This document shows positions 1-64,000 of a stretch of DNA of 64,000 nucleotides, one piece after another. Numbering within the stretch: the stretch's first letter is position 1; each line of letters opens with the position of its first letter. The DNA is from Candidatus Latescibacterota bacterium (GTDB lineage Bacteria; Latescibacterota; UBA2968; UBA8231), in NCBI GenBank assembly GCA_965215195.1, contig CBDCDC010000002.1:2048001-2112000 (forward strand), in the 5' to 3' direction. Under the pieces are notes generated by a model. It was not told the origin of the DNA, searched no databases, and saw only the letters and a program-made list of their open reading frames with translations. The position numbers and the translations under genes are program-made.

Positions 1-266
1 AGTTGCACGGAGCGAATATCGAACTAAACGGCGGCGGGGCCTTGGATGGGCTGGTCCACGCGCACTTAGGGTGCTGCATTGACAACACGGATTTCTACGA
101 GTTTTTCGGGGCAACGGCCGACAGCTTGCGGCAGGCTGGGGCGCGGTGGGGTTTGCTCAACGCGCCCTTGCTTGCAGAAGGGCACATCGCGCCCCCGGAT
201 GGGCCGGGTTGGGGCGCGGAGTGGGACGAGGAGAAGTTCGGCTCGCTGGTGGTCGAAGAGCACTGA
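1..266 (+). CDS. Mandelate racemase/muconate lactonizing enzyme (enolase superfamily), C-terminal part; 5' end outside window
   Basis: C-terminal motif GHIAPPDGPGWGAEWDEE typical of MR/MLE C-termini; frame open from the window edge. Confidence 0.7.
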   Translation, partial: LHGANIELNGGGALDGLVHAHLGCCIDNTDFYEFFGATADSLRQAGARWGLLNAPLLAEGHIAPPDGPGWGAEWDEEKFGSLVVEEH

Positions 267-278
267 GATGGAGGACGC

Positions 279-1136
279 ATGAAACGCTGGCAACCCACCC
301 CAGCCCAAGCCCGAGCGTGGGAGGACAAGGGCTATTTCACCGTGCCTCGGGTTGCGACGGCCGACCAAGCGGCCGAGATGCGCGGGGTGATCAAGAACGT
401 CCTGTACACGCCCGAGCCGGAAAACGTCCGCACCGACGCCGACCCCATGGACCCAATGGGCGATACGCCCGAGGCGCGGGCGCAGCGCTTTCGCAAGTTC
501 AACCGCTGGTGCCACACCGCGCCGCTAGTCTGGCACACGGCACACGCCGGGGTGCTGGCACCGCTGGCGCACTATTACTTGGGCGACGATATACTGCTCA
601 AGTTCAGCAGCGTCTTCGTCAAACCGGCCAAGACCGGGGCGGCCACGCCCTGGCACCAAGACAACGGGCTGTGGCGCGATGGCGAGACCGAGCCGTTCAA
701 TGTCTGGATGGCCCTCGACCCGGCCAAACGAGAAAATGGCTGCCTGCAATTCATTCCGGGCAGCCACAAAACCGAGATCGTCGAGCACGTGCTCTACGCC
801 GACAGCATCCACGGCGAGCTGCCGCGGGAGCGGGTCGCGGCCCTAAAGGCCGAGCGCGACGTCGAGCACATTGAACTAGCACCCGGCGATGTAGTCTGCT
901 GGCATAGCAGCTTGTGGCACTATAGCCCGGTCAACCGGAGTCCGCAGAGCCGAATTGGCATTGCCGGCGTGTACACCACGCCCGCTATCGCCGACCGCGC
1001 GCCGCGCACTTGGGGCAATCTCCATTGGGTGATGCGAAAGGGCGCGTTGTGCCAGAATTTTCCAGCGGACGAATACGAAGTCTCTACAAAAGACAAGGCG
1101 CCGCCCGGGCCATTTCCCAAGGCCACTACCCACTGA
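279..1136 (+). CDS. Phytanoyl-CoA dioxygenase (PhyH) family Fe(II)/2OG oxygenase
   Basis: TPWHQD (HxD), NGCLQFIPGSHK, distal WHYS..N.S...R; RBS GGAGG upstream. Confidence 0.92.
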   Translation: MKRWQPTPAQARAWEDKGYFTVPRVATADQAAEMRGVIKNVLYTPEPENVRTDADPMDPMGDTPEARAQRFRKFNRWCHTAPLVWHTAHAGVLAPLAHYYLGDDILLKFSSVFVKPAKTGAATPWHQDNGLWRDGETEPFNVWMALDPAKRENGCLQFIPGSHKTEIVEHVLYADSIHGELPRERVAALKAERDVEHIELAPGDVVCWHSSLWHYSPVNRSPQSRIGIAGVYTTPAIADRAPRTWGNLHWVMRKGALCQNFPADEYEVSTKDKAPPGPFPKATTH

Positions 1137-1145
1137 GCATGCTCT

Positions 1146-4049
1146 ATGTTACGGTTATCTCGATTACTTCTCGTATCTCATCTTTTTGTTATCACCTCTG
1201 TTTCAGTATCTGCCCAGCTCACCATTGAGGGCACCGTTACTGACGAACGAGGTGAGGGTCTGCCTGGTGCCAATGTCATTGTGGTTGGAACGACACTGGG
1301 TACGGCCGCTGATGCCGAGGGCCATTTTACGCTATTGCTGCCGGAACCAGAAGAAGCGACCCTGCTAGAGGCGCGTTCTGTGGGCTATAAATCAGCCAGA
1401 CAAGTTATTCGCCGCGACAACGGTTTGGCAAAAGTACGTTTCGCGCTCACAGTGGATGCACTGCAATTTGATGAAATCGTCGTCACCGGTGTTTCAGTTG
1501 CCGCCAGCAAAAAGCAATTGGGCAATGCCATTTCCACGGTTACTGAGTTGAGCTCTACCGGGGCCACGTCCCTCGACAAGGCACTGACTGGTAAATTTTC
1601 CGGGGCCTTAATTCAGCAAAATTCGGGCAAGCCGGCCGGTGGGACGACCATTCGTTTGCGCGGGACCAGTACGGTTCTCGGCGCGGCCGATCCGCTCTAT
1701 GTCGTGGATGGTGTCATTGTGAGCAATGATTCGCCCGAACTCATCTTACTCGGCGGCGGGGCGCAAAACCGGCTCGTCGATCTAAATCCCAACGATGTAG
1801 AGCGAGTTGAGGTAGTGAAGGGTGCCGCTGCCGCTGCCCTTTACGGCTCGCGTGCCAACAATGGCGTCGTGCAGGTATTCACCAAGCGTGGCTCACAGGG
1901 CAAGCCGCGGATTACCTATACGTCTCGTCTTTCAACGGCAACTGTCCGCAAAACACTAGATGTAAATAGGGCCACCGTAGACAACAGCGGGAATAAGAAT
2001 CCCGATGGCTCCGACGTGCAGCGTTTTGATCATCAGGACTTCATCTTTAGACGCGCCGCCGGAACGGAGCAGTACTTGTCGGTTGCGGGTGGCTCTGGAA
2101 ATACTCGTTATTTTGCCTCTGGTTCCTACCTCGCTGATGAAGGCGTGGTGGAAAATACCTCGTTTCGGCGGATCAGTGGACGGACCCGTATCGACCAAGA
2201 TTTGTCGGGTTGGGCTACCCTGTCTATGGGTGGGAATTTCATATTTAGCGAAAGCGATGACATTCCCAACGGCGGATTAAATTCAAACTATGGTGCTCTG
2301 ACAGGTTTTATTTTTGGCCCTAATACATACGATCCCACGCCCGATGCATTGGGTGTTTACCCAAGCGATGGAGTCCTCGCCAATCCATTAGAGGTCGTCG
2401 AGCGATATGATTTTAATCAAGAGGTCACCCGCTATATTGGAAATGCACAGTTAACCGTAGCTCCGCTATCTGGCTTGAGTATTGACTATACTTTGGGAGT
2501 CGATTCCTACGATCAAACGGCCCTAGCCTTTATACCGGCCGGCACATCCGCACCGGGCTTGGCAAATGGTCTTTCTCGAAGGGGTGTGTTCGACTTCTTA
2601 CAACTCAATAATGATGTCAATATAAGCTACCAGCGCAGCATGTCCTCTCAGGTACAGTCAACCACCCTTGTCGGCGGGACGCTACAGTACGAAAAAGGAG
2701 AAAACTTCAGTGCCGAAGCCAAGGATCTAAGTCCCGTTGCAGAAACCGTAGCAAGCGGTGCGACTGTGGTCGCCGGCGAGTTTAGAAGTGAGCGAGCCAT
2801 TTATGGTGTATTTGCCCAGCAGACCGTTGGGATTGCCAACCGATTTTTTTTCACAGGCGCTGCTCGCGTCGACGCCTCTTCAGTATACGACGCGGATAAC
2901 CGCTGGCAATTTTATCCAAAGGCGAGTGCTTCATATCTCATTTCAGAGGCCGGCTTCTGGCAAAATAGCGCACTGCAAAACATTCTTGCGGCTTGCAAGT
3001 TGCGAGCTGCTATAGGAACTTCGGGTGGTCAGACGGCGATTGGCGCGTACGACCGCTTCACCAACTACAATGCCTCCTCTTATGACGGCAACCCCGGGTT
3101 GGTCCCGAGCACTCAGATCGGCGGGGCGATCAAACCCGAAAGGCAGCGAGAAATAGAAGTAGGTGCGGATTTTAGTCTCCTATCCAATCGCCTCGGGCTG
3201 GAACTGACATACTACGATCAGCACATCGACGACTTGTTGTTATTCCGCACGTTGTCGCCGTCCACAGGTCACTTGCGGATCTTGCAGAATGTAGGTGCGA
3301 TGGATAACGCCGGGCTGGAACTTCTCGTCCGTGCGATTCCGCTTGAACGTCCTGCTCTGCGCTGGGAATCGACCTTCACTTATTTGGCTAACAAAAATAA
3401 CGTCAGTGGAATCGAGGGCGAGCGGTTGATCATACCAAATTCGTTTAGCCAAGTGTCAGCCATCAACGGGGAACCACTCGGAGTTTTCTTCAGCACGGCA
3501 TTTGAACGCGACGACAATGGGAATATCGCACTCGATGCAGACGCGCTCCCGCTTCGAGCGGCTGAGCGCAAAATTATTGGCGACCCCAACCCGGACTTTA
3601 CCGCTTCACTTATCAACGAGGTTACAGTGGGTCGGAACTGGTCATTGCGCGCTCAATTAGACGCCATCGTAGGGGGCGATGTATTTAACTTTACCCGCCG
3701 CTTGGCCGCTGCGGGATCGTTCGGCGTTTTGACGGATTATGAACGCGAGTTAAATGGCGAACTCCCTGCTGGCTATAATTCGCGGGTCTTCCGAATTTTT
3801 GAGCACTGGGTCGAGGATGGCTCCTTTGTGAAGTTGCGCGAACTGTCGGCGTCTTATCTATGGCAGCTAGGGAAGGCGAATAGTATTCGATTTAGCCTAG
3901 TTGGACGCAATTTGTTTTCCATAGATGACTACAGCGGGTACGATCCAGAAACCAACGTCGCGGGACAGCGCACAGCAGTGCGCGGATTTGATTTTGTCGA
4001 AGTGCCAATTCCACGTAGTTTTTCATTCAGTGTAAGCCTTAACTACTAG
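1146..4049 (+). CDS. SusC/RagA family TonB-dependent outer membrane transporter
   Basis: Signal peptide, CarboxypepD-like N-domain (GTVTDERGEGLPGANV), plug motifs PLYVVDGV and VEVVKGAAAAALYGSRANNGVV, SusC-type C-terminus (VEDGSFVKLRE...YSGYDPE). Confidence 0.95.
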   Translation: MLRLSRLLLVSHLFVITSVSVSAQLTIEGTVTDERGEGLPGANVIVVGTTLGTAADAEGHFTLLLPEPEEATLLEARSVGYKSARQVIRRDNGLAKVRFALTVDALQFDEIVVTGVSVAASKKQLGNAISTVTELSSTGATSLDKALTGKFSGALIQQNSGKPAGGTTIRLRGTSTVLGAADPLYVVDGVIVSNDSPELILLGGGAQNRLVDLNPNDVERVEVVKGAAAAALYGSRANNGVVQVFTKRGSQGKPRITYTSRLSTATVRKTLDVNRATVDNSGNKNPDGSDVQRFDHQDFIFRRAAGTEQYLSVAGGSGNTRYFASGSYLADEGVVENTSFRRISGRTRIDQDLSGWATLSMGGNFIFSESDDIPNGGLNSNYGALTGFIFGPNTYDPTPDALGVYPSDGVLANPLEVVERYDFNQEVTRYIGNAQLTVAPLSGLSIDYTLGVDSYDQTALAFIPAGTSAPGLANGLSRRGVFDFLQLNNDVNISYQRSMSSQVQSTTLVGGTLQYEKGENFSAEAKDLSPVAETVASGATVVAGEFRSERAIYGVFAQQTVGIANRFFFTGAARVDASSVYDADNRWQFYPKASASYLISEAGFWQNSALQNILAACKLRAAIGTSGGQTAIGAYDRFTNYNASSYDGNPGLVPSTQIGGAIKPERQREIEVGADFSLLSNRLGLELTYYDQHIDDLLLFRTLSPSTGHLRILQNVGAMDNAGLELLVRAIPLERPALRWESTFTYLANKNNVSGIEGERLIIPNSFSQVSAINGEPLGVFFSTAFERDDNGNIALDADALPLRAAERKIIGDPNPDFTASLINEVTVGRNWSLRAQLDAIVGGDVFNFTRRLAAAGSFGVLTDYERELNGELPAGYNSRVFRIFEHWVEDGSFVKLRELSASYLWQLGKANSIRFSLVGRNLFSIDDYSGYDPETNVAGQRTAVRGFDFVEVPIPRSFSFSVSLNY

Positions 4050-4267
4050 AAGCGGTCTGAAAATTCCGCGAACCGTCCCTTGTGTGCAGCAAACAATCGA
4101 GGATCGAGGGCGTCTCGCCCTAGGGTCAGTTTATGCCGTTAGACAGCTCCCCATCGGTGCAGCAAACAATCGAGGATCGAGGGCGTCTCGCCCTCGAAAA
4201 ACGCGCCATCCGAGAGCCTCTCAACCGCTACTCAGCGCGGTCCGCCGAGGGTTTGCAGACCGCTTCT
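4048..4267. mobile_element. MITE/REP-like element copy 1
   Basis: 12-bp perfect terminal inverted repeat AGAAGCGGTCTG/CAGACCGCTTCT; internal palindrome TCGAGGGCG-TCT-CGCCCTCGA; left end matches the reverse complement of 60578-60619; overlaps the SusC TAG stop. Confidence 0.75.
4084..4194 (+). repeat. 38-bp direct repeat pair (4084-4121, 4157-4194) separated by 35 bp of unique sequence
   Basis: GTGCAGCAAACAATCGAGGATCGAGGGCGTCTCGCCCT occurs twice exactly. Confidence 0.9.
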
Positions 4268-4383
4268 AAGACGCGCGTCGGGTGTCAGGTATCAGTGGCC
4301 GGTCCCGGGGGACGCTTCACCAGCCCACGAACTACGAAGCTAGCACCAGAATTTTAAGAAGGCTGCTAAACGAGAAAAAGAGA

Positions 4384-5697
4384 ATGACGACGTCAAATCA
4401 CTTGGAGATAGCAATTGTTTCTGGATTGCTGTTTTTGGGCGCATTCGGTTGCGATCTGAATATATCGAATCCAAACCAAGCTTTCGAAGAGCAGGTCTTG
4501 AGGACCAGCGTTGGCATCAAAGCCTTGGCCATTGGAATGCAACGAGATTACGCAAGTAATAATGTCGATTCTTATGTTCGTCATCCGGCAATTACAAGCC
4601 GCGAGCTTGCGGCAAATACGACGTTTTCCAATCTCGTAGAATTAGAGGATGGCCTCGATGCGTTATCCGGGGCCAACAGCGCGGTCAGTGCTATTTGGTT
4701 TGATTCATATCGCGTAATCGGCATGGCCGACGATTTGATCGGCAACGCGCCTAAGGTGCCACTCGCAGAGGGTACGCGCAGCGGCATTTTGGCACTGGCT
4801 CACCTCTACAAAGCGATGTGTCTGGGATTTGTAGCGCAGGCTTTTGAACGAGCACCGCTAGATGTACAGGCCGATGGACGAGCACCTTTCGCGTTGCGAA
4901 CTGAACTATTTGCCGAGGCGATTCGATTGTTAGACCATGCGCTGCAAACCATAACTGCCACCCCGCCATCCGCTGAATTCAACTCAGCTATCTTGGGAAG
5001 CGGTTTCGATCTCGTCAACACGATCCACGCTTATCGGGCGCGCTATAGCTTGTTTTCGGGGAACTACCAAGCCGCAATTGAGGCCGCCAATGCCGTCGAC
5101 CCGTGGGCGACTTCTGTCTATACTTACGATGCGGAAAATCAAAATCCCATTTACACACAAGTTCTTGTTTTCGACGACTATGCTCCGAGAGACAATTTCG
5201 GGATTCTGGGCGCGGACAGCGCCGATGCGAGACTTGCATTTTACTTGGTTCCCAATGATAGGACGAGCAATCCTAATGACTTTCCGGTTGAAAGTTTAGC
5301 CGGCTTTTGGAGCACAGCAACTTCGCCTATTCCGGCCTACCTACCCGGCGAAATGGCTTTGACGCGGGCAGAGGCAAACGCGATGTTGGGAAATGTTGCA
5401 GAGGCGATCGCTGACATCGACGCTATTCGCACAAAAATACCCGCTCAAGACCCTCATGGAATTGGGGCGTCGTTGCCTCCCTACAGTGGCCCACAAACGG
5501 CCGCTGCTGTGATGGACGAGATCTTTCGTCAGCGCCGAGCAGAACTGTTCCTGCATGGTACTGGATGGGAAGACAGCCGACGCCTCGCTCAGCCCGGCCC
5601 ATCGTCCGACCCATTTGAACGAAATCGAAATTTCTACCCCCATGCAGACCAAGAGAGGTTAAACAACCGCAATACGCCAGCCGATCCTGCAAATTAA
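4384..5697 (+). CDS. SusD/RagB family lipoprotein
   Basis: Lipobox FG-C after a hydrophobic stretch from ATG 4384; C-terminal IFRQRRAELFLHGTGWEDSRR matches the SusD motif; directly downstream of SusC. Confidence 0.88.
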   Translation: MTTSNHLEIAIVSGLLFLGAFGCDLNISNPNQAFEEQVLRTSVGIKALAIGMQRDYASNNVDSYVRHPAITSRELAANTTFSNLVELEDGLDALSGANSAVSAIWFDSYRVIGMADDLIGNAPKVPLAEGTRSGILALAHLYKAMCLGFVAQAFERAPLDVQADGRAPFALRTELFAEAIRLLDHALQTITATPPSAEFNSAILGSGFDLVNTIHAYRARYSLFSGNYQAAIEAANAVDPWATSVYTYDAENQNPIYTQVLVFDDYAPRDNFGILGADSADARLAFYLVPNDRTSNPNDFPVESLAGFWSTATSPIPAYLPGEMALTRAEANAMLGNVAEAIADIDAIRTKIPAQDPHGIGASLPPYSGPQTAAAVMDEIFRQRRAELFLHGTGWEDSRRLAQPGPSSDPFERNRNFYPHADQERLNNRNTPADPAN

Positions 5698-5728
5698 CTA
5701 CGAGGTAACACAAAAAGGAGGATGCAGA

Positions 5729-6634
5729 ATGAGCGAAGCTTATGTCGTCGATAAGAACTTAGGGCAGCCGTTGCTTTTGGAGGAAGGCGACCTGCCGCAA
5801 AAAAACGCCAACGGCGAGCGGGTCGTCGAGCTGACCGACGAGCAGAAGTATCTCTTTGATGTGCGCGGGTGGCTCTTGCTGCCGGGGGTATTGGCCGATG
5901 ACGAGATTGAGACCATGCGCGAGTACGCATTGCGCGTACAGCACCGCCCGCAGTCGCTGCCGGCGCACGAACGTTCCTTTGTGGCTGGGCCGCTGGAGAA
6001 GCTGACCGATCATCCGGTTGTAGTGGGCTTCCTCAACGAGTTTCTGGCGTTCCCAGGGCTGTCGAGTGCCGAGTGCTACGGATTTCGCATGGAGGGCAGC
6101 GGCTTGCGCAACCCAGCGGCGACCCCCGAGCGGGAAGGCGTTTTCAACCCGCACAACGGCAGCGGTTTCTTCCGCTTTGCCGTGGATTCGCATCACTACC
6201 AGAGCATTCCCGGCAAATCCTTTAGCGGGTTGACGCGGGTAGTGTGGGAGCTAGCACCAGTCAAAATGAGACAGGGCGGCACGCTCTTAGCCACCGGCAG
6301 CCACAAGGCCGCCTATCCCGCGCCCGCCGCCATTCAGGACCCGCATTCGGCCGTGTGGGAAACTTATGAGTGCCCGGCCGGGTCGGTGTTGTTTTTTACC
6401 GAGGCCCTAGCGCACAGCACTTCTCCGTGGACCAATGCCGACAACGAGCGGGTGGGCATATTCAACCTCTACAATAGCGTCGGCTCACGCTGGAGCTCGT
6501 GGTCGCCGCCGGCCCAACTCGTCGCGCAGATGCCGCCGATGCGGCAGACTCTCTTTCGCGGAACGTATTGCGCCGACAACGTGCCGGGCTTCCGCTACGG
6601 GGGCCAGAACCAGCGGGATCGGCCGGTCGCCTAA
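5729..6634 (+). CDS. PhyH-like Fe(II)/2OG oxygenase with a non-canonical metal motif
   Basis: QKYLFDVRGW, GGTLLATGSHKA, AGSVLFFTEALAHS; HNG in place of HxD. Confidence 0.78.
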   Translation: MSEAYVVDKNLGQPLLLEEGDLPQKNANGERVVELTDEQKYLFDVRGWLLLPGVLADDEIETMREYALRVQHRPQSLPAHERSFVAGPLEKLTDHPVVVGFLNEFLAFPGLSSAECYGFRMEGSGLRNPAATPEREGVFNPHNGSGFFRFAVDSHHYQSIPGKSFSGLTRVVWELAPVKMRQGGTLLATGSHKAAYPAPAAIQDPHSAVWETYECPAGSVLFFTEALAHSTSPWTNADNERVGIFNLYNSVGSRWSSWSPPAQLVAQMPPMRQTLFRGTYCADNVPGFRYGGQNQRDRPVA

Positions 6635-6646
6635 AGGAAGCGGCTG

Positions 6647-7660
6647 ATGTACATCCAAGACCAAGTTTCCAGCGGCGAACTCGACGACGAGCATCTGAGT
6701 TTCTTTCGCGCGCTCGGGGTGGACTCAATCCATCTGGAGTTGCGCGGGGGAGTGCCCGCTGCCGGGCGTCGGGGCGGTACTGGCTCGGCGAATACGTCGC
6801 TGGCGCAGGATTTAAGAGCCGGCAAGGACTGCACCGACGCGTTGATACAGGCGCGGGAAAAGGTTGAGGCGCACGGTATGACGCTGAACAATATCTTCAT
6901 GCCCGCTTGGGAGGAGATTACCTTGGCCGAGGAGGACATGGACGAGAAGATCGGCCACTGGTGCAAGATGCTAGAGAGTGTGGGCCGAGCCGGCATTCCC
7001 TGCGTGGGCTGGAACTTCAAACCCATGGGCAACTTTCGCACCCCGGCGGATACGGGTAGGGGCGGTGTGCAATACAGTACATTCGACTACGCAGTGTTTG
7101 CTCAAAACCGGCCCGCACCGCACGAACCCCCGGTGGACGAGGCGCAGATGTGGGCGCGGATGGAGCGATTTTTAGCGGCGGCGATCCCCGCAGCCGAAAA
7201 GGCGGGGGTGCGGATGGCCCTGCACCCGGACGACCCGCCGATTCCCGAGCCGCTAGGGGGCGTGGCGCAGATTTGTTCGACCCTAGAGCAGTTCCGCAAG
7301 ACCTTCTTCGAAATCGCGCCGAGCGACAGCAATTGCATGCTCTTTTGCCAGGGGTGCATGACCGAGTTGCTGGGGCCAGTGAAGATCTACGACGCAATCG
7401 CCGAGATGGCTGCAAAAGGCAAAATTGCTTGGGTGCATTTCCGCAATGTGCGCGGGCAGTTGCCGCGATTTACCGAGGTGTTCGTGGACGAGGGAGAAGT
7501 GGATATGCGGCGAGCGATGGAGGTCTATCGCGATAATGGATTTAATGGGCCGTATATGATGGACCACACGCCGTCTTTTGCCCATGGGTACGGGCCGTTG
7601 TACGGCAAGGCGTATGCTATTGGGTATATTCGGGCGTTGATACAGATGGTGTACGGATAA
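6647..7660 (+). CDS. Mannonate dehydratase (UxuA) family protein
   Basis: MALHPDDPP, FCQGC, VHFRNVRG, MMDHTP, AYAIGYIRAL motifs. Confidence 0.88.
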   Translation: MYIQDQVSSGELDDEHLSFFRALGVDSIHLELRGGVPAAGRRGGTGSANTSLAQDLRAGKDCTDALIQAREKVEAHGMTLNNIFMPAWEEITLAEEDMDEKIGHWCKMLESVGRAGIPCVGWNFKPMGNFRTPADTGRGGVQYSTFDYAVFAQNRPAPHEPPVDEAQMWARMERFLAAAIPAAEKAGVRMALHPDDPPIPEPLGGVAQICSTLEQFRKTFFEIAPSDSNCMLFCQGCMTELLGPVKIYDAIAEMAAKGKIAWVHFRNVRGQLPRFTEVFVDEGEVDMRRAMEVYRDNGFNGPYMMDHTPSFAHGYGPLYGKAYAIGYIRALIQMVYG

Positions 7661-7680
7661 GCTAACTTGGAGGAGAGACT

Positions 7681-8541
7681 ATGCCAGTATTGAGCAAAGA
7701 AGATTGGGCCTTCTGGGAAGAGAACGGCTATGTGATCGTCCACAACGCCGTGCCCGAGGAAAACTTGGACGCAATGGTCGCGGCGATCTGGGAATTTCTG
7801 GAGATGGACCCAGGATGCGAAGAGGATTGGTACAAGTACCAGCCCTATACCCGCGACAATCTGTGCTCGCCCATATCAGCGGCGGGCATGGTCGAAATCT
7901 ACCAGCACCAAGCTCTGTGGGACAATCGGCAATACCCCAAGGTGCATCAGGCTTTTGCCGAGATCTGGGGCGACGAGAAGCTGTGGGTCTCGCTGGATCG
8001 GGCCAATATGAAACCACCGGCGCGCGAAGATCGGCCCGAATGGTGTAACAAGGGAATGATTCACTGGGATGTCGATACGGCGCGGCAGCCGGTGTCCTTT
8101 GGGGTGCAGGGGGTGCTGTATTTGAAGGATACGGCAGAGGACCAAGGCGGTTTCCAGTGCGTACCCGGCTTTCATCGGATGTTCGACGAATGGGTTAAGA
8201 CCCAGCCGGCGGATCGCAATACGCGCAAACCCAATCTGACAGGGCTGACGGTCCAGTCGATTGCGGGCCAAGCCGGAGATCTGCTGATCTGGCATCGATT
8301 GCTGGCCCACGGCAACGGCCACAATCGGTCCGACCGGCCGCGCTTGGCGCAGTATATCACCATGTCCCCGGCCCCCGCAACCGGAGAAGCCGCACGCGAG
8401 GCGCGGATCTCGGCTTGGCAGGAGCGGCGACCAACGCCGGGCTGGCCCGGCGATGCGCGGGATTGGGAACACCAGCATCAGCAGCCAGCCGAGTTGACCT
8501 CCCTAGGGCGGAAGCTCTTGGGGGCGGACTCGTGGAATTAA
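7681..8541 (+). CDS. PhyH family dioxygenase
   Basis: IHWD (HxD), GGFQCVPGFH, GDLLIWHRLLAHGNGHN...R. Confidence 0.9.
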   Translation: MPVLSKEDWAFWEENGYVIVHNAVPEENLDAMVAAIWEFLEMDPGCEEDWYKYQPYTRDNLCSPISAAGMVEIYQHQALWDNRQYPKVHQAFAEIWGDEKLWVSLDRANMKPPAREDRPEWCNKGMIHWDVDTARQPVSFGVQGVLYLKDTAEDQGGFQCVPGFHRMFDEWVKTQPADRNTRKPNLTGLTVQSIAGQAGDLLIWHRLLAHGNGHNRSDRPRLAQYITMSPAPATGEAAREARISAWQERRPTPGWPGDARDWEHQHQQPAELTSLGRKLLGADSWN

Positions 8542-8562
8542 AACCTTTTCAGGAGCAATTCG

Positions 8563-9444
8563 ATGAGTACAAAAATCAACCGCGCCGTCGCACTCCTCGC
8601 CGAGGATCAGCCAATCTACTACACAGGTGCCCACGCCGGGCACGTGCTGACCTACGAGCAGGGCCAAGAGGACGCTGGAACTTGGGCCGACTACATCAAT
8701 GTCGGCATGGAACACGGTTCGTTCGACATGGCTGGTTTGGACGAGTACCTGCGCGGCTTAATCGCCGGCGGGCCGACGCGCAGCGGGCACCGGACGCCGG
8801 CGATCATCGTCGAGGCCCCGGTCGAAGGCCGGTCCGCGGAAATCGTGCGCTACAACGCTTGGCAGTTTCGGCAGATCTTGGGCCGGGGCGCACACGGGAT
8901 TCTGCTTTGCCAAGCCGAATCGGCCGCAGCCGTCCGGGCCTTTGTCGAGGCGTGCCGCTATCCGGTCAACACCATCGGCGTTGGCCCAGACTTGGGCCGG
9001 GGTACGCGCGGCGTCGGCTCAGAGGGAGTGTGTGCGGGCGTGTGGGGCGCGAACCGCAACGAGTATCTGGCCAAGGCCGATCCTTGGCCGCTCAACCCGG
9101 AAGGCGAGCTGCTTTTGGGGCTAAAGATTGAGTCGGTGGCGGCCCTGCCCCACATCGAGGAAATCCTGTCCGTGCCCGGGATCGGCTTTGCCGAGATGGG
9201 ACCGGGCGACTTGAGCCTTTCGCTGGGATATCGGACGATGCCGCAGCCATGGCCCGAAGAGATGCAGGAGACGCACGAGCGGGTCAAGGCCGCGTGTCGG
9301 CAAAACAGCGTGGCCTTTTTGGACGGGGCTACACCCGAAACCGTCGCAGAGAAAATTGACGCTGGGGCGCGGGTGATCTCTGGGGGACGCGAAGAAACGG
9401 CCCGGGTGGGGCGAGCGCATACGCGGCGAGAGATGCCGGTGTAG
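8563..9444 (+). CDS. HpcH/HpaI aldolase/citrate lyase family protein
   Basis: MEHG, LKIES, EMGPGDLSLSLG motifs. Confidence 0.85.
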   Translation: MSTKINRAVALLAEDQPIYYTGAHAGHVLTYEQGQEDAGTWADYINVGMEHGSFDMAGLDEYLRGLIAGGPTRSGHRTPAIIVEAPVEGRSAEIVRYNAWQFRQILGRGAHGILLCQAESAAAVRAFVEACRYPVNTIGVGPDLGRGTRGVGSEGVCAGVWGANRNEYLAKADPWPLNPEGELLLGLKIESVAALPHIEEILSVPGIGFAEMGPGDLSLSLGYRTMPQPWPEEMQETHERVKAACRQNSVAFLDGATPETVAEKIDAGARVISGGREETARVGRAHTRREMPV

Positions 9445-9524
9445 CGCAGAACGGTTGCGTTCGCCCCTTGTCAATTTTGCGAGACAGATTCCAAGGATAT
9501 GCAAATGTACATTGGAATAGTACC

Positions 9525-11249
9525 ATGAGCGGGAACAAAAAAACGTGGCGCAGTGCGGCGTGGTTTGGCGACGAGTGGCACCAAGGGTTTGTGTCCCGCG
9601 GCTGGGCCAAAAACCAAGGACACCCCGAGCAAATGTTCGATGGCCGGCCCGTGATTGGGATCTGCAACACGTGGTCGGACTTGAATCCTTGCAACGCCCA
9701 TCTGCGCATCTTGGCCGAGCAGGTCAAGCGCGGGGTGTACGAGGCCGGGGGCTTTCCGCTCGAGTTTCCGGTCACTTCGCTCGGCGAGACCCTGATGAAG
9801 CCAACGACCATGCTCTACCGCAACTTGGCCAGCATGGACGTGGAGGAAAGCATCCGCGCCAATCCGCTCGACGGGGTGGTGCTGCTGACCGGCTGCGACA
9901 AAACCACGCCAGCCTGTCTGATGGGCGCGGCGAGCGTGGATTTGCCGACCATTGCGGTGACGGGCGGGCCGATGCTCAACGGCAAGTTTCGCAATGAGAA
10001 TATCGGCTCCGGCACGGACGTCTATCGCTTTACGACCGAACTGCGGGCCGGGAGCATCTCGCGCTCGGATTACTTAGAGGCCGAGGCCGGGATTTCGCGC
10101 TCGGACGGCCACTGCATGACCATGGGCACGGCCTCGACAATGGCCTGCATGGTCGAGACTGTCGGGCTGACCCTGCCGAGCGGCGCGGCGATTCCCGGGC
10201 CGGATGCGCGGCGCAAGCGCTTGGGGCATTTAGCGGGCAATCGCATCGTCGAGATGGTGAGAGAGGGCCTGTGTATGTCGCGCATTGTGACGCGGCCAGC
10301 CATAGAAAACGCCATCAAGATCAACGCAGCGCTGGGCGGATCGACCAACTTCGTGGTGCATCTGTTGGCCATTGCCGGACGGCTCGGCGTCGAGCTGGAT
10401 TTGGACGACTTCGACCGCTTGGGCAGCCGCATGCCGCACTTGGTCAACCTAATGCCCGCGGGCGAGTACCTGATGGAGGACTTCTTCTACGCCGGGGGCT
10501 TGCCAGCCGTAATCCAAGAGATGAAGGAACATCTGCACCTCAATGCTTTGACCGCGACCGGCAAATCGCTCGGCGAGAACAACGCCGACGCCCAGTGCTA
10601 CAACCGAGCGGTCATCGCCGCGATCGACAAGCCGCTCCGGGAGGAGGCCGGGATCGCCGTACTGCGGGGCAACCTCTGCCCGGATGGGGCTATTATCAAG
10701 CCGTCGGCCGCCTCGCCCGAACTCATGCAGCACTGCGGGCGAGCCGTGGTGTTTGAAAGCATAGAAGACTACCGGGCGCGGATTGACGACCCCAATCTCG
10801 ACGTGGACAAAGACTGCGTGCTGGTCTTGAAGGGCATCGGCCCAAAAGGTTTCCCCGGGATGCCCGAAGCCGGGAAGTTCGGGTTGCCCAAGAAGCTGTT
10901 GCAGCAGGGCGTGCGCGACATGGTTTGCATCTCGGACGGGCGGATGAGCGGCACGGCCTACGGCACGGTGATTCTGCACGTCGCGCCCGAAGCCGCTGTG
11001 GGCGGGCCGCTGGCACTGGTGCAGGATGGCGACCTGATCGAGTTAGACGTGGAGAAGCGGTCGTTGAACATGGCCGTGCCCGATGAGGACCTACAAAAAA
11101 GACGGCAAGCGTGGACGCCGCCCGCGCCGGTCGTCGTGCGGGGTTATGCCGGCTTGTATGTCAAGCACGTGCTCCAAGCCGACAAGGGCGTTGACTTGGA
11201 CATCTTAGTCGGCGGCTCCGGGCCGGAGGTCTATCGGGAGCCGAGGTAG
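9525..11249 (+). CDS. IlvD/Edd family dehydratase (sugar-acid dehydratase clade, e.g. L-arabinonate/D-xylonate)
   Basis: PCNAH, GCDKTTPA, GHCMTMGTASTM, SDGRMSGT; start ATG 9525 preferred. Confidence 0.92.
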   Translation: MSGNKKTWRSAAWFGDEWHQGFVSRGWAKNQGHPEQMFDGRPVIGICNTWSDLNPCNAHLRILAEQVKRGVYEAGGFPLEFPVTSLGETLMKPTTMLYRNLASMDVEESIRANPLDGVVLLTGCDKTTPACLMGAASVDLPTIAVTGGPMLNGKFRNENIGSGTDVYRFTTELRAGSISRSDYLEAEAGISRSDGHCMTMGTASTMACMVETVGLTLPSGAAIPGPDARRKRLGHLAGNRIVEMVREGLCMSRIVTRPAIENAIKINAALGGSTNFVVHLLAIAGRLGVELDLDDFDRLGSRMPHLVNLMPAGEYLMEDFFYAGGLPAVIQEMKEHLHLNALTATGKSLGENNADAQCYNRAVIAAIDKPLREEAGIAVLRGNLCPDGAIIKPSAASPELMQHCGRAVVFESIEDYRARIDDPNLDVDKDCVLVLKGIGPKGFPGMPEAGKFGLPKKLLQQGVRDMVCISDGRMSGTAYGTVILHVAPEAAVGGPLALVQDGDLIELDVEKRSLNMAVPDEDLQKRRQAWTPPAPVVVRGYAGLYVKHVLQADKGVDLDILVGGSGPEVYREPR

Positions 11250-11313
11250 TTAGCGACGAGCGAATTGACCAATAAATTTTAGCTTAGTTCGGCACCAGCG
11301 CTTCGCGCACCGC

Positions 11314-12507
11314 TTAATACTTTGAGATAGCTCCAAAGTCCAGCTTCACGACCCAGTCCTGAACCGACTCATCTCTAGTGAACTCGATGAACCCAAGTTC
11401 CCCGAGTCGTATCAACTCCCTATGAAAAGTTCGTCTCGTAACATTCCTGTATGCCGACTGCACGTAATTTGCCTCCAATAGCTCTGACAGACTGATTCTG
11501 CGGGACGGGGTATCAGAGAAGGGATCTATAGGCTCTGTCTCGCTTAGGAGAAAGTCTAGGAGACTGTATTCTCTTTGGTTTAGGAGCCGCCGCCTAGCAC
11601 CCATCTTCTTATTGAAAGCGCGGCCGATCATCGTCCGGTATACCAGCCGATTGATCTTCGTCTTGATGAAGTTGTTTATGTCTTTGAGCTCCCTCGCAAA
11701 GCCGGCCACGCCGAAGCGGATAAACGGCGTCACGTCGAAAGACTGGCCTTTTCGGCATTGTTGCAGGATTGATTTGTATTCCTGATCGTGGCGATAGAAG
11801 TAGTTGGATAGCCCGTAGAAACCATGAACATTATATCCTAGCTGAAAGAGGATGCCTGCTTCCACGAGCCGGGAGACTCTGCCGTTGCCGTCTCCAAAAG
11901 GGTGAATCGTCACCAAGAAGAAGTGGGCGAGCAGAGCGCGTATAACCGGATGATTATCGTCGAGTCGGCTAGAGTTGATGACATCAATATACTCTTCCAT
12001 TAAGCGCGGCAGCCGTTCGTGTGGGGCACCTCTATGGACTCCTCCTAAATCTTCCGTCCCCACCACAACGGGAAAGTCGCGGAATCTTCCGGGTATATTA
12101 TTGATGGTATCCGAATCTCGGGTGATCATTCTGTGCATTGTGGAGATATCGCCCAAGCTAATAGGTGGACTATTGGGAAGAAACCGCTGTCTCACCCAAG
12201 ACTGAGCCTCTCCGGCGTTCCTGATTTGCAATTGTTCCTTTGTCGCGGTCTTTCTTTCGTCGTCGTGATTTTGTTGTTCGAGTCGTTCCATTTGTTGAGC
12301 AACCTCCGTCTCGGAAAGGGGGTTGCCCTCTATCGCAGTCGTTCCATGAACCGCACGCACTCGATTCAGCCTGTCGAGCTGCTGCTGCCACTCCTGTGGG
12401 AACACTAGGTTCAGAGAGGCTTCCTTGTATGCCTCGATAGAGACGAGACCGCGGAAGAGGTCCTGAGGGTTGAGTCGGTACTCGAAGGAGAACCTTTCCC
12501 AGTCCAT
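11314..12507 (-). CDS. Fic family protein with probable C-terminal winged helix
   Basis: Intact Fic motif HPFGDGNGRVSR; N-terminal TTAIEGN inhibitory-type motif. Confidence 0.93.
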   Translation of the reverse strand: MDWERFSFEYRLNPQDLFRGLVSIEAYKEASLNLVFPQEWQQQLDRLNRVRAVHGTTAIEGNPLSETEVAQQMERLEQQNHDDERKTATKEQLQIRNAGEAQSWVRQRFLPNSPPISLGDISTMHRMITRDSDTINNIPGRFRDFPVVVGTEDLGGVHRGAPHERLPRLMEEYIDVINSSRLDDNHPVIRALLAHFFLVTIHPFGDGNGRVSRLVEAGILFQLGYNVHGFYGLSNYFYRHDQEYKSILQQCRKGQSFDVTPFIRFGVAGFARELKDINNFIKTKINRLVYRTMIGRAFNKKMGARRRLLNQREYSLLDFLLSETEPIDPFSDTPSRRISLSELLEANYVQSAYRNVTRRTFHRELIRLGELGFIEFTRDESVQDWVVKLDFGAISKY

Positions 12508-12519
12508 ATTTGCCCTCTT

Positions 12520-12640
12520 ATTTGACAGTTAATTTGACAGATAGGGAAAATGTATAACAGGAATAAAATAATGAACTTATATTATTATAAGAAAGGAATT
12601 TGGGCAAAAATTCGTCCTTATTTGACCGGATAGTTGACAG
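12520..12640. promoter_or_regulatory. AT-rich promoter region of the Fic gene with four TTGAC(A/C)G boxes
   Basis: ATTTGACAG at 12520 and 12532, ATTTGACCG at 12620, TTGACAG at 12634. Confidence 0.45.
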
Positions 12641-12694
12641 CCTATTTGGCAAAGACTTGGTCGAGGATTTTCTTCCGAGGACGTTTATTTTTGA

Positions 12695-13093
12695 CTAGCT
12701 TCCGCTGCCGAGCACGGCTATGGCCTCGACCTCGACGAGCATTCCGGGCAGGACTAGATCGGCGACCGTCACCGTAGAGCTGGCAGGGGCGTGGTTGGGA
12801 AAGGCTTCGGCGCGGGCTGCCGCGTACTCGGCGTAGCGGCCCGTGTCGGTGATAAACGAGGTGATCTTGACCACGTCGTCCATGGTCGCGCCGGCCTCGG
12901 CGAGCACAGCGCGGATGTTGGCAAAGACTTGGCGCGACTGGGCGGCGATGTCGCCTACGCCGACGAGGTTCCCCTCCGGGTCGAGAGGCCCTTGGCCGGA
13001 GACGTAGATCGTATCGCCTGCCTGCACAGCCTGTGAGATGCGGAATTTCGCGGTCCAAGGCCAAGCGGGGTTGTGTGCTTTGCGTTGGGTCAT
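12695..13093 (-). CDS. RidA/YjgF family protein
   Basis: SQAVQAGDTIYVSGQ, DVVKIT, PASS, LVEVEAIA. Confidence 0.92.
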   Translation of the reverse strand: MTQRKAHNPAWPWTAKFRISQAVQAGDTIYVSGQGPLDPEGNLVGVGDIAAQSRQVFANIRAVLAEAGATMDDVVKITSFITDTGRYAEYAAARAEAFPNHAPASSTVTVADLVLPGMLVEVEAIAVLGSGS

Positions 13094-13108
13094 GGTGAGG
13101 TCCTTGAA

Positions 13109-13318
13109 TCATTTGAGGCGGACGGCAGGCCGCCTTTTCAGCCGCTGATTGAGCGGATCCACTTCAATGCCGACCGATTCGAGAGCCGTCAGGCCGAGCA
13201 GCGGCTCGGCGTCCGCGTCGCCGACGATGATCGTGCCGCCGACGATTTCTCCCATGAATTCGACGTCCGCGGTCGTGACGTCGAGTTTGAGTTCGGCCTT
13301 AACGGTCAGGGTTTTCAT
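13109..13318 (-). pseudogene. Truncated clan AA (retropepsin-like) aspartic protease, C-terminal half only
   Basis: EPLLGLTALESVGIEVDPLNQRL is the family C-terminal motif; no catalytic DTG in the 69-aa ORF from ATG 13318. Confidence 0.65.
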
Positions 13319-13329
13319 CTTTCCTTCTC

Positions 13330-14448
13330 CTACTGCCAGAGCGGCTCCCCATCCTTCAGCATACTCTGCAAAAACGCCTCGTTCAGCTCCACCCCCAGCC
13401 CGGGCTTTTCGCTCAGCACCACATGCCCTTCCTGAATCACCGGCTCGTCGGAAAGCATCACCTCGCTCCAAGTCGGGTCGTCGTAGCGATGGAACTCCAA
13501 GGCGAGAAAATTGGGGACACTCGCGCAGACGTGGGCGTCGGCCACGGTGCTCAAGGCGCTGGAATTGTTGTGCGGGGCAAAGGGGATGTAGTAGGTCTCG
13601 GCCATGTTGGCGATCTTGCGGCATTCGGACAGGCCGCCGCACTTGGAAATGTCGGGCATGATGATATCGACCGCCTGCTGTTCGAGCATGTCGCGGAAGC
13701 CGTAGCGCAGATAGGCGTTCTCGCCGGCGCAGATCGGGGTGCGGGTCGAGTCGGTGATGCGCTTGAGGGCGTCGATGTTCTCGGGCGGCACCGGCTCTTC
13801 GAGCCACATCAGGTTCAGGCCCTCGAGCGCGTGGGCAAACTTCATTCCAGCGGTGGCGTCGTAGCGGCCGTGCAGGTCAATAGCTAGGTCCATCTGGGGG
13901 CCGACGGCCTCGCGGATCTGATGCGCTTGGGCAACCAGATCCTCCAGCTCGGCTGGGGTCACCGACCAGTTCCAAGGATCGAGCTTTTCCGGGTGCCCCG
14001 CGTCGTCGAGGTCGAACTTAATCGCGGTGAAGCCCTTTGCGCGCGCATCCTCGGCGCGCTCTTTGTAGTCCTCATGGGCACTATCGACGTACAGGCGCAC
14101 CCGGTCGCGGAACTTGCCGCCCAAGAGCCGGTAAACGGGTACGCCTTGGGCCTTGCCAGCCAAGTCCCACAGCGCGACCTCAAGGCCGGTCAGCGCCGAA
14201 ATCGCCAAGCCCGACATGCCGCCGCGGAAGATGTAGCTGCGGCGGATGCCTTCAAAGAGCGCATCGACATCGCGCGGGTCCTTGCCGATGAGTTGGTTGG
14301 CCATGGACTGGGTAGATCCGCGCCAGCCGCCATCGACGTGGCTGGCCTCGCCCGTGCCGTAGCAGCCCTCGTCGGTGTGGATGCGGACGTAGTGGTAGAG
14401 ATAGCGGTTTACGCGCACTTCGGCGGTTTTGACATCGGTGATCTTCAA
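13330..14448 (-). CDS. Mandelate racemase/galactonate dehydratase-like enolase superfamily enzyme
   Basis: ALWDLAGK, KFD, DLHG, WLEEP, GEN, PDISKCGG, APHN. Confidence 0.92.
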   Translation of the reverse strand: MKITDVKTAEVRVNRYLYHYVRIHTDEGCYGTGEASHVDGGWRGSTQSMANQLIGKDPRDVDALFEGIRRSYIFRGGMSGLAISALTGLEVALWDLAGKAQGVPVYRLLGGKFRDRVRLYVDSAHEDYKERAEDARAKGFTAIKFDLDDAGHPEKLDPWNWSVTPAELEDLVAQAHQIREAVGPQMDLAIDLHGRYDATAGMKFAHALEGLNLMWLEEPVPPENIDALKRITDSTRTPICAGENAYLRYGFRDMLEQQAVDIIMPDISKCGGLSECRKIANMAETYYIPFAPHNNSSALSTVADAHVCASVPNFLALEFHRYDDPTWSEVMLSDEPVIQEGHVVLSEKPGLGVELNEAFLQSMLKDGEPLWQ

Positions 14449-14463
14449 TGGAGTCCCTTTCTT

Positions 14464-15141
14464 CTATAGGTGTAGCTGGCCGATTGCGCGCGTGGCAGCG
14501 TCGCAGTACCAGAGGATGCCCTCGTGGATGGTCAGCCCGTGGACTTCTACTGGGGCTTCGACGCGGACAACCTCCCAGATGCGCCCGTCTTGGGGATCGA
14601 GGCGGTTGATGGTGCCGGCCGAGGTGTCGGCGACCCAGAGGGTGCCGTCGTCAGCCCAAGCTAGGCCGTGGACCCGGAGGCCGGGGACGCGAAAGGAATG
14701 GACTTCTTCCCAAGTGCTGGCGTCCATCACGTGGACGAATTGCGATGGCGGCGAGGCCACGTACACCTTGCCGTCCTTCCACTCGAGGCCGTGAGCCCCG
14801 GTGACGCGGCCATTCTGCTGGTCGGCGACCCAAGCGACGACGCCATTGCCGGGCGAATCGAGCTTGGCGATGGTCTGGCCCGTAGCCGGGTTGAGGCGGG
14901 CGATCTTAAGCTCAAAGGTCGAGGCAATCCACAGAAAACCGCCGCCGAGGGTAATGCCGCTGGAGTGTGCGGTGTCAGTCTGGGCCTCAAAGAGAGTTTC
15001 GCCGCTCTCGTAGTCGAATTTATAGACCTTGAGGTCAACTTGGTCGATGCACCAGAGGCCATCGGGCGCGGCTTGCAGGCCATTGGGCTGGGGCCCAGGG
15101 CATTTGAAACGCTCTTCAACGCGGGCGATTTGGATGGTCAT
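14464..15141 (-). CDS. Beta-propeller repeat protein (glutamine cyclotransferase/Vgb-like)
   Basis: Repeated blades PNGL, SSGIT, AHGLEW, VHGLAW, VHGLT each followed by LW. Confidence 0.7.
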   Translation of the reverse strand: MTIQIARVEERFKCPGPQPNGLQAAPDGLWCIDQVDLKVYKFDYESGETLFEAQTDTAHSSGITLGGGFLWIASTFELKIARLNPATGQTIAKLDSPGNGVVAWVADQQNGRVTGAHGLEWKDGKVYVASPPSQFVHVMDASTWEEVHSFRVPGLRVHGLAWADDGTLWVADTSAGTINRLDPQDGRIWEVVRVEAPVEVHGLTIHEGILWYCDAATRAIGQLHL

Positions 15142-15156
15142 AGACTGCTTTCTTTG

Positions 15157-15936
15157 CTAGGGATTGGGGCCCATGAGGTAGTTCCAGTTCTGGCGGCGGA
15201 TGGCGCGCTCCTTGTAGTGGTCGCTCTGGGAGACGCCCAAGGGATTGGTGAAGTTGAGGATGTTGGTGACGTCCTCGGCTCGGTCGCGCTCGTTCCAGTC
15301 GGTGGGCTTGTTGGCCGCCTGTGGGTCGTGGTTCCAAGTGGGCACTGCGTTGTCCCGAGTGCGGCGGAAGAGGAACTTGATCATGTGGCGCTTGTGCGGC
15401 GAGCGGTTGGCGGCCGTGCCGTGCCAGAGGTCGTAGTGCGTGAAGGCCACGGTTCCGGCCTTGACCACGAGCGGCACTTGGCCGCGGATGTTGGTGTACG
15501 TGGCCATGCGATCCGTTGGCGCGTTGCGGAACTGGGTGCCAGGGACGATGATCGTCGGCCCCATGTCGGGCGTGACGTCGGTCGGGTAGTACAGCCCGAG
15601 GAAGCGGTTGAGCAGTACGTCGCGGTTGTTGAGGCCGTCTTGGTGCCAGCTCATGTGCGGGGAGTTTGGCTGCTTGCAGTGCCAGTGGCGATGCGACTGC
15701 ACCTCGTAGTCCGGGCCGAGCAGGCTGACGAGCGCGCCTTTGACGGCCGGATGGTCGAGCACCTGCCAGAGCTGGGGCACAGCTTCGGTGATGGCGTCGC
15801 CGGGGTTGTAGTCCAACGCGTCGAGCTGGGCCGCGATGGACTCGTTGAGCCCGGCGGGCAACCCTAACTCGACGAGATGGTAGCCAGTGACGAGGAAACG
15901 GGCCACTTCGGCGTCCCTGAGCAGATACTCATTCAT
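15157..15936 (-). CDS. PhyH family dioxygenase
   Basis: WHQD, MGPTIIVPGTQ, HYDLWHG; start ATG 15936 with GGAGG RBS. Confidence 0.88.
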   Translation of the reverse strand: MNEYLLRDAEVARFLVTGYHLVELGLPAGLNESIAAQLDALDYNPGDAITEAVPQLWQVLDHPAVKGALVSLLGPDYEVQSHRHWHCKQPNSPHMSWHQDGLNNRDVLLNRFLGLYYPTDVTPDMGPTIIVPGTQFRNAPTDRMATYTNIRGQVPLVVKAGTVAFTHYDLWHGTAANRSPHKRHMIKFLFRRTRDNAVPTWNHDPQAANKPTDWNERDRAEDVTNILNFTNPLGVSQSDHYKERAIRRQNWNYLMGPNP

Positions 15937-16213
15937 CGGCGATAACCTCCATTTTCTGTAGGATGAATTCATAGCCAATCACGTCCAACTCCCGGTCGTC
16001 GAAAGGGGCTTGTAGGTGGGGAAATTGGACGATTTGCCAGCCGTCAACTACGGCGTCGTGTACGGTTTCGTAGGGCCAATCGGGTGCTGATTCAGCGCGG
16101 ATTTCGGGCATAAAGCCCGCGACCGGCTCAATGAGCGTTAAGCCGATGATATTGGACATGACGCTGGGGGTGCGCGCCTGCAAGTAGAGCAGGCGTTGGC
16201 GGGGGGCGTCCAT
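15929..16213 (-). CDS. Small hypothetical protein (94 aa) translationally coupled to the PhyH gene
   Basis: ATG 16213 with AGGAG upstream; stop overlaps the PhyH start; protein-like composition (PYETVHDAVVDGWQIVQFP). Confidence 0.7.
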   Translation of the reverse strand: MDAPRQRLLYLQARTPSVMSNIIGLTLIEPVAGFMPEIRAESAPDWPYETVHDAVVDGWQIVQFPHLQAPFDDRELDVIGYEFILQKMEVIADE

Positions 16214-16394
16214 TGGGGTTGAATCACTCCTATGATGCAATGCAGCGCTTAATATAGGCCGCACCCCCGGCAGAGACCAGCGGCGATCTTGCTGGGGGCA
16301 GTGCCCTTGTTTAGCTTGCCTTGCCTGTGCGAGCGCACGGCCTCGGCGCGGAGAGATTGAAGCGAAAGTCGACAACAGCGAGGAAAATCTAAAG

Positions 16395-17366
16395 ATGCAG
16401 TACAAAATTCTGGGCCGCACGGGCGTCAAAGTGTCTGCCCTGTGCTACGGCACTATGGCCTTTGGCGGCGACGCGGACGAGGCAACCTCTGGGCAGATGT
16501 ATCGCTACTGCCGCGAGTTGGGGATCAATTTCTTCGACACGGCCAATGTCTATTCCAGCGGGCGTTCCGAGGCGATCTTGGGCCGGTTGATCCAAGGCCA
16601 GCGCGACGAGTTGGTCATCACCTCGAAAGTCTGCGGCGCAATGGGCGATGGCCCCAACGACCGGGGCCTGTCGCGGCGGCACATTGTACAGGCCGTAGAG
16701 GCCAGTCTCAGGCGGTTGCAGACGGACCGCCTCGACCTGTACTTCGTCCACAACTTCGACGAAGATACGCCGATGGAAGAGACCCTTGCCGCGCTTGATG
16801 ACTTGGTGCGCGGCGGCAAAATCCTCTACCCGGCCGTGAGCAACTGGGCCGCATGGCAGATTGCCCAAGCCCTCGGCCACTGCGTCCGCGAGGGGCTGGC
16901 GCCCTTTGCGTGCATTCAGCCCATGTACAACTTGGCCAAGCGGCAAGTGGAGGTAGAAATCCTGCCGCTGGCTCGCTCAGAGGGCTTGGGCGTGATTACT
17001 TATAGCCCCTTAGGAGGCGGCTTGCTGACCGGCAAGTACGGGATCGACAAGCGACCCGAGCGGGGTCGTCTCTTGCAGCAGGACAACTACATCAAGCGCT
17101 ACGCCAATCCCGCGTTCTACGAAATCGCCGAGCGCTTCGTGCGCTATGCCGGCGACCAAGGCGTACATCCGGCGACCTTGGCCGTCGCTTGGGTCATGGG
17201 GCACCAAGACGTGACCGCGCCGATCATCGGCGGGCGCGACCTAGACCAGCTAAAGCCATCGCTGGCCGCGCTCGACTTTGCCATGTCGGCCGAGATGCGC
17301 GCCGAGGTGTCGGCGCTTTCGCTCGCACCGCCGCCAGCCACCGACCGCGACGAAGTTCAGACTTAA
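16395..17366 (+). CDS. Aldo/keto reductase
   Basis: LGRTGVKVSALCYGTM, FDTANVY, SLRRLQTDRLDLY, YSPLGGGLLTGKY. Confidence 0.95.
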   Translation: MQYKILGRTGVKVSALCYGTMAFGGDADEATSGQMYRYCRELGINFFDTANVYSSGRSEAILGRLIQGQRDELVITSKVCGAMGDGPNDRGLSRRHIVQAVEASLRRLQTDRLDLYFVHNFDEDTPMEETLAALDDLVRGGKILYPAVSNWAAWQIAQALGHCVREGLAPFACIQPMYNLAKRQVEVEILPLARSEGLGVITYSPLGGGLLTGKYGIDKRPERGRLLQQDNYIKRYANPAFYEIAERFVRYAGDQGVHPATLAVAWVMGHQDVTAPIIGGRDLDQLKPSLAALDFAMSAEMRAEVSALSLAPPPATDRDEVQT

Positions 17367-17379
17367 AAGGAAAGGAACC

Positions 17380-18168
17380 ATGAGACCCAACAAGCTGCGC
17401 GAAAAGCTCAACGCCGGCGAACCCACGCTCGCCACCCACATCCACACCACTTGGCCTTCGGTCGTCGAAGCCCTAGGGCATACCGGCGAGTACGACTACG
17501 TGGAATTTGTCGCCGAGTACGGCCCCTTTGACCTGCACGACTTGGACAACCTCGCCCGGGCCGCCGAGCTATGGGACTTGGGAACGATGATCAAGGTCGA
17601 TGCTGAAAACCGCGCTTACGTGGCCCAACGGGCCATAGGATCGGGCTTCGGCAGCGTACTCTTTGCCGACGTGCGCGACCCAGACGACGCACGGGCCTGT
17701 GTGCGCTGCGTACGCGCCGACGCGCCCGGGGACGAAGGCACCTATGGGGTGGCCATGCGGCGCATCGCCTATATGAGCTATGGCGGCACCCCGGAGTACG
17801 TCCAAGCGCTGCGCGACGTGGTCGTGGTGTTGATGATCGAAAAGAAAAGTGCCGTCGCCGACTTAGAGGCCATGCTCTCGGTAGAAGGGGTCGAGATGGT
17901 CCAGTGGGGAGGGGCCGATTATTCCATGAGCGTCGGCAAGGCCGGCCAGCGCGGCGCACCGGAAATTGTCGCAGCCGAAGAAAAGGTCTTTAAGACAGCC
18001 TTGGCACTGGGCGTCCATCCACGCGCCGAAATCAACACAGCCGACGACGCCAAGCGCTTTCTCGACATGGGGGTGCGGCACTTTTGCGTTGGCACGGATA
18101 TAGCGGTGCTGTTCGGGTATTGGCGCGACCAAGGGGAAGCGATGCGGCGGGCGCTGGAGGGCGAGTAG
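17380..18168 (+). CDS. HpcH/HpaI aldolase family protein
   Basis: MRPNKLREKL, LMIEK, WGGADYSMS; RBS AAGGA before ATG 17380. Confidence 0.85.
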   Translation: MRPNKLREKLNAGEPTLATHIHTTWPSVVEALGHTGEYDYVEFVAEYGPFDLHDLDNLARAAELWDLGTMIKVDAENRAYVAQRAIGSGFGSVLFADVRDPDDARACVRCVRADAPGDEGTYGVAMRRIAYMSYGGTPEYVQALRDVVVVLMIEKKSAVADLEAMLSVEGVEMVQWGGADYSMSVGKAGQRGAPEIVAAEEKVFKTALALGVHPRAEINTADDAKRFLDMGVRHFCVGTDIAVLFGYWRDQGEAMRRALEGE

Positions 18169-18367
18169 GCTAGTGCCGGTCAAGGGCCGCCGATCAAACA
18201 GGACATTATCAGGAGATTAGGCGTTGATTTTTTTGTCATAAAAAAAACCCTTAAAACGGCTCTTGTCTCAACTCACCCGACCTCGTATTAGGTCTGAGCA
18301 TCCCACTCTATGTCGATTAACTCAACGCAACATTGACAACCTAAAAATACCAACGCCGGAGTTATTT

Positions 18368-20497
18368 ATGAATAGCTTAATCTCAAGAATTTTCAAAAAA
18401 AAGACCGAGTTGCAGAAAGCCCTTGATAAGTGCTCTCACTCGGCTCGCGAAGGATACCGGGTTGCAAAGGACAACCTTGACGGAATCAAGGTCGCTATAG
18501 ACAGGGTTTCGGAGGACTTGAAACAACAACTGGCAAGCCTGAACGATGGAAACGTCCAAACCTCTGACATTGAAAAGGAGACCCAAGAACAGCTACAAAA
18601 AGTGGTTTCGGAACTCTATTCGTTGCACGAGAAACAGGTGCGCGAAATAAAAGAGAACCATGTACGGTTGGACAAATTCTCTATTGCTCTCTTTGGCCGC
18701 ACGATGACAGGTAAGTCTACGTTGATGGAGATTTTGACTAACGGCGACGGTTCGTCCATCGGCAAGGGAGGCCAGCGCACGACCCGAGATGTGCGTAGTT
18801 ATGACTGGAAAGGACTCAAAATTACCGATGTGCCCGGTATAGCCGCATTTGAGGGTCGTGAGGACGAAGAAAAGGCATTTGAGGCCGCCGCTCAATCGGA
18901 CCTCGTGCTTTTCCTCATTACTGACGATGCGCCACAGGACGAGGAAGCAAAGTGCCTTGCACGTGTTCGATCACTCGGAAAACCGATTCTAGGTATTTGC
19001 AATGTTAAAACCGCTCTCAAAAATGCGGACGATGTAAGCCTTTTTCTGAGAAGGGATTGGTTCAAACGCAGACGAAAGGCTCTCGATGTTATCGTCCGGC
19101 AGTTCCACGAGTTTGCGGAAAAATATAGTCCGGGTAGCCGAATCCGCTTTGTTTACACTCATCTGCAATCAAAATTCCTATCTCAGCAGTCCGAGTACAA
19201 GACACAACAGAGCGAATTGGAACACGCGAGCTGCTTCAACGCTGTCGAAAAGCAAGTCGTCTCGGAAGTGGTCAGCCGTGGAACATTCTTGCGCTGGAAG
19301 AGCTTCATCGATGGTGCTGTTGTTCCAATGCTTGAGTTTAGCGAAAAATTGCTGGACTTTAGTGCTCAGAACTCGTCCAGTGGCAAAGTTCTCATCGCCA
19401 AGCGTCGCCAAGTCAAGTCATGGTCTGATGGCTTTCGCAAAAGTGGCGAGGAACGCATTGATACATTCATCAACAAAGAAATGAACTCGCTACGCGCTAA
19501 AATTCCGGGATTCGCGGAAGACAACTATGAGGCACAAGATGCTGGCAAGCGCTGGAATCGCTTAGTCAAGAATCAAGGCATAGAGCGAAAGGCAGAAAAA
19601 CTTGTCGATCAAATCCAGAATGAATGTAAATACGAACTGTCAGAGATCGGACGGCAACTTAAATCCGAACTGAATTTCGTCGATAAATTTGCTGGAGACC
19701 GCAGGATTAGCATGGACTCTATATTCGATGCAAAACGCGCTTGGAATTGGGGGATCGGACTTCTTTCTGGCGGGCTTGGTATTGCTGCTGCCATCCTTGC
19801 CAGCGGTCCTCTTGGCTGGATTGCGGCAGGAGTTGGATTGCTAGGGAGGTTCTTTTCTTGGCTTTTTGAGGACAGAGAGGAGAAGGCGAGAAAACAACGC
19901 AAGAAGCTCGAAAGCAAGCTCAAAAGTAATGTCAGCAAGATAGAACGTAACCTCCAAAAGGAACTTGGTGATTGGTTCGACCAAGACCTTCTCAAAAAGC
20001 AAGTCAATGTCCTTCTCCGAGACTTTCAGCCGATCATATCGAGCACTTTAGAACTGGCAGATAGGCAGAGGGACTTGGCTTGGAGAATCAACAAGCAGCA
20101 GAAAGAATTGCACCGCACTTTGCTCAACGAAGCGCTTGAGCAGCTTGGACACAGAGATAGTGGGAACCTCATATTGGATGTAGCGCGAACCCCTGGACTG
20201 GCGATCATGCTGCTGATTGAGCCTAAGACTACATTCCCAGAGGATGTGCGTAGGGATCTGAAGAAGATGCTTGGAGAAAATATCTGGTTTGTAGTCAATA
20301 CTCGCTACAAGAAATCAATTCTGTCCCAAGCCATTGGACGCGACTGTGATCCGAGCAAAGTCAGTATTGAATCAAAAATTCAAGTCGCACATGTGCCTGT
20401 AGGACAACTCGATGCGGTTGGTATCTCGCGAATACAACTCGCGCAGCAGTTGACCGAACTGCATGTCATGAAATCACAAGGAAGAAGTAACCAATGA
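18368..20497 (+). CDS. Dynamin-like/Era-like GTPase with coiled coils and a hydrophobic hairpin
   Basis: G1 GRTMTGKST, G3 DVPG, G4-like NVK; hydrophobic segment GIGLLSGGLGIAAAILASGPLGWIAAGVGLL; GGAG RBS before ATG 18368. Confidence 0.82.
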   Translation: MNSLISRIFKKKTELQKALDKCSHSAREGYRVAKDNLDGIKVAIDRVSEDLKQQLASLNDGNVQTSDIEKETQEQLQKVVSELYSLHEKQVREIKENHVRLDKFSIALFGRTMTGKSTLMEILTNGDGSSIGKGGQRTTRDVRSYDWKGLKITDVPGIAAFEGREDEEKAFEAAAQSDLVLFLITDDAPQDEEAKCLARVRSLGKPILGICNVKTALKNADDVSLFLRRDWFKRRRKALDVIVRQFHEFAEKYSPGSRIRFVYTHLQSKFLSQQSEYKTQQSELEHASCFNAVEKQVVSEVVSRGTFLRWKSFIDGAVVPMLEFSEKLLDFSAQNSSSGKVLIAKRRQVKSWSDGFRKSGEERIDTFINKEMNSLRAKIPGFAEDNYEAQDAGKRWNRLVKNQGIERKAEKLVDQIQNECKYELSEIGRQLKSELNFVDKFAGDRRISMDSIFDAKRAWNWGIGLLSGGLGIAAAILASGPLGWIAAGVGLLGRFFSWLFEDREEKARKQRKKLESKLKSNVSKIERNLQKELGDWFDQDLLKKQVNVLLRDFQPIISSTLELADRQRDLAWRINKQQKELHRTLLNEALEQLGHRDSGNLILDVARTPGLAIMLLIEPKTTFPEDVRRDLKKMLGENIWFVVNTRYKKSILSQAIGRDCDPSKVSIESKIQVAHVPVGQLDAVGISRIQLAQQLTELHVMKSQGRSNQ

Positions 20498-22215
20498 AAA
20501 CTTTAGAACTTCAGCAATGGACCCAAAAAGGGCAGGCACTAATCGAGAAAGCCGAAAAGGTTCTCAAAGATGCACCTTTTGGCAAAGTACGAGAGCTTGC
20601 CCAACGGGTTCCGAGAGAAGTTGCACCGCCTGGTAAAGCTGTTCATGTAGTCTTTGCCGGCCAATACAGTGCAGGTAAGTCTTCAATTCTCAAGGTTATG
20701 ACGGGACGCGAGGACATAAAAGTTGGGGCCGATATTACGACTCAACAGGTGCAACAGCTCGACTGGAACGGCATCAAGGTGATAGACACACCGGGCGTCC
20801 ATACGGAGATACGCCCCGACCACGACAAAATAACGTACGAGGCGATCAGTAAAGCCGACCTTTTGGTCTTTGTTGTCACCAACGAACTATTTGACGCCCA
20901 TATCGCGGGGCATTTCAGGAAACTCGCTATTGAGCGGGGAAAAGCCCACGAGATGCTGTTGGTCGTCAACAAGATGCAACGACATGCCGAGGGAAATACA
21001 CCAGCGGCGCAGGACGTGATTCGGGAAGATGTCCGAAAAGTCCTCGTACCGTTCACCCCGGAACAGCTTCGCCTGTCTTTTGTGGATGCCGAGGCTGCGC
21101 TTGAGGCCCGTGCAGAGCAAGACGAAGAATTCCGCAGAATCTTCCACAAGAGAAGTGGTTTTGACGACTTCTTCGATAGTTTCAATGCGTTCGTGGAAGA
21201 GAAGAGACTCGCCGCACGTTATACAACATCACTCTATACGCTCGAACAGGTGCTTCAAGAGGCCCTCGCTGCTGAGTCGAGCGATGATGTCGATGTGGAT
21301 GCCTTGCAAGAATTGCTTAATCAGCAAAGACGTGCATTAGTGAATGGTAAGGCACAGCTTTCGCAGGCAGCGGAAAGTAAGATCCAACAGACAGTATCCA
21401 AGATTCGGGAGGAAGGACGAAAGGCTGCCGACCTAATTCGCGAAGGTGCCGACTCAGAGGCTGTCAATCGGCAATTAACGGCTGCCCAAGAGCGCACTGC
21501 AACACAGGCGGACGAGCTGTCGGGTCTCATTGAAAAAACGATGGAAGAGGGTATCGGCGATCTCGGTAAGCGGGTGGGGCAAATCGCGGAGAGCGAATTA
21601 GCCAAAGAGTTGCTGTCGAGACTTAGAGAAAGAATCCAAGGTCTCGATATTGATCCAGCGACGTCGTCTAACATGAGACAAGTTGGAGATATGACCCGCC
21701 GACTTGGGAGGTTCCTCGTAAAAAATTCGTTTACCTCCACAACCGCGACCTTCTCTGATCTGTTCAAACTCAACCAGTATTCGGGCACAGCAACTCACGG
21801 CATGGTTAAATCCATTGGTCACTTCTTTGGGAAGTCCTTTAAGCCGTGGGAGGCGGTAAAGTGGACGCGTAACATCGCAAATGCGGCTCGGGGTTTGGCC
21901 GTAGTAGGCACTGTTGTGAGCATTGTGGCTCAGATCAAAGAAGACGCCGATGCTGCCAAGCTAGAACAGGACTTGCGCGAAGGCCGGGCGGAGGTGCGGG
22001 CGGGATTTGATGAAGCCGCCCACGCAGTTGAACTCCATTACGATAAAGCGACTGACACTTATGTGGATCAAACCATCGGCAAGCGCATTGCGAAGATAGA
22101 TGAGGAACTTGAAGAACTCAGAAACATGCAGGAATCCCGCAGCGGTCTCTTCCAAGAACTCAATGGTTTGTTAGAAGATACTAGGGGACTTATTGCGGAA
22201 ATGCACTCGTCGTAA
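20494..22215 (+). CDS. Second dynamin-like GTPase (LeoA/DLP-like)
   Basis: G1 GQYSAGKSS, DTPG, NKMQ; helical C-terminus with a hydrophobic patch; ATGA overlap with the upstream gene. Confidence 0.82.
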   Translation: MKTLELQQWTQKGQALIEKAEKVLKDAPFGKVRELAQRVPREVAPPGKAVHVVFAGQYSAGKSSILKVMTGREDIKVGADITTQQVQQLDWNGIKVIDTPGVHTEIRPDHDKITYEAISKADLLVFVVTNELFDAHIAGHFRKLAIERGKAHEMLLVVNKMQRHAEGNTPAAQDVIREDVRKVLVPFTPEQLRLSFVDAEAALEARAEQDEEFRRIFHKRSGFDDFFDSFNAFVEEKRLAARYTTSLYTLEQVLQEALAAESSDDVDVDALQELLNQQRRALVNGKAQLSQAAESKIQQTVSKIREEGRKAADLIREGADSEAVNRQLTAAQERTATQADELSGLIEKTMEEGIGDLGKRVGQIAESELAKELLSRLRERIQGLDIDPATSSNMRQVGDMTRRLGRFLVKNSFTSTTATFSDLFKLNQYSGTATHGMVKSIGHFFGKSFKPWEAVKWTRNIANAARGLAVVGTVVSIVAQIKEDADAAKLEQDLREGRAEVRAGFDEAAHAVELHYDKATDTYVDQTIGKRIAKIDEELEELRNMQESRSGLFQELNGLLEDTRGLIAEMHSS

Positions 22216-22244
22216 GCGAGTTAATACGGGAGTACGCTCTCCAC

Positions 22245-22284
22245 AAGAAGGCTCAGGTCCCACTTGCAGGACCTGAGCCTTCTT
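22245..22284. repeat. Perfect 16-bp inverted repeat hairpin between convergent genes
   Basis: AAGAAGGCTCAGGTCC-8nt-GGACCTGAGCCTTCTT. Confidence 0.85.
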
Positions 22285-22301
22285 ATGGACCTTTGCTTAT
22301 G

Positions 22302-22335
22302 GGCCCCGCCCTTGCCCGGCGGGCCTTTTTATTTT
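22302..22335 (+). terminator. Probable intrinsic terminator
   Basis: GC stem GGCCCCGCC...GGCGGGCC followed by TTTTTATTTT. Confidence 0.6.
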
Positions 22336-23116
22336 ACCGCCTCCAGACGCTCGTCCGCAGCCCTTCGATGCCTTCGGACAAGGCGCGGCGATAGAGCCAC
22401 AAGTCGCCGCCATACGCTATGCAGCGGAAGCCTCGGCGCAGCATCTCCGTTCCTTCCTCGATGGTATTGACCAAGTAGCCAGCGGCTTTGCCTTGGCGCT
22501 CGCAGGCCGCGACGACGCGGTCGAGGGCGGCGGTGAATTCGGGGTGGTCAAACTGCCCGGGAAGCCCCAAGAAGTTGCTCAAGTCAAACCCCCCTATCCA
22601 CAGCACATCAATCCCTTCTACGGCGGCAATGCGATCGACGTTTTCGAGCCCAGGGCGGTTTTCGATCTGAGCGATTAGCAGGCCCTCGGCGTTGGCGTGT
22701 TCGATCTTGCCGACGATGGCGCCTTGGGCGAAGTGGTCGTGGGCGATTTGAAAAGCTGCGCCGCGCTGGCCAATGGGCGGGTACTTACCCGACTGCACGA
22801 TGACCTCGGTCTGCTGCGCGTCGCTAATCATCGGCACCATGACGCCGCGGGCCCCGACGTCGAGGACGCGGGCGATGAAGTGGTATTGGGTCGCCGGCAC
22901 CCGCACCAAAGGCTCAATGTGATCGGCATTGGTAGTGGCAATCAGGTCGCGCACCGTCTCGACGCTCCAGCCGGTGTGCTCCATGTCGTACATAATGAAT
23001 TCGGCACCAGCTTCGGCAGAGAGACGGGCAATGCCCGGGGTACAAAACTCAAAGGTCATAGTGCCAATGACCGTGCCGCCCTCTTTGAGGGTGCGTTTGA
23101 CTTTGTTGGGTTTCAT
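22334..23116 (-). CDS. HpcH/HpaI aldolase family protein
   Basis: YDMEH, LVRVP, LDVGARGVMVP, AQIE, WIGGFDLS. Confidence 0.92.
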   Translation of the reverse strand: MKPNKVKRTLKEGGTVIGTMTFEFCTPGIARLSAEAGAEFIMYDMEHTGWSVETVRDLIATTNADHIEPLVRVPATQYHFIARVLDVGARGVMVPMISDAQQTEVIVQSGKYPPIGQRGAAFQIAHDHFAQGAIVGKIEHANAEGLLIAQIENRPGLENVDRIAAVEGIDVLWIGGFDLSNFLGLPGQFDHPEFTAALDRVVAACERQGKAAGYLVNTIEEGTEMLRRGFRCIAYGGDLWLYRRALSEGIEGLRTSVWRR

Positions 23117-24156
23117 CCGATAGCTCGATAGCGATTCAGTTTTTCTTTAAGACGGGAGTGCTCGGCAGCTTGGGGGTTGACGAGGTGCTGGGGCAGGCGA
23201 CCGGAGGCCACCGCTAGGATGCTGCGGCAGGCACTGCGGCCGATGAGGCGGAAGCACTCGTCGGTCCAGCAAAGCCCGTGCGGGGCGACGATGGTCTGGT
23301 CGGTGAGTGCCAGCACCGGCTCGTCCTGGGGTACAGGCTCTGTTTCAAAGACGTCGAGGCCGGCACCGGCGATCTGCCCCCGTTGGAGGGCGCGGGTGAG
23401 TGCTTGCTGATCGACGATGGGGCCACGGGCCGCGTTGATGAGGTAGGCGTTTTCCTTCATCAGTGCGAGCTCGCGCTCGCCGATGAGGTGATGGGTCTCT
23501 TCGGTGAGCGCACAGCAGATGCAGACGTAGTCTGCGCGTTGCAGCAACTGGTCGAGCGCGACCAGTTCCGCCCCAGCAGCGTGCGCCTGTGCAGCATCGA
23601 CAAAAGGGTCGGCGGCAATGCAGCGGATGCCAAAGGGCTTGGCTAAGGTGCAGATCTCGCGGCCGATATTCCCTAGGCCGACCAGTCCCAGCGTGCGACC
23701 CGTGACGCCCATGCCCATGTAGTCGAGGCGCTCGTTCCAACGCCCTTCGCGCACCAAGCGGTCCTTGGCCAGCATCTTGTGGCTAAGGGCCAAGAGGTAC
23801 GTCAGCGCCATGACCGCCACTGGCCGGCGCACGCCGTCGGGGGTGATCGTCAAGAGCACGCCCCGCTCATTGCAAGCCGCGACGTCGACGCTGTCGTAGC
23901 CGACGCCGAAGCGGGCGACGATCGCCAGCTTATCTGCTCCTTGCAAGGTCTCGGCGCTAATTATGGAAGCGAGAACCAGCAGGCCATCGTAGCCGCGGAT
24001 CTGGTCGGGGCGCAGTTCGGTGGTATTTTCCGCTAAAAACTCCCACTCGACCGTTGGGGATTCGTCGAGCAGGTCGAGACCAATATCGCCGAAGCCGAGG
24101 GTGCCGTCGGCCTTGAGAAAGTCCCGGGTGACGCCTATGCGAAAGGTTGTAGCCAT
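23113..24156 (-). CDS. D-isomer-specific 2-hydroxyacid dehydrogenase
   Basis: RFGVGYD, GLGNIG, LINAARGPIVD, AGLDVFE.EP, APH. Confidence 0.93.
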   Translation of the reverse strand: MATTFRIGVTRDFLKADGTLGFGDIGLDLLDESPTVEWEFLAENTTELRPDQIRGYDGLLVLASIISAETLQGADKLAIVARFGVGYDSVDVAACNERGVLLTITPDGVRRPVAVMALTYLLALSHKMLAKDRLVREGRWNERLDYMGMGVTGRTLGLVGLGNIGREICTLAKPFGIRCIAADPFVDAAQAHAAGAELVALDQLLQRADYVCICCALTEETHHLIGERELALMKENAYLINAARGPIVDQQALTRALQRGQIAGAGLDVFETEPVPQDEPVLALTDQTIVAPHGLCWTDECFRLIGRSACRSILAVASGRLPQHLVNPQAAEHSRLKEKLNRYRAIG

Positions 24157-24353
24157 GGCGACAAACAAGATACGGCCTGATGGGCAGCTATCAAGGGGAG
24201 AGTCGGCTGTATAGGGCAGGAATCACATTGTCTGCCATTCGATACAGAAAAGGGCGACACAACAACGACCCCGCCAGAGAAAAAAGGTGGTCCGCATTTT
24301 GCTTATCCATTCCTATCGCTTACTTTTAACCCCACTTGAGGAGCCATAGTGTG

Positions 24354-24941
24354 ATGACCCCTGAAATATCTGAGATAACCACCCGCGACGTGTTGCAGCA
24401 GATCAACCGCCGCTTGGAGCTGATTGAAAGCGACGTGCGAGTCGTCAGTGAGAAGTTAGATGTGTCGGCTCAGACCCTGCGCGATGAGAATGCCGCGTCG
24501 TATCGGAGCCTGAATGAGAAATGGGATGCGTCGGTTCAGACCCTGCACGAGAAAATCGACACCTCGGCTCAGGGGCTGGATGAGAAGCGAGAAGCATCGG
24601 CTCAGACCCTGCACGAGAAAATCGACACCTCGGTTCAGACGCTGCGCGATGAGAATGCCGCGTCGTATCGGAGCCTGAATGAGAAGTGGGATGCGTCGGT
24701 TCAGACGCTACGCGATGAGAGCGCCGCATCGGTTCAGACCCTGCACGAGAAAATCGACACCTCGGCTCAGGGGCTGGATGAGAAGCGAGAAGCATCGGCT
24801 CAGACGCTAAATGATAAGATCGACACGTCGGTTCAAAAGCTCCACGAGAAGATCGACACCTATTTCCGCTGGACCATCGGCATCGTACTCGCTAGCTGGT
24901 TGTCCACCATGGGCGCGATCCTGTTCAAGGGATCCTTGTAG
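24354..24941 (+). CDS. Coiled-coil 11-residue repeat protein with a C-terminal TM helix (DUF1640/apolipoprotein-like)
   Basis: GAGGAG RBS; 12 hendecad repeats; C-terminal FRWTIGIVLASWLSTMGAILF. Confidence 0.75.
   Translation: MTPEISEITTRDVLQQINRRLELIESDVRVVSEKLDVSAQTLRDENAASYRSLNEKWDASVQTLHEKIDTSAQGLDEKREASAQTLHEKIDTSVQTLRDENAASYRSLNEKWDASVQTLRDESAASVQTLHEKIDTSAQGLDEKREASAQTLNDKIDTSVQKLHEKIDTYFRWTIGIVLASWLSTMGAILFKGSL
24465..24860 (+). repeat. Intragenic tandem array of 12 x 33 bp
   Basis: Units SxQTLRDExAA, SYRSLNEKWDA, SxQTLHEKIDT and SAQGLDEKREA recur nearly identically at DNA level. Confidence 0.92.
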
Positions 24942-24988
24942 CCGACCCTTTCTCCCAACTCCTGCGATCACCTGCACATACCGCCTCG

Positions 24989-26521
24989 CTAGTCGTGCCG
25001 CAGCTCCTCGCGCTCCATCCACAAGCGCAAGATGCGCGGCGATTGCCGCAGATAGTAGAGATAGGGCCGGTCCTGCCAATGCTTTTTGGCGGTGCGCTTG
25101 TTGTCGTGCGGGTGCATGTTGTACTTCCCCCGATAATCGACGACGGTCTTTTTGTGGTTGTCGAGGGCAATGGTCAGAACGCGCTGCGGCAGCTTGGCCG
25201 GGTAGGTTAGCTGCATCGACCACACCGATCGCTCGCCCTCCGAGCAACGCCGGGCATACGAGGCGGCGCAGTGGTGCATGACGCGCCCTTCGGCTAGCAG
25301 GTCGAGCGCGGTGCGCAACTCGCGTATCGACCATCGGACGCGCTCGCCCGAGAATGCGTCTTCTTCCTCCCACTCGAATCCGCGAAAGCCAGACGTCTCC
25401 CACGCCTCTTCCTCGCCGAGGGCGTAGTCGTCGGCGTTGAGGTCGCCGTGCCACTCGTCGACCAAGCGCAGCAGCTTGGTGATGCTGCGGCCTTTCATCG
25501 AGAAGTTGGGCTGAGCCGGCGGCCCCTCAATGAGCTGGCCGTTGGGGCCGGGCAACTGCTGGGGCACGAACTTCTGGTAGTGGATATAATCGACAATTGG
25601 GCCGATGTAGGTGGGTTCCAGCATGGGTTGGTTGGCAAAAAAGAGCATCACCGTCTCCCAGAACGGCTCGTCTCGCTGGTAGTCCTTCAGCCGCGTGGAT
25701 AAAACGGCCCAATGCGTGCGTCCGCGTCCACCCATGCCGGCGAATTGCGCCCAGCGCAGGGCGCGCGCAATCGGCCAGTGCCGATTGGCGGTGGGAAAAA
25801 CGTGCGCCATGCGCTTGGTCAGCCGCAGCGGCAGATCGGCCTTGCGGATGTTCTGGCCGATGCCGATGTGCTTGAACCACTCCTGCTCGCGGTGCGCGGT
25901 CGAAAGGTCTCCTTGGAGGAAAGCGGTGTCCATAAAGGGCGGCACCTCGTAGCGGGCCAGCAGATGCCGAGTGAGGCTGCGAAACTGCGCCCGAGGGTTG
26001 AGGAGGTCGGTGCGCCACTCCTCGACGGGCCGCAGCCAGTCGCCGTAGTGGCGGGCGAGTTGACCGAGCGCGTCCTCGTAGTTGTTGCCCTCTTCGCGCG
26101 TCCGATTGAGGAATCCCGTTTTGAGGCCGAGGAGGTCGGCGCGTCGCTCTACGTGCTTGAGCAGGCGGTAGAGAGCTTGACGGCACTTGGAGTCTTCGGC
26201 CGCGGCAAAGAGCGCGACGAGTTTCCGGCTGAGCGGATACGTCTCATCCGGGGGGATTTCGCTGCGGAAGGCCCGGTCAATGAGGCGGGCGCGTCCCGGG
26301 GTGTGGCCGCGGCCAGGGTGCGGCGCGACCGGCCGCAAGGTGTCGGCGGCGAGCTGGCGCTCCATTGCGAGCTGGCTCTCGGTTTTGTCGCGCTGGATCG
26401 CTAGGCCGTTTTTGCGGCACCAAATGATATAGCTCGAAAGGGACGGGAAGCCGAGCGTTGCGGCGTAGTGCCGGAGGGCGTCGTCAAACGCTGGGCGGGC
26501 CGATGCAGTCGTCATGGGCAC
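24989..26521 (-). CDS. PcfJ domain-containing protein
   Basis: C-terminal ELRTALDLLAEGRVMHHCAASY...SVWSM...LTI motif. Confidence 0.82.
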   Translation of the reverse strand: MPMTTASARPAFDDALRHYAATLGFPSLSSYIIWCRKNGLAIQRDKTESQLAMERQLAADTLRPVAPHPGRGHTPGRARLIDRAFRSEIPPDETYPLSRKLVALFAAAEDSKCRQALYRLLKHVERRADLLGLKTGFLNRTREEGNNYEDALGQLARHYGDWLRPVEEWRTDLLNPRAQFRSLTRHLLARYEVPPFMDTAFLQGDLSTAHREQEWFKHIGIGQNIRKADLPLRLTKRMAHVFPTANRHWPIARALRWAQFAGMGGRGRTHWAVLSTRLKDYQRDEPFWETVMLFFANQPMLEPTYIGPIVDYIHYQKFVPQQLPGPNGQLIEGPPAQPNFSMKGRSITKLLRLVDEWHGDLNADDYALGEEEAWETSGFRGFEWEEEDAFSGERVRWSIRELRTALDLLAEGRVMHHCAASYARRCSEGERSVWSMQLTYPAKLPQRVLTIALDNHKKTVVDYRGKYNMHPHDNKRTAKKHWQDRPYLYYLRQSPRILRLWMEREELRHD

Positions 26522-26624
26522 TTTCCTGAGAAGGGCTAAGAAGTAAAAGGCGCGGAAAGAGCGTAATCATGTCAACGAGAAAATTTAAGAGCGGCCTCGT
26601 CCGTTTTGATTTTGCGGCAAGGCA

Positions 26625-27956
26625 CTACGCGCCAATGCGCTCCAAAGCCACGGCCGCGTTGGCACGGGCGTAGCGGTCCTCGTCGTCGATGTTTTTGCGC
26701 AGTGCGGGCACAGCCTCGGCAGCGGCCGGACCGATCTTGGCCAGCGAGAGTGCGGCGTTGTGGCGGATCCAGCTCTCGCAATCTCGCAGACGACGGCTCA
26801 GTGCGGGCACGGCTTCGGCAGCGGCCGGACCGATATTGCCCAGTGCTTCAACCGCGTTGCGCCGCACCCACTCGGCCTCGTCGTCGAGGGCGCAGGTGAG
26901 ATGAGGCACAGTGTCGCTGGCCGCGGTACCCAAGTCGCCGAGCACATCGGCGGCCGCGGCGCGGACCCACCAGTCGTTTTCGTCGAGCAGTTCCACCATG
27001 TGGGGCACAGCCGGGCGGCCGATAGCGGAAAGGGCGAAGACCGCGTCGAGCTGGCTGGGGTTGGTGTGTTCGTTGGCTAGGTTGGCTTCGAGACGCGCAG
27101 CGGCCTCGCTGCACAGCGCGTTCAAGAGGACGGGCATTGCTTCCTCGCCGCGAGCGGCCAAAGCATATACGGCGCGCAGCCGCTCGGCTTCGGCTTCGGC
27201 GTCTAGGGCCTGACGCAACGACTCGAGCGAAACCGCCGTTGGGGCTGCGGTGGCATCGGTGCCGCGCATCCAGTCGTAGACGCGGCCGCACAGGTCGGCG
27301 GGCGGGTCGGTGCCTTCAGATCGCCAGGTGCCGTCGCGCTGGTCCCACGAGGGGCCCCGCGGCTCGCCCATGCGGGTGAAGAGAAACTTGACCATGAAGC
27401 GGTCGCGGTCGCTGGCGTTGGGCATGGCCCGGTGCCAGAGGTCGTAGTGGACGATGGTCGCCGTTCCGGCCCGGCCGCAGAGGGGCTGTTCTTCCCGCTC
27501 GTAGGCTTGTTTAGACGAATTGTAGTACTGGGTGGCCGGCAAAATCGCGGTCGGTCCCATGTCCAAACTGACGTCCTGCGGATAGTAGAAGGCCATGGTC
27601 CAGCGAGTGCGGTGGTGGCGGACGTTCTGGTCGTTTTCATAGCTGTCTTGGTGCATACCTTGGCCTTTGGACCCGCTGGGATTGTGGTGGCAGTGGCGGT
27701 GTGGGTGGATGAGGTAGGAGGGGCCGAGGAGGCTCTGGAGAGCACCGTCAACAGCGGGATCGCGGAGGATTTGGTATAGGTCCGGGATCTTGGGGAGGAT
27801 GTCGTTGCCGGGATTGCCTTCGGTGGCGAAGAGGGTTTCGATTTGACGGTGGATACTTTGGTGGAGCGCAGGCGGGGGAGCGGTTTGCACGGTGATATAG
27901 CCATTGGTCAGGTAGGCTTGGACTTGGGCGTCGGTTAGGAGGATAGGTGCGGGCAT
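26625..27956 (-). CDS. PhyH dioxygenase fused to HEAT (PBS-lyase) repeats
   Basis: N-terminal HQD...HYDLWHR; C-terminal repeats VRxxAAxALGxIGPAAAEAVPAL. Confidence 0.88.
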   Translation of the reverse strand: MPAPILLTDAQVQAYLTNGYITVQTAPPPALHQSIHRQIETLFATEGNPGNDILPKIPDLYQILRDPAVDGALQSLLGPSYLIHPHRHCHHNPSGSKGQGMHQDSYENDQNVRHHRTRWTMAFYYPQDVSLDMGPTAILPATQYYNSSKQAYEREEQPLCGRAGTATIVHYDLWHRAMPNASDRDRFMVKFLFTRMGEPRGPSWDQRDGTWRSEGTDPPADLCGRVYDWMRGTDATAAPTAVSLESLRQALDAEAEAERLRAVYALAARGEEAMPVLLNALCSEAAARLEANLANEHTNPSQLDAVFALSAIGRPAVPHMVELLDENDWWVRAAAADVLGDLGTAASDTVPHLTCALDDEAEWVRRNAVEALGNIGPAAAEAVPALSRRLRDCESWIRHNAALSLAKIGPAAAEAVPALRKNIDDEDRYARANAAVALERIGA

Positions 27957-28117
27957 GAGGCTGGCCTTTTTGCTGTAGAGAAGGATAAATGCGCTGGGAA
28001 AAAATAACGATAATTGGCCATGCAGATTGCAAGCGACGCTGGCACAAACAGCTTTCGTGCTTGACGCCGGTTAAGTAGATTCGAGGCGACAGAACTCGCT
28101 CTATAAAGGAACAAAAA

Positions 28118-28795
28118 ATGGTAGACTACCTATACATCGGGCATGGTGTTTATAGCGTGGCGGAAGCGGCCCGGCTGACGGGTGTTCCCGCCAGCACCAT
28201 TCGGCGTTGGACGCGAGGTTATAGCTACACCCGGAATGGATTTCGCTATGAGCTGCCGCCCGTGTTTGCTTCAACAGAGGGGGGGGAAAGCCCTATCTTG
28301 CGCTTTGTCGATCTTATCGAAGTCCGAGCCTTACGGGGTTTTCGCGAGAAGGGGGTACCGTGGCCGACCTTGCGCATTGCCGCGTACAAAGCAGCCCAAA
28401 TCACGGGCCATTCGCATCCCTTTTCGCAGCGCAGCTTTCGCACAGATGGCCGCCGCATTCTCCAGCAAGTGGAAGAGGAAGCACTGCACGACATCGTCAC
28501 CAATGAGCAGTACTTTGAGCACTTTGTCAGGACTTTTTTGCCCGATAACGAGCTAGATTTTTCGGAAACAGGTGCCCCGGTGCGTTGGCATCCTATGGGC
28601 CGGGATAGCACGGTCATCATCGAGCCTGCTCGTAGTTTCGGAGCACCGATATGCAGTCCCAGCGGTGTCCGCACCCGTCTACTGAACCGCACCTATCTGG
28701 CCGAGCAAGACATGCACCGGGTCGCTTGGTGGTACGATACCACTACTAAGGAAGTGTGCGATGCTATCGCATACGAGGCACAATTAGCGGCGTGA
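28118..28795 (+). CDS. HTH + DUF433 antitoxin (VapB45/Rv2018-like)
   Basis: YSVAEAARLTGVPASTIRRW helix-turn-helix; IIEPARSFGAP...GVRT; ends YEAQLAA. Confidence 0.82.
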   Translation: MVDYLYIGHGVYSVAEAARLTGVPASTIRRWTRGYSYTRNGFRYELPPVFASTEGGESPILRFVDLIEVRALRGFREKGVPWPTLRIAAYKAAQITGHSHPFSQRSFRTDGRRILQQVEEEALHDIVTNEQYFEHFVRTFLPDNELDFSETGAPVRWHPMGRDSTVIIEPARSFGAPICSPSGVRTRLLNRTYLAEQDMHRVAWWYDTTTKEVCDAIAYEAQLAA

Positions 28796-29217
28796 GATTT
28801 TTTCTCGACAACAACATCTCTCATCGTCTAGCTGCGGCGTTGCTTGCCCTAGATGACCGTGTAGAACGAGAGGAATGGGCGATAGAACATCTTAGAGACC
28901 GCTTTGCGCCGCAGACGGAGGATGTCACTTGGCTTGAAGCACTAGGCCGTGAGGGGGAGTGGATCGTGATCTCGGGCGATATTCGGATTTCTCGCAATCG
29001 GGCCGAAAGGGCTGCTTGGCGCGAGTCGGGCTTGACGGCCTTTTTTAATGAGATAGGCAGTGCTGCAAACTTCGGTGCGGTGGCCGTCGATGGTGAGGAT
29101 TTCTTTGGCCCGCCAGCACATGTATTGCTCGGGAGTGATCTAGCTCATCGATTGTTCCCTCGGTTTTTGAGAATAGGTCGGGTGAGATCGGAGAGGCGCA
29201 ATCGCTGCTTACCTTGA
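28792..29217 (+). pseudogene. VapC45-like PIN toxin, probably truncated near 29047
   Basis: GTGA overlap with the antitoxin; MRFFLDNN...EDVTWL...WIVISGDIRI...E; family similarity appears to end at GLTAFF and the frame runs 73 nt into the convergent gene. Confidence 0.6.
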
Positions 29218-29879
29218 TCGTCAAAATTGTCTGGGGCTAACCACGTCAGGAAGGCTTGCTCCAAGTCCGGCCATTCCGAATCAATGGCTGCGTACCACGC
29301 AGTGTCCCGATTGCGTCCGTTATAGACCGTTGCTTGGCGAAAAATCCCCTCAAACGACAATCCCAGCCGTTGGGCGGCCATCCGCGATGCTTGGTTCAGG
29401 CTGTCGCACTTCCACGAATAGCGTCGATAGCCCAATGCGAATGCCTTCTTCATCATGAGGTACATGGCTTCGGTGGCCAATGGCGTGCGCTGTAGCTGCG
29501 GGGAATAGTGGATGTGCCCCACCTCAATAGCACCGCTTGCCGGTGCGATGTTGAGATAGCTCGCGACACCGCACACTGCCCCAACACGCTCGTCCACGAT
29601 GGCAAAGAACAATGGATCGTCCCCTAGGCACATTTCGGTCATCCAGTCCCGGTAGCTGTCTTTGTCGGAGAATGGACCGTATGCCAAGTAGGTCCAACTC
29701 TGGCCCTCTGTATCAAAGGCGTTGGCCTGATACAGGTCGTCGAGATGGCTATCGACGTGCAGTGGTTCCAACCGACAGAAGCGACCTGCTATGCATTCTC
29801 TCGGCGGATTGGGTGGTGGCGTCCAATCCGGCAGTGCGAAGCTGATCGGCTGCCCAAGGCTATTGGTGCGTTCGCTCAT
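29145..29879 (-). CDS. GNAT N-acetyltransferase (RimJ/RimL-like)
   Basis: IEVGHI, LGYRRYSWKCDSLNQASRMAAQRLG..FEGIFRQ, GRNRDTAW. Confidence 0.9.
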   Translation of the reverse strand: MSERTNSLGQPISFALPDWTPPPNPPRECIAGRFCRLEPLHVDSHLDDLYQANAFDTEGQSWTYLAYGPFSDKDSYRDWMTEMCLGDDPLFFAIVDERVGAVCGVASYLNIAPASGAIEVGHIHYSPQLQRTPLATEAMYLMMKKAFALGYRRYSWKCDSLNQASRMAAQRLGLSFEGIFRQATVYNGRNRDTAWYAAIDSEWPDLEQAFLTWLAPDNFDDQGKQRLRLSDLTRPILKNRGNNR

Positions 29880-29952
29880 ATCAGTAGAGAAAGGGTCAAG
29901 TGGCGTTGGCCGCAGCGCAAACAAGCTGTATTGCAGAAAGCAGCTACGCTGG

Positions 29953-30555
29953 CTAAGTAAGCTCAAGCGTTTCGGCCCGCCATCTTCCTAAAGAGAAATC
30001 CCAACCCAACGACTGGCAAGTATCCCTCCACATCGCTCTCATGCCGTCGCTGTTGACAACCGGCACGTAACCAGCCTTCAAGTACGTCTTGATAGCTGCC
30101 AAGCGATAATATTCGGTATGCAGTTGTATTTTTGAGTATCCCGCCGCCAAGAACCTGTTTGTTGCGAATGCCGTGATCTGGAGACCAAGCCCTTTCCCTC
30201 TGTGATCCGGATCGCATGCAAGCCAGCCGACATCGCCGGTGAATGGGGCATCACCCAAATAATTGTGTAGGCACATCACCGTTGCGACCGGGAGTTGGCT
30301 GCAAGTGCAATAGATAAAGAACCATCCCTCCGGAATGATCCGGTTCAGAGTGTACGCGAACTTGCCTTCGTCCCATGAATCGAACTCGCCGAACTTCATC
30401 AGCTCAAAGAATCGGAACTCATCCCTAGGCCGATACGTGCGGATGGAATACCCGTCTGCTAGCGTCTCGGGCAAGTGATCGCGGAGACGAGAACGCGGCC
30501 ACCGCATAGTTAGCTGAGGCTTCTCCGGGAATGTGCGTCCCTCAAAGGTAGCCAT
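29953..30555 (-). CDS. GNAT N-acetyltransferase
   Basis: GWLACDPDHRGKGLG acetyl-CoA motif, AIKTYLKAGY. Confidence 0.85.
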   Translation of the reverse strand: MATFEGRTFPEKPQLTMRWPRSRLRDHLPETLADGYSIRTYRPRDEFRFFELMKFGEFDSWDEGKFAYTLNRIIPEGWFFIYCTCSQLPVATVMCLHNYLGDAPFTGDVGWLACDPDHRGKGLGLQITAFATNRFLAAGYSKIQLHTEYYRLAAIKTYLKAGYVPVVNSDGMRAMWRDTCQSLGWDFSLGRWRAETLELT

Positions 30556-30634
30556 CTGGATTATCTCTTTTTCCTGTAACTGCTTGTACCCGAACAATTG
30601 GTTCGGGTAGGTCAAGAGATAGTCTTGAGGTAGC

Positions 30635-31288
30635 TCAGACTACCGCATCGACAGACCCCGCCCGAGGTGCCAGTCCGTTCCAGCCATCGGCCACGGCGCT
30701 CGTCTGCTTGAAGAGCTGCAAAAGCGGTTCCCACATGGCCTCGCGTACGCGGCTGGCCGCTTCCACATCGCCGGCCATTAGGGCCTGCTTGAGCGCCCGG
30801 CCCCGCTCCTCTTGAATTTGTGCGCTCTCTTGTGCTTGAGCCGCTAGGGTGCGCACTGCATCAATGTGGCCGTCGATCAACTCGGCCACCGGCGTGGTCG
30901 AATCCGTCTCGGTATCGTAGTCGCTCGACGGCCTGAAGTGAGGCCGCTGACGCTCGCCCTTTTCGTCGTAGAACGTATGCGTCGGCTGGATGTGCGGCGT
31001 CACCGACAAGTACATATAGACTGGCTCGTCGCCGATGACTCGCACCGAGTGCGGCTCATCGGTTAGGGCGTAGCACATTTGCCCCGGTCCAACTTCTTTC
31101 ACCTCGCCGTTGATTTTGAACTCCACCCGACCCGACAAAATGATAAAGATCTCGTCGCCCAGATCGTGCGTGTGCCAAGCGTCGAGCGAGCCCGAGCCCG
31201 GCTCTAGGCGGCAGAAGCGAGCGCGGATCTGCGGCCTCACCAGAATATTGCGAATATCCCGACGACAGTCGTACACCTCAAATTCCAT
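30635..31288 (-). CDS. Cupin domain protein
   Basis: HTHDLGDEIFIILSG...PH; AGGAGG RBS before ATG 31288. Confidence 0.85.
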   Translation of the reverse strand: MEFEVYDCRRDIRNILVRPQIRARFCRLEPGSGSLDAWHTHDLGDEIFIILSGRVEFKINGEVKEVGPGQMCYALTDEPHSVRVIGDEPVYMYLSVTPHIQPTHTFYDEKGERQRPHFRPSSDYDTETDSTTPVAELIDGHIDAVRTLAAQAQESAQIQEERGRALKQALMAGDVEAASRVREAMWEPLLQLFKQTSAVADGWNGLAPRAGSVDAVV

Positions 31289-31473
31289 GTTCTCCTCCTT
31301 GAAAGGCAAGGACCGATTCACTACCCTGTGCTGGCATTGAGCTTCGACATCGCAATCAAGTCGAGGACGTGATCGTGGGGCAGAAGCGGAAAAGTGAAGT
31401 CGGCACAGGCCAATTTGAGTCTCATAATGCTTCCTCCTGCGCAAGATGTGTGGTGGAGAAAAGGTGAGTTCTA

Positions 31474-31585
31474 AGAAACCGTCGGGCTGCTTCGGCGTCC
31501 GGCGTTTTTCGCGGGCGAGACGCCCTCAATCCCAGCGGCTCGGAGTCAAGGCCGAGAGCGAAACCTTCGTTTTCAGATGGCTTCT
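31474..31585. mobile_element. MITE/REP-like element copy 2
   Basis: Reverse complement nearly identical to 40845-40949; imperfect TIR; begins in the TAG stop of the CRTAC1 gene. Confidence 0.75.
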
Positions 31586-33536
31586 AAAGCTCTCTTACCT
31601 CAATCAGTGAGTTGATTGCAATGGGGCCAGAGACAATCTGTTCCCTCCCCGAGGGCCAGCGCACGGCGATCTGATCGACCACTTCGGCATTGCCCAGCCC
31701 AAAGTAGAGTGGATAGAGACTTTGGGAAAGGTAGCCCGACTGTCCATCGTAGACTTTGGTATAAGTCTGGGTGCCAACTCGAACCTTCACCGTGGCACCC
31801 AGCCCGCTGCGGTTCGACGCTGTGCCGATTAGCTCAACCTTGAGAAAAGACAGGTTCTGCTTTTTAGCACTCAGATTGCTGATCAGCACAGTAGGCGCGG
31901 AATTAAAATCGTTGGTGACGATATCCAAGTCGCCGTCGTTGTCCAAGTCGAAGATCGCCGAAGAACGGCTTCCCAATGCGCCCCAAACCACAACAGCGCC
32001 GCTTCGGTCCTGACAGTGCTGGTGGTTGCGGTCTTTCCAAGCACAATCCAATTCGAACCAAGGCTGGGCCGTGCGTCCGCCGCGCCTGGGCTCTACACCC
32101 AAGATGAATTCGCTGTCCAAGAATTTTTCGCTCCGGTTGTTCAACAGAACAGAGTTGACCCCATAGCGGAAAGGGTAATTCATGCTGGAGGTTATAAAAA
32201 CGTCCTCGTACCCATCGGCGTTGAGATCGCCGACGCTGAATCCCCAAGGCCAGTAATTCTCAGCACCGATTTGGTCCGAAATTTCTTCAAAGTGCCCGTC
32301 GCCTCTGTTCAGGTAGAACGCATTGCCAAAGATGCTGTTGCCGCCGCTGCGCAGGAACTCTTCAGACCATTGCATGCGGGACTTGAGTTTTTCGCGCTCG
32401 ACTCCGATGTTTTCGCTCATGTCGGAATGCATGTCAGTGATATAGAGATCCATTTTGCCGTCGTTATTGTAATCGAAAACTTTGACTCCCATCGACCCCC
32501 AAGGGGTTTTGGGAAAAACCTCGCGGCTCTTGTCGACAAAATGTTTGCCCTCAACGTTTTCATAGTACTGGTCGTGTCCCTGCATATTCAAAACGTATAG
32601 ATCGGGCCAGCCGTCCTCGTTGACGTCGATGGGGCTGGCGGCACCCGACCAACTCCCGTCCTTCAAACCCACCTTTTCGCTGACGTCGGCAAAGCGATTA
32701 TCACCCTCGTTTTTGAAGAGGATGCTCGTTTCGGTGCGTTCGGGCTTGAGGTGCCCGCTGAAGCCGTCGTCGAATCCCGCATAGTACCTGTACGGGCTAT
32801 TTTTTTCGCTGCCGCTAGAACGGCTCGCCTTTTTAAGCTCGTCGGTAGTGTACTGGCCCACAACAGTGAGGAACATATCCAACAACCCATCGCCGTTATA
32901 GTCAAAGAAAACTGCGGCAGAGGGATGTCCTTTATAGTCGAGGCCGGAGTCTTTGGAAATGTTTTTGAATGTGCCGGTCCCGTCGTTTTCAAAGAGGACA
33001 TTGCCTTGGCGCAGGACGGTCACGTAGAGGTCTGGGTCGCCGTCGTTGTCGATATCGGCGAAAGAGGCCGATACCCCAATCGCTGCGGCCGCCACGCCCG
33101 CCCTCTGGGTGATGTTCTCAAATTTGCCACCTCCCAGATTCCTCCACAGTTCGTTGTCGCCAACTTGGGTGACAAAATAGATATCGTAGAGGCCATCCCC
33201 GTCCACATCGGCAATGGCTATCCCATTGCCGTGGTCGTAGTGATTCGGCCGGTAGTCCTTGCCCGAATCGGGAGTGATTCTGTTGCGGAAGCGGATAGCA
33301 CTGTCTTCGAGCTGGTCAGAAAAGGTAAAGTCGCAAAATACATCGAACTCGGTCGCGAGTTGAGCTTGTCTGCGACTTTCCAGCCATGGAGGATCGATGA
33401 TCTCTTGGGGAAAAGGCAACTGGAGTGGATCGGTTTGCCCGGTGGAAGTCGAAGGCTGGTCATCGCTATTGCAGGATGCGATAAGCAGCGAGCCGATGGT
33501 CGCGAGGATGGCTTGTGCCGTTGTTTGCCGTGTCAC
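31584..33536 (-). CDS. CRTAC1 family lipoprotein (FG-GAP repeats + ASPIC/UnbV)
   Basis: Lipobox IAS-C; repeated DxDxDGxxDLY blades; C-terminal GYLSQS..LYFGLG...VRWPSG. Confidence 0.92.
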   Translation of the reverse strand: MTRQTTAQAILATIGSLLIASCNSDDQPSTSTGQTDPLQLPFPQEIIDPPWLESRRQAQLATEFDVFCDFTFSDQLEDSAIRFRNRITPDSGKDYRPNHYDHGNGIAIADVDGDGLYDIYFVTQVGDNELWRNLGGGKFENITQRAGVAAAAIGVSASFADIDNDGDPDLYVTVLRQGNVLFENDGTGTFKNISKDSGLDYKGHPSAAVFFDYNGDGLLDMFLTVVGQYTTDELKKASRSSGSEKNSPYRYYAGFDDGFSGHLKPERTETSILFKNEGDNRFADVSEKVGLKDGSWSGAASPIDVNEDGWPDLYVLNMQGHDQYYENVEGKHFVDKSREVFPKTPWGSMGVKVFDYNNDGKMDLYITDMHSDMSENIGVEREKLKSRMQWSEEFLRSGGNSIFGNAFYLNRGDGHFEEISDQIGAENYWPWGFSVGDLNADGYEDVFITSSMNYPFRYGVNSVLLNNRSEKFLDSEFILGVEPRRGGRTAQPWFELDCAWKDRNHQHCQDRSGAVVVWGALGSRSSAIFDLDNDGDLDIVTNDFNSAPTVLISNLSAKKQNLSFLKVELIGTASNRSGLGATVKVRVGTQTYTKVYDGQSGYLSQSLYPLYFGLGNAEVVDQIAVRWPSGREQIVSGPIAINSLIEVREL

Positions 33537-33658
33537 AATCTGTGCCCCCTATCTAACTTTTTAATCCCATTTGAGATACACGACCAACCCGACCAAAAGA
33601 ATGCGCAGTCATTTTGAAGTCAAATAGACCGCCGGGCTCGCACTGCCCGGAGGTATCA

Positions 33659-36208
33659 TCACTCAGTCGCACTGCTCCCTTTGTGGAGAGCCTGCCGCAA
33701 GTTCTGTCGCAAGAGCACCAGCGGGCGCACTTCCCCGTAGCGGCCGACGTACTCGTCCACCACCTGCAGGCCGCCACTGTAATCGCCTTGAACCCCCATG
33801 AGGGAAGCCAGTCGGTAGTAAGCCTCCCACCTGCCGGGCTCGACCTCGATGATCTGGCGGTAGAACTCGGCGGACCATGCGGAGTCCCTGTACTTCTTTG
33901 TCAACTCATCCATCAAATCAATAAGATCGTCGTAGGTTGCGTCCCTACTAGTGCCGTAGGTATCTAACAGTTTTTGCACCGCACGCTCGGCGTATTCGAC
34001 GGCCAACGGGTGCTGGCCCATCTGCTGTAGGTACGTGGAGGCGCTGTAATACGCATGCCAGACGAAAGGGATGCGCTGGCTGGCCCACGCTAGAAGCTGG
34101 GCCAGTGCCTCATCCATGCCCTTTTGCCGATAGAAGTCAGCTAGCTGCATGACAGCGGCCTGGTAATTGAACAACAAGGGAGTGCTTCCGGGATCGCCGG
34201 TCATCTCCCGCCCAAGGAGGTTGCGCCATTGAAAGACGCGATACAAATTGCGTTCCATCTCCTGCTGGTCGAGTCCCGGCTCGCGCTCCCGGACTAGTCG
34301 GTACGCTAGGCCACTTAAAGACAGGTAGGGCGTTAGTCCGACTTGGTTTTCGACCGGCACTGCAACCGAAAAAAAAATGGGTCTTTTCCAGTCGTTCCAT
34401 TCGACAATTTTCAGCACCGCGATATCCTGAACGCGAAGCATGCGTTGCTCAAAGGGCACCACTTCAATTTTTAGGCCCGCCAGTTCAATAGTTGTAGGTC
34501 TAGGCCAGTGGCGCAGATCCAGATCAACCCGCTGGGTATCGGTCAGCACCGAATCGATATAAGTATCAGTGTAGCGAATGTCGATGGCGGGGAGACGCTG
34601 GCGCAACTGTTTGATGTACCAGCCGGTATTCAAAAGTCCCAGATGGACGACGCCCACATCCGGGCGAATGCCCTCCACTTCCTGCAGAAACCACAGCGGA
34701 AAGGTATCGTTATCCCCGTTAGTAAACAGGATGCTGTTGGGGGCACACGACTGCAGCAGATTGTACCCGTAATCGCGCCCCAGATAGTCTCCCGTCCGGT
34801 CTACTTGATTGTATAGCTTGACGCCCATCCCCACCGGTAGGAGAACGCCGGCCCCCGCTAGGGCCATCAGCCAGCCGTTGGAAAGGCACAAGCGCCGCCC
34901 CAAGGTTTCGACCAAGCCACTCCAACCCAAGCCCATCCACAAGGCAAAAGCATAGAACATACCAACAAAGACGTAGTGGCGTTCGCGCGGTTGTGGATCG
35001 GACATGTTCAGGTAGGCAGACAGTCCAAAGCCCATGGTCGTGAAGAGCACTAAGACGACCAGAAAGCGCTGCCAGTCCCTGCGGGCCTGCCACAGCAGAC
35101 CGCCCAGACCCAGCAGGTAGGGCAGAACCGAGACGGCTACTGACTGCCGGGAAGGATCGGTGGCCCGGCGGAATTCCACTGCGCTTTCCCCTAGAGGGAA
35201 TTGAAACTGTGCGAAAAAGTACTTCATCTGGAGGTGCCAAAACTGGTAGAGGCGCGAAGCCTTGGCCTCCAGCATGCCTACTAGCAGACTCTCCGTGCCG
35301 TATTGCTCGCGTCCAAGAAATTTGACAAGGGCAGCCCAAGTTTCTGGGTCGTTCTCATCGATGACCGGATTCAGTCCCGAGCGAATGTAGAGGGTCGCAT
35401 AGGTGGAATAACCTAGGCCGAAGAGCACCAGCGCGGCTATCAGCAGCCCGCACGAATGCCTGTCGCGGCAGTAGAGATAATAGAGGCCGGCAGTCAACGC
35501 CAAAATCAGCGCCATCCCGCCCGCCTTGCTCGGCCCCCATACCGCCATCGCGATCAGACCGCTTCCACCGAGGACCAGTAGCACCCCAATCAGTCGCCGC
35601 AGGCTCGAGTCGGCGCACCCAATCAGGATCAGGATCGCCGGAATAGTCAGTAGGCAGAGAAGATGGACCCCACCACTTAGACCGAACATATATGCGATGA
35701 ACAAAAGCCACCTGTAACTGTGCTTATCGAGCGGCCCGACCGACCAGCGCAGCACCAACCAGACGCTCAGACAAACAAAAAAAATGGAACAGGCATAAAC
35801 TTCGGCCTCAGTAGCGTTGAACCAGAATGTGTACGAACAAGCCAAAGACAGGGCGGCAACCACGCCCCCGGCTAAGGCCACCAGCCGCTGCCGCGGGTCC
35901 CGGCCGGTCTTGAGAGCGCCTTGGGCGAGGATAGCAGTGGTGGAGAAGACGCACCAGATGGCAGCGGCCGATACTAGGGGCGATATGAGCACCACGCGCT
36001 GCTCCGCCGAGCCGATGGGCAAAAGCGCGAAAAGCCGGCCCCACAGAATATAGAGAGGGGCTCCAGGAGGATGGGGTATGCCCAGAGTGTAGGCGCAGGC
36101 GATGAATTCGCTGCTGTCCCACAGAGAGATAGTGGGAGCCATGGTCTTCAGGTAGAGGCCCAAGGCAATAATGAAGACCCCCGCCCCGACTATATTTTGG
36201 TATCGCAT
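33659..36208 (-). CDS. DUF2723 / TMEM260-like GT-C membrane glycosyltransferase with C-terminal TPR-like helices
   Basis: WDSSEFIA...LGIPHPPGAPLY, FWFNATEAEVY, RERHY, FTNGDNDTFPLW..QEVEG.RPDV; many TM helices; start position uncertain. Confidence 0.9.
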   Translation of the reverse strand: MRYQNIVGAGVFIIALGLYLKTMAPTISLWDSSEFIACAYTLGIPHPPGAPLYILWGRLFALLPIGSAEQRVVLISPLVSAAAIWCVFSTTAILAQGALKTGRDPRQRLVALAGGVVAALSLACSYTFWFNATEAEVYACSIFFVCLSVWLVLRWSVGPLDKHSYRWLLFIAYMFGLSGGVHLLCLLTIPAILILIGCADSSLRRLIGVLLVLGGSGLIAMAVWGPSKAGGMALILALTAGLYYLYCRDRHSCGLLIAALVLFGLGYSTYATLYIRSGLNPVIDENDPETWAALVKFLGREQYGTESLLVGMLEAKASRLYQFWHLQMKYFFAQFQFPLGESAVEFRRATDPSRQSVAVSVLPYLLGLGGLLWQARRDWQRFLVVLVLFTTMGFGLSAYLNMSDPQPRERHYVFVGMFYAFALWMGLGWSGLVETLGRRLCLSNGWLMALAGAGVLLPVGMGVKLYNQVDRTGDYLGRDYGYNLLQSCAPNSILFTNGDNDTFPLWFLQEVEGIRPDVGVVHLGLLNTGWYIKQLRQRLPAIDIRYTDTYIDSVLTDTQRVDLDLRHWPRPTTIELAGLKIEVVPFEQRMLRVQDIAVLKIVEWNDWKRPIFFSVAVPVENQVGLTPYLSLSGLAYRLVREREPGLDQQEMERNLYRVFQWRNLLGREMTGDPGSTPLLFNYQAAVMQLADFYRQKGMDEALAQLLAWASQRIPFVWHAYYSASTYLQQMGQHPLAVEYAERAVQKLLDTYGTSRDATYDDLIDLMDELTKKYRDSAWSAEFYRQIIEVEPGRWEAYYRLASLMGVQGDYSGGLQVVDEYVGRYGEVRPLVLLRQNLRQALHKGSSATE

Positions 36209-36421
36209 GTCGGAGTTGAAGCTAACGGCGCGTGTGCTAGCCGATGCCAAAATTAACCGCAAAAGATAATGTTCCAAGTCATCCCTGTGAAATGATCGAC
36301 GATGAGGTAGAAGCCCAAAATCAGGCCCATAAAGAAGGGACGGGTTTAGTTGACAGACCGCTCAGATTATCAGAACATGTAGGCTCAACATGGACGGGAG
36401 GGAGACATAGGGGGCGTTGAC

Positions 36422-38368
36422 ATGCGAAAAACAATGAAGCCCCAATCGACAAGGCCGGCTGTGGTGGCGATCGCGGCGATCTGGATTGCGGCCATGGCGG
36501 AGACCGGCTGGGGAGAGGTGAGGCAGTGGAAGGTGGGAGAAGGCGGCGAATCCTGGGCTTCGCAGGAGCTGGCTTCGACAGCTCTCGACTTTTCCCAAGC
36601 GGGAACAATCAAGAGTTTGGGATTCGATCCCCACAACAACATCACCCAGCAGTTGAGCTGGGTCAGCGCCCGCCCGATAGGGTTTCTCGAAGAGCGTGCC
36701 CAAGCCCACGTCTGGGACAATACCACCTTGAGAGAGTCGCAACTAGTGATCGTAGATGGACGAGATACTACATCCACCGGGGATCGCTTCAAAGAATTTG
36801 GAGTTCAACAGAGCGGGAGGAGATTTGAGTTCGACCTAGGGACCCGGATTCCGATCAACAGAATCCTCTTTTTTCCACGTCCGTTTGGCGTCGACGATCA
36901 AGGACGACCTTATCGTGAGGATTTCATTCGCAGCTACAGTCTCTTCTCCAGCGACGGGCTGAGCTTTACCGAGGACAATAGACCGGATTACAGCCTCCTG
37001 CGGCAGGTGGAATTCACTCGTGAGGACACGGCCGAGGTCCTGTTCCCGCTACAGTTTATTCGCTTTATCCGCCTGCATATAAATTCTCCGAATCCATTTG
37101 AAGTCGCCGAATTTCAGCTTTTTGGGACTGGCTTCGCTCCCCAAGCCAGTTATGCCTCCAAAATTATTGACTTAGGGGAGGCGGCCAATTTCAGCCGGCT
37201 CGAATGGACGGTCGAGGGACTGCGTCAGGAGGGCACCAATCAGGTCGCAGTGGAAGACTCCGACACAGAAATCGCCATCCGGATGCGCACGGGGACGGAC
37301 GACAATCCCCGAGTTTTTTTTCGGCTGGTAGATCGCTTTACCCGGGAGCGAGAGGTAGTGACAGAGGACGAATACAACAAGTTAGGGCAAAACGAACAGG
37401 GCGGGTTTCAGGACGACCAAGTCAACTGGAGCCTCTGGTCATCGCCCTTTACCTCCTCCGGGCAGAGGATCACCCTGCCCAGTCCGCGTCGCTACTTTCA
37501 GTTCGAGATAGCCATGAAGAGTCAGGCCATTTTAGACGGCATACAGGTCACTTCTCTGAGCGTGGAGCACTCTATTCCGCCGCTGGCCCAGCAATTAATC
37601 GGAGAGGTCTCTGTGCTGGACGAGCCCCGTCCTCCGCGCAGTGTGGCCGTCGTGCCGGTCGGCCAGTTCGTCACCTTTGCCTACGATCTCATCGCCGATG
37701 TTGCGGGAACGGACATCGGCTTTGATGGCATCCGGATATTCACCCCCTCGTCGCAGCCAAAATTTGCGGAACTCTTCACAGGAGATCCTCCTGAAAAGGT
37801 AGAACCCGCCGAGATTATAGAGGAACTCGGCAGCCTGACCGTGCTCTTCCCCCCTTCCCAGCGGATAAACGGCCGAGACGTCCTGCAGATCATTTTTGCG
37901 GCCGAGGTGTTTGTCCAAGGGAGCTTCTTGAACGCCGAGGTCTTCGATACCCAAAGCGAAGAGGTCCCTCAGAGAGTTTTGTCGGGCGATGCCAACCCCG
38001 ACGTGACGACCAATACGCTGCGGGTGCTGACTACAGCCGAGTCCGCTAGGGAGATCCTATCCTCTTTCGCGGTCACTCCGAGGGTGTTCTCGCCCAATGG
38101 GGATGCGATCAACGAAGAGGCTTTGATCGCGCTCACCCTTTCACAACTGGTAGAACCAGTGGAGGTGGAGGTGGCAATTTTCGATCTGGCAGGTCGGAGA
38201 GTGCGGACCTTGGCTGGGGAGGAGCAAAGCGGGAATCACCTAAGGCCATGGGATGGACGGGACGATAACGAGGCACTACTTCCCGTCGGTATTTATCTGG
38301 TCAAGGTTTCGGTTCACGCCGACCAAGACAGCTTCGTGCGAGCGGAGACTGTGGGAATAGTGTACTGA
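36422..38368 (+). CDS. Secreted protein with C-terminal FlgD-Ig-like domain, paralog 1
   Basis: Signal peptide; discoidin-like segment; WSLWSSP, SPRRYFQF; VFSPNGD..NE, WDGRD...GIYLVKV, ends IVY. Confidence 0.8.
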   Translation: MRKTMKPQSTRPAVVAIAAIWIAAMAETGWGEVRQWKVGEGGESWASQELASTALDFSQAGTIKSLGFDPHNNITQQLSWVSARPIGFLEERAQAHVWDNTTLRESQLVIVDGRDTTSTGDRFKEFGVQQSGRRFEFDLGTRIPINRILFFPRPFGVDDQGRPYREDFIRSYSLFSSDGLSFTEDNRPDYSLLRQVEFTREDTAEVLFPLQFIRFIRLHINSPNPFEVAEFQLFGTGFAPQASYASKIIDLGEAANFSRLEWTVEGLRQEGTNQVAVEDSDTEIAIRMRTGTDDNPRVFFRLVDRFTREREVVTEDEYNKLGQNEQGGFQDDQVNWSLWSSPFTSSGQRITLPSPRRYFQFEIAMKSQAILDGIQVTSLSVEHSIPPLAQQLIGEVSVLDEPRPPRSVAVVPVGQFVTFAYDLIADVAGTDIGFDGIRIFTPSSQPKFAELFTGDPPEKVEPAEIIEELGSLTVLFPPSQRINGRDVLQIIFAAEVFVQGSFLNAEVFDTQSEEVPQRVLSGDANPDVTTNTLRVLTTAESAREILSSFAVTPRVFSPNGDAINEEALIALTLSQLVEPVEVEVAIFDLAGRRVRTLAGEEQSGNHLRPWDGRDDNEALLPVGIYLVKVSVHADQDSFVRAETVGIVY

Positions 38369-38384
38369 GGAAAGGACTGTTCCA

Positions 38385-40694
38385 ATGAAAAATCTGGTCA
38401 AGTTCTGCGCTTTTTTTGTCCTGCTAGTCCCGTTGATAGAAGAAGAGGCCAGAGGGCAGGTATTCCAAGTGGACCAAGAGTGGAACTTTCCTGCTGGAAC
38501 CCTCGAGTTTGGGGCAGATGGCTCCATCACCCCGATAAAGTTCGAGTCGTCCATCAACGCCGCGCTCGATGCAGATCAATTTACCTATGAGACAAAAGAG
38601 CGGGGAGAAGTGCAGGGAGGGGTGTGGAAAGTCGGATCGAATCCAGACGCTGCCGCCAATATCATCGATGGCGACCCGGCGACCTTCTGGAAGCCCGATC
38701 CAAAGGACCCGGTGGAGAACTGGTGGATCGAGATCAACTTGGGACGGGCGGTCCCGACCAGCAAGATCCGCCTGCACTTCCCCGACCAAGAAGGGGCAAA
38801 GCCCTTAGGCGTGTTCCGCCTCCTCGGATCGAATGGCGTTAGACAAGCTCAAGGTCAGGATTTCTTTTTTTTCGACTTAATTGGCGGCACCAGCCAGCTA
38901 AATGAACAGACTCTGATCGAGTACCCGGTTCAGGCCTTCGGCAGGGTGTCTAATAACCGCTTGTTTGGTCCTGCAGCCCTAGCCGGCACAGATACTTCGA
39001 CCACCTACGGACCAATCCAATTCGTGCGCATTGTCGTAGATGCCCGAACTGCGGATGCGGCCCTCGCCGAAGTGGAAGTCTTCACCTTTGGACAGAATAT
39101 CGCCCTCAGCACTTTTGCTCGAGGCGGCACTATAACCGAGCCGACAGGTCGCGCTGGCGCCTTGGTCGATGGGGACCTCAGCACCACTTGGCAGGTGACT
39201 AGTGTCGATCCGACTGCCAAGTTCAGTTGGAGTTGGGACCTAGGGGCCCATTTCTGGGTAAACCGGATTCTCGAACTGGCACCGCTGGACGCGGCCCAGG
39301 GGCAAGGGGCATACGCCCCCACCACGGGCCACCAGAGAACCCAGTTATTTGTCTCGGACGGGTCCAGACGGAGTCTGGCCGGAGAGGTAGAATTCGATCT
39401 GCTCTTCGATTTTCCCGATGCGATTGGTTGGAACGCGCCCCAATGGCTGAACTATCTCGTGTTTCCTCCTAAGTCCATCCGCCACATTCTGCATATTTAC
39501 GTCGGCAATAGCAGCAGTATTCTCAATGATATCGCCGTCTTCCCGGTCGGATACGTAGCCAAAGTAGAGATGACCTCGGGCTTTGAGGACTTGGGAGATC
39601 GGCCCAAGGTGATTCGCTCGCTTAGCTGGGATGCGGACCTGCCGGCAGGTACTAGGGTGCAAGCCCAAACCCGCTCGGGCAATACCTTTGAAGAGCAGAC
39701 CATTTACTACGATAAAAATGGCAACGAGGTTACCGAGGAACTCTACAACAAATTGCCCAAACCCCGCAGAGGTGAAACCCAAGCGATTCTAGTGGAAGGG
39801 GCAGACTGGAGCGGCTGGAGCAATCCCTATCGCTTTTCCGGACAGGAGTTTCTTTCTCCAAGTCCGCGTCGGTACGTGCAATTTGCGGTCACCCTGATTT
39901 CGGATCGACCGGACACGGCGGCCACCTTGCGTTCGCTTTCTCTCGATTTCGACGATGCTTTTCTGCTCGGGGCGGTGGGCGAGATCGAGCCCAAAGAGGC
40001 CCGGCCGGGCGTTGCCCAAGAATTTGTATACCACCTTCGGCCCCAGTTCGGCCCGGGAGATTCCGGCTTTGACCGCATCCGGGTGGAGACCCCTTCCGAG
40101 GCGAATGCCGACAGCTTCTCGGTCCAGATAGATGGCAACCCAGTGGTGCTGGCGGCCGAGGCCGTGCAGTTTTTCCCGGATTCTCTCATAGTGGAGCTTC
40201 CCCAGTTAGTGGAGCAGCAGCTAGTAGACATTGAGATGTATGTCAATGTAGTGCAGAACCCGTATCATTTTAGGGCCTTTGTCGGCAACACTCAAAACCC
40301 CGAACTCTGGCAACCAGTTGATCCCGATGCTGACGTGCGCTTCTCGACCACGGTATTCTTGCCCGACGTCGTTTCGAGTGACCGGCTTATTGCCAATTTT
40401 TCGCTCCAGCCTGTCTTTACCCCCAACGGCGATGGCGTAGGGGACGAGGCAAAGATCCGCTTTAATGTTTTGAAAGTGGACATGCCGGCCCAAGTTCAGA
40501 TCTACACCTTGGACGGTAGCTTGGTGCGGAAACTGGAAGGACAGCGTCAGACAGACGGGTTATGGCTCTTTACTTGGTCCGGTCAGGACCATAGCCAAGC
40601 TCTGGTGCCGCCCGGGATCTATATATGCCGGATCAACCTAGAGGCGCAGACCAGTGATGAGGCCCTGGCCCGGACAATCAGCGTGGTCTATTAG
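38385..40694 (+). CDS. Secreted protein with discoidin-like domains and C-terminal FlgD-Ig-like domain, paralog 2
   Basis: Signal peptide; NIIDGDPATFW...WIEINLG (F5/8-like); WSGWSNP, SPRRYVQF; VFTPNGDG, WSGQD...PPGIY, ends VVY. Confidence 0.8.
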   Translation: MKNLVKFCAFFVLLVPLIEEEARGQVFQVDQEWNFPAGTLEFGADGSITPIKFESSINAALDADQFTYETKERGEVQGGVWKVGSNPDAAANIIDGDPATFWKPDPKDPVENWWIEINLGRAVPTSKIRLHFPDQEGAKPLGVFRLLGSNGVRQAQGQDFFFFDLIGGTSQLNEQTLIEYPVQAFGRVSNNRLFGPAALAGTDTSTTYGPIQFVRIVVDARTADAALAEVEVFTFGQNIALSTFARGGTITEPTGRAGALVDGDLSTTWQVTSVDPTAKFSWSWDLGAHFWVNRILELAPLDAAQGQGAYAPTTGHQRTQLFVSDGSRRSLAGEVEFDLLFDFPDAIGWNAPQWLNYLVFPPKSIRHILHIYVGNSSSILNDIAVFPVGYVAKVEMTSGFEDLGDRPKVIRSLSWDADLPAGTRVQAQTRSGNTFEEQTIYYDKNGNEVTEELYNKLPKPRRGETQAILVEGADWSGWSNPYRFSGQEFLSPSPRRYVQFAVTLISDRPDTAATLRSLSLDFDDAFLLGAVGEIEPKEARPGVAQEFVYHLRPQFGPGDSGFDRIRVETPSEANADSFSVQIDGNPVVLAAEAVQFFPDSLIVELPQLVEQQLVDIEMYVNVVQNPYHFRAFVGNTQNPELWQPVDPDADVRFSTTVFLPDVVSSDRLIANFSLQPVFTPNGDGVGDEAKIRFNVLKVDMPAQVQIYTLDGSLVRKLEGQRQTDGLWLFTWSGQDHSQALVPPGIYICRINLEAQTSDEALARTISVVY

Positions 40695-40844
40695 TATGAC
40701 AAGATGTGTTTCCTGAAGGTTGGTTCAAATACATCTCCACGAAATCACGACATAATGGACTGAAGCCACGGCCGGAAAGTTCCAAGGACTCAATCCATTG
40801 ATCTCAAGCCCTTTGGGTTTGGCCATTTCGGGCGAGAAGTTCTC

Positions 40845-40993
40845 AGAAGCCGTCTGAAAACTAGGGTTTCGCTCTCGGCCTTGACGCCAAGCCGCTGGGA
40901 TCGAGGGCGTCTCGCCCGCGAAAAACGCCGGACGCCGAAGCAGCCCGACAGGGGTTTGTCACGCCTAACGGCGCGGTGAAGCAGACGGCTTCT
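40845..40993. mobile_element. MITE/REP-like element copy 3
   Basis: 12-bp perfect TIR AGAAGCCGTCTG/CAGACGGCTTCT; core GGGATCGAGGGCGTCTCGCCCGCG. Confidence 0.78.
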
Positions 40994-41017
40994 AAGAAGG
41001 ATAATGGGAGGTGATGT

Positions 41018-43663
41018 ATGTCGCAGGCAATAGGCCATTTAAGACCGGTATTCCTGCTTCTCTTGAGCAGTATCATATGGGGAGAAATCCCAGCAAACGC
41101 TCAGTTATTTACCGGGTACCGCCCCGTCGAAGAGCCAGGGATCTACGGAGCACGGGTCCGCCCGGGCGCTTTGGCTCCCAACCGCCGGAAGTGGTATCTT
41201 CCCCAGAATCTCTACTACGAATATAGCTGGCGGGGGTGGGAGTATAGTAACTATGCCCGGCAAAACTATCAGCGCTACGTGAACATTCTGCTCGAAGGAA
41301 CCCGGCAATACGATCTATTTGGTAATTATATCGCCCGGGGATGGAAGATCTACGACTGGACCGAGAACAGTCCGGAGCGGCTCGGAAGCGAGATATTCAA
41401 GAACGCGTTTTACCAGAGCTGGTTCAACAATGTCATCGTGTCGTCTGCCCAGAAAGGCCAATTCCACACTTCCCTGACCATAGGCGATGCGCTCCGCACG
41501 ACCTTGACACCCCTTACCTTTTCCAAGCCGACCTTTAATGGTATCCAGTGGGACTTCCTCACCGACAAGTACGCTATGACCATCTTGGCGTCTCGACTCA
41601 GTGCGCCCGGCTTTTCGGCCCTCACGCAGACATCCGGAGCCAGCCGATCCGAGAACACCTCGAGGCTTTTGGCCGGCAGGGGGGTTGGACAAGTAGGAGA
41701 CTTTGCGCAATTGGGGCTGACTTGGGTCAACGTCGCCAACACTAGCAGTACCCTGACTCTAGGAGATAACTCCTTAAAAGGCGTACTGACCGAGCCTCAG
41801 AACCAGGGCAGCGTGGAAACCGTGGTTGTCCGGATCTCGGACGATTCTCCGGAAACCCCGCAATCGGGGGCACTCCTCTTCTTCGACCAAGTGGTGATCA
41901 ACGGGAAGCCCCATCCGGAAATCACTCCCTTGATACGAGGCGGGATTCGCAGTGAGGGCAACCTCGAGGCGCGCGGCACAGATGTGATCGAGCTGATCTA
42001 CGATATCAGGAATGACTTCCGACCAACGGAAGAGGTGCCGACTTTGGGGGATGTCTCCAAGTTAGAGTTCGAGTTGATCATAGCCAACGACTACCGGGTG
42101 GAGGTTTCGTCCAACAAACAAACAGATCGCTTGGGAGGCCAAGTTTTTTTGCCAGTTGCCCAGGCCGAAAAAGAGGTTATCGACGGGTCCAATCAGCGCT
42201 TCATTAGGTTTGAGTACGGCCTGCCCACAGCCCACGAGGTAATCGGTCTGGATTTGGAGATAAACAACTTAGGAGGCCTGGACCTGCGCGCCGAGTACGC
42301 GGTAAACCGGCGCTTTCGGCGCTTCCCCAACCAGAATTTTGGGGTCAACGACCTCGATCCAGAGAAGGAAAGGGCCGAAGCGGCCTATATTACGGCGTCC
42401 TACAATAACTATCCTTGGTTTGTCTACACAGAGGCCTTTGACATGGCGCCCGACTACAGCACCACGGCCTTCATCTCCAATTCACTGGGAAGCATTGACT
42501 ACAGCGACGAGCAGAGGCACCTGTTTGAGTTCGTCGACGACAACGATGACCAAGACCGCTTTCCAGACTGGCAACGCGTCAATCAGATCGGACTGGTCGG
42601 AGACATAGGAGGGGCGGGAGCCGACAACGACGTCTTCCCCGGACTCGACGAGAACAACGACTTTGTCTCCGATTTCAACCAGAATGATAATTCTAGACCC
42701 GATTATGCCGAGCCTTTCCTGCGCTACGCAGTGGATCCTCCAGAGTTCCTCTTTGGGATGGACATGAACAACAACACACTCATCGACCGCTTCGAGGACG
42801 ATCGGCAGCCGGACTTTCCCTACGAACGGGACCGCCGCGGCTACAATATCTACGGAGGGCTGATGCTCGCCAAAAGAGCGCAAATTACCATCGGCCGGTT
42901 GAGGGAACGGATGCCCAGCAGCGCTAGGGAGAGTCGCGCTACTTACGGACTGCTTGCGGTAGAGGTGAATACGCCTCGGTGGAACATTGGTCTGGTCGAA
43001 CACGCCAAGCTGGTCAAGGATAATATCGCGGACGACCGACTGATCTGGATAGATCCCACGGGATCGGAGAATTTCAGCGATCCTTTGGACAATCAGGATA
43101 CCTTTGTCAACACCTTGTACCTTCAGGCCAAGTACACCCGGATTCGCGATCTGGATATTCAGGGCAAGATCAAGTACGAAATTTTCAACCAGCGGGGAAA
43201 ACAGGCCGCCGTGCTGCGCAATCGCTCGTTCTTCGGCTTGATCAACAAGGCGGGGTACGCCATTCCAGTGGGGGAAGACCTGATATTCTGGCCTAGGTGG
43301 AAGAGCACATTTCGGCGTGAGACCCCTTCGGCAAAATCGAGTCTGAAATCCCGCGACCTCGAGGAAACCCTATTTCTGATTACCCGCTACTCGCTGCTTC
43401 CGGGAACATGGCTGGAAGGCGGGGTCGAATTTAGCTGGTTTGAAAACCTGAAAAAGCGACCGGAAGAGCCGCCCCCGGGCTTTGTCGACGACTTCCGCAG
43501 CCAAGTTTATTCGCTCCTCATTTCCAACACTTCTGCCTACCTCGGCTACCAAATAACCGCGAACATAGGTCTGCAACTGCGGCGTACCAAGTTCAAAGAA
43601 GAGGATACCAGAGATGAATCCATCGGTTTTGTGCGCATATTTGCCAGCACAGGTACAGATTGA
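41018..43663 (+). CDS. Large exported hypothetical protein; putative outer-membrane beta-barrel with an Asp/Asn-rich Ca-binding-like insert
   Basis: GGAGGT RBS, signal peptide, FVDDNDDQD...GLDENNDFVSDFNQND...DMNNN; C-terminal amphipathic strands; paralog at 61-62.6 kb. Confidence 0.65.
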   Translation: MSQAIGHLRPVFLLLLSSIIWGEIPANAQLFTGYRPVEEPGIYGARVRPGALAPNRRKWYLPQNLYYEYSWRGWEYSNYARQNYQRYVNILLEGTRQYDLFGNYIARGWKIYDWTENSPERLGSEIFKNAFYQSWFNNVIVSSAQKGQFHTSLTIGDALRTTLTPLTFSKPTFNGIQWDFLTDKYAMTILASRLSAPGFSALTQTSGASRSENTSRLLAGRGVGQVGDFAQLGLTWVNVANTSSTLTLGDNSLKGVLTEPQNQGSVETVVVRISDDSPETPQSGALLFFDQVVINGKPHPEITPLIRGGIRSEGNLEARGTDVIELIYDIRNDFRPTEEVPTLGDVSKLEFELIIANDYRVEVSSNKQTDRLGGQVFLPVAQAEKEVIDGSNQRFIRFEYGLPTAHEVIGLDLEINNLGGLDLRAEYAVNRRFRRFPNQNFGVNDLDPEKERAEAAYITASYNNYPWFVYTEAFDMAPDYSTTAFISNSLGSIDYSDEQRHLFEFVDDNDDQDRFPDWQRVNQIGLVGDIGGAGADNDVFPGLDENNDFVSDFNQNDNSRPDYAEPFLRYAVDPPEFLFGMDMNNNTLIDRFEDDRQPDFPYERDRRGYNIYGGLMLAKRAQITIGRLRERMPSSARESRATYGLLAVEVNTPRWNIGLVEHAKLVKDNIADDRLIWIDPTGSENFSDPLDNQDTFVNTLYLQAKYTRIRDLDIQGKIKYEIFNQRGKQAAVLRNRSFFGLINKAGYAIPVGEDLIFWPRWKSTFRRETPSAKSSLKSRDLEETLFLITRYSLLPGTWLEGGVEFSWFENLKKRPEEPPPGFVDDFRSQVYSLLISNTSAYLGYQITANIGLQLRRTKFKEEDTRDESIGFVRIFASTGTD

Positions 43664-43698
43664 TACATACACGCGCAATTTTTTCAGGAAGATGTGTT

Positions 43699-45774
43699 AT
43701 GAGAGGTGCTTTTTTTGCGCTGGTTGCCCTAGGGCTGCTAGTTAGCCCTCGCGAGTCGGCCACCCAGCTAATTGAGCTGCGCCTTGGCGGTGAAGACGGC
43801 CAGGCTTGGGCCGACCAGACCGCCTTGAACGTGATGGTAGATTTGACCTCTAGCCGAGGAGCGATCCAGCCCCTTTTTCTTGATCCCAACGTGAACGTAG
43901 TCACCCAGATCGGCCCTTGGTTCCGCTTCCGCGAGCCGGTCGAGTTCGACTTTCGTCCCGGCATGCCCCATGTCTGGCGGGCTATTGGCTCCATCCGCGA
44001 GGTCGGCCGAGTTGCCGATGCGCTGATATTCGTAGATGGGGACCGCGGCACCTATTATGCCTCCTCAGGCTTTACCGCAGCCGGCGGCCAAGGGGGGGTG
44101 GAAGGCGAGTTTTACTCCATCGATCTGGGCACGCGCATCCCCGCCGAGCGCTTTGTAATGCTTCCACCGGAGGGCACTGAGCCGATCACCCAAGAACCCT
44201 ACGACCCCAACTACTTCTTCCCCCGCTACGAATTGACCGCTAGCAACGATGAGGTGGCGATAAAGCTGCAAGACGGCACTTGGTGTACCAATCACTTCTG
44301 GTGCGGCGGGTTCTACATTCCGCTGGACATTGTGCTGGCCTCGGTGGAGGGCAATCTCGAATCCACGATCGAGGTCACCTTTCCGCGCCAGTACCTGCGC
44401 TTCTTTCGCCTGCGCTTTATTCCGGACTCGCAATGTTGTAGAAATGGTCAAAACACCTCGTTCGAGCGGTATGCGGTGTCCGAGTTGGAGGTGTACGGTC
44501 GCGGCGTCGTGCCCGAGGCCCGCTGGGAGTCCAAGGTCATAGACCTAGGCCAGATCGTCAACATCGGCCAAGTCCACTTCGGCGTCAGCACTTGGCGCAA
44601 GGACGCGGTCGCGTCCGAGCCCCAACCCGAACCCCAAGCACCCACTCAGGTCAGGGTGTCCGTGCGCACCGGTCTAGACGACGAGCCGGTGGCCTACCAC
44701 ACCTACGACGACTTGCGCCAGCCTACCGAGGTGAGTGCCACCGCTTACGCCCGCCTCAAGCCGCGCCGCTGGCCCTTTGACCCGCCGGCGGCCGGCTGGG
44801 CCGGACCGATCACTGAAGACCGGGACAACTGGAGCTTCTGGTCGGCCCCGCTCGAGCAGTCCGGCGAAAAGCCTCGGGTGCCGCGCGGCCGCTTTATCAT
44901 GCTGCGGGTGGAAATGGACAGTGAGAGCCTAGAATCGTTTGCCCGCATCGACTCGCTGGTGGTGGAGACCTCGCCGCTGTTGGCCGAGCGGATACTGGGC
45001 GAGGTGGCTGTGGTGGGCGATTTGCAGCCCGCAGGCAGAGTGGCCCTGCTGCCCGTCGGCGAGCTGACCGAGTTGTTCTACGAAATAGGCACCGAGTTCG
45101 TCGCCGGCCAAGCCGGTTTTGATGGGGTGCGGGTGTTGGCCCCCGCGACCGCCGAGTTTTTGAGCCTAGAGATGGGTAATCCGCTGCAGCCGGTACCTGT
45201 GGATCCAGCCGATGTGGTGTCTGAGGAGCGGGGGTTCATCGTGTACCTGCCACGTCCGCTCAGGCCAGACGGCGACCAGCGGTTGCGGCTGCGGCTGGCG
45301 ACGGCTTTGTACAACGCCTCGGGCACACTGCGCGCTGAGGTATTTCGCCGAGAACAAGCCGGGTTGCCGCAGGAAGTGGAGAGCGGAGATGTCAGCGATG
45401 AGATGGGCACTAACCAGTTGCGCATGGTCGCAGTCGAGTCGTCGCTGGGATCTGTTCTGCGCCAGTTAGAGGTGCAGCCGTCGGTGTTTACACCTCAGGG
45501 GGATGGCATCAATGAGGTAGTGTCGATCCGCTTCACTTTGTTCCAGGTGCTGGGGGGGACAGAGGTGGAGGTGGGCATGTACAGCTTAGAGGGACAGCGG
45601 GTATGGCAGCAGGTGCTGGAGGTACAGAGAGTCGGTCCTCAGGAGGTGGTGGAATGGGATGGCCGCGACGAAGCCGGCGCATTGGTGCCGCCAGGGGTGT
45701 ATATGGCGCGGGTACGGGTGGAGGCAGATCAAGGGGATTCCGATCAATTGCAGGTGGTGGGTGTGGCTTATTGA
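43699..45774 (+). CDS. Secreted protein with C-terminal FlgD-Ig-like domain, paralog 3
   Basis: Signal peptide; SIDLG, WSFWSAP; VFTPQGDGINE, WDGRDEAGALVPPGVY, ends VAY. Confidence 0.8.
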   Translation: MRGAFFALVALGLLVSPRESATQLIELRLGGEDGQAWADQTALNVMVDLTSSRGAIQPLFLDPNVNVVTQIGPWFRFREPVEFDFRPGMPHVWRAIGSIREVGRVADALIFVDGDRGTYYASSGFTAAGGQGGVEGEFYSIDLGTRIPAERFVMLPPEGTEPITQEPYDPNYFFPRYELTASNDEVAIKLQDGTWCTNHFWCGGFYIPLDIVLASVEGNLESTIEVTFPRQYLRFFRLRFIPDSQCCRNGQNTSFERYAVSELEVYGRGVVPEARWESKVIDLGQIVNIGQVHFGVSTWRKDAVASEPQPEPQAPTQVRVSVRTGLDDEPVAYHTYDDLRQPTEVSATAYARLKPRRWPFDPPAAGWAGPITEDRDNWSFWSAPLEQSGEKPRVPRGRFIMLRVEMDSESLESFARIDSLVVETSPLLAERILGEVAVVGDLQPAGRVALLPVGELTELFYEIGTEFVAGQAGFDGVRVLAPATAEFLSLEMGNPLQPVPVDPADVVSEERGFIVYLPRPLRPDGDQRLRLRLATALYNASGTLRAEVFRREQAGLPQEVESGDVSDEMGTNQLRMVAVESSLGSVLRQLEVQPSVFTPQGDGINEVVSIRFTLFQVLGGTEVEVGMYSLEGQRVWQQVLEVQRVGPQEVVEWDGRDEAGALVPPGVYMARVRVEADQGDSDQLQVVGVAY

Positions 45775-45814
45775 GCGTAGAAGCGTCGCAATATATCGCC
45801 AAGAGGTGATTAGG

Positions 45815-46582
45815 ATGAGGACATTTGTACTCAGCGCAACCGCGTCAGTAGCACTGCTGTTGGGTGGTTGCGGCTACAAATTGGGCTATCGGCACTTTCC
45901 CGGGCCCATAATGCCCGTTGCCGAGCTCCAGCAGACCGAGGAATTTAACGTCGGCGATGACCGCAGCATCACCTTTGTCAAGGGCCGCTTGGAGGTCAGC
46001 CTGCAACCTATAACGGCCGAAATGCTGAACCGGCAGTTTGAAGTTCATTCGGCCTCTCCGGCGGGCTTTTACCGGGACAACCCGTACCAAGCTCCAGTCA
46101 ATCCGTATACCTACGGCGACTGGAAGCCCTCGGGTGAGGAACAGGCACTGGCTCGTTTTGCGGTCTTTCTGCTCAAGATAAAGAACTACGCCTATCCAAA
46201 GGTGCGCGTGGATCCGGCCTTGATTGAGATCACAGCCCCCAACGGACGGCACTACCAGTCGCTCAGCCTCACTGCCCTGATCGAATACTACTGGCCCTAT
46301 GCAATCGCCTACGCGGGCAATACCTACCAGCCATTCAAGGAGCGAGAGAGCATTCTGAGGAAGACGCTCTTCAACGATGATATGATCTTCAGTGGTCAGG
46401 AAAAGGGAGGGTTTGTCGTTTTTCCTGCGCTGGACGACGATGTCGAGGATTTCGAGGTTCGGATCGAGAACATGACCTTGCGCTTCGACTACCGGGACGA
46501 GCCAATGGAGACAGTCGATATTCCCTATCAGTTCACTCGGGAGGTCAACTATGCCCTTGAGCCGCCCGCCACGAGGCAGTAG
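45815..46582 (+). CDS. Hypothetical lipoprotein
   Basis: GAGGT RBS; MRTFVLSATASVALLLGG-C lipobox. Confidence 0.75.
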   Translation: MRTFVLSATASVALLLGGCGYKLGYRHFPGPIMPVAELQQTEEFNVGDDRSITFVKGRLEVSLQPITAEMLNRQFEVHSASPAGFYRDNPYQAPVNPYTYGDWKPSGEEQALARFAVFLLKIKNYAYPKVRVDPALIEITAPNGRHYQSLSLTALIEYYWPYAIAYAGNTYQPFKERESILRKTLFNDDMIFSGQEKGGFVVFPALDDDVEDFEVRIENMTLRFDYRDEPMETVDIPYQFTREVNYALEPPATRQ

Positions 46583-46594
46583 GAGGGAAGCGCG

Positions 46595-48253
46595 TTGGCA
46601 CTAGTGGCGTTTTTCCTGTGGCTATTCGGCTGCAGTACCCCAGCGGACGACAATGTGGTAGCCCGGGTCGACACAGTGGAGATTACGGTCGAAGACCTGC
46701 TTAGGTTCAATATGGATATGCCCGCTCTGCTCCGCTCTGAGGAGCAGGGCGTCCAGATGTGGCGCGAACACCTCGGCAGCATGGTTGATATGGAGCTGAT
46801 GTTACTCGAGGCCCGGAAGCAGGGCATCGACCAGGATTCGGAGTTTGTGGGTAAATGGGAGCACGAGCGGCGGCAAAAACTGATCGGGGAGATCCTCCGC
46901 CGGGAAGTCAAAGAGAAGAGCGCTCTTTCGTCAGAGGAGTTGCAACGTCGCTTCGAGCAGTCCAAGTGGAACCGCATGCTGAAACTAGCCCGCATCCAAG
47001 TAGAGACCGCGGAGGACGCCCGGAAAGTAGTGGAAGCGCTCGAGCGGGGAAAAGGGTTCGGGGAAGTGGCCAAACTTCGTTCTACCGATCGCGAGACCGC
47101 CTCCCAAGGTGGCCTGCTTGGTCCTCTCTACGGGCGTGGCAACGTAGAAGAGCAGGGGATGCCGGTGGCGGTTGCAGAGGAAGTTTTTGCGCTAGCGGTA
47201 GGCAAGATCAGCCGGCCCTTCGAGATTGGGGACGGGTACGAGATCTTTGAGGTCGTGGCCGAGAGTCCTCCCCCCGCGAGTTACAGCTTGATTTACGCCC
47301 AAGTCCAGATTACCAAAGCCGTTTGGGCCCGCCGCAAAGAGCTGATGGAGGAGTTGGCCACCCAATTCGGAGTGGAGCTGGACCAAGAAGGCATCGCTTT
47401 TCTGCTGGCAAGGGCTCCGAGCGCTGACGCGGATACGCTGGCTCTAGCAGAGCCGGACCAAAGGGTGGTTCTGTGTCATTTCGCTGGCGGACAGTTGACC
47501 TTGAAAGATTTCGCCGACACCTACCAGAGGGTCCGCCGCTTCCGAGCGGTCAGATTTGATAGCAGCGGCATCGCCGAGTTCATCCATCGGGAGCTCTTGC
47601 CGATCCAACTCCTGTCCAAAGCAGCCCTGAAGCAGGGAATTGATCAGGACTCGTCGGTAGTCGCTTGGCTGGAGGCCAAGAAGAAGACTATGCTGATCGA
47701 AACCTTAAAAGAGTGGGAAGTGGATCGGCGGATCGACTTGGGCGACGAAGCGGTGCGCTCCTACTACGAAAACCATCTACATCTTTTTAAGAAGCCCGAA
47801 CAGATCACCATACAGGAGATTCTGTGTACCACCCGGGAGGAGGCCGAGGAGGTCTTGAAACGGATTCTGAACGGGGAAGAAATGGAGAATCTAGCCGCGC
47901 ACTACAGTATCAGGAGTGGGGTCGAGAGAACCAAAGGTTTAATTCATATGCACACCTATGGAAAAACCAATTACGGCGTCCTCTACGACGAGGCGATGAA
48001 GGCGGAGATGGGCGAGCTAAAAGGTCCCGTCCAGCTTGAGGAAGGCTATACACTATTCAAGGTGGTGGAGAAGATCGGCTTGAAGCCCGATCCCTTTGAG
48101 AAGGCATCGTCGAGAGCGCGATATTGGCTGAAGAAGGAAAAGGAAGAGGAGCTAATCACCGCCCTACTTCACAGCCTGAAGGAGAAGTACGCCTCAAAGA
48201 TCGTCCTATTTGAGGACCGCTTGAAGAAGATGGATGCAGAAGCCGCTATCTAA
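46595..48253 (+). CDS. PpiC/parvulin-type peptidyl-prolyl isomerase lipoprotein (two rotamase domains, SurA/PrsA-like)
   Basis: Lipobox LFG-C; VVARVD..EIT; GKGFGEVAKLRSTD..TASQGGLLG; second domain LAAHYS...GELKGPV. Confidence 0.85.
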   Translation: MALVAFFLWLFGCSTPADDNVVARVDTVEITVEDLLRFNMDMPALLRSEEQGVQMWREHLGSMVDMELMLLEARKQGIDQDSEFVGKWEHERRQKLIGEILRREVKEKSALSSEELQRRFEQSKWNRMLKLARIQVETAEDARKVVEALERGKGFGEVAKLRSTDRETASQGGLLGPLYGRGNVEEQGMPVAVAEEVFALAVGKISRPFEIGDGYEIFEVVAESPPPASYSLIYAQVQITKAVWARRKELMEELATQFGVELDQEGIAFLLARAPSADADTLALAEPDQRVVLCHFAGGQLTLKDFADTYQRVRRFRAVRFDSSGIAEFIHRELLPIQLLSKAALKQGIDQDSSVVAWLEAKKKTMLIETLKEWEVDRRIDLGDEAVRSYYENHLHLFKKPEQITIQEILCTTREEAEEVLKRILNGEEMENLAAHYSIRSGVERTKGLIHMHTYGKTNYGVLYDEAMKAEMGELKGPVQLEEGYTLFKVVEKIGLKPDPFEKASSRARYWLKKEKEEELITALLHSLKEKYASKIVLFEDRLKKMDAEAAI

Positions 48254-49592
48254 AGCCTGGTACTTCGCTCTTTTTGCTGTCCTCACCGCCAGCGGCTGTG
48301 GCGACCAGAGCTCACAGGAGCGGGCCGAAGCCGCATACGCCGAGGCCAAGCGTCTGGCCGAGACTGGCCGCTATCTCAAAGCCATCGCAGCTTGCCAGCA
48401 AGCCCTAGCAGTGGATCAGCAGCATCTCGAGGCACTCCTGCTTGCCGGTTCCATCCTCCAGAAGCAGGGCGATTTTGAGCTGGCTATTCGGCACATTGCC
48501 CAAGCCGTGCAACTCTATCCGGACCATGTCGAGGCCCGTATTGCGCTGGGCGATCTGTACATGCGAAAGCGCCACAACGACCTTTCTGCCTCGGCCTACG
48601 AGGAGGCGATTTCGCTGGCTCCCGACCGCATTTCTCCCTATCGCAAGCTCGCCATAGTCCTCAGCAATCAGGGCCGCTATGACGATGCGGTTGCAGCCTT
48701 GCTCAAGGCACTTCAGCTCGAACCGGAGAATGCCGCCACCCACTACAATCTGGGAGCAGTCTACGAGCAATTGGCCCACGCCGATTCGGCGATTGCGGCG
48801 TACGAGCAGACAGTGGCCCTCGATTCCTCTTATGTCGATGCACACTATCACCTCGGACAGATCTATACCAAGTTAGGGCACCTTGAAGAGGCCGAGGCGA
48901 GCTGCAGAGCCGTTCTCCGCCACGATCCGGGATACGCCAATGCTTATACCTTGCTGGGACAGGTGTTCCTCCAGCAAGGGCGGACCGCCGAAGCGGAAAC
49001 TGCCTTTAAGAAAGCTCTTGCCGCCGACCCCTTTGAAAAAGAAGCCTATCACCGGCTTGGGACGCTCTACCTCAGACAGGCAAGAACTGAGGAGGGCCAA
49101 AAGCTGCTGGCCGCTTTCCAGCGCCTGCGAAAAGCGAGCGATGATATCAACCGCTACCGATATATCCTGACGCTCTACCCGGAAGACGCAGATGCCCGCT
49201 ACAATCTCGGGGTGCTCTATGCCGGCCTAGGCCATTTCCCGGTGGCGGCGGCCGAGTACCAACAAACTCTGGCCATCAATCCCGCTGACCTGAGTGCCCG
49301 CAACAACCTAGCCAATATCTTTCTCCGGCAAGGGAAAATAGCCGCGGCGATCGGCCAATACGAGAAGATCCTAGAGCTCAATTCCCGCTATGTCCAAGCC
49401 TATTACAACCTCGGAAACGCCTACATGGCCCTGGGCGATGTGCAGCGGGCGACCCGGGCTTTCCACAAAACCATCAAAATAGAGCCCAATCACGCCGATG
49501 CGCACTACAGCTTGGGCATGATCTACCTCGGGCAAGACCGGAAGGCAGAAGGCGAGGCGGAACTGGAGATATACCGGCGTCTGACAGAGTAA
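48234..49592 (+). CDS. Tetratricopeptide repeat lipoprotein
   Basis: Lipobox ASG-C; about 11 TPRs (AHYNLG...A...Y..AL..xP). Confidence 0.92.
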   Translation: MQKPLSKAWYFALFAVLTASGCGDQSSQERAEAAYAEAKRLAETGRYLKAIAACQQALAVDQQHLEALLLAGSILQKQGDFELAIRHIAQAVQLYPDHVEARIALGDLYMRKRHNDLSASAYEEAISLAPDRISPYRKLAIVLSNQGRYDDAVAALLKALQLEPENAATHYNLGAVYEQLAHADSAIAAYEQTVALDSSYVDAHYHLGQIYTKLGHLEEAEASCRAVLRHDPGYANAYTLLGQVFLQQGRTAEAETAFKKALAADPFEKEAYHRLGTLYLRQARTEEGQKLLAAFQRLRKASDDINRYRYILTLYPEDADARYNLGVLYAGLGHFPVAAAEYQQTLAINPADLSARNNLANIFLRQGKIAAAIGQYEKILELNSRYVQAYYNLGNAYMALGDVQRATRAFHKTIKIEPNHADAHYSLGMIYLGQDRKAEGEAELEIYRRLTE

Positions 49593-49832
49593 TGCCACCG
49601 ACCTCTAAAGAAGTCGGCTTTACCCTCTCCCGCTCTTCCGCCGCGACTCGGTATTCAGCGAGCGAGAGGAGTATACGAGACGCATTACCACCGTACTGGC
49701 TGCTTGGCTTGGAAACCGTCGCCGTTTCCAAACGCCTCCTCGGTATCCGGCCGCAGCACCGTCAGGCGTGTAGATACCTACCAGAACGCGAACGCCAGCA
49801 GGACCAGAGGCAACAAGGTTGCGTGGACCCGG

Positions 49833-49937
49833 CCCGGAGTCGGTTGAACGCTCTGGGGTCTGAAGGTTGGGTGCTCAACCTAAAAAGGAAATACGAGCAA
49901 GTATTCACCCCGTCAACCTTTTTCAACCGACTCCGGG
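49833..49937. repeat. 105-bp element bounded by a perfect 16-bp inverted repeat
   Basis: CCCGGAGTCGGTTGAA (49833) / TTCAACCGACTCCGGG (49922); inner hairpin AGGTTG...CAACCT. Confidence 0.75.
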
Positions 49938-50068
49938 ACGGACCCCGCCGGGTGCGTTGCCCGCCCGTCGTCCGTTGAATCCTTATCCCTCTGACGTTTC
50001 AAAACGTCAGTATCCCAGGAGGTTTTTATGATATCAGAAGGTGCTAAAAATAAGCTCACGGGTTTTTT

Positions 50069-51748
50069 ATGGCGATAATGAAGTATGTGTTTTGTCTCGC
50101 AGCAGCGGTTGTTCTCCACCTGCCGGCAAAGGCCGAGGTCCAGTTCGCCGATGTCACTGCTGAGGCTGGGATTGCCTTTCGCCACCAGAATGGGGCGACA
50201 GGGGAAAAGCATCTCCCGGAGACGCAGGGTTCGGGAGTGGCTTTCTTTGATTACGACGCCGATGGCTGGCTCGACCTATACTTTGTCAACATCGCCGGGC
50301 CGGGGGGCCTTTACCGCAATCGAGGCGACGGGCACTTTGAGGAGATCGCGGCCACTGCCGGGGTGGCCGAATCGGGCCACGGGATGGGCTGTGCCGCGGC
50401 AGACTACGACCAGGACGGCGATCTCGACCTCTACATCACTTGCTACGGGCCCAATATCCTCTACCGCAACAATGGCGATGGGCGCTTTACCGATGTGACA
50501 AGCCGCTCGGGGGTGGGCCATCCGGGTTGGAGTGCAGGAGCGGCTTTTGCAGACTACGACCAAGACGGCGATCCCGACCTCTATGTGGCCAATTACGTGG
50601 AGTACCCGCCGGAGGTAAACCCGCCCTGCATTCAAGCCAAAGGGCTACAGGTCTACTGCGGACCCGAGGCCTTCGACCCACAGGCGGATGTCTTCTTCCG
50701 CAACGAGGGGGACCAAACCTTCGCAGACGTTAGCGATGCAGTCGGCTTGCTGCCCCGGGCGGCCAAGGAACTAGGAGCTTTTTTCAGCGACTACGACCAA
50801 GACGGCGACCTAGATCTTTACGCGGCCGGCGATCGCACGCCCAATCTGCTCTACCGCAATGACGGGGACCGCTTCGCCGAAGTCGGTGTCCTCGCCGGGG
50901 TTGCTTTTAACGACGCCGGCGAGGCACTAGCCGGAATGGGGGTCGATTCGGGAGACTACGACAACGATGGGCTCTTCGACTTCTTCGTGACCAACTATCA
51001 GTGGGAGACCAACAATCTCTACCGCAACTTAGGGAACGGGTTTTTCGCCGATACCACCTTCGAGTCGGGATTGGGCATGCCGAGCCTGAGATTCTTGGCT
51101 TGGGGAACGGTCTTCTTCGACTACGACAACGACGGCGATGGCGACCTCTTCGTGGCCAACGGTCACTTAGATGACAATGTGGAGCTATTCGACACTAGCG
51201 TGACCTATGCCCAGCAGAACCAACTTTTCAGGAACGACGGTCGGGGTAGATTCGCCGATGTGACTAATTCGGCGGGATCGGGCTTGGCGCTGGTGCAGGT
51301 GAGCCGCGGGGCAGCGGTCGGGGATTACGATGAAGATGGAGATCTGGATCTGGTCGTCTCCAATAATAACCAGCCGGCTGCGCTCCTACGCAACGACGGG
51401 GGGAACCAGAATCGCTGGCTGGCTATCAAACTTGTCGGGAATTATGCTCCTGCCTCCTCTGGTCCTTCACAGGGTCAGCTTCGGGGACCCTCCAGCAACC
51501 GGGACGGCATTGGGGCCTTGGTCAAAGTCGTGGCAGGTGGTCGCTTGCAGATCGACGAAGTCAGGAGTGGGTCGAGTTTTCTGTGTCAGGATGATCTGCG
51601 TCTCTATTTTGGTCTTGGTGCGGCAAAAAAAGCAGAGCTGGTGGAGGTGCGCTGGCCTAGCGGTATCGTCGAACAGCTCACGGACGTGGCGGCCAACCAA
51701 GTACTCACTCTGTACGAACCGGATACATCCGTGAAACCTAGGCCTTAA
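50069..51748 (+). CDS. CRTAC1 family protein (FG-GAP + ASPIC/UnbV)
   Basis: Signal peptide; FADVTAEAGI, repeated DYDxDGDxDL, SRGAAVGDYD, LYFGLG...VRWPSG. Confidence 0.93.
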   Translation: MAIMKYVFCLAAAVVLHLPAKAEVQFADVTAEAGIAFRHQNGATGEKHLPETQGSGVAFFDYDADGWLDLYFVNIAGPGGLYRNRGDGHFEEIAATAGVAESGHGMGCAAADYDQDGDLDLYITCYGPNILYRNNGDGRFTDVTSRSGVGHPGWSAGAAFADYDQDGDPDLYVANYVEYPPEVNPPCIQAKGLQVYCGPEAFDPQADVFFRNEGDQTFADVSDAVGLLPRAAKELGAFFSDYDQDGDLDLYAAGDRTPNLLYRNDGDRFAEVGVLAGVAFNDAGEALAGMGVDSGDYDNDGLFDFFVTNYQWETNNLYRNLGNGFFADTTFESGLGMPSLRFLAWGTVFFDYDNDGDGDLFVANGHLDDNVELFDTSVTYAQQNQLFRNDGRGRFADVTNSAGSGLALVQVSRGAAVGDYDEDGDLDLVVSNNNQPAALLRNDGGNQNRWLAIKLVGNYAPASSGPSQGQLRGPSSNRDGIGALVKVVAGGRLQIDEVRSGSSFLCQDDLRLYFGLGAAKKAELVEVRWPSGIVEQLTDVAANQVLTLYEPDTSVKPRP

Positions 51749-51760
51749 AAGCAGGAGTAG

Positions 51761-53125
51761 ATGGGCATGGTCCGGGTTTTGTCGATTGCGGTAGCCATTG
51801 CCGTGCTTGTTAGCTGCGGAGATAATGATGCCGGCCCGGTATCATCCATTAGAACCGCTGACTGCTCTGAAGTAGAGATACATTGGGAAGGGGACTTTTC
51901 GCTTGCCACTCCAGAAGATCTAAAGGCCCTAGCAGGCGATGGCAACAGTTGCTTTACTATTAGCGGCAAACTGATCATTGAGCGAACGACCCTGACCGGC
52001 TTGGAGGGCTTGCGCAACCTCTACAGTGTCGGCGGTTTGCGACTGCGCTCCAATCTAGCCCTGACCAGCCTAGAGGGCTTGCACGAGCTCACTCGCATCG
52101 AAGGGGATCTGGAAATCGTCAACAATCGAACGTTGACCAATGTGGATGGCTTGCACAAGCTCACCCGCATTGGGGGCAAGCTGGAAATTAGAGACAATGC
52201 GTCCCTGACCAGCCTGGAGGGCCTGCACAACCTCACCCGCATCGATGGAGACTTGGGGATCTTCGGCAATGAGCCTCTGGACTATGAGGAAAGAACGCGA
52301 AGACATGCTCACAGCCTAGGCGACGAGCAAGCAGCGCGCGAGTCCGCGGGAAGCATCTTCAGCGACGGTGAGGCCCTGTCCAACCTAGAGGGTCTGCACA
52401 ACCTGCAAAGCATTGGGGGATCGCTCAAGCTCGGCCTCCCTATTGTCGGCTATAACTTTGGTCTAACTACTCTGGAGGGCCTGCGCAGCCTGCAAAGCAT
52501 TGAGGGCGATCTGCACATCCAGCACAATTTTGCTCTGACCAGCCTCGAAGGTCTGCACAACGTGCAAAGCGTCGGCGGCGAACTGCATATCCTGCACAAC
52601 GACCTTCTGACCACTCTAAAGGGCTTGGACAACTTGCGAAGCATCGGAGACAACCTAAGTCTCTACCGCAATGTCTCTCTGACCAGCCTGAAAGGTTTGC
52701 ACAACGTGCAAAGCGTTGGAGATGAATTGATAATTCGCGACAATAGACTGCTGGCCAGCCTAGAGGGCCTGCGCAGCCTCCAGAGCGTCGGCCGGGCTCT
52801 GATGATCTGGGGCAGCGATGCCTTAAAGGACCTAAAGGGCTTGGACAAGCTCACTCGGATCGAGAATCTCCTGATCCACGAAAATAATTCTCTAGCCTGT
52901 CTCAAAGGTTTGGACAACCTGCAAAGCGTCGGAAATGTCCTACAGATAGACGGCAATAGGTCTTTGGCCAGCCTCGACGGTTTGGGCAACCTGCAAAGCG
53001 TCGGGGAACGCCTGTGGATTGAGGACAACCCCAACCTGCCAAGCGATCTGGTTCAAGAATTTGCCGCCAGAATGATTGAAGGTGGCTTTGGGGGCGAGAT
53101 TACTATTATGGGCAATCAGCCATAG
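51761..53125 (+). CDS. Receptor-L-domain/leucine-rich repeat lipoprotein
   Basis: Lipobox LVS-C; about 12 repeats of ~24 aa NxxLTSLEGLxNLxSIGGxLxI. Confidence 0.88.
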   Translation: MGMVRVLSIAVAIAVLVSCGDNDAGPVSSIRTADCSEVEIHWEGDFSLATPEDLKALAGDGNSCFTISGKLIIERTTLTGLEGLRNLYSVGGLRLRSNLALTSLEGLHELTRIEGDLEIVNNRTLTNVDGLHKLTRIGGKLEIRDNASLTSLEGLHNLTRIDGDLGIFGNEPLDYEERTRRHAHSLGDEQAARESAGSIFSDGEALSNLEGLHNLQSIGGSLKLGLPIVGYNFGLTTLEGLRSLQSIEGDLHIQHNFALTSLEGLHNVQSVGGELHILHNDLLTTLKGLDNLRSIGDNLSLYRNVSLTSLKGLHNVQSVGDELIIRDNRLLASLEGLRSLQSVGRALMIWGSDALKDLKGLDKLTRIENLLIHENNSLACLKGLDNLQSVGNVLQIDGNRSLASLDGLGNLQSVGERLWIEDNPNLPSDLVQEFAARMIEGGFGGEITIMGNQP

Positions 53126-53289
53126 TGGAAGCCCGCTGCCAGATGCACCTCTCGTCCTGTATTCTAGGTCGCCAGCGATGATGCGGCGGAAATAGGCACC
53201 GGCATTGCGCAGGGAAACTATTATACAGGAGGCTTCATGCGACAAGTAAAATTTGGGTAGTATCCCTACCGAGCGCGTAAAGGGCGATA

Positions 53290-53350
53290 ACTAAAAAAAT
53301 CTTGACTTCTTTAAACATTATTATTTAACTAGCCCTCAATGATTTATAAT
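53290..53350 (+). promoter_or_regulatory. AT-rich putative sigma70 promoter region
   Basis: TTGACT at 53302 and TATAAT at 53345 in a very AT-rich tract; box pairing ambiguous. Confidence 0.35.
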
Positions 53351-53460
53351 GAAGGAGGTAAAGCTCCCTCGCGTAGCGTCCAGTTTTCCATTCCTTCCTA
53401 ATCCCTGAATTGTACTCATAAATGTGCAACTGGGAGACCCTCTATTAGGGGAGATCTAAA

Positions 53461-54417
53461 ATGAAAAAATCTATTCTTTTGCTTTTGCCGTGTGCTTTGG
53501 CTCTGGCTCTTAGCGGGCCAGCTTTGGCACACACGGGCTTAGAGTTTTTTCTCCAAGAAGTGCCCGATCCTGACGCCATGACCATGGACGGCGATGACAG
53601 CGACTGGGGCTGGTTCGACAACGATCTCGCCTTGGACAGCAATTTGGATTTTTATGTGACATCAGGCGAAGTTGCTAACCCAGAGGATTATTCTGCCACT
53701 TGGCGGATAGCCTATTCTCGTCCACCCGACAACCGGCTCTACTTCTTTCTCCGGATTCAGGACGACTCCTTACGGCGGCAGGAGCCAGACTTGAAACGCA
53801 TGTGGCACGATGATTTCACCCAGTTCAACCTCGACAACGACCACTCGGGCGGTCCCGGCTTGGGGGCCAACTTGGACGAGGCGAGCAACCACCAGCGCTA
53901 TCATCTGCGCATATTGCCGGGTCCAGATGGAGTAGCGGCCTTCAACAGCCAGATCGAGGTGCTCGGCGACGAGAACTTGAGCTGGAATCAGGATGTAGAC
54001 CTTTTTGGCAACGCCACGGACGTATGGGATCTTGCCTGGACGGTTACCCCGCCGGATGCCCAGCACGGCACTCTGGATATAGAAGTCACTTGGGAAGCCC
54101 GGCTCAAAACCTACGATGCCGTTGGCCTGAGCGAGGCGGAGAGCGTACGGCACGTGTATGAGGCTGGTCAGGTCACCCACCTTGGGCCGCGGCTCACCGA
54201 TAACGACGGCAGCCTATTTCAGTACGATTTTTATCTGCAGGATAGATTTACCGGTGTTCAAAACCCGGCCCAATATGGCACAGAGGGGGATCAGTTTCCC
54301 GACTGGTTTTTGATAGGATGCGAAGACTGCCCCAATGCCGGAGGATCAGGAGCAACCGCAGTGGAGAGTTCCTCTTGGGGCCGGATCAAAAGTCATCTGA
54401 GCAATCAGTTGCGCTGA
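53461..54417 (+). CDS. Secreted CBM9/DOMON-like protein with AVESSSWGRIK tail, copy 1
   Basis: Signal peptide ending ALA; MTMDGDDSDW motif; C-terminal ATAVESSSWGRIKS. Confidence 0.7.
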   Translation: MKKSILLLLPCALALALSGPALAHTGLEFFLQEVPDPDAMTMDGDDSDWGWFDNDLALDSNLDFYVTSGEVANPEDYSATWRIAYSRPPDNRLYFFLRIQDDSLRRQEPDLKRMWHDDFTQFNLDNDHSGGPGLGANLDEASNHQRYHLRILPGPDGVAAFNSQIEVLGDENLSWNQDVDLFGNATDVWDLAWTVTPPDAQHGTLDIEVTWEARLKTYDAVGLSEAESVRHVYEAGQVTHLGPRLTDNDGSLFQYDFYLQDRFTGVQNPAQYGTEGDQFPDWFLIGCEDCPNAGGSGATAVESSSWGRIKSHLSNQLR

Positions 54418-54525
54418 GTACTTTTTATGCTAATTTTTTCAGTAAACCCACCTTGGGCGATCCGACCCAAGCCCATGTCGGCACATAGGTGCAGACTGGG
54501 AAACCATCCAATAGGAGAGGAGAAC

Positions 54526-55482
54526 ATGAAAAGATTCACAATTTTGCCTTTGGCATGCGCGTTAGCTCTAACTTTTAGCGGGCCGGCTTTGGCACACACG
54601 GGCCTAGAGTTTTTCCTGCAAGAAGTGCCCGATCCTGACGCCATGACCATGGACGGCGATGACAGCGACTGGGGCTGGTTCGACAACGATCTCGCCTTGG
54701 ACAGCGCTTTGGATTTTCACGAGAGAAATGACAACGCCCTCGAGCCAGACGATTATGCTGCTACTCTCCGGCTGGCCTATTCTCGTTCGCCAGACAACCG
54801 GCTCTACTTCTTTTTCCGGATTCAGGACGATTCCCTGCGGCGGCAGGAGCCAGACTTGAAACGCATGTGGCACGATGATTTCACCCAGTTCAACCTCGAC
54901 AACGACCACTCGGGCGGTCCCGGCTTGGGGGCCAACTTGGACGAGGCGAGCAACCACCAGCGCTACCATATGCGCATATTGCCGGGTCCAGATGGAGTAG
55001 CGGCCTTCAACAGCCAGATCGAGGTGCTCGGCGACGAGAACTTGAGCTGGAATCAGGATGTAGATCTTTTTGGCAACGCCACGGACGTATGGGATCTCGC
55101 CTGGACGGTTACCCCGTCGGATGCCCAGCACGGCACTTTGGATATAGAAGTCACTTGGGAAGCCCGGCTCAAAACCTATGACGCCGTTGGCCTAAGCGAG
55201 GCGGAGAGCGTAAGGCACGTGTATGAGGCTGGTCAGGTCACCCACATTGGGCCGCGGCTCGTCGATAGCGACGGCAGCTTGTATCAGCACGATATGTGGC
55301 TGAAGGATAGATTTACCGGAGCTGAAAACCCGCTCACATATGACACACAGGGGGATGGGTTTCCCGACTGGATTTTGCTGGAATGCGAAAACTGCCCCAA
55401 TGCCGGAGGATCAGGAGCAACCGCGGTGGAGAGTTCCTCTTGGGGCCGGATCAAAAGTCATCTGAGCAATCAGTTGCGCTGA
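54526..55482 (+). CDS. Secreted CBM9/DOMON-like protein with AVESSSWGRIK tail, copy 2 (tandem duplicate)
   Basis: Same 957-nt length, offset 1065 bp, long identical blocks; GAGGAG RBS before ATG 54526. Confidence 0.72.
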   Translation: MKRFTILPLACALALTFSGPALAHTGLEFFLQEVPDPDAMTMDGDDSDWGWFDNDLALDSALDFHERNDNALEPDDYAATLRLAYSRSPDNRLYFFFRIQDDSLRRQEPDLKRMWHDDFTQFNLDNDHSGGPGLGANLDEASNHQRYHMRILPGPDGVAAFNSQIEVLGDENLSWNQDVDLFGNATDVWDLAWTVTPSDAQHGTLDIEVTWEARLKTYDAVGLSEAESVRHVYEAGQVTHIGPRLVDSDGSLYQHDMWLKDRFTGAENPLTYDTQGDGFPDWILLECENCPNAGGSGATAVESSSWGRIKSHLSNQLR

Positions 55483-55524
55483 GTACTTTTTATCTGATTT
55501 TTTCATTCTGACGCTGATCGTCGG

Positions 55525-55557
55525 ACATTGGGCAGAGAGTTTCTCTCTGCCCAATGT
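55525..55557. terminator. 15-bp perfect hairpin between convergent genes, probable terminator
   Basis: ACATTGGGCAGAGAG-TTT-CTCTCTGCCCAATGT. Confidence 0.65.
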
Positions 55558-55702
55558 TGGTTCTACCCCCCGTATCCCGCACGACGAACCGCAAAAGCCC
55601 CTTAGCAGCAGTGAGAAGATCCTGTTTTTCGCGCCAAGGTGCCGCCCCGTTAGGTGATCCGCGGGAGCGGTACGCGCAATTCAGCTTTCATCTGTGAACA
55701 AA

Positions 55703-56701
55703 TTACGAATCGCGGGCACAGGCTGGTCGGCGGCGGAGCAAGCCTTGCGCCCAGCACCAGTTGATCGTCCGCGTCAACCCTTCCTCTGGGTCCGTGTAGG
55801 TTAGGCCCAACTCAGCGGTGGCACGGCTTCCGTCGGCGCGGAAGCCGTGTGCGGCGAGGCGGTAGGTTTCCCAAGACAGGACCGGCGGTCTGCGGGTCAG
55901 GCGCGAAAGAGCCTCACCGCCGAGCGCGTAGGGTGCGGCCAGCGGAGCGGGAATGGTCGGCGGCGACCAGTGCCCGGCCAACCCACAGACCAGCCGGCCG
56001 AGTTCGGTCAATTTGCCGACTGTGCCCGCGAGTATATAGCACTCCCCGACCCGACCATTTTCAGCCGCCAGCACGTGCCCCCGAGCCGCGTCGTCAATGT
56101 ACACCAAGCTCACCCAGCCGGGAAAGAGCGCGGGGACCCGACCGTTGAGCAGGCTAAGGATAAAGCGCCCGGTGGGCTTGCGGTCGCCCGGGCCGTAGAT
56201 GGCAGCGGGCTGGACGCAGATGAGCGGCACTCCCTTTTCCACATAAGTGAACGCCACCTGCTCGGCTGCGCGTTTGGCCTTTTCATAACTTGAAAGGAAG
56301 TAGCCGCGATGGACCGTTGTCTCGGTGGCGACGTGGCCTTTGGCCTCGCCAATGCAGACGGCTGTGCTGGTATAGACGACCTTGGCGACGCCGACTGCCA
56401 ACGCCGCCGCCATGGCGTTGCGAGTACCCTCGGTTTCAGTGGCCAAGAGTTCGGCCTCGTCCAACCCCCACAAGTCGTAGAGAGCCGCGGCGTGGAAGAG
56501 GGTATCGCACCCTTCAAGCGCGGCTTCAATGCTCGCACGGACGAGGATGTCGCCGCGGACGATTTCCACGCCTAGGGCCTCCAGCACCTCAGTCTGGCTG
56601 GTGGGCCGCGCCAGCACCCGGACTTGTGCGCCGCCAGCGACGAGGGTATGCACCAAGGCTCCGCCGACAAAGCCGGTGCCGCCAGTTACCAACGCCCGCA
56701 T
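55703..56701 (-). CDS. NAD-dependent epimerase/dehydratase (extended SDR, HpnA/DFR-like)
   Basis: VTGGTGFVG, FHAAALY, YEKAK, IYGPGD.KPTG. Confidence 0.9.
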   Translation of the reverse strand: MRALVTGGTGFVGGALVHTLVAGGAQVRVLARPTSQTEVLEALGVEIVRGDILVRASIEAALEGCDTLFHAAALYDLWGLDEAELLATETEGTRNAMAAALAVGVAKVVYTSTAVCIGEAKGHVATETTVHRGYFLSSYEKAKRAAEQVAFTYVEKGVPLICVQPAAIYGPGDRKPTGRFILSLLNGRVPALFPGWVSLVYIDDAARGHVLAAENGRVGECYILAGTVGKLTELGRLVCGLAGHWSPPTIPAPLAAPYALGGEALSRLTRRPPVLSWETYRLAAHGFRADGSRATAELGLTYTDPEEGLTRTINWCWAQGLLRRRPACARDS

Positions 56702-57543
56702 CAGGCGGCGGCTTCGGCACCTAAATGTTGGCGTAAAAAGACGCGCAGTGGCACGTCTTCATTCGTGGGCGAGGTGTACCCGTAGCCGCCGCTAGGCGCA
56801 TACCCTAGCAGCTGGCGGCGGATCGGATCACAGCGCTCAAAAAGGTGTTCAACGGTCTGGTCGTCGCGGGGGCGGAGCCAGCGATACGAGTACCCGTAGA
56901 AGAGCACCTTGCGGGCAATAGCCGAGGCATTGGAACTGGCCGAGTGCCAGATCCGGCGGTCGAAGAGCACCGCACCGCCCTGCGGCACCAGCACTGGGAC
57001 GGCGTTGCGGGGCAAAGTGCCGTCGTCGGGAATAGCATACGCATCCAGCAAATGACTGCCGGGCACGACCCAGAAATTGGCGCGACCTGCTGCCGAACAG
57101 TCGCTGAGAAAGTAGCCCATCTTGACCGAAATCCGCGGCCGGGGGCTGGACTCAATCTCGTGGTTGACGCGGTCCGAGTCTTGGTGCCAGCCCTGCATCT
57201 CGACTTGGCGGTTGTGAGGCTCGGCGGGCGGGCTGTAGGCGAGGACGGTGTGGTAAATCTGGATATTCCAGCCGAGTGTTCCCCAGACCTTGGGCAGTGC
57301 GCGAGGCCAATCGACCAAGTCTAGGTAGCGCTCGTCGCGTCCAATCATGTCGCGAACGGTCAGACGGGCGTGGGGGCCGACGCCGCGCTTTTGGCGCTCG
57401 TCGGCGTCAACTTGGTCGGAGACTTCCACGAGTGCGTCAACCACGTCGGGAGGCAGGATCTCGTCAAAGACGAGGTAGCCGCGCTGGGTGAACTCTAGGC
57501 GTTCAGCCTCGGTCAACATGTATTGCAAGCAAGAAGAATCCAT
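56701..57543 (-). CDS. PhyH family dioxygenase
   Basis: GWHQD, VVPGSH, FDRRIWHSAS.N...RK. Confidence 0.9.
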   Translation of the reverse strand: MDSSCLQYMLTEAERLEFTQRGYLVFDEILPPDVVDALVEVSDQVDADERQKRGVGPHARLTVRDMIGRDERYLDLVDWPRALPKVWGTLGWNIQIYHTVLAYSPPAEPHNRQVEMQGWHQDSDRVNHEIESSPRPRISVKMGYFLSDCSAAGRANFWVVPGSHLLDAYAIPDDGTLPRNAVPVLVPQGGAVLFDRRIWHSASSNASAIARKVLFYGYSYRWLRPRDDQTVEHLFERCDPIRRQLLGYAPSGGYGYTSPTNEDVPLRVFLRQHLGAEAAA

Positions 57544-57582
57544 GGAAGCCCCCAGCCAAGCGGCGAGCTATTGGGCCGCAAA

Positions 57583-58875
57583 CTACAGGTCGTATCCCGC
57601 TTCGCCGTGTTCGCTCAAGTCAAGCCCGTCGCCCTCGGTCTCCGCATCTACGCGCAGGCCGCTGACTAAGTCGATGACCTTGAGAATGACAAACGAGACG
57701 ACTAGGGTGTAAACGGCTGCGCCGACCGCGGCGAAGGCTTGAATGCCAAACTGTTTGCCCATGTTTAAGCCCTCGACGGTGCCGCCCAAGGTGGTCGAGG
57801 CGAAGAAGGACACCAGCAGAACTCCGACTAAGCCGCCGAAGCCGTGAACCCCCACTACGTCGAGCGCGTCGTCGTACCCGCAGGTGCGCTTGAGCCAAGT
57901 GGCGGCCCAATAGGCGACGAGGCCGGAGCACAGGCCGATGGCAAAAGCACCGAGCGGTCCCACCGTGCCCGAGGCCGGGGTAATGGCCGCTAGGCCGGCG
58001 ATGGCGCCGGTGGCAAAGCCGAGGGCACTCGGTTTGCCGTTTCTGATCCATTCGATAAAAATCCAAGTCAGCGCCGCGACGCTGGGCGAGATTTGGGTGA
58101 CCACGACCGCCATAGCCGCCTGCCCATTCGCCGCCAAGGCACTGCCGCCATTGAAGCCGAACCACCCAACCCAGAGCATGGCCGTGCCCACGAGGTTCAT
58201 GGTCATGTTGTGCGGGGGCATGGGCTGCTCGGGATAGCCAGTGCGCTTGCCGACGAGGATCGCGGCTACCAACGCGGCTGCCCCGGCCGTGATGTGGACG
58301 ACGATGCCGCCGGCAAAGTCAAAGACGCCCATTGCGCCCAAGTAGCCGCCCTCTCCCCAGACCATGTGCGTGATGGGCAGATAAACCAAAACGCACCACA
58401 GCCCGCTGAACCACAGCACGGCCGAAAACTTCATGCGCTCGGCAAAGGCACCGACAAAAAGCCCGGGGGTGATGATGGCAAACGTCATCTGGAAGACGAA
58501 GAAGAGCAATTCCGGGATGGTGCCCGCGAGGCTATCCACGGTGACGCCGCTGAGAAAGGACTTGGACAGGCCGCCGATGAAGGGGTTGTTGGCCGTAAAG
58601 GCCAAGCTATAGCCGAAAATGGTCCACAAGACCGTGATCAGGGCCGCAATCCCAAAGCAGTGCATATAGACCGAGAGCACGTTGCGAGTGCGGACCAGAC
58701 CGGCGTAAAACATGGCCAAGCCCGGGATCATCATAAAGAGAACCAAGCCGGTGGAAATCAGGATCCAAGCCGTGTCGCCGGTGTCGAGCTTGTCTTGGGC
58801 GAAGCTAGCATTGGGAACTGCCAAGAAAATTAGAGCTAGCAGGGCGAGGGTGCCCCACTTTCTGCGAATCAGCAT
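57583..58875 (-). CDS. amtB: Ammonium transporter
   Basis: DTAW, FQMTFAIIT, DFAGGIVVH, PHN, WFGFNGGS, DDALDVVGVHG; GGGAGG RBS. Confidence 0.96.
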   Translation of the reverse strand: MLIRRKWGTLALLALIFLAVPNASFAQDKLDTGDTAWILISTGLVLFMMIPGLAMFYAGLVRTRNVLSVYMHCFGIAALITVLWTIFGYSLAFTANNPFIGGLSKSFLSGVTVDSLAGTIPELLFFVFQMTFAIITPGLFVGAFAERMKFSAVLWFSGLWCVLVYLPITHMVWGEGGYLGAMGVFDFAGGIVVHITAGAAALVAAILVGKRTGYPEQPMPPHNMTMNLVGTAMLWVGWFGFNGGSALAANGQAAMAVVVTQISPSVAALTWIFIEWIRNGKPSALGFATGAIAGLAAITPASGTVGPLGAFAIGLCSGLVAYWAATWLKRTCGYDDALDVVGVHGFGGLVGVLLVSFFASTTLGGTVEGLNMGKQFGIQAFAAVGAAVYTLVVSFVILKVIDLVSGLRVDAETEGDGLDLSEHGEAGYDL

Positions 58876-59071
58876 ATCGAACCTCCCTTTTGACTGGTAT
58901 ATACGAAAATTATGGCCACTGCCCAACATTATTGTCAAAAAAGCTGCGGGCCGCTCGTTGCCAACAGGCAAATTTGTGCGTGGAAGGGCTCAGGGCTATT
59001 GCCGCGGACGATCCGATCTATGGGCGGGTGCTGGGGCAGGCCCCACCCGACAGTAGCAAGTACGCGCCATG

Positions 59072-59111
59072 ATTGTATTTTATTACAATAAATTGCCATT
59101 AAAGGTATATT
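59072..59111 (+). promoter_or_regulatory. Inverted repeat and possible -10 box upstream of the AbiEi gene
   Basis: ATTGTA-N6-TACAAT; TATATT ends 6 nt before the ATG and there is no SD, so possibly leaderless. Confidence 0.4.
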
Positions 59112-59117
59112 GTTGCT

Positions 59118-59756
59118 ATGAAATTCGATCAGTTACTCGCCATCGTCGCCAATGAGCCGGTGTTTGAAACCGGCCTGCTCTTGGCCGGGTCCGTCGACCC
59201 AAGCGATATGCGGCGACAGCTCGTGCGCTGGACCCAAGCCGGACGGCTGTACCAGCTACGGCGCGGGCTGTACGCACTGGCACCGCCCTATCGCCAAACC
59301 GCACCCCATCCCTTCCTCGTCGCCAATCGCCTAGTGCGCGGCTCTTATGTCAGCGGTTTGTCGGCATTGGCACACGCCGGCGCGATTCCCGAGTACGTGC
59401 CGGAAGTGACCAGCGCGACAGCTAAGCGTCCCCAGCTCCGCCAGACGCCGCTAGGGCGCTTTTCCTTTCGCCATCTCAAGACCAATCTGCTCTACGGGTA
59501 CCAACAAGTAGAGTTGGCGCGGGGCCAGTCGGCTTTTGTCGCCGCGCCGGAAAAGGCGCTGCTCGATTTGATTTATCTACAGCCACATGGCGATGCACCG
59601 GCTTATATCAATGAACTGCGCCTCGACTTGGGAACTCTTGACCTAAAGAAGCTGGATCGCCTAGCTGCCATTGCCGCCCGTCCCAAACTGCTGCGGGCCG
59701 CCCGGCGCATTCGCACCCTAGCCCGAGACGCGATGTTGGGCTACGAGACGCTGTGA
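59118..59756 (+). CDS. Type IV TA antitoxin, AbiEi family
   Basis: LYQLRRGLY, SYVSGLSALAH.GAIPE, A.PEKALLDLIYL. Confidence 0.85.
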   Translation: MKFDQLLAIVANEPVFETGLLLAGSVDPSDMRRQLVRWTQAGRLYQLRRGLYALAPPYRQTAPHPFLVANRLVRGSYVSGLSALAHAGAIPEYVPEVTSATAKRPQLRQTPLGRFSFRHLKTNLLYGYQQVELARGQSAFVAAPEKALLDLIYLQPHGDAPAYINELRLDLGTLDLKKLDRLAAIAARPKLLRAARRIRTLARDAMLGYETL

Positions 59757-60034
59757 AGGATCACCTGCTCCAACTCGTGCAGGGGCGCAACATCCTGCGC
59801 GGGTACTTGAGCGACCGGACTTGGCCTGCGCCCAATCTGCCTCTACTCAACGCAGCGTTGCAGCAGACCCATTGCGAGGCACTGACGGCGCGGACTTGGC
59901 GGGAAGCAGTCGGCAGCCGGCTACGCGCACTGGCGTGGGATCGGGTGGCGGCCGATGTGCGTCCGTTTTTGGAACGAGAAGAAGACGCGGCGCTATTGAA
60001 CCGGGAAACCGCGTTGCAGGTACTAGCCGGCTAA
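59753..60034 (+). pseudogene. AbiEii nucleotidyltransferase toxin remnant with a large in-frame internal deletion
   Basis: GTGA-coupled to AbiEi; N-terminal RNILR joined to C-terminal YLSDRTWPAPNL...DVRPFLE; no GGT/RFSEDLDF catalytic motif. Confidence 0.65.
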
Positions 60035-60062
60035 TCACTCCTCTACAACGCACTGCCCCCTG

Positions 60063-60263
60063 GGTCGGATCGAACAGGACACGACGTGGCGCGACACCGT
60101 GTATGTCGGCGGCGATGTGACCATTGCGTCGAGCGCACCCAATACGGCGGTTCACTTGCGGCCCCACCGCGATGAGACCCGAGGCGGCTTGGACTTGACC
60201 CAAGCGGAACTGATCGTCGCGGGTCGACTGCATGCCCAAGCCGGTGGCATTGTCTTTCGTTAG
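60063..60263 (+). pseudogene. Fragment of a parallel beta-helix repeat protein
   Basis: Manual translation GRIEQDTTWRDTVYVGGDVTIA...ELIVAGRLHAQ..IVFR*; no start codon or signal peptide. Confidence 0.5.
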
Positions 60264-60489
60264 GCGGCTAGCGATAGCCTGTCGGAGCAGATGGAGGCGA
60301 TAATAAAAAGGTATACGGATTGCCAAAAAGGTGGCCGGTGGGACTTTTTTTTTTGCTTTTACAGCCCTAGGGCTTTGGGGGGGTTCTTACTCCGATAGTG
60401 GCCTTGAAGGGGCAGCCCTTGTTTTATCTACCGCAACTATCGGTACTAGTGTCGGATTCCCGTTGGGTGTGTGGCGGAACCCCCTTCGG

Positions 60490-60619
60490 GTCGCTTGTCG
60501 CGCCTAAAGGCGCGGTGAAGCGCGGCCTTGGCGTCAAGCGTTTTTCGAGGGCGAGACGCCCTCGGTCCTAGATTTTTCTGCACACAAGGGACGGTCCGCG
60601 GAATTTTCAGACCGCTTCT
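60490..60619. mobile_element. MITE/REP-like element copy 4 (left boundary uncertain)
   Basis: 60578-60619 is the reverse complement of 4048-4089 with one mismatch; REP core CGAGGGCGAGACGCCCTCG; shares modules with 40845-40993; abuts a TGA stop. Confidence 0.7.
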
Positions 60620-60993
60620 CAGGGCGTCAGTTCGTGGTAGCGGTTGATCTGTGGATTGGATAGCGTGGTGACCTTTCCACCGGACCACAGCACTTCAACC
60701 GCTTCGACCCGCTCGCCGCGACCCAAGCCGAAATGGCGGACGGGCGGCCGCTGGGAGTCGAAGGACTCCCCGGTGTACATCCACTGGGTCTGGTTGCCTT
60801 GAGGTGTGTGCAGGGTGATGCGTGCGCCGATAGGGGAAACGCCGCCCGCCCCCCGCAGGCGTACGCCGAGCCAGTTGTTGTGGCCGGGCCAGACATTGTG
60901 CAAGACGTGAACCCGCTCGCGGCGCGGAGTGCCAGACCACTCGCTGACCAATAGGTCCACGCGCCCGTCGGCGTCGATGTCCATGTCGAGCAC
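60619..60993 (-). pseudogene. ASPIC/UnbV C-terminal fragment of a CRTAC1 family protein
   Basis: DIDADGRVDLL, NNWLGVRL, IGARI, HFGLG...VEVLWSGG; in-frame stop 5 codons upstream of the start. Confidence 0.7.
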
Positions 60994-60994
60994 A

Positions 60995-62596
60995 GTGGTC
61001 TTCGACTACGGGCTGCCAACGGCGACCCAGGTGGCCGGGCTGACGCTCCAGGCCGACGATTGGGCCGGCTTTCGCGTGTACGGCGAATTCAACGTCAATC
61101 ACCAGTTCACCCAGTACCCGGCGCGGACGCGGGATACGCACAAGGCGTCCTCGGGCATTGGTGGGGATCGCGCGGCCCTCGGCTGGATGGTCCATGTTTC
61201 GCGCCGCTTTGCACCGTTTTTCTTCTTTGGCGAGGCATTCGGCCTAGACGCCGAGTACGACACGAGCCCGCGCTTTGTCGATAGCAGCGGCCGGGTGGAT
61301 TGGTCCAACGACGACGAAGCGCGGGCGCGGCACGTGTACGACTTTGTCGATGACAACGACGACAACGACCGCATCAACGACCAAAAGCGCCGCTTTGACG
61401 ACGGCCGCACCGCCGATCAGCGCGGCGTCCGCGCACGCACCTTTGAGGGCTTTGCCGACGACGCGGTCTTCCCGGGCCTCGACGAGAACAACGACTTCAT
61501 TTCCGACTTCAATCAAAACGATCTGCGCGAGCGTCCCAATTTCTTGCCCGACTACGAAGAGCCTTTTCTCCGCTACGAGGTCGATCGGCCCGAGTATCTC
61601 TTTGCCCTCGACCTGAACAACAACGGCTGGGGCGACCGCTTTGAAAACGACGACGCACCCGACTACCCCTACAAGCGCGACCGGCGCGGGTACAACGCCT
61701 ATCTCAGGGCGGATCTCCGGCCCGAGCTCAAGCTGACGACTGGGCAGGTGTGGGAGCGCAAGCCAACGACCGGTGCGCACAACCGCACGTACTATGCCCT
61801 GCTCGCGTACGAACAGAGCTTTGCCGGATTGGGCACACTAACGGCGTATAATTCGCTCAAGTGGGTGGCCGATGCGATCGCCGAAGACTTGGTGCAGTGG
61901 ATTCAACTGCGCCCGGTGCTCGGACGCCCGAGCAATTCCCCCGGCGGCATGGTCGCCATCCGCGACCCGCTGGGCATGAGCGACGCCTTGGTCAACAAGC
62001 TGTGGATAGGCGCTGAGCGCCGCGGCCGCGAGGGCCTCCAGAGCGAAAGCAAGCTGCTGTTTGAGTTGATCCGGCAGCCGCGAGAAGGTGCCGTCGACCG
62101 CGATGGCCGCCCCTTGCAGCGCAATGCGCGGCGCTTGGGGCTGATCAACAAGGCCGAGTACCCGCTGTATCTGGGCCGCATAACTGCGCGGCCGCGCCTC
62201 AAGCACGAGTTTTTTATGGACGACACCCCGTTCAATATCGAGCGGCAGCTAGGCACCCCCATGGCCGAGCACCGCGACTGGAGCGCGCTGGCCTCGCTAT
62301 TGATAAAGGTGCCCTTTATGAAGCGCTCGGTCGTACAATTCGGCGCGGAGTACTTGCGCTTCCGCGACGTGATCGTGGACGAGGCCACCGTCAACCCGGG
62401 CGACCCCACCGGGGACTACGACGAGACGTCCTTTGCCGTGCAGTTGTCCAATACGACATCGTACTTGGGCTATAAGCTCATGTCCCAAGTGGGGCTGCGC
62501 ATGGACAAGCGGCAGATAGAGCGCGCAGCGCAAAAGGCTCGCACTGAAACCAGCGGTTTGACTTTTGTCACAGTACAAGCGGGACTTCGTGATTAG
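60995..62596 (+). CDS. 5'-truncated paralog of the 881-aa putative beta-barrel protein
   Basis: FDYGLPTA, FVDDNDDND, FPGLDENNDFISDFNQND, PDYEEPFLRY, SNTTSYLGY align with 41018-43663; about 390 N-terminal residues and the signal peptide are missing. Confidence 0.75.
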   Translation: MVFDYGLPTATQVAGLTLQADDWAGFRVYGEFNVNHQFTQYPARTRDTHKASSGIGGDRAALGWMVHVSRRFAPFFFFGEAFGLDAEYDTSPRFVDSSGRVDWSNDDEARARHVYDFVDDNDDNDRINDQKRRFDDGRTADQRGVRARTFEGFADDAVFPGLDENNDFISDFNQNDLRERPNFLPDYEEPFLRYEVDRPEYLFALDLNNNGWGDRFENDDAPDYPYKRDRRGYNAYLRADLRPELKLTTGQVWERKPTTGAHNRTYYALLAYEQSFAGLGTLTAYNSLKWVADAIAEDLVQWIQLRPVLGRPSNSPGGMVAIRDPLGMSDALVNKLWIGAERRGREGLQSESKLLFELIRQPREGAVDRDGRPLQRNARRLGLINKAEYPLYLGRITARPRLKHEFFMDDTPFNIERQLGTPMAEHRDWSALASLLIKVPFMKRSVVQFGAEYLRFRDVIVDEATVNPGDPTGDYDETSFAVQLSNTTSYLGYKLMSQVGLRMDKRQIERAAQKARTETSGLTFVTVQAGLRD

Positions 62597-64000
62597 GCTG
62601 TCTAAAAACCCCTCGGGCCGGTCGCTGCGGCCCCAGAGAGCTTGGGGGCGAGGGCAAGATGCCCCCGCACACCCTCCACCCCAAGGCACCCGGCGGCCCA
62701 ACGCGAGATTTAAGACCGCTTCCAAGTACGCAGTACATTGGCTGTGGCTCCTCGCTTGCTGGGCCTGCGGCACACCAACCGGGGACTTGGTGGTGGCCCG
62801 AGTCGGGGAGGTGGAAATCGACGCGCCCCAATTGCTGGAGTTTGAAGAAAGGCTACACCCGGAGCTGCGGAGCAAAAAGACGGGGGCTGACGTCTATTTC
62901 GACTACTTGCAAACCATGATCGACAAGGAGCTCATGGTCTTAGAGGCCAAAAAGCGGGGCCTCGACCAGCGCGCCGATTTCCGCCGCAAGATGGACAAAC
63001 TGCATAGCGACCGCGTCTTGCGCCGCTTTTTGCAGCTAGAGGTACACGACAAGATCGTCCACACGGAAGAGGAAATGCTGGCCCACCAGCAAGAGACGGG
63101 CCGCGACCGCGCCGTGCAGGTGCGGCGCATCGTCGTCGCTACCCTACAAGAGGCGCGAGCGATCAAGGCGGCCTTGGAGGCGGGCGACGCCTTCGACAAA
63201 TATGCCAGCCGCAACTTGCTCGCCGCGACCCAGCTAGAGGAGGGCCGCTACCTGCTCAAGGACGAGCTGTACCCACGCATCTTGCAGGAGAAGGTCTTTC
63301 CGCTAACACCGGGCCAGTTCTCGGAGCCGGTGCTCTTCAACGACCAATTCGGCGTGTACGAGGTGACGGCCGAAGCACCGGTCAAGCTCTCAGTCGTGCA
63401 GTCGGTCATCGAGGCCGAGTTGCTCAAGGAGAAGCTGCCGCCGGCCGTGCAGGCCCTGTCGGCCCGCTTGCGGCAGGAACTCGACTTTGTGGTTCACGAC
63501 CAAGCCTTGGAGAGCGTACGCGGGCGCATCGGGCAGGGTGCCAAGGCGTTTTCTGCGGACGAGCGCGAGCAGCCTATTTACGAATACGAGAGCGGCGTCT
63601 TTACCATCGGCGATCTGCTCAATTTTGCCCGCGAACTGGGCGTCGGCTTCCCAGCAGACGCGCCCGAGCGGTTCGACTGGTTCGTCAAAGACATCGTCGA
63701 GCCGCGCGCCCTGCTTTTGGCCGGTGCCTATGCAGCGGGCGTTGACCGCGAAGAAGAAGTGGTCGCTTGGTTCCAAAGGCGGTGGCTGTCAAACCTGCTG
63801 GTGGCTATGCGCCGGGACGTGGTCGATGGCGTCTTTGCCAGCCGCGAAGAAGCCCGCGCGTTCTACGACCGCCGCCCACACCTTTTCCGCCCCCTCGAAT
63901 CAATCGCCGTACAGGAAATTTTGCTCCGCACCTATGAGGAGGCGCTCGCACTGCGCGAGGAAGTGGAGCGCGGCCGCGACTTGGGCGCATTGGCCGCCGA
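62589..64000 (+). CDS. PpiC-type peptidyl-prolyl isomerase lipoprotein, paralog of 46595-48253; runs off the window (absent from the ORF track)
   Basis: Manual translation ...KYAVHWLWLLACWA-CGTPTGDLVVARVGEVEIDAPQLL...YLQTMIDKELMVLEAKKRGLDQ aligns with the 46.6 kb protein; frame open back to GTG 62589. Confidence 0.8.
   Translation, partial: MIRLSKNPSGRSLRPQRAWGRGQDAPAHPPPQGTRRPNARFKTASKYAVHWLWLLACWACGTPTGDLVVARVGEVEIDAPQLLEFEERLHPELRSKKTGADVYFDYLQTMIDKELMVLEAKKRGLDQRADFRRKMDKLHSDRVLRRFLQLEVHDKIVHTEEEMLAHQQETGRDRAVQVRRIVVATLQEARAIKAALEAGDAFDKYASRNLLAATQLEEGRYLLKDELYPRILQEKVFPLTPGQFSEPVLFNDQFGVYEVTAEAPVKLSVVQSVIEAELLKEKLPPAVQALSARLRQELDFVVHDQALESVRGRIGQGAKAFSADEREQPIYEYESGVFTIGDLLNFARELGVGFPADAPERFDWFVKDIVEPRALLLAGAYAAGVDREEEVVAWFQRRWLSNLLVAMRRDVVDGVFASREEARAFYDRRPHLFRPLESIAVQEILLRTYEEALALREEVERGRDLGALAA
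62596..62724. mobile_element. MITE/REP-like element copy 5 (divergent), in frame within the PPIase 5' end
   Basis: Ends GGCTGTCTAAAAA / TTTAAGACCGCTTC resemble the family TIR; REP-like GCGAGGGCAAGATGCCCCCGC; starts in a TAG stop. Confidence 0.55.

Follow-up and report, generated by a model that had tools for sequence, protein, structure and literature searches.

A set of about nine genes encodes a large predicted outer-membrane barrel together with its partner lipoprotein, three proteins of sugar-binding type, a helper with a C-terminal tail and a folding helper of its own. The set fits no described system and therefore probably specifies a new kind of cell-surface machine. This cassette spans positions 36422-55482 (forward strand) of the window, the whole stretch of 64,000 nucleotides that was analysed. 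The same families recur in 80 loci that were retrieved from 40 assemblies, and most of these loci are labelled Latescibacterota. The conserved core consists of the barrel, the lipoprotein, three paralogs (A, B and C), the tail protein and a SurA-like PpiC lipoprotein; a gene for a DUF6785/6784 inner-membrane protein joins it in 25 of the 80 loci. The products are tentatively read as parts of a single cell-envelope complex and not as a pore with interchangeable cargo.

The unit was delimited in the 46 loci with at least 8 kb on either side of the barrel gene (full-flank loci). The paralogs are present in 45 of them, the lipoprotein in 43, PpiC in 41, a TPR lipoprotein and the tail protein in 37 each, and an FG-GAP/ASPIC protein in 30. 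Co-occurrence of these families around the barrel exceeds chance and extends to other genomes, in agreement with the original prediction, whose named genes were all recovered at their coordinates by ORF and Pfam checks. That prediction had taken a divergent locus of ~24 kb as the unit. Its right arm is conserved, but its left arm lies outside the core and a DUF6785/6784 member has been deleted here. The left arm (both genes on the minus strand) carries an FG-GAP_3 and UnbV_ASPIC lipoprotein (31584..33536; Pfam; lipobox LIASC) and a membrane glycosyltransferase of GT-C fold, TMEM260-like/DUF2723, with a C-terminal TPR (33659-36277, also given as 33659..36208; Pfam E 3.8e-50). The GT-C protein (at least 50% coverage) is found in only 1 of the 46 full-flank loci; it is a local accessory and not the system component proposed earlier. 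The same count holds for the Receptor-L/LRR-like lipoprotein (51761..53125, plus strand; Recep_L_domain by Pfam), another local accessory outside the core, whose gene occurs beyond the window in locus L001 only. A 128-aa ORF at 49592-49978 is probably not a real gene: no homologue of it exists, not even in L001, a locus of 95% identity, and it sits in a spacer of 476 bp that measures 41 bp in L001.

The barrel gene (41018..43663, plus strand) encodes an 881-aa protein of an unnamed family, with a signal peptide. No Pfam or NCBIfam family matches it, even at E<=10, and no PDB sequence match was found. Its AF2 model (pLDDT 65, pTM 0.62) is that of a large (~24-strand) outer-membrane beta-barrel, with ~23 long strands across residues 138-877; the model is of medium confidence, and residues 23-137 and 508-590, the most conserved parts, are unmodelled in it. 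The N-terminal ~115 aa are conserved and aromatic-rich. Residues 244-400 form a beta-sandwich insertion that follows the sixth modelled strand. Three EF-hand-like acidic loops are located in region 477-605, with D/N columns invariant at 508-599 in the alignment. Foldseek retrieved generic large barrels only: MtrB, SlpA, LptD (5iv9_A, E 1.9e-6) and FimD/PapC (E 3e-5). Both AF2 and Foldseek favour the predicted barrel over a soluble enzyme. Pfam and profile scans revealed neither a TonB box nor a Plug domain on it, nor anything else that could be recognised as a gating or energising element. The family counts 682 homologues at E<=1e-3 and 972 representative clusters. A second barrel paralog, N-terminally truncated and without signal peptide (60929..62596, plus strand), is 33% identical to the 881-aa protein where the two align, over residues 396-879 of the latter. 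It is followed by a second PpiC gene (62565-63998, plus strand) that continues past the window edge.

The layout of the barrel recalls the ushers FimD/PapC, which work with FimC/PapD. In a private secretion or assembly pathway of this kind, the idea of the original prediction, which we consider unlikely though not far-fetched, the barrel would be the translocon for A, B, C and the tail protein; these would be taken from a periplasmic chaperone, threaded out and kept attached as an adhesive or protective layer, and the cassette would serve export instead of uptake. Size (~880 aa, ~24 strands), inserted beta-sandwich and extra N-terminal region of ~115 aa are usher-like, and FimD/PapC are among the Foldseek matches. 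A dedicated periplasmic chaperone gene (41 of 46 loci), several operon copies per genome, as is typical of fimbrial operons, C-terminal Ig-fold modules whose last strand is conserved and the lack of a cytoplasmic ATPase complete the likeness. However, no sequence relation to the Usher, PapC or PapD families, or to any other usher, chaperone or pilin family, is observed, Foldseek TM-scores are 0.19-0.25, with MtrB, SlpA and LptD ranking above FimD/PapC, and the chaperone is a SurA/PrsA-type PPIase. The cassette subunits are multi-domain, lectin-like proteins of 650-770 aa in fixed 1:1:1 gene dosage without a repeated 'major subunit', which argues against a polymer. An embedded inner-membrane protein and sugar-uptake neighbours would also be unexpected.

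In paralog A (648 aa; 36422..38368, plus strand; C-terminus VGIVY), a signal peptide is followed by a discoidin/CBM32-like domain, by more beta-sandwiches, which bear a WSxWS motif, and by a C-terminal domain of FlgD-Ig/CHU_C-like type. Its AF2 model (pLDDT 88.7) is all-beta, and Foldseek shows no enzyme fold for it, only lectin- and Ig-type sandwiches. Paralog B (769 aa; 38385..40694, plus strand; C-terminus ISVVY) matches F5_F8_type_C (Pfam, 1.7e-8) and carries a CHU_C/FlgD_ig C-terminal domain (CHU_C 27.1 bits for a Pfam cut-off of 27). Paralog C (704 aa; 43660..45774, plus strand; C-terminus VGVAY) possibly starts at 43699; its L001 orthologue begins MRGAFF. The three were originally described as sharing a C-terminal Ig-like domain. 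They are indeed paralogs, but the similarity extends over their full length (27-34% identity in alignment), each being a string of beta-sandwiches that is headed by a discoidin/CBM32-like domain and closed by a FlgD-Ig/CHU_C-like one. The family C-terminus, V-x-V-A-Y, is nearly invariant, and 163 of 167 proteins have the near-invariant terminal strand and Tyr. Of the 68 loci that contain paralogs, 38 have A, B and C in a single copy each.

These C-terminal domains are T9SS-like, as first noted: CHU_C, a T9SS type-B signal, is found in 29 of 32 paralog-A family members (E<=1e-3, best 5e-10) and is listed for 27 of 36 matches of the C-terminal-domain search. In Flavobacterium, PorP/SprF-like proteins serve SprB-type cargo, and there too a CHU_C-like domain is borne by large beta-rich proteins encoded beside a barrel gene. 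A, B and C could accordingly be type-B substrates of a T9SS encoded elsewhere, received and anchored by the barrel in a PorP/SprF-like role, a reading that we hold to be rather improbable. The host belongs to the FCB superphylum, weak matches to PorU C-terminal domains were obtained (PDB profile, NCBIfam), and related FlgD_ig C-terminal domains are also carried by an M4 peptidase (P0447) and a phosphatase-like protein (P0445). Against this, the window proteins score below the curated cut-offs of both NCBIfam T9SS models (18.7 and 14.6 versus 23 for TIGR04183; 15.8 and 14.3 versus 35 for TIGR04131), and the domain of paralog A is nearer in sequence to FlgD (3osv_A, E 5.6e-9) than to PorU (E 0.024). 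The V-x-V-A-Y end with its invariant Tyr differs from the K/R ends of three other carriers of such domains that were read. The 881-aa barrel is unrelated to PorP/SprF and comes with three fixed paralogs. A Pfam scan of the 51 window ORFs gave no match to porK/L/M/N or sprA, whose absence from the window had been stated before, nor to porV or the PorP/SprF families. According to a passage in the introduction of PMC11285876, several FCB phyla other than Bacteroidota may possess a T9SS, but Latescibacterota are missing from the list in that passage. A literature search found no paper that mentions 'Latescibacter' together with 'type IX secretion'.

Tail protein 1 (318 aa; 53461..54417, plus strand) starts with a signal peptide, matches CBM9-like domains weakly and ends in a TAVExxSWGRIK tail. 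Tail protein 2 (54526..55482, plus strand; ORF listed from 54427) is 86% identical to it, and both terminate in SSSWGRIKSHLSNQLR. The WGRIK tail noted earlier proved genuine: of the 56 family members that are 280 aa or longer, 54 carry it. The same tail is borne by an unrelated secreted protein of 199 aa that adjoins the solo barrels L051 and L052. TAVExxSWGxIK is a real conserved C-terminal motif that tracks the barrel even in solo-barrel loci.

The lipoprotein (255 aa, unnamed family; 45815..46582, plus strand; ORF listed from 45659) probably starts at 45815, with an N-terminus MRTF...LLGGC. A lipobox is present in all 53 homologues listed, mean column identity is 46% (alignment A4), and the protein is the slowest-diverging partner of the barrel. 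Pfam and PDB give no match and the Atlas only unnamed clusters. The next gene (46595..48253, plus strand) encodes a SurA/PrsA-like PpiC lipoprotein chaperone (lipobox LFGC) with two parvulin domains (Pfam Rotamase 7.7e-22 and Rotamase_2 9.5e-20, two stretches each; SurA_N weak). In combining the genes of a very large barrel, a small partner lipoprotein and a chaperone with two parvulin domains, the cassette resembles LptD/LptE and the E. coli lptD-surA arrangement, but it is multi-copy, has no OstA/LptD or LptE family match and is accompanied by lectin-like proteins.

Two looser members follow, the TPR lipoprotein (48234..49592, plus strand; Pfam TPR families) and a secreted FG-GAP/UnbV_ASPIC (CRTAC1-like) protein (50069..51748, plus strand; Pfam). 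Exopolysaccharide export by a TPR lipoprotein and a barrel is exemplified by AlgK/AlgE, PelB/C, BcsC and PgaA. It is very unlikely that the cassette works in this way, with DUF6785/6784 (and GT-C here) making or flipping the polymer and A, B and C handling it in the periplasm or at the surface. The TPR gene in 37 of 46 loci, a polytopic membrane protein encoded within the operon, the lectin-like domains, a GT-C gene adjacent in the window and L001 (weaker GT-C-like ORFs adjoin the DUF6785 gene in L020 and L022) and ManC and PMI genes near the solo barrels L053 and L054 would suit it. However, the recurrent neighbours of full cassettes include no GT2 synthase, Wza/Wzc, c-di-GMP receptor or sugar-nucleotide enzymes, it would be unusual for one genome to have five or more separate exporters of this kind, TPR belongs to the most loosely coupled members, and the SBP-dependent ABC systems beside cassettes are importers.

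The intact DUF6785/6784 protein (Pfam) is a polytopic inner-membrane protein encoded within the operon. No PDB or NCBIfam match was obtained, and our literature search found no mention of it. In 7 loci its gene starts 4 bp past the barrel gene, and in 7 loci it precedes paralog C by 27-151 bp. In the window, a 36-codon 3' remnant (36256..36345, minus strand) matches residues 577-612 of the L001 protein (tblastn, 78% identity), and blastn shows positions 3463-5685 of L001 reduced to 36316-36410. Judged from this alignment, the window copy has lost the gene via a ~2.2-kb deletion.

At least two of the 80 kept loci occur in 22 of the 40 assemblies, with a maximum of five, and same-genome copies are spread over different deep clades of the barrel tree. 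Mirror-tree correlations (r) with the barrel are 0.93 for both A and B, 0.94 for C and 0.92 for the tail protein; the lipoprotein follows with 0.84 and PpiC with 0.80, and the values for TPR (0.70) and FG-GAP (0.50) are lower. Parts of ABC importers lie near the cassette in 18 of 80 loci, a count that may barely exceed chance in a saccharolytic genome; many loci are orthologous, which makes the counts non-independent. In clade III, they take the position held by DUF6785 in sister loci. Sugar-catabolic enzymes recur as neighbours too; the families counted are GFO/IDH/MocA (17 loci), MR_MLE (8), DHDPS (6), BNR_2 (5) and xylose-isomerase-like TIM proteins (5). No glycoside hydrolase or lyase is found among the 37 recurrent neighbour clusters.

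The original prediction saw a dedicated secretion or surface-layer module. Co-occurrence, the barrel and the likeness of the C-terminal domains are in its favour, but the A, B, C trio, the multi-copy diversity, the DUF6785/6784 partner, the ABC and sugar neighbours and the non-conserved left arm point elsewhere. A fixed trio co-diverging with the barrel fits complex subunits better than cargo. We tentatively favour, at somewhat less than even chances, a stable complex at the surface that would capture glycans and let them pass, analogous in function to Sus-like systems. Synteny in the 46 loci, multi-copy diversity, the fixed trio, the en-bloc co-divergence, the absence of an enzyme fold in paralog A, the barrel model, the conserved tail, the DUF6785/6784 partner and the ABC importer and sugar-gene neighbours speak for it. 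As with SusC/SusD and PUL of Bacteroidota, many diverged copies per genome combine a large barrel, a partner lipoprotein and non-enzymatic proteins of glycan-binding type, beside sugar transport and catabolism genes. In contrast to Sus-like systems, the barrel lacks Plug, TonB_dep_Rec and CarboxypepD_reg, which a true SusC/SusD pair elsewhere in the window (1146-5697) bears. Its partner lipoprotein is no SusD, the binding proteins A, B and C have a signal peptide and an Ig-like C-terminal domain instead of being lipoproteins, and the cassette adds its own parvulin chaperone and DUF6785/6784.

Several features count against uptake. The C-terminal domains look like secretion signals, and a dedicated chaperone per cassette is typical of export or assembly pathways and not of uptake loci. 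To our knowledge, a ~24-strand pore far exceeds known passive sugar channels in size. The lack of a recognised gating or energising element, and of glycoside hydrolase or lyase neighbours, weighs in the same direction.

In the favoured glycan-capture complex, the private chaperone would, after Sec export, hold the barrel and/or the beta-sandwich proteins assembly-competent. Barrel and lipoprotein would form the membrane core, on which A, B and C would dock via their C-terminal domains, ending in V-x-V-A-Y, and the tail protein via its tail; the docking site would probably be the Ca2+-loop and beta-sandwich insertions of the barrel. The discoidin/CBM-like heads of the assembled complex would bind carbohydrate-type substrates, which would cross the barrel and reach a partner in the inner membrane, either DUF6785/6784 or an ABC importer encoded next to the cassette. 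The window copy is one that has lost its inner-membrane gene. In Latescibacterota, a little-studied phylum in which the cassette is present several times per genome, it may be the counterpart of Sus-like uptake modules, in function and not by descent, and would have diversified into many substrate-specific copies per genome.

The genes that the original prediction had named between positions 31584 and 55482 were all confirmed by the ORF map and by Pfam and NCBIfam scans. Two genes make up the left arm, on the minus strand: one for an FG-GAP/UnbV_ASPIC lipoprotein (31584-33536), the other for a GT-C membrane protein of the TMEM260-like/DUF2723 type that ends in TPR (33659-36277, with 36208 as its probable start). 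The plus strand carries three paralogs, A (36422-38368), B (38385-40694) and C (43660-45774), an 881-aa barrel protein encoded between B and C (41018-43663), a lipoprotein (real start about 45815, end 46582), a lipoprotein with two parvulin domains (PpiC, 46595-48253), a TPR lipoprotein (48234-49592), an FG-GAP/ASPIC protein (50069-51748), a Receptor-L-domain lipoprotein (51761-53125) and two tail proteins, 86% identical, with the C-terminal end SSSWGRIKSHLSNQLR (53461-54417 and 54427-55482). Every product of the locus is exported or membrane-bound, as had been claimed: each translation has a signal peptide, a lipobox or many membrane spans. The spacer between the TPR and FG-GAP genes (49593-50068) measures 476 bp, versus 41 bp in the orthologous locus L001, and contains no Rfam family and no conserved ORF. 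A 128-aa ORF at 49592-49978 was rejected as a gene, as no relative was found and the spacer is so short in L001. Inverted-repeat-like stretches can be seen by eye in this spacer. Rfam and tRNA scans of the window gave no matches, and consensus scans found no excess of promoters (11 vs 7.5±2.8 in shuffles) or terminators (16 vs 18.5±4.3 in shuffles).

Among 8000 scored candidates, 682 are related to the 881-aa protein at E<=1e-3. The 120 listed share 48-95% identity with it, and those bearing a name are all 'hypothetical', mostly from Candidatus Latescibacteria. A profile search against 1.84 billion representatives retrieved 972 clusters at E<=1e-3 and 702 at 1e-10. Ten distant clusters were checked; all are 'hypothetical', most are labelled Latescibacterota or Gemmatimonadota and one Ignavibacteria/Bacteroidota. 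At the genomic level, with one genome scanned per species, tblastn confirmed 397 barrel copies, and the 80 best loci were retained for analysis. By title, these are 63 Latescibacterota, 15 Gemmatimonadota, 1 Handelsmaniibacteriota and 1 unplaced. They belong to 40 assemblies, 22 of which have at least two kept loci, with a maximum of 5; since 317 copies fall outside the set, these per-assembly numbers are lower bounds. OZ247580.1, which bears L001 and a barrel with 95% protein identity to that of the window, holds 5 copies of the gene set, hereafter the cassette.

Cassette membership was established by comparing the window proteins with the 80 loci (tblastn and blastp) and counted in the 46 loci having at least 8 kb on either side of the barrel gene. 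Paralogs are found in 45 of these, the lipoprotein in 43, PpiC in 41, TPR and the tail protein in 37 each, and FG-GAP/ASPIC in 30, bearing in mind that many of the 80 loci are mutually orthologous and that such counts are therefore not independent events. Three paralog genes are present in 34/46 loci, and paralogs, lipoprotein, PpiC and tail protein occur jointly in 36/46. The left-arm glycosyltransferase, which had been proposed as a component of the system, is not part of its conserved core: GT-C is found in a single locus out of 46. The Receptor-L gene is also found in 1/46. Across clades the content of the cassette is kept and the gene order is variable. In a FastTree phylogeny of 77 barrels, copies from the same chromosome fall in different deep clades, each clade containing many genomes, and barrel identity between clades is only 40-68%. 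The distribution of same-chromosome copies argues that they are old paralogous lineages and not recent duplications. The cassette is real and repeated, and is among the most repeated multi-gene units found around the window locus.

Co-divergence separates core from looser members. Pairwise distances within each family were compared across loci with barrel distances, using pairs with a barrel distance >0.15. The correlations, all inflated by shared ancestry, are 0.93 for A, 0.93 for B, 0.94 for C, 0.92 for the tail protein, 0.84 for the lipoprotein, 0.80 for PpiC, 0.70 for TPR and 0.50 for FG-GAP. By this ranking, the first six families duplicated together with the barrel, TPR and FG-GAP being looser associates. 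The lipoprotein and the barrel diverge at nearly the same slow pace (ratio 1.06), the paralogs faster (1.24-1.33).

The barrel has no Pfam match even at E<=10 and no PDB sequence match, and in the Atlas it falls in unnamed clusters only. An AlphaFold2 model built on a 35-sequence alignment is of medium confidence (pLDDT 65, pTM 0.62). It shows 23 long antiparallel strands of 8-17 residues between residues 138 and 877, with connections of 2-5 residues alternating regularly with longer loops. Because of this alternation, one further strand is likely to lie in the unmodelled N-terminal part, which would give 24 strands in total, and both large insertions, a beta-sandwich (244-400) and an acidic stretch (477-605), probably stand on the side of the long loops, which is normally the external one. 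Three EF-hand-type loops, VDDNDDQDRFPD, LDENNDFVSDFNQ and MDMNNNTLIDRFED, are found in the acidic stretch, and the D/N positions of this stretch are invariant across the barrel alignment. The most conserved parts of the protein are the aromatic-rich region 23-137 and region 508-590, neither of which is placed by the model. Foldseek against the PDB returned only large outer-membrane barrels, with TM-scores of 0.14-0.25: MtrB (6.2e-9), SlpA, LptD, FimD/PapC ushers, Occ porins and SusC-type transporters. On the model, these matches fix the fold class and no family. The barrel nature postulated in the original prediction is thus borne out by AlphaFold2 and Foldseek, with a signal peptide and a closed many-stranded sheet typical of a generic outer-membrane beta-barrel in a medium-confidence model, and no soluble enzyme fold. 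An assignment to DUF6029 (Atlas score 0.89) was dropped, as no alignment tool confirmed it. Dockerin or thrombospondin homology of the acidic loops was likewise set aside: there is no Pfam match at E<=10, and the resemblance to EF-hands is at motif level only.

By sequence-defined tests, the cassette does not qualify as SusC/SusD, PorP/SprF, usher/PapD, LptD/LptE or a synthase-dependent exporter. A SusC-type transporter combines a Plug with a TonB-dependent receptor barrel and carries CarboxypepD_reg at its N-terminus, whereas the 881-aa barrel matches 0 Pfam families; the same scan does detect Plug and CarbopepD_reg_2 in window ORF 1146-4049. Similarly, SusD_RagB is matched by window ORF 4282-5697 but not by the cassette lipoprotein. 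No PorP/SprF family was matched in Pfam or NCBIfam among 14 locus proteins. Neither OstA/LptD nor LptE families were matched, the sole link to LptD/LptE being a generic barrel similarity to 5iv9_A. An exopolysaccharide exporter, which would also use an outer-membrane barrel, is a distant fourth among the readings considered and very improbable: no synthase/GT2 and no Wzx/Wzy with Wza/Wzc was found among the 14 locus proteins or 36 representatives of recurrent neighbours. In the full texts searched, we found no description of the gene set, of T9SS in Latescibacterota or of DUF6785; the matched passages of PMC11285876 and PMC4454575 do not mention the cassette. The cassette would work most like a Sus-type module or an usher/SprF-type anchoring pair, made from unrelated parts.

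The three paralogs had been described as sharing a C-terminal Ig-like domain. This domain is present, but the similarity is not limited to it, as the paralogs align over their full length. In a midpoint-rooted tree of 170 members, three groups form around window A, B and C (50, 56 and 49 members, 15 being unassigned), where the A node has a support of 0.97 and the C node one of 0.82, the B node being unsupported. The three form a fixed trio: exactly one A, one B and one C occur in 38 of the 68 loci that have any paralog. For A, AlphaFold2 gave a confident, all-beta model (pLDDT 88.7). Its head is assigned by Foldseek and by a PDB profile search to the discoidin/CBM32 type (galactose oxidase N-domain, sialidase and NagH carbohydrate-binding modules) and its middle domains to the Ig/Fn3 type; no catalytic fold is revealed. 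The paralogs are of lectin/Ig nature. They carry a WSxWS-type motif, as in cytokine-receptor Fn3 domains, for example at window 37427-37447 (A residues 336-342); both of its tryptophans (W336 and W339 in A) are invariant. The Ig-like A, B and C might conceivably be glycosylated by the adjacent TMEM260-like GT-C.

The C-terminal domain bears on whether A, B and C are T9SS cargo with a cognate anchor. Window paralogs score 24.1, 27.1 and 23.9 bits on CHU_C, the Pfam model of the T9SS type-B signal (PF13585; cut-off 27), and within the A-type family at E<=1e-3, CHU_C is matched in 29/32 members and FlgD_ig in 30/32. The closest structure to the C-terminal domain of A is the FlgD Ig-like domain (3osv_A, 5.6e-9), the PorU C-terminal domain being far weaker (0.024). 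Scores stay under the cut-offs for the type-B model TIGR04131 (15.8 and 14.3 bits vs 35) and for the type-A model TIGR04183 Por_Secre_tail (18.7 and 14.6 bits vs 23, no match with C). As the original prediction had noted for some of them, T9SS core genes (porK/L/M/N, sprA/sov, porV, porU) are missing from the 51 window ORFs scanned. We consider T9SS cargo with its anchor quite unlikely. The paralogs have an end of their own, [VI]-x-V-[AV]-Y, tyrosine being last in 163/167 proteins. Three unrelated FlgD_ig-tailed proteins (an M4 peptidase, a phosphatase-like protein and one unknown) end with R or K, which argues that the tyrosine end is specific to the A/B/C family.

The tail family, whose secreted members measure some 300 aa, have a signal peptide and weakly match CBM9, carries a second conserved terminus: W-[GAS]-x-[IVLM]-K is found within the last 22 residues of 54 of the 56 members of at least 280 aa, usually preceded by TAVE. 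Such ends occur in only 63 of the 3821 ORFs of the loci, nine of them outside the BLAST-defined tail family. Among these nine is a secreted protein of 199 aa that bears no relation to the CBM9-like family; it has SAVE..RWGQIKRG as its end and is encoded on the minus strand about 1 kb from the barrel in L051 (6970-7569) and L052 (3416-4015), two loci in whose flanks the barrel is accompanied by no other cassette gene. The tail thus tracks the barrel independently of the remaining cassette, and for this reason we propose it as a candidate barrel-directed tag. The two window tail proteins are far more conserved between genomes than the other cassette members: of their 74 database matches, 48 have an identity of 92% or more, on large contigs from genomes in which the barrel closest to that of the window reaches just 57-69%; tail genes inside the cassettes of other loci share only 36-44% identity with them. 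This conservation could be due to slow evolution or to recent spread. A histidine-brace (LPMO-like) site suggested by the mature N-terminal histidine was rejected, as this residue is not conserved there across the family.

The PpiC lipoprotein is a parvulin chaperone of the SurA/PrsA type, private to the cassette. Rotamase and Rotamase_2 each match in two stretches, 135-220 and 384-505, with a weak SurA_N_3 match (0.0043) under its cut-off and NCBIfam peptidylprolyl isomerase models matched below their equivalog cut-offs. The other lipoprotein (45815-46582) has no Pfam match at E<=10, and a PDB sequence search gave nothing meaningful; DUF4352 (Atlas score 0.79) was confirmed by no alignment tool. 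Complex prediction of barrel 138-881 with lipoprotein 20-255, the conserved N-terminal 115 aa being omitted, scored 0.17, 0.40 and 0.03 against a mark of 0.32 and favours neither binding nor its absence. A chaperone, a barrel and tagged partners also fit a private usher-like pathway for secretion or anchoring, as initially imagined. The barrel has a weak fold-level likeness to FimD/PapC (E 3e-5 to 7e-4, TM 0.19-0.22), but Usher, PapC and PapD families have no Pfam or NCBIfam match among the locus proteins, and we regard this pathway as rather unlikely.

The surroundings of the cassette hint at another function. Clustering of 956 non-overlapping ORFs of the loci revealed a protein of about 640 aa with at least 10 hydrophobic spans in 25/80 loci and at least six barrel clades. 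It matches DUF6785 and DUF6784 in Pfam (E 1e-114 to 1e-124), without NCBIfam or PDB match or mention in the literature searched, and hhalign finds no relation of this family to the window GT-C (probability 0.1). This inner-membrane protein is embedded in the operon: in 7 loci its gene follows the barrel gene by 4 bp and in 7 it precedes paralog C by 27-151 bp; in L080 it comes 28 bp after paralog B, and in L074 it overlaps the end of the lipoprotein gene. In L001 it is located between GT-C and paralog A. There, a 2.2-kb stretch (L001 3463-5685) is replaced by 95 bp in the window (up to 36410), leaving the last 36 codons of the gene as a remnant at 36256-36345 on the minus strand. Compared with L001 (window 36256-36410 against L001 3400-5685), both the inner-membrane component and the spacer preceding paralog A have therefore been lost from the window copy, which may be functionally impaired or differently regulated.

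Besides the cassette families, 37 ORF clusters recur in at least 3 loci; representatives of 36 were scanned, the remaining one being DUF6785/6784. They are dominated by solute-binding-protein-dependent ABC importers (SBP_bac_1, Peripla_BP_1, BPD_transp_1/2, ABC_tran) and by sugar-type catabolic enzymes (GFO/IDH/MocA, MR_MLE, DHDPS, BNR_2, xylose-isomerase-like TIM barrel, PhyH). GFO/IDH/MocA is found in 17/80 loci, MR_MLE in 8, DHDPS in 6 and BNR_2 in 5. ABC parts are found in 18/80 loci, a count tempered by the rough estimate that such a gene could turn up in one of every five 20-kb segments taken at random from a saccharolytic genome. Any ABC or sugar-type neighbour is present in 39/80 loci, and in 53/80 when DUF6785/6784 is counted too. 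No glycoside hydrolase is found among the recurrent neighbour clusters. In one barrel clade, the slot just upstream of and divergent from the tail gene is filled differently in sister loci, by DUF6785/6784 in L018, L020 and L022 and by a solute-binding protein with two permeases in L019, L021, L024, L025 and L029. Two further clades carry an ABC importer operon behind the cassette, on the same strand. These arrangements are a hint that the cassette feeds an importer.

Other parts of the window deserve mention. An ASPIC C-terminal fragment (60640-61029, minus strand) abuts, on the opposite strand, a second barrel paralog (60929-62596) that aligns only to residues 396-879 of the first and has no signal peptide, and a second SurA-like PpiC gene (62565-63998) is cut by the window end. 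Region 60640-63998, 5 kb downstream, resembles a second cassette that has decayed or been rearranged. A true SusC/SusD pair (1146-5697) is found in region 279-24168 among sugar-acid catabolic genes (UxuA-like, ILVD/EDD dehydratase, MR_MLE, three HpcH/HpaI aldolases, aldo/keto reductase, 2-hydroxyacid dehydrogenase); the organism thus has classical Sus-like systems besides the new cassette. PhyH-type dioxygenase domains are matched in seven window ORFs. Two adjoining dynamin-like/MMR_HSR1 GTPase genes (18263-22215; 744 and 573 aa) lie in the only low-GC stretch of the window (0.49-0.51 vs about 0.6), which may be an acquired island. A Fic-domain protein (11314-12507), a toxin-antitoxin-like HTH_66/MerR-like and PIN_10 gene pair (28118-29217) and an AbiEi-like antitoxin fragment (59118-59756) were also observed.

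We file the cassette as a barrel-centred outer-membrane surface module. The reading that we tentatively favour is a surface complex that captures carbohydrate-type substrates and passes them inward. The barrel and the lipoprotein would form its outer-membrane core; A, B and C would be peripheral subunits attached through the tyrosine-ended Ig domain, and the tail protein another, attached through its WGxIK tail. The SurA-like lipoprotein would assemble the barrel, A/B/C and tail-protein complex. The secretion or anchoring pathway and the T9SS-cargo alternative differ from uptake mainly in the purpose of the finished structure. A, B and C must be exported and held in any reading, so the assembly step is common ground. 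A bolder and doubtful proposal is a self-sufficient, undescribed trans-envelope machine, equipped with sorting tags of its own and peculiar to Latescibacterota and their near FCB relatives. The new barrel family would be both translocon and docking platform, the V-x-V-A-Y Ig-like domain and TAVExxSWGxIK would be the address tags, and the cassette would have its own SurA-like chaperone and DUF6785/6784 as inner-membrane partner. Such a machine would be a non-homologous counterpart of chaperone-usher, T9SS and Sus combined in one modular cassette, copied many times for different substrates.

Four core families, the barrel, the lipoprotein, the tail protein and DUF6785/6784, have no Pfam, NCBIfam or PDB sequence annotation, except for one weak sub-threshold CBM9 match of the tail protein and the Pfam entry of DUF6785/6784 as a domain of unknown function. 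Whichever of uptake or private secretion holds, the barrel, its Ca2+ loops, the terminal tyrosine and the WGxIK tail are testable targets. Latescibacterota are widespread, uncultured polymer degraders, and the cassette bears on how they expose surface proteins and transport material across the outer membrane. If it is an uptake module, the logic of Bacteroidota PULs, one barrel plus surface lectins per substrate, would have been invented twice, the second time with no TonB coupling and from unrelated parts. As a private secretion or anchoring pathway, it would represent a new outer-membrane export route with two candidate sorting signals, which could serve to predict the surface proteome of several candidate phyla.
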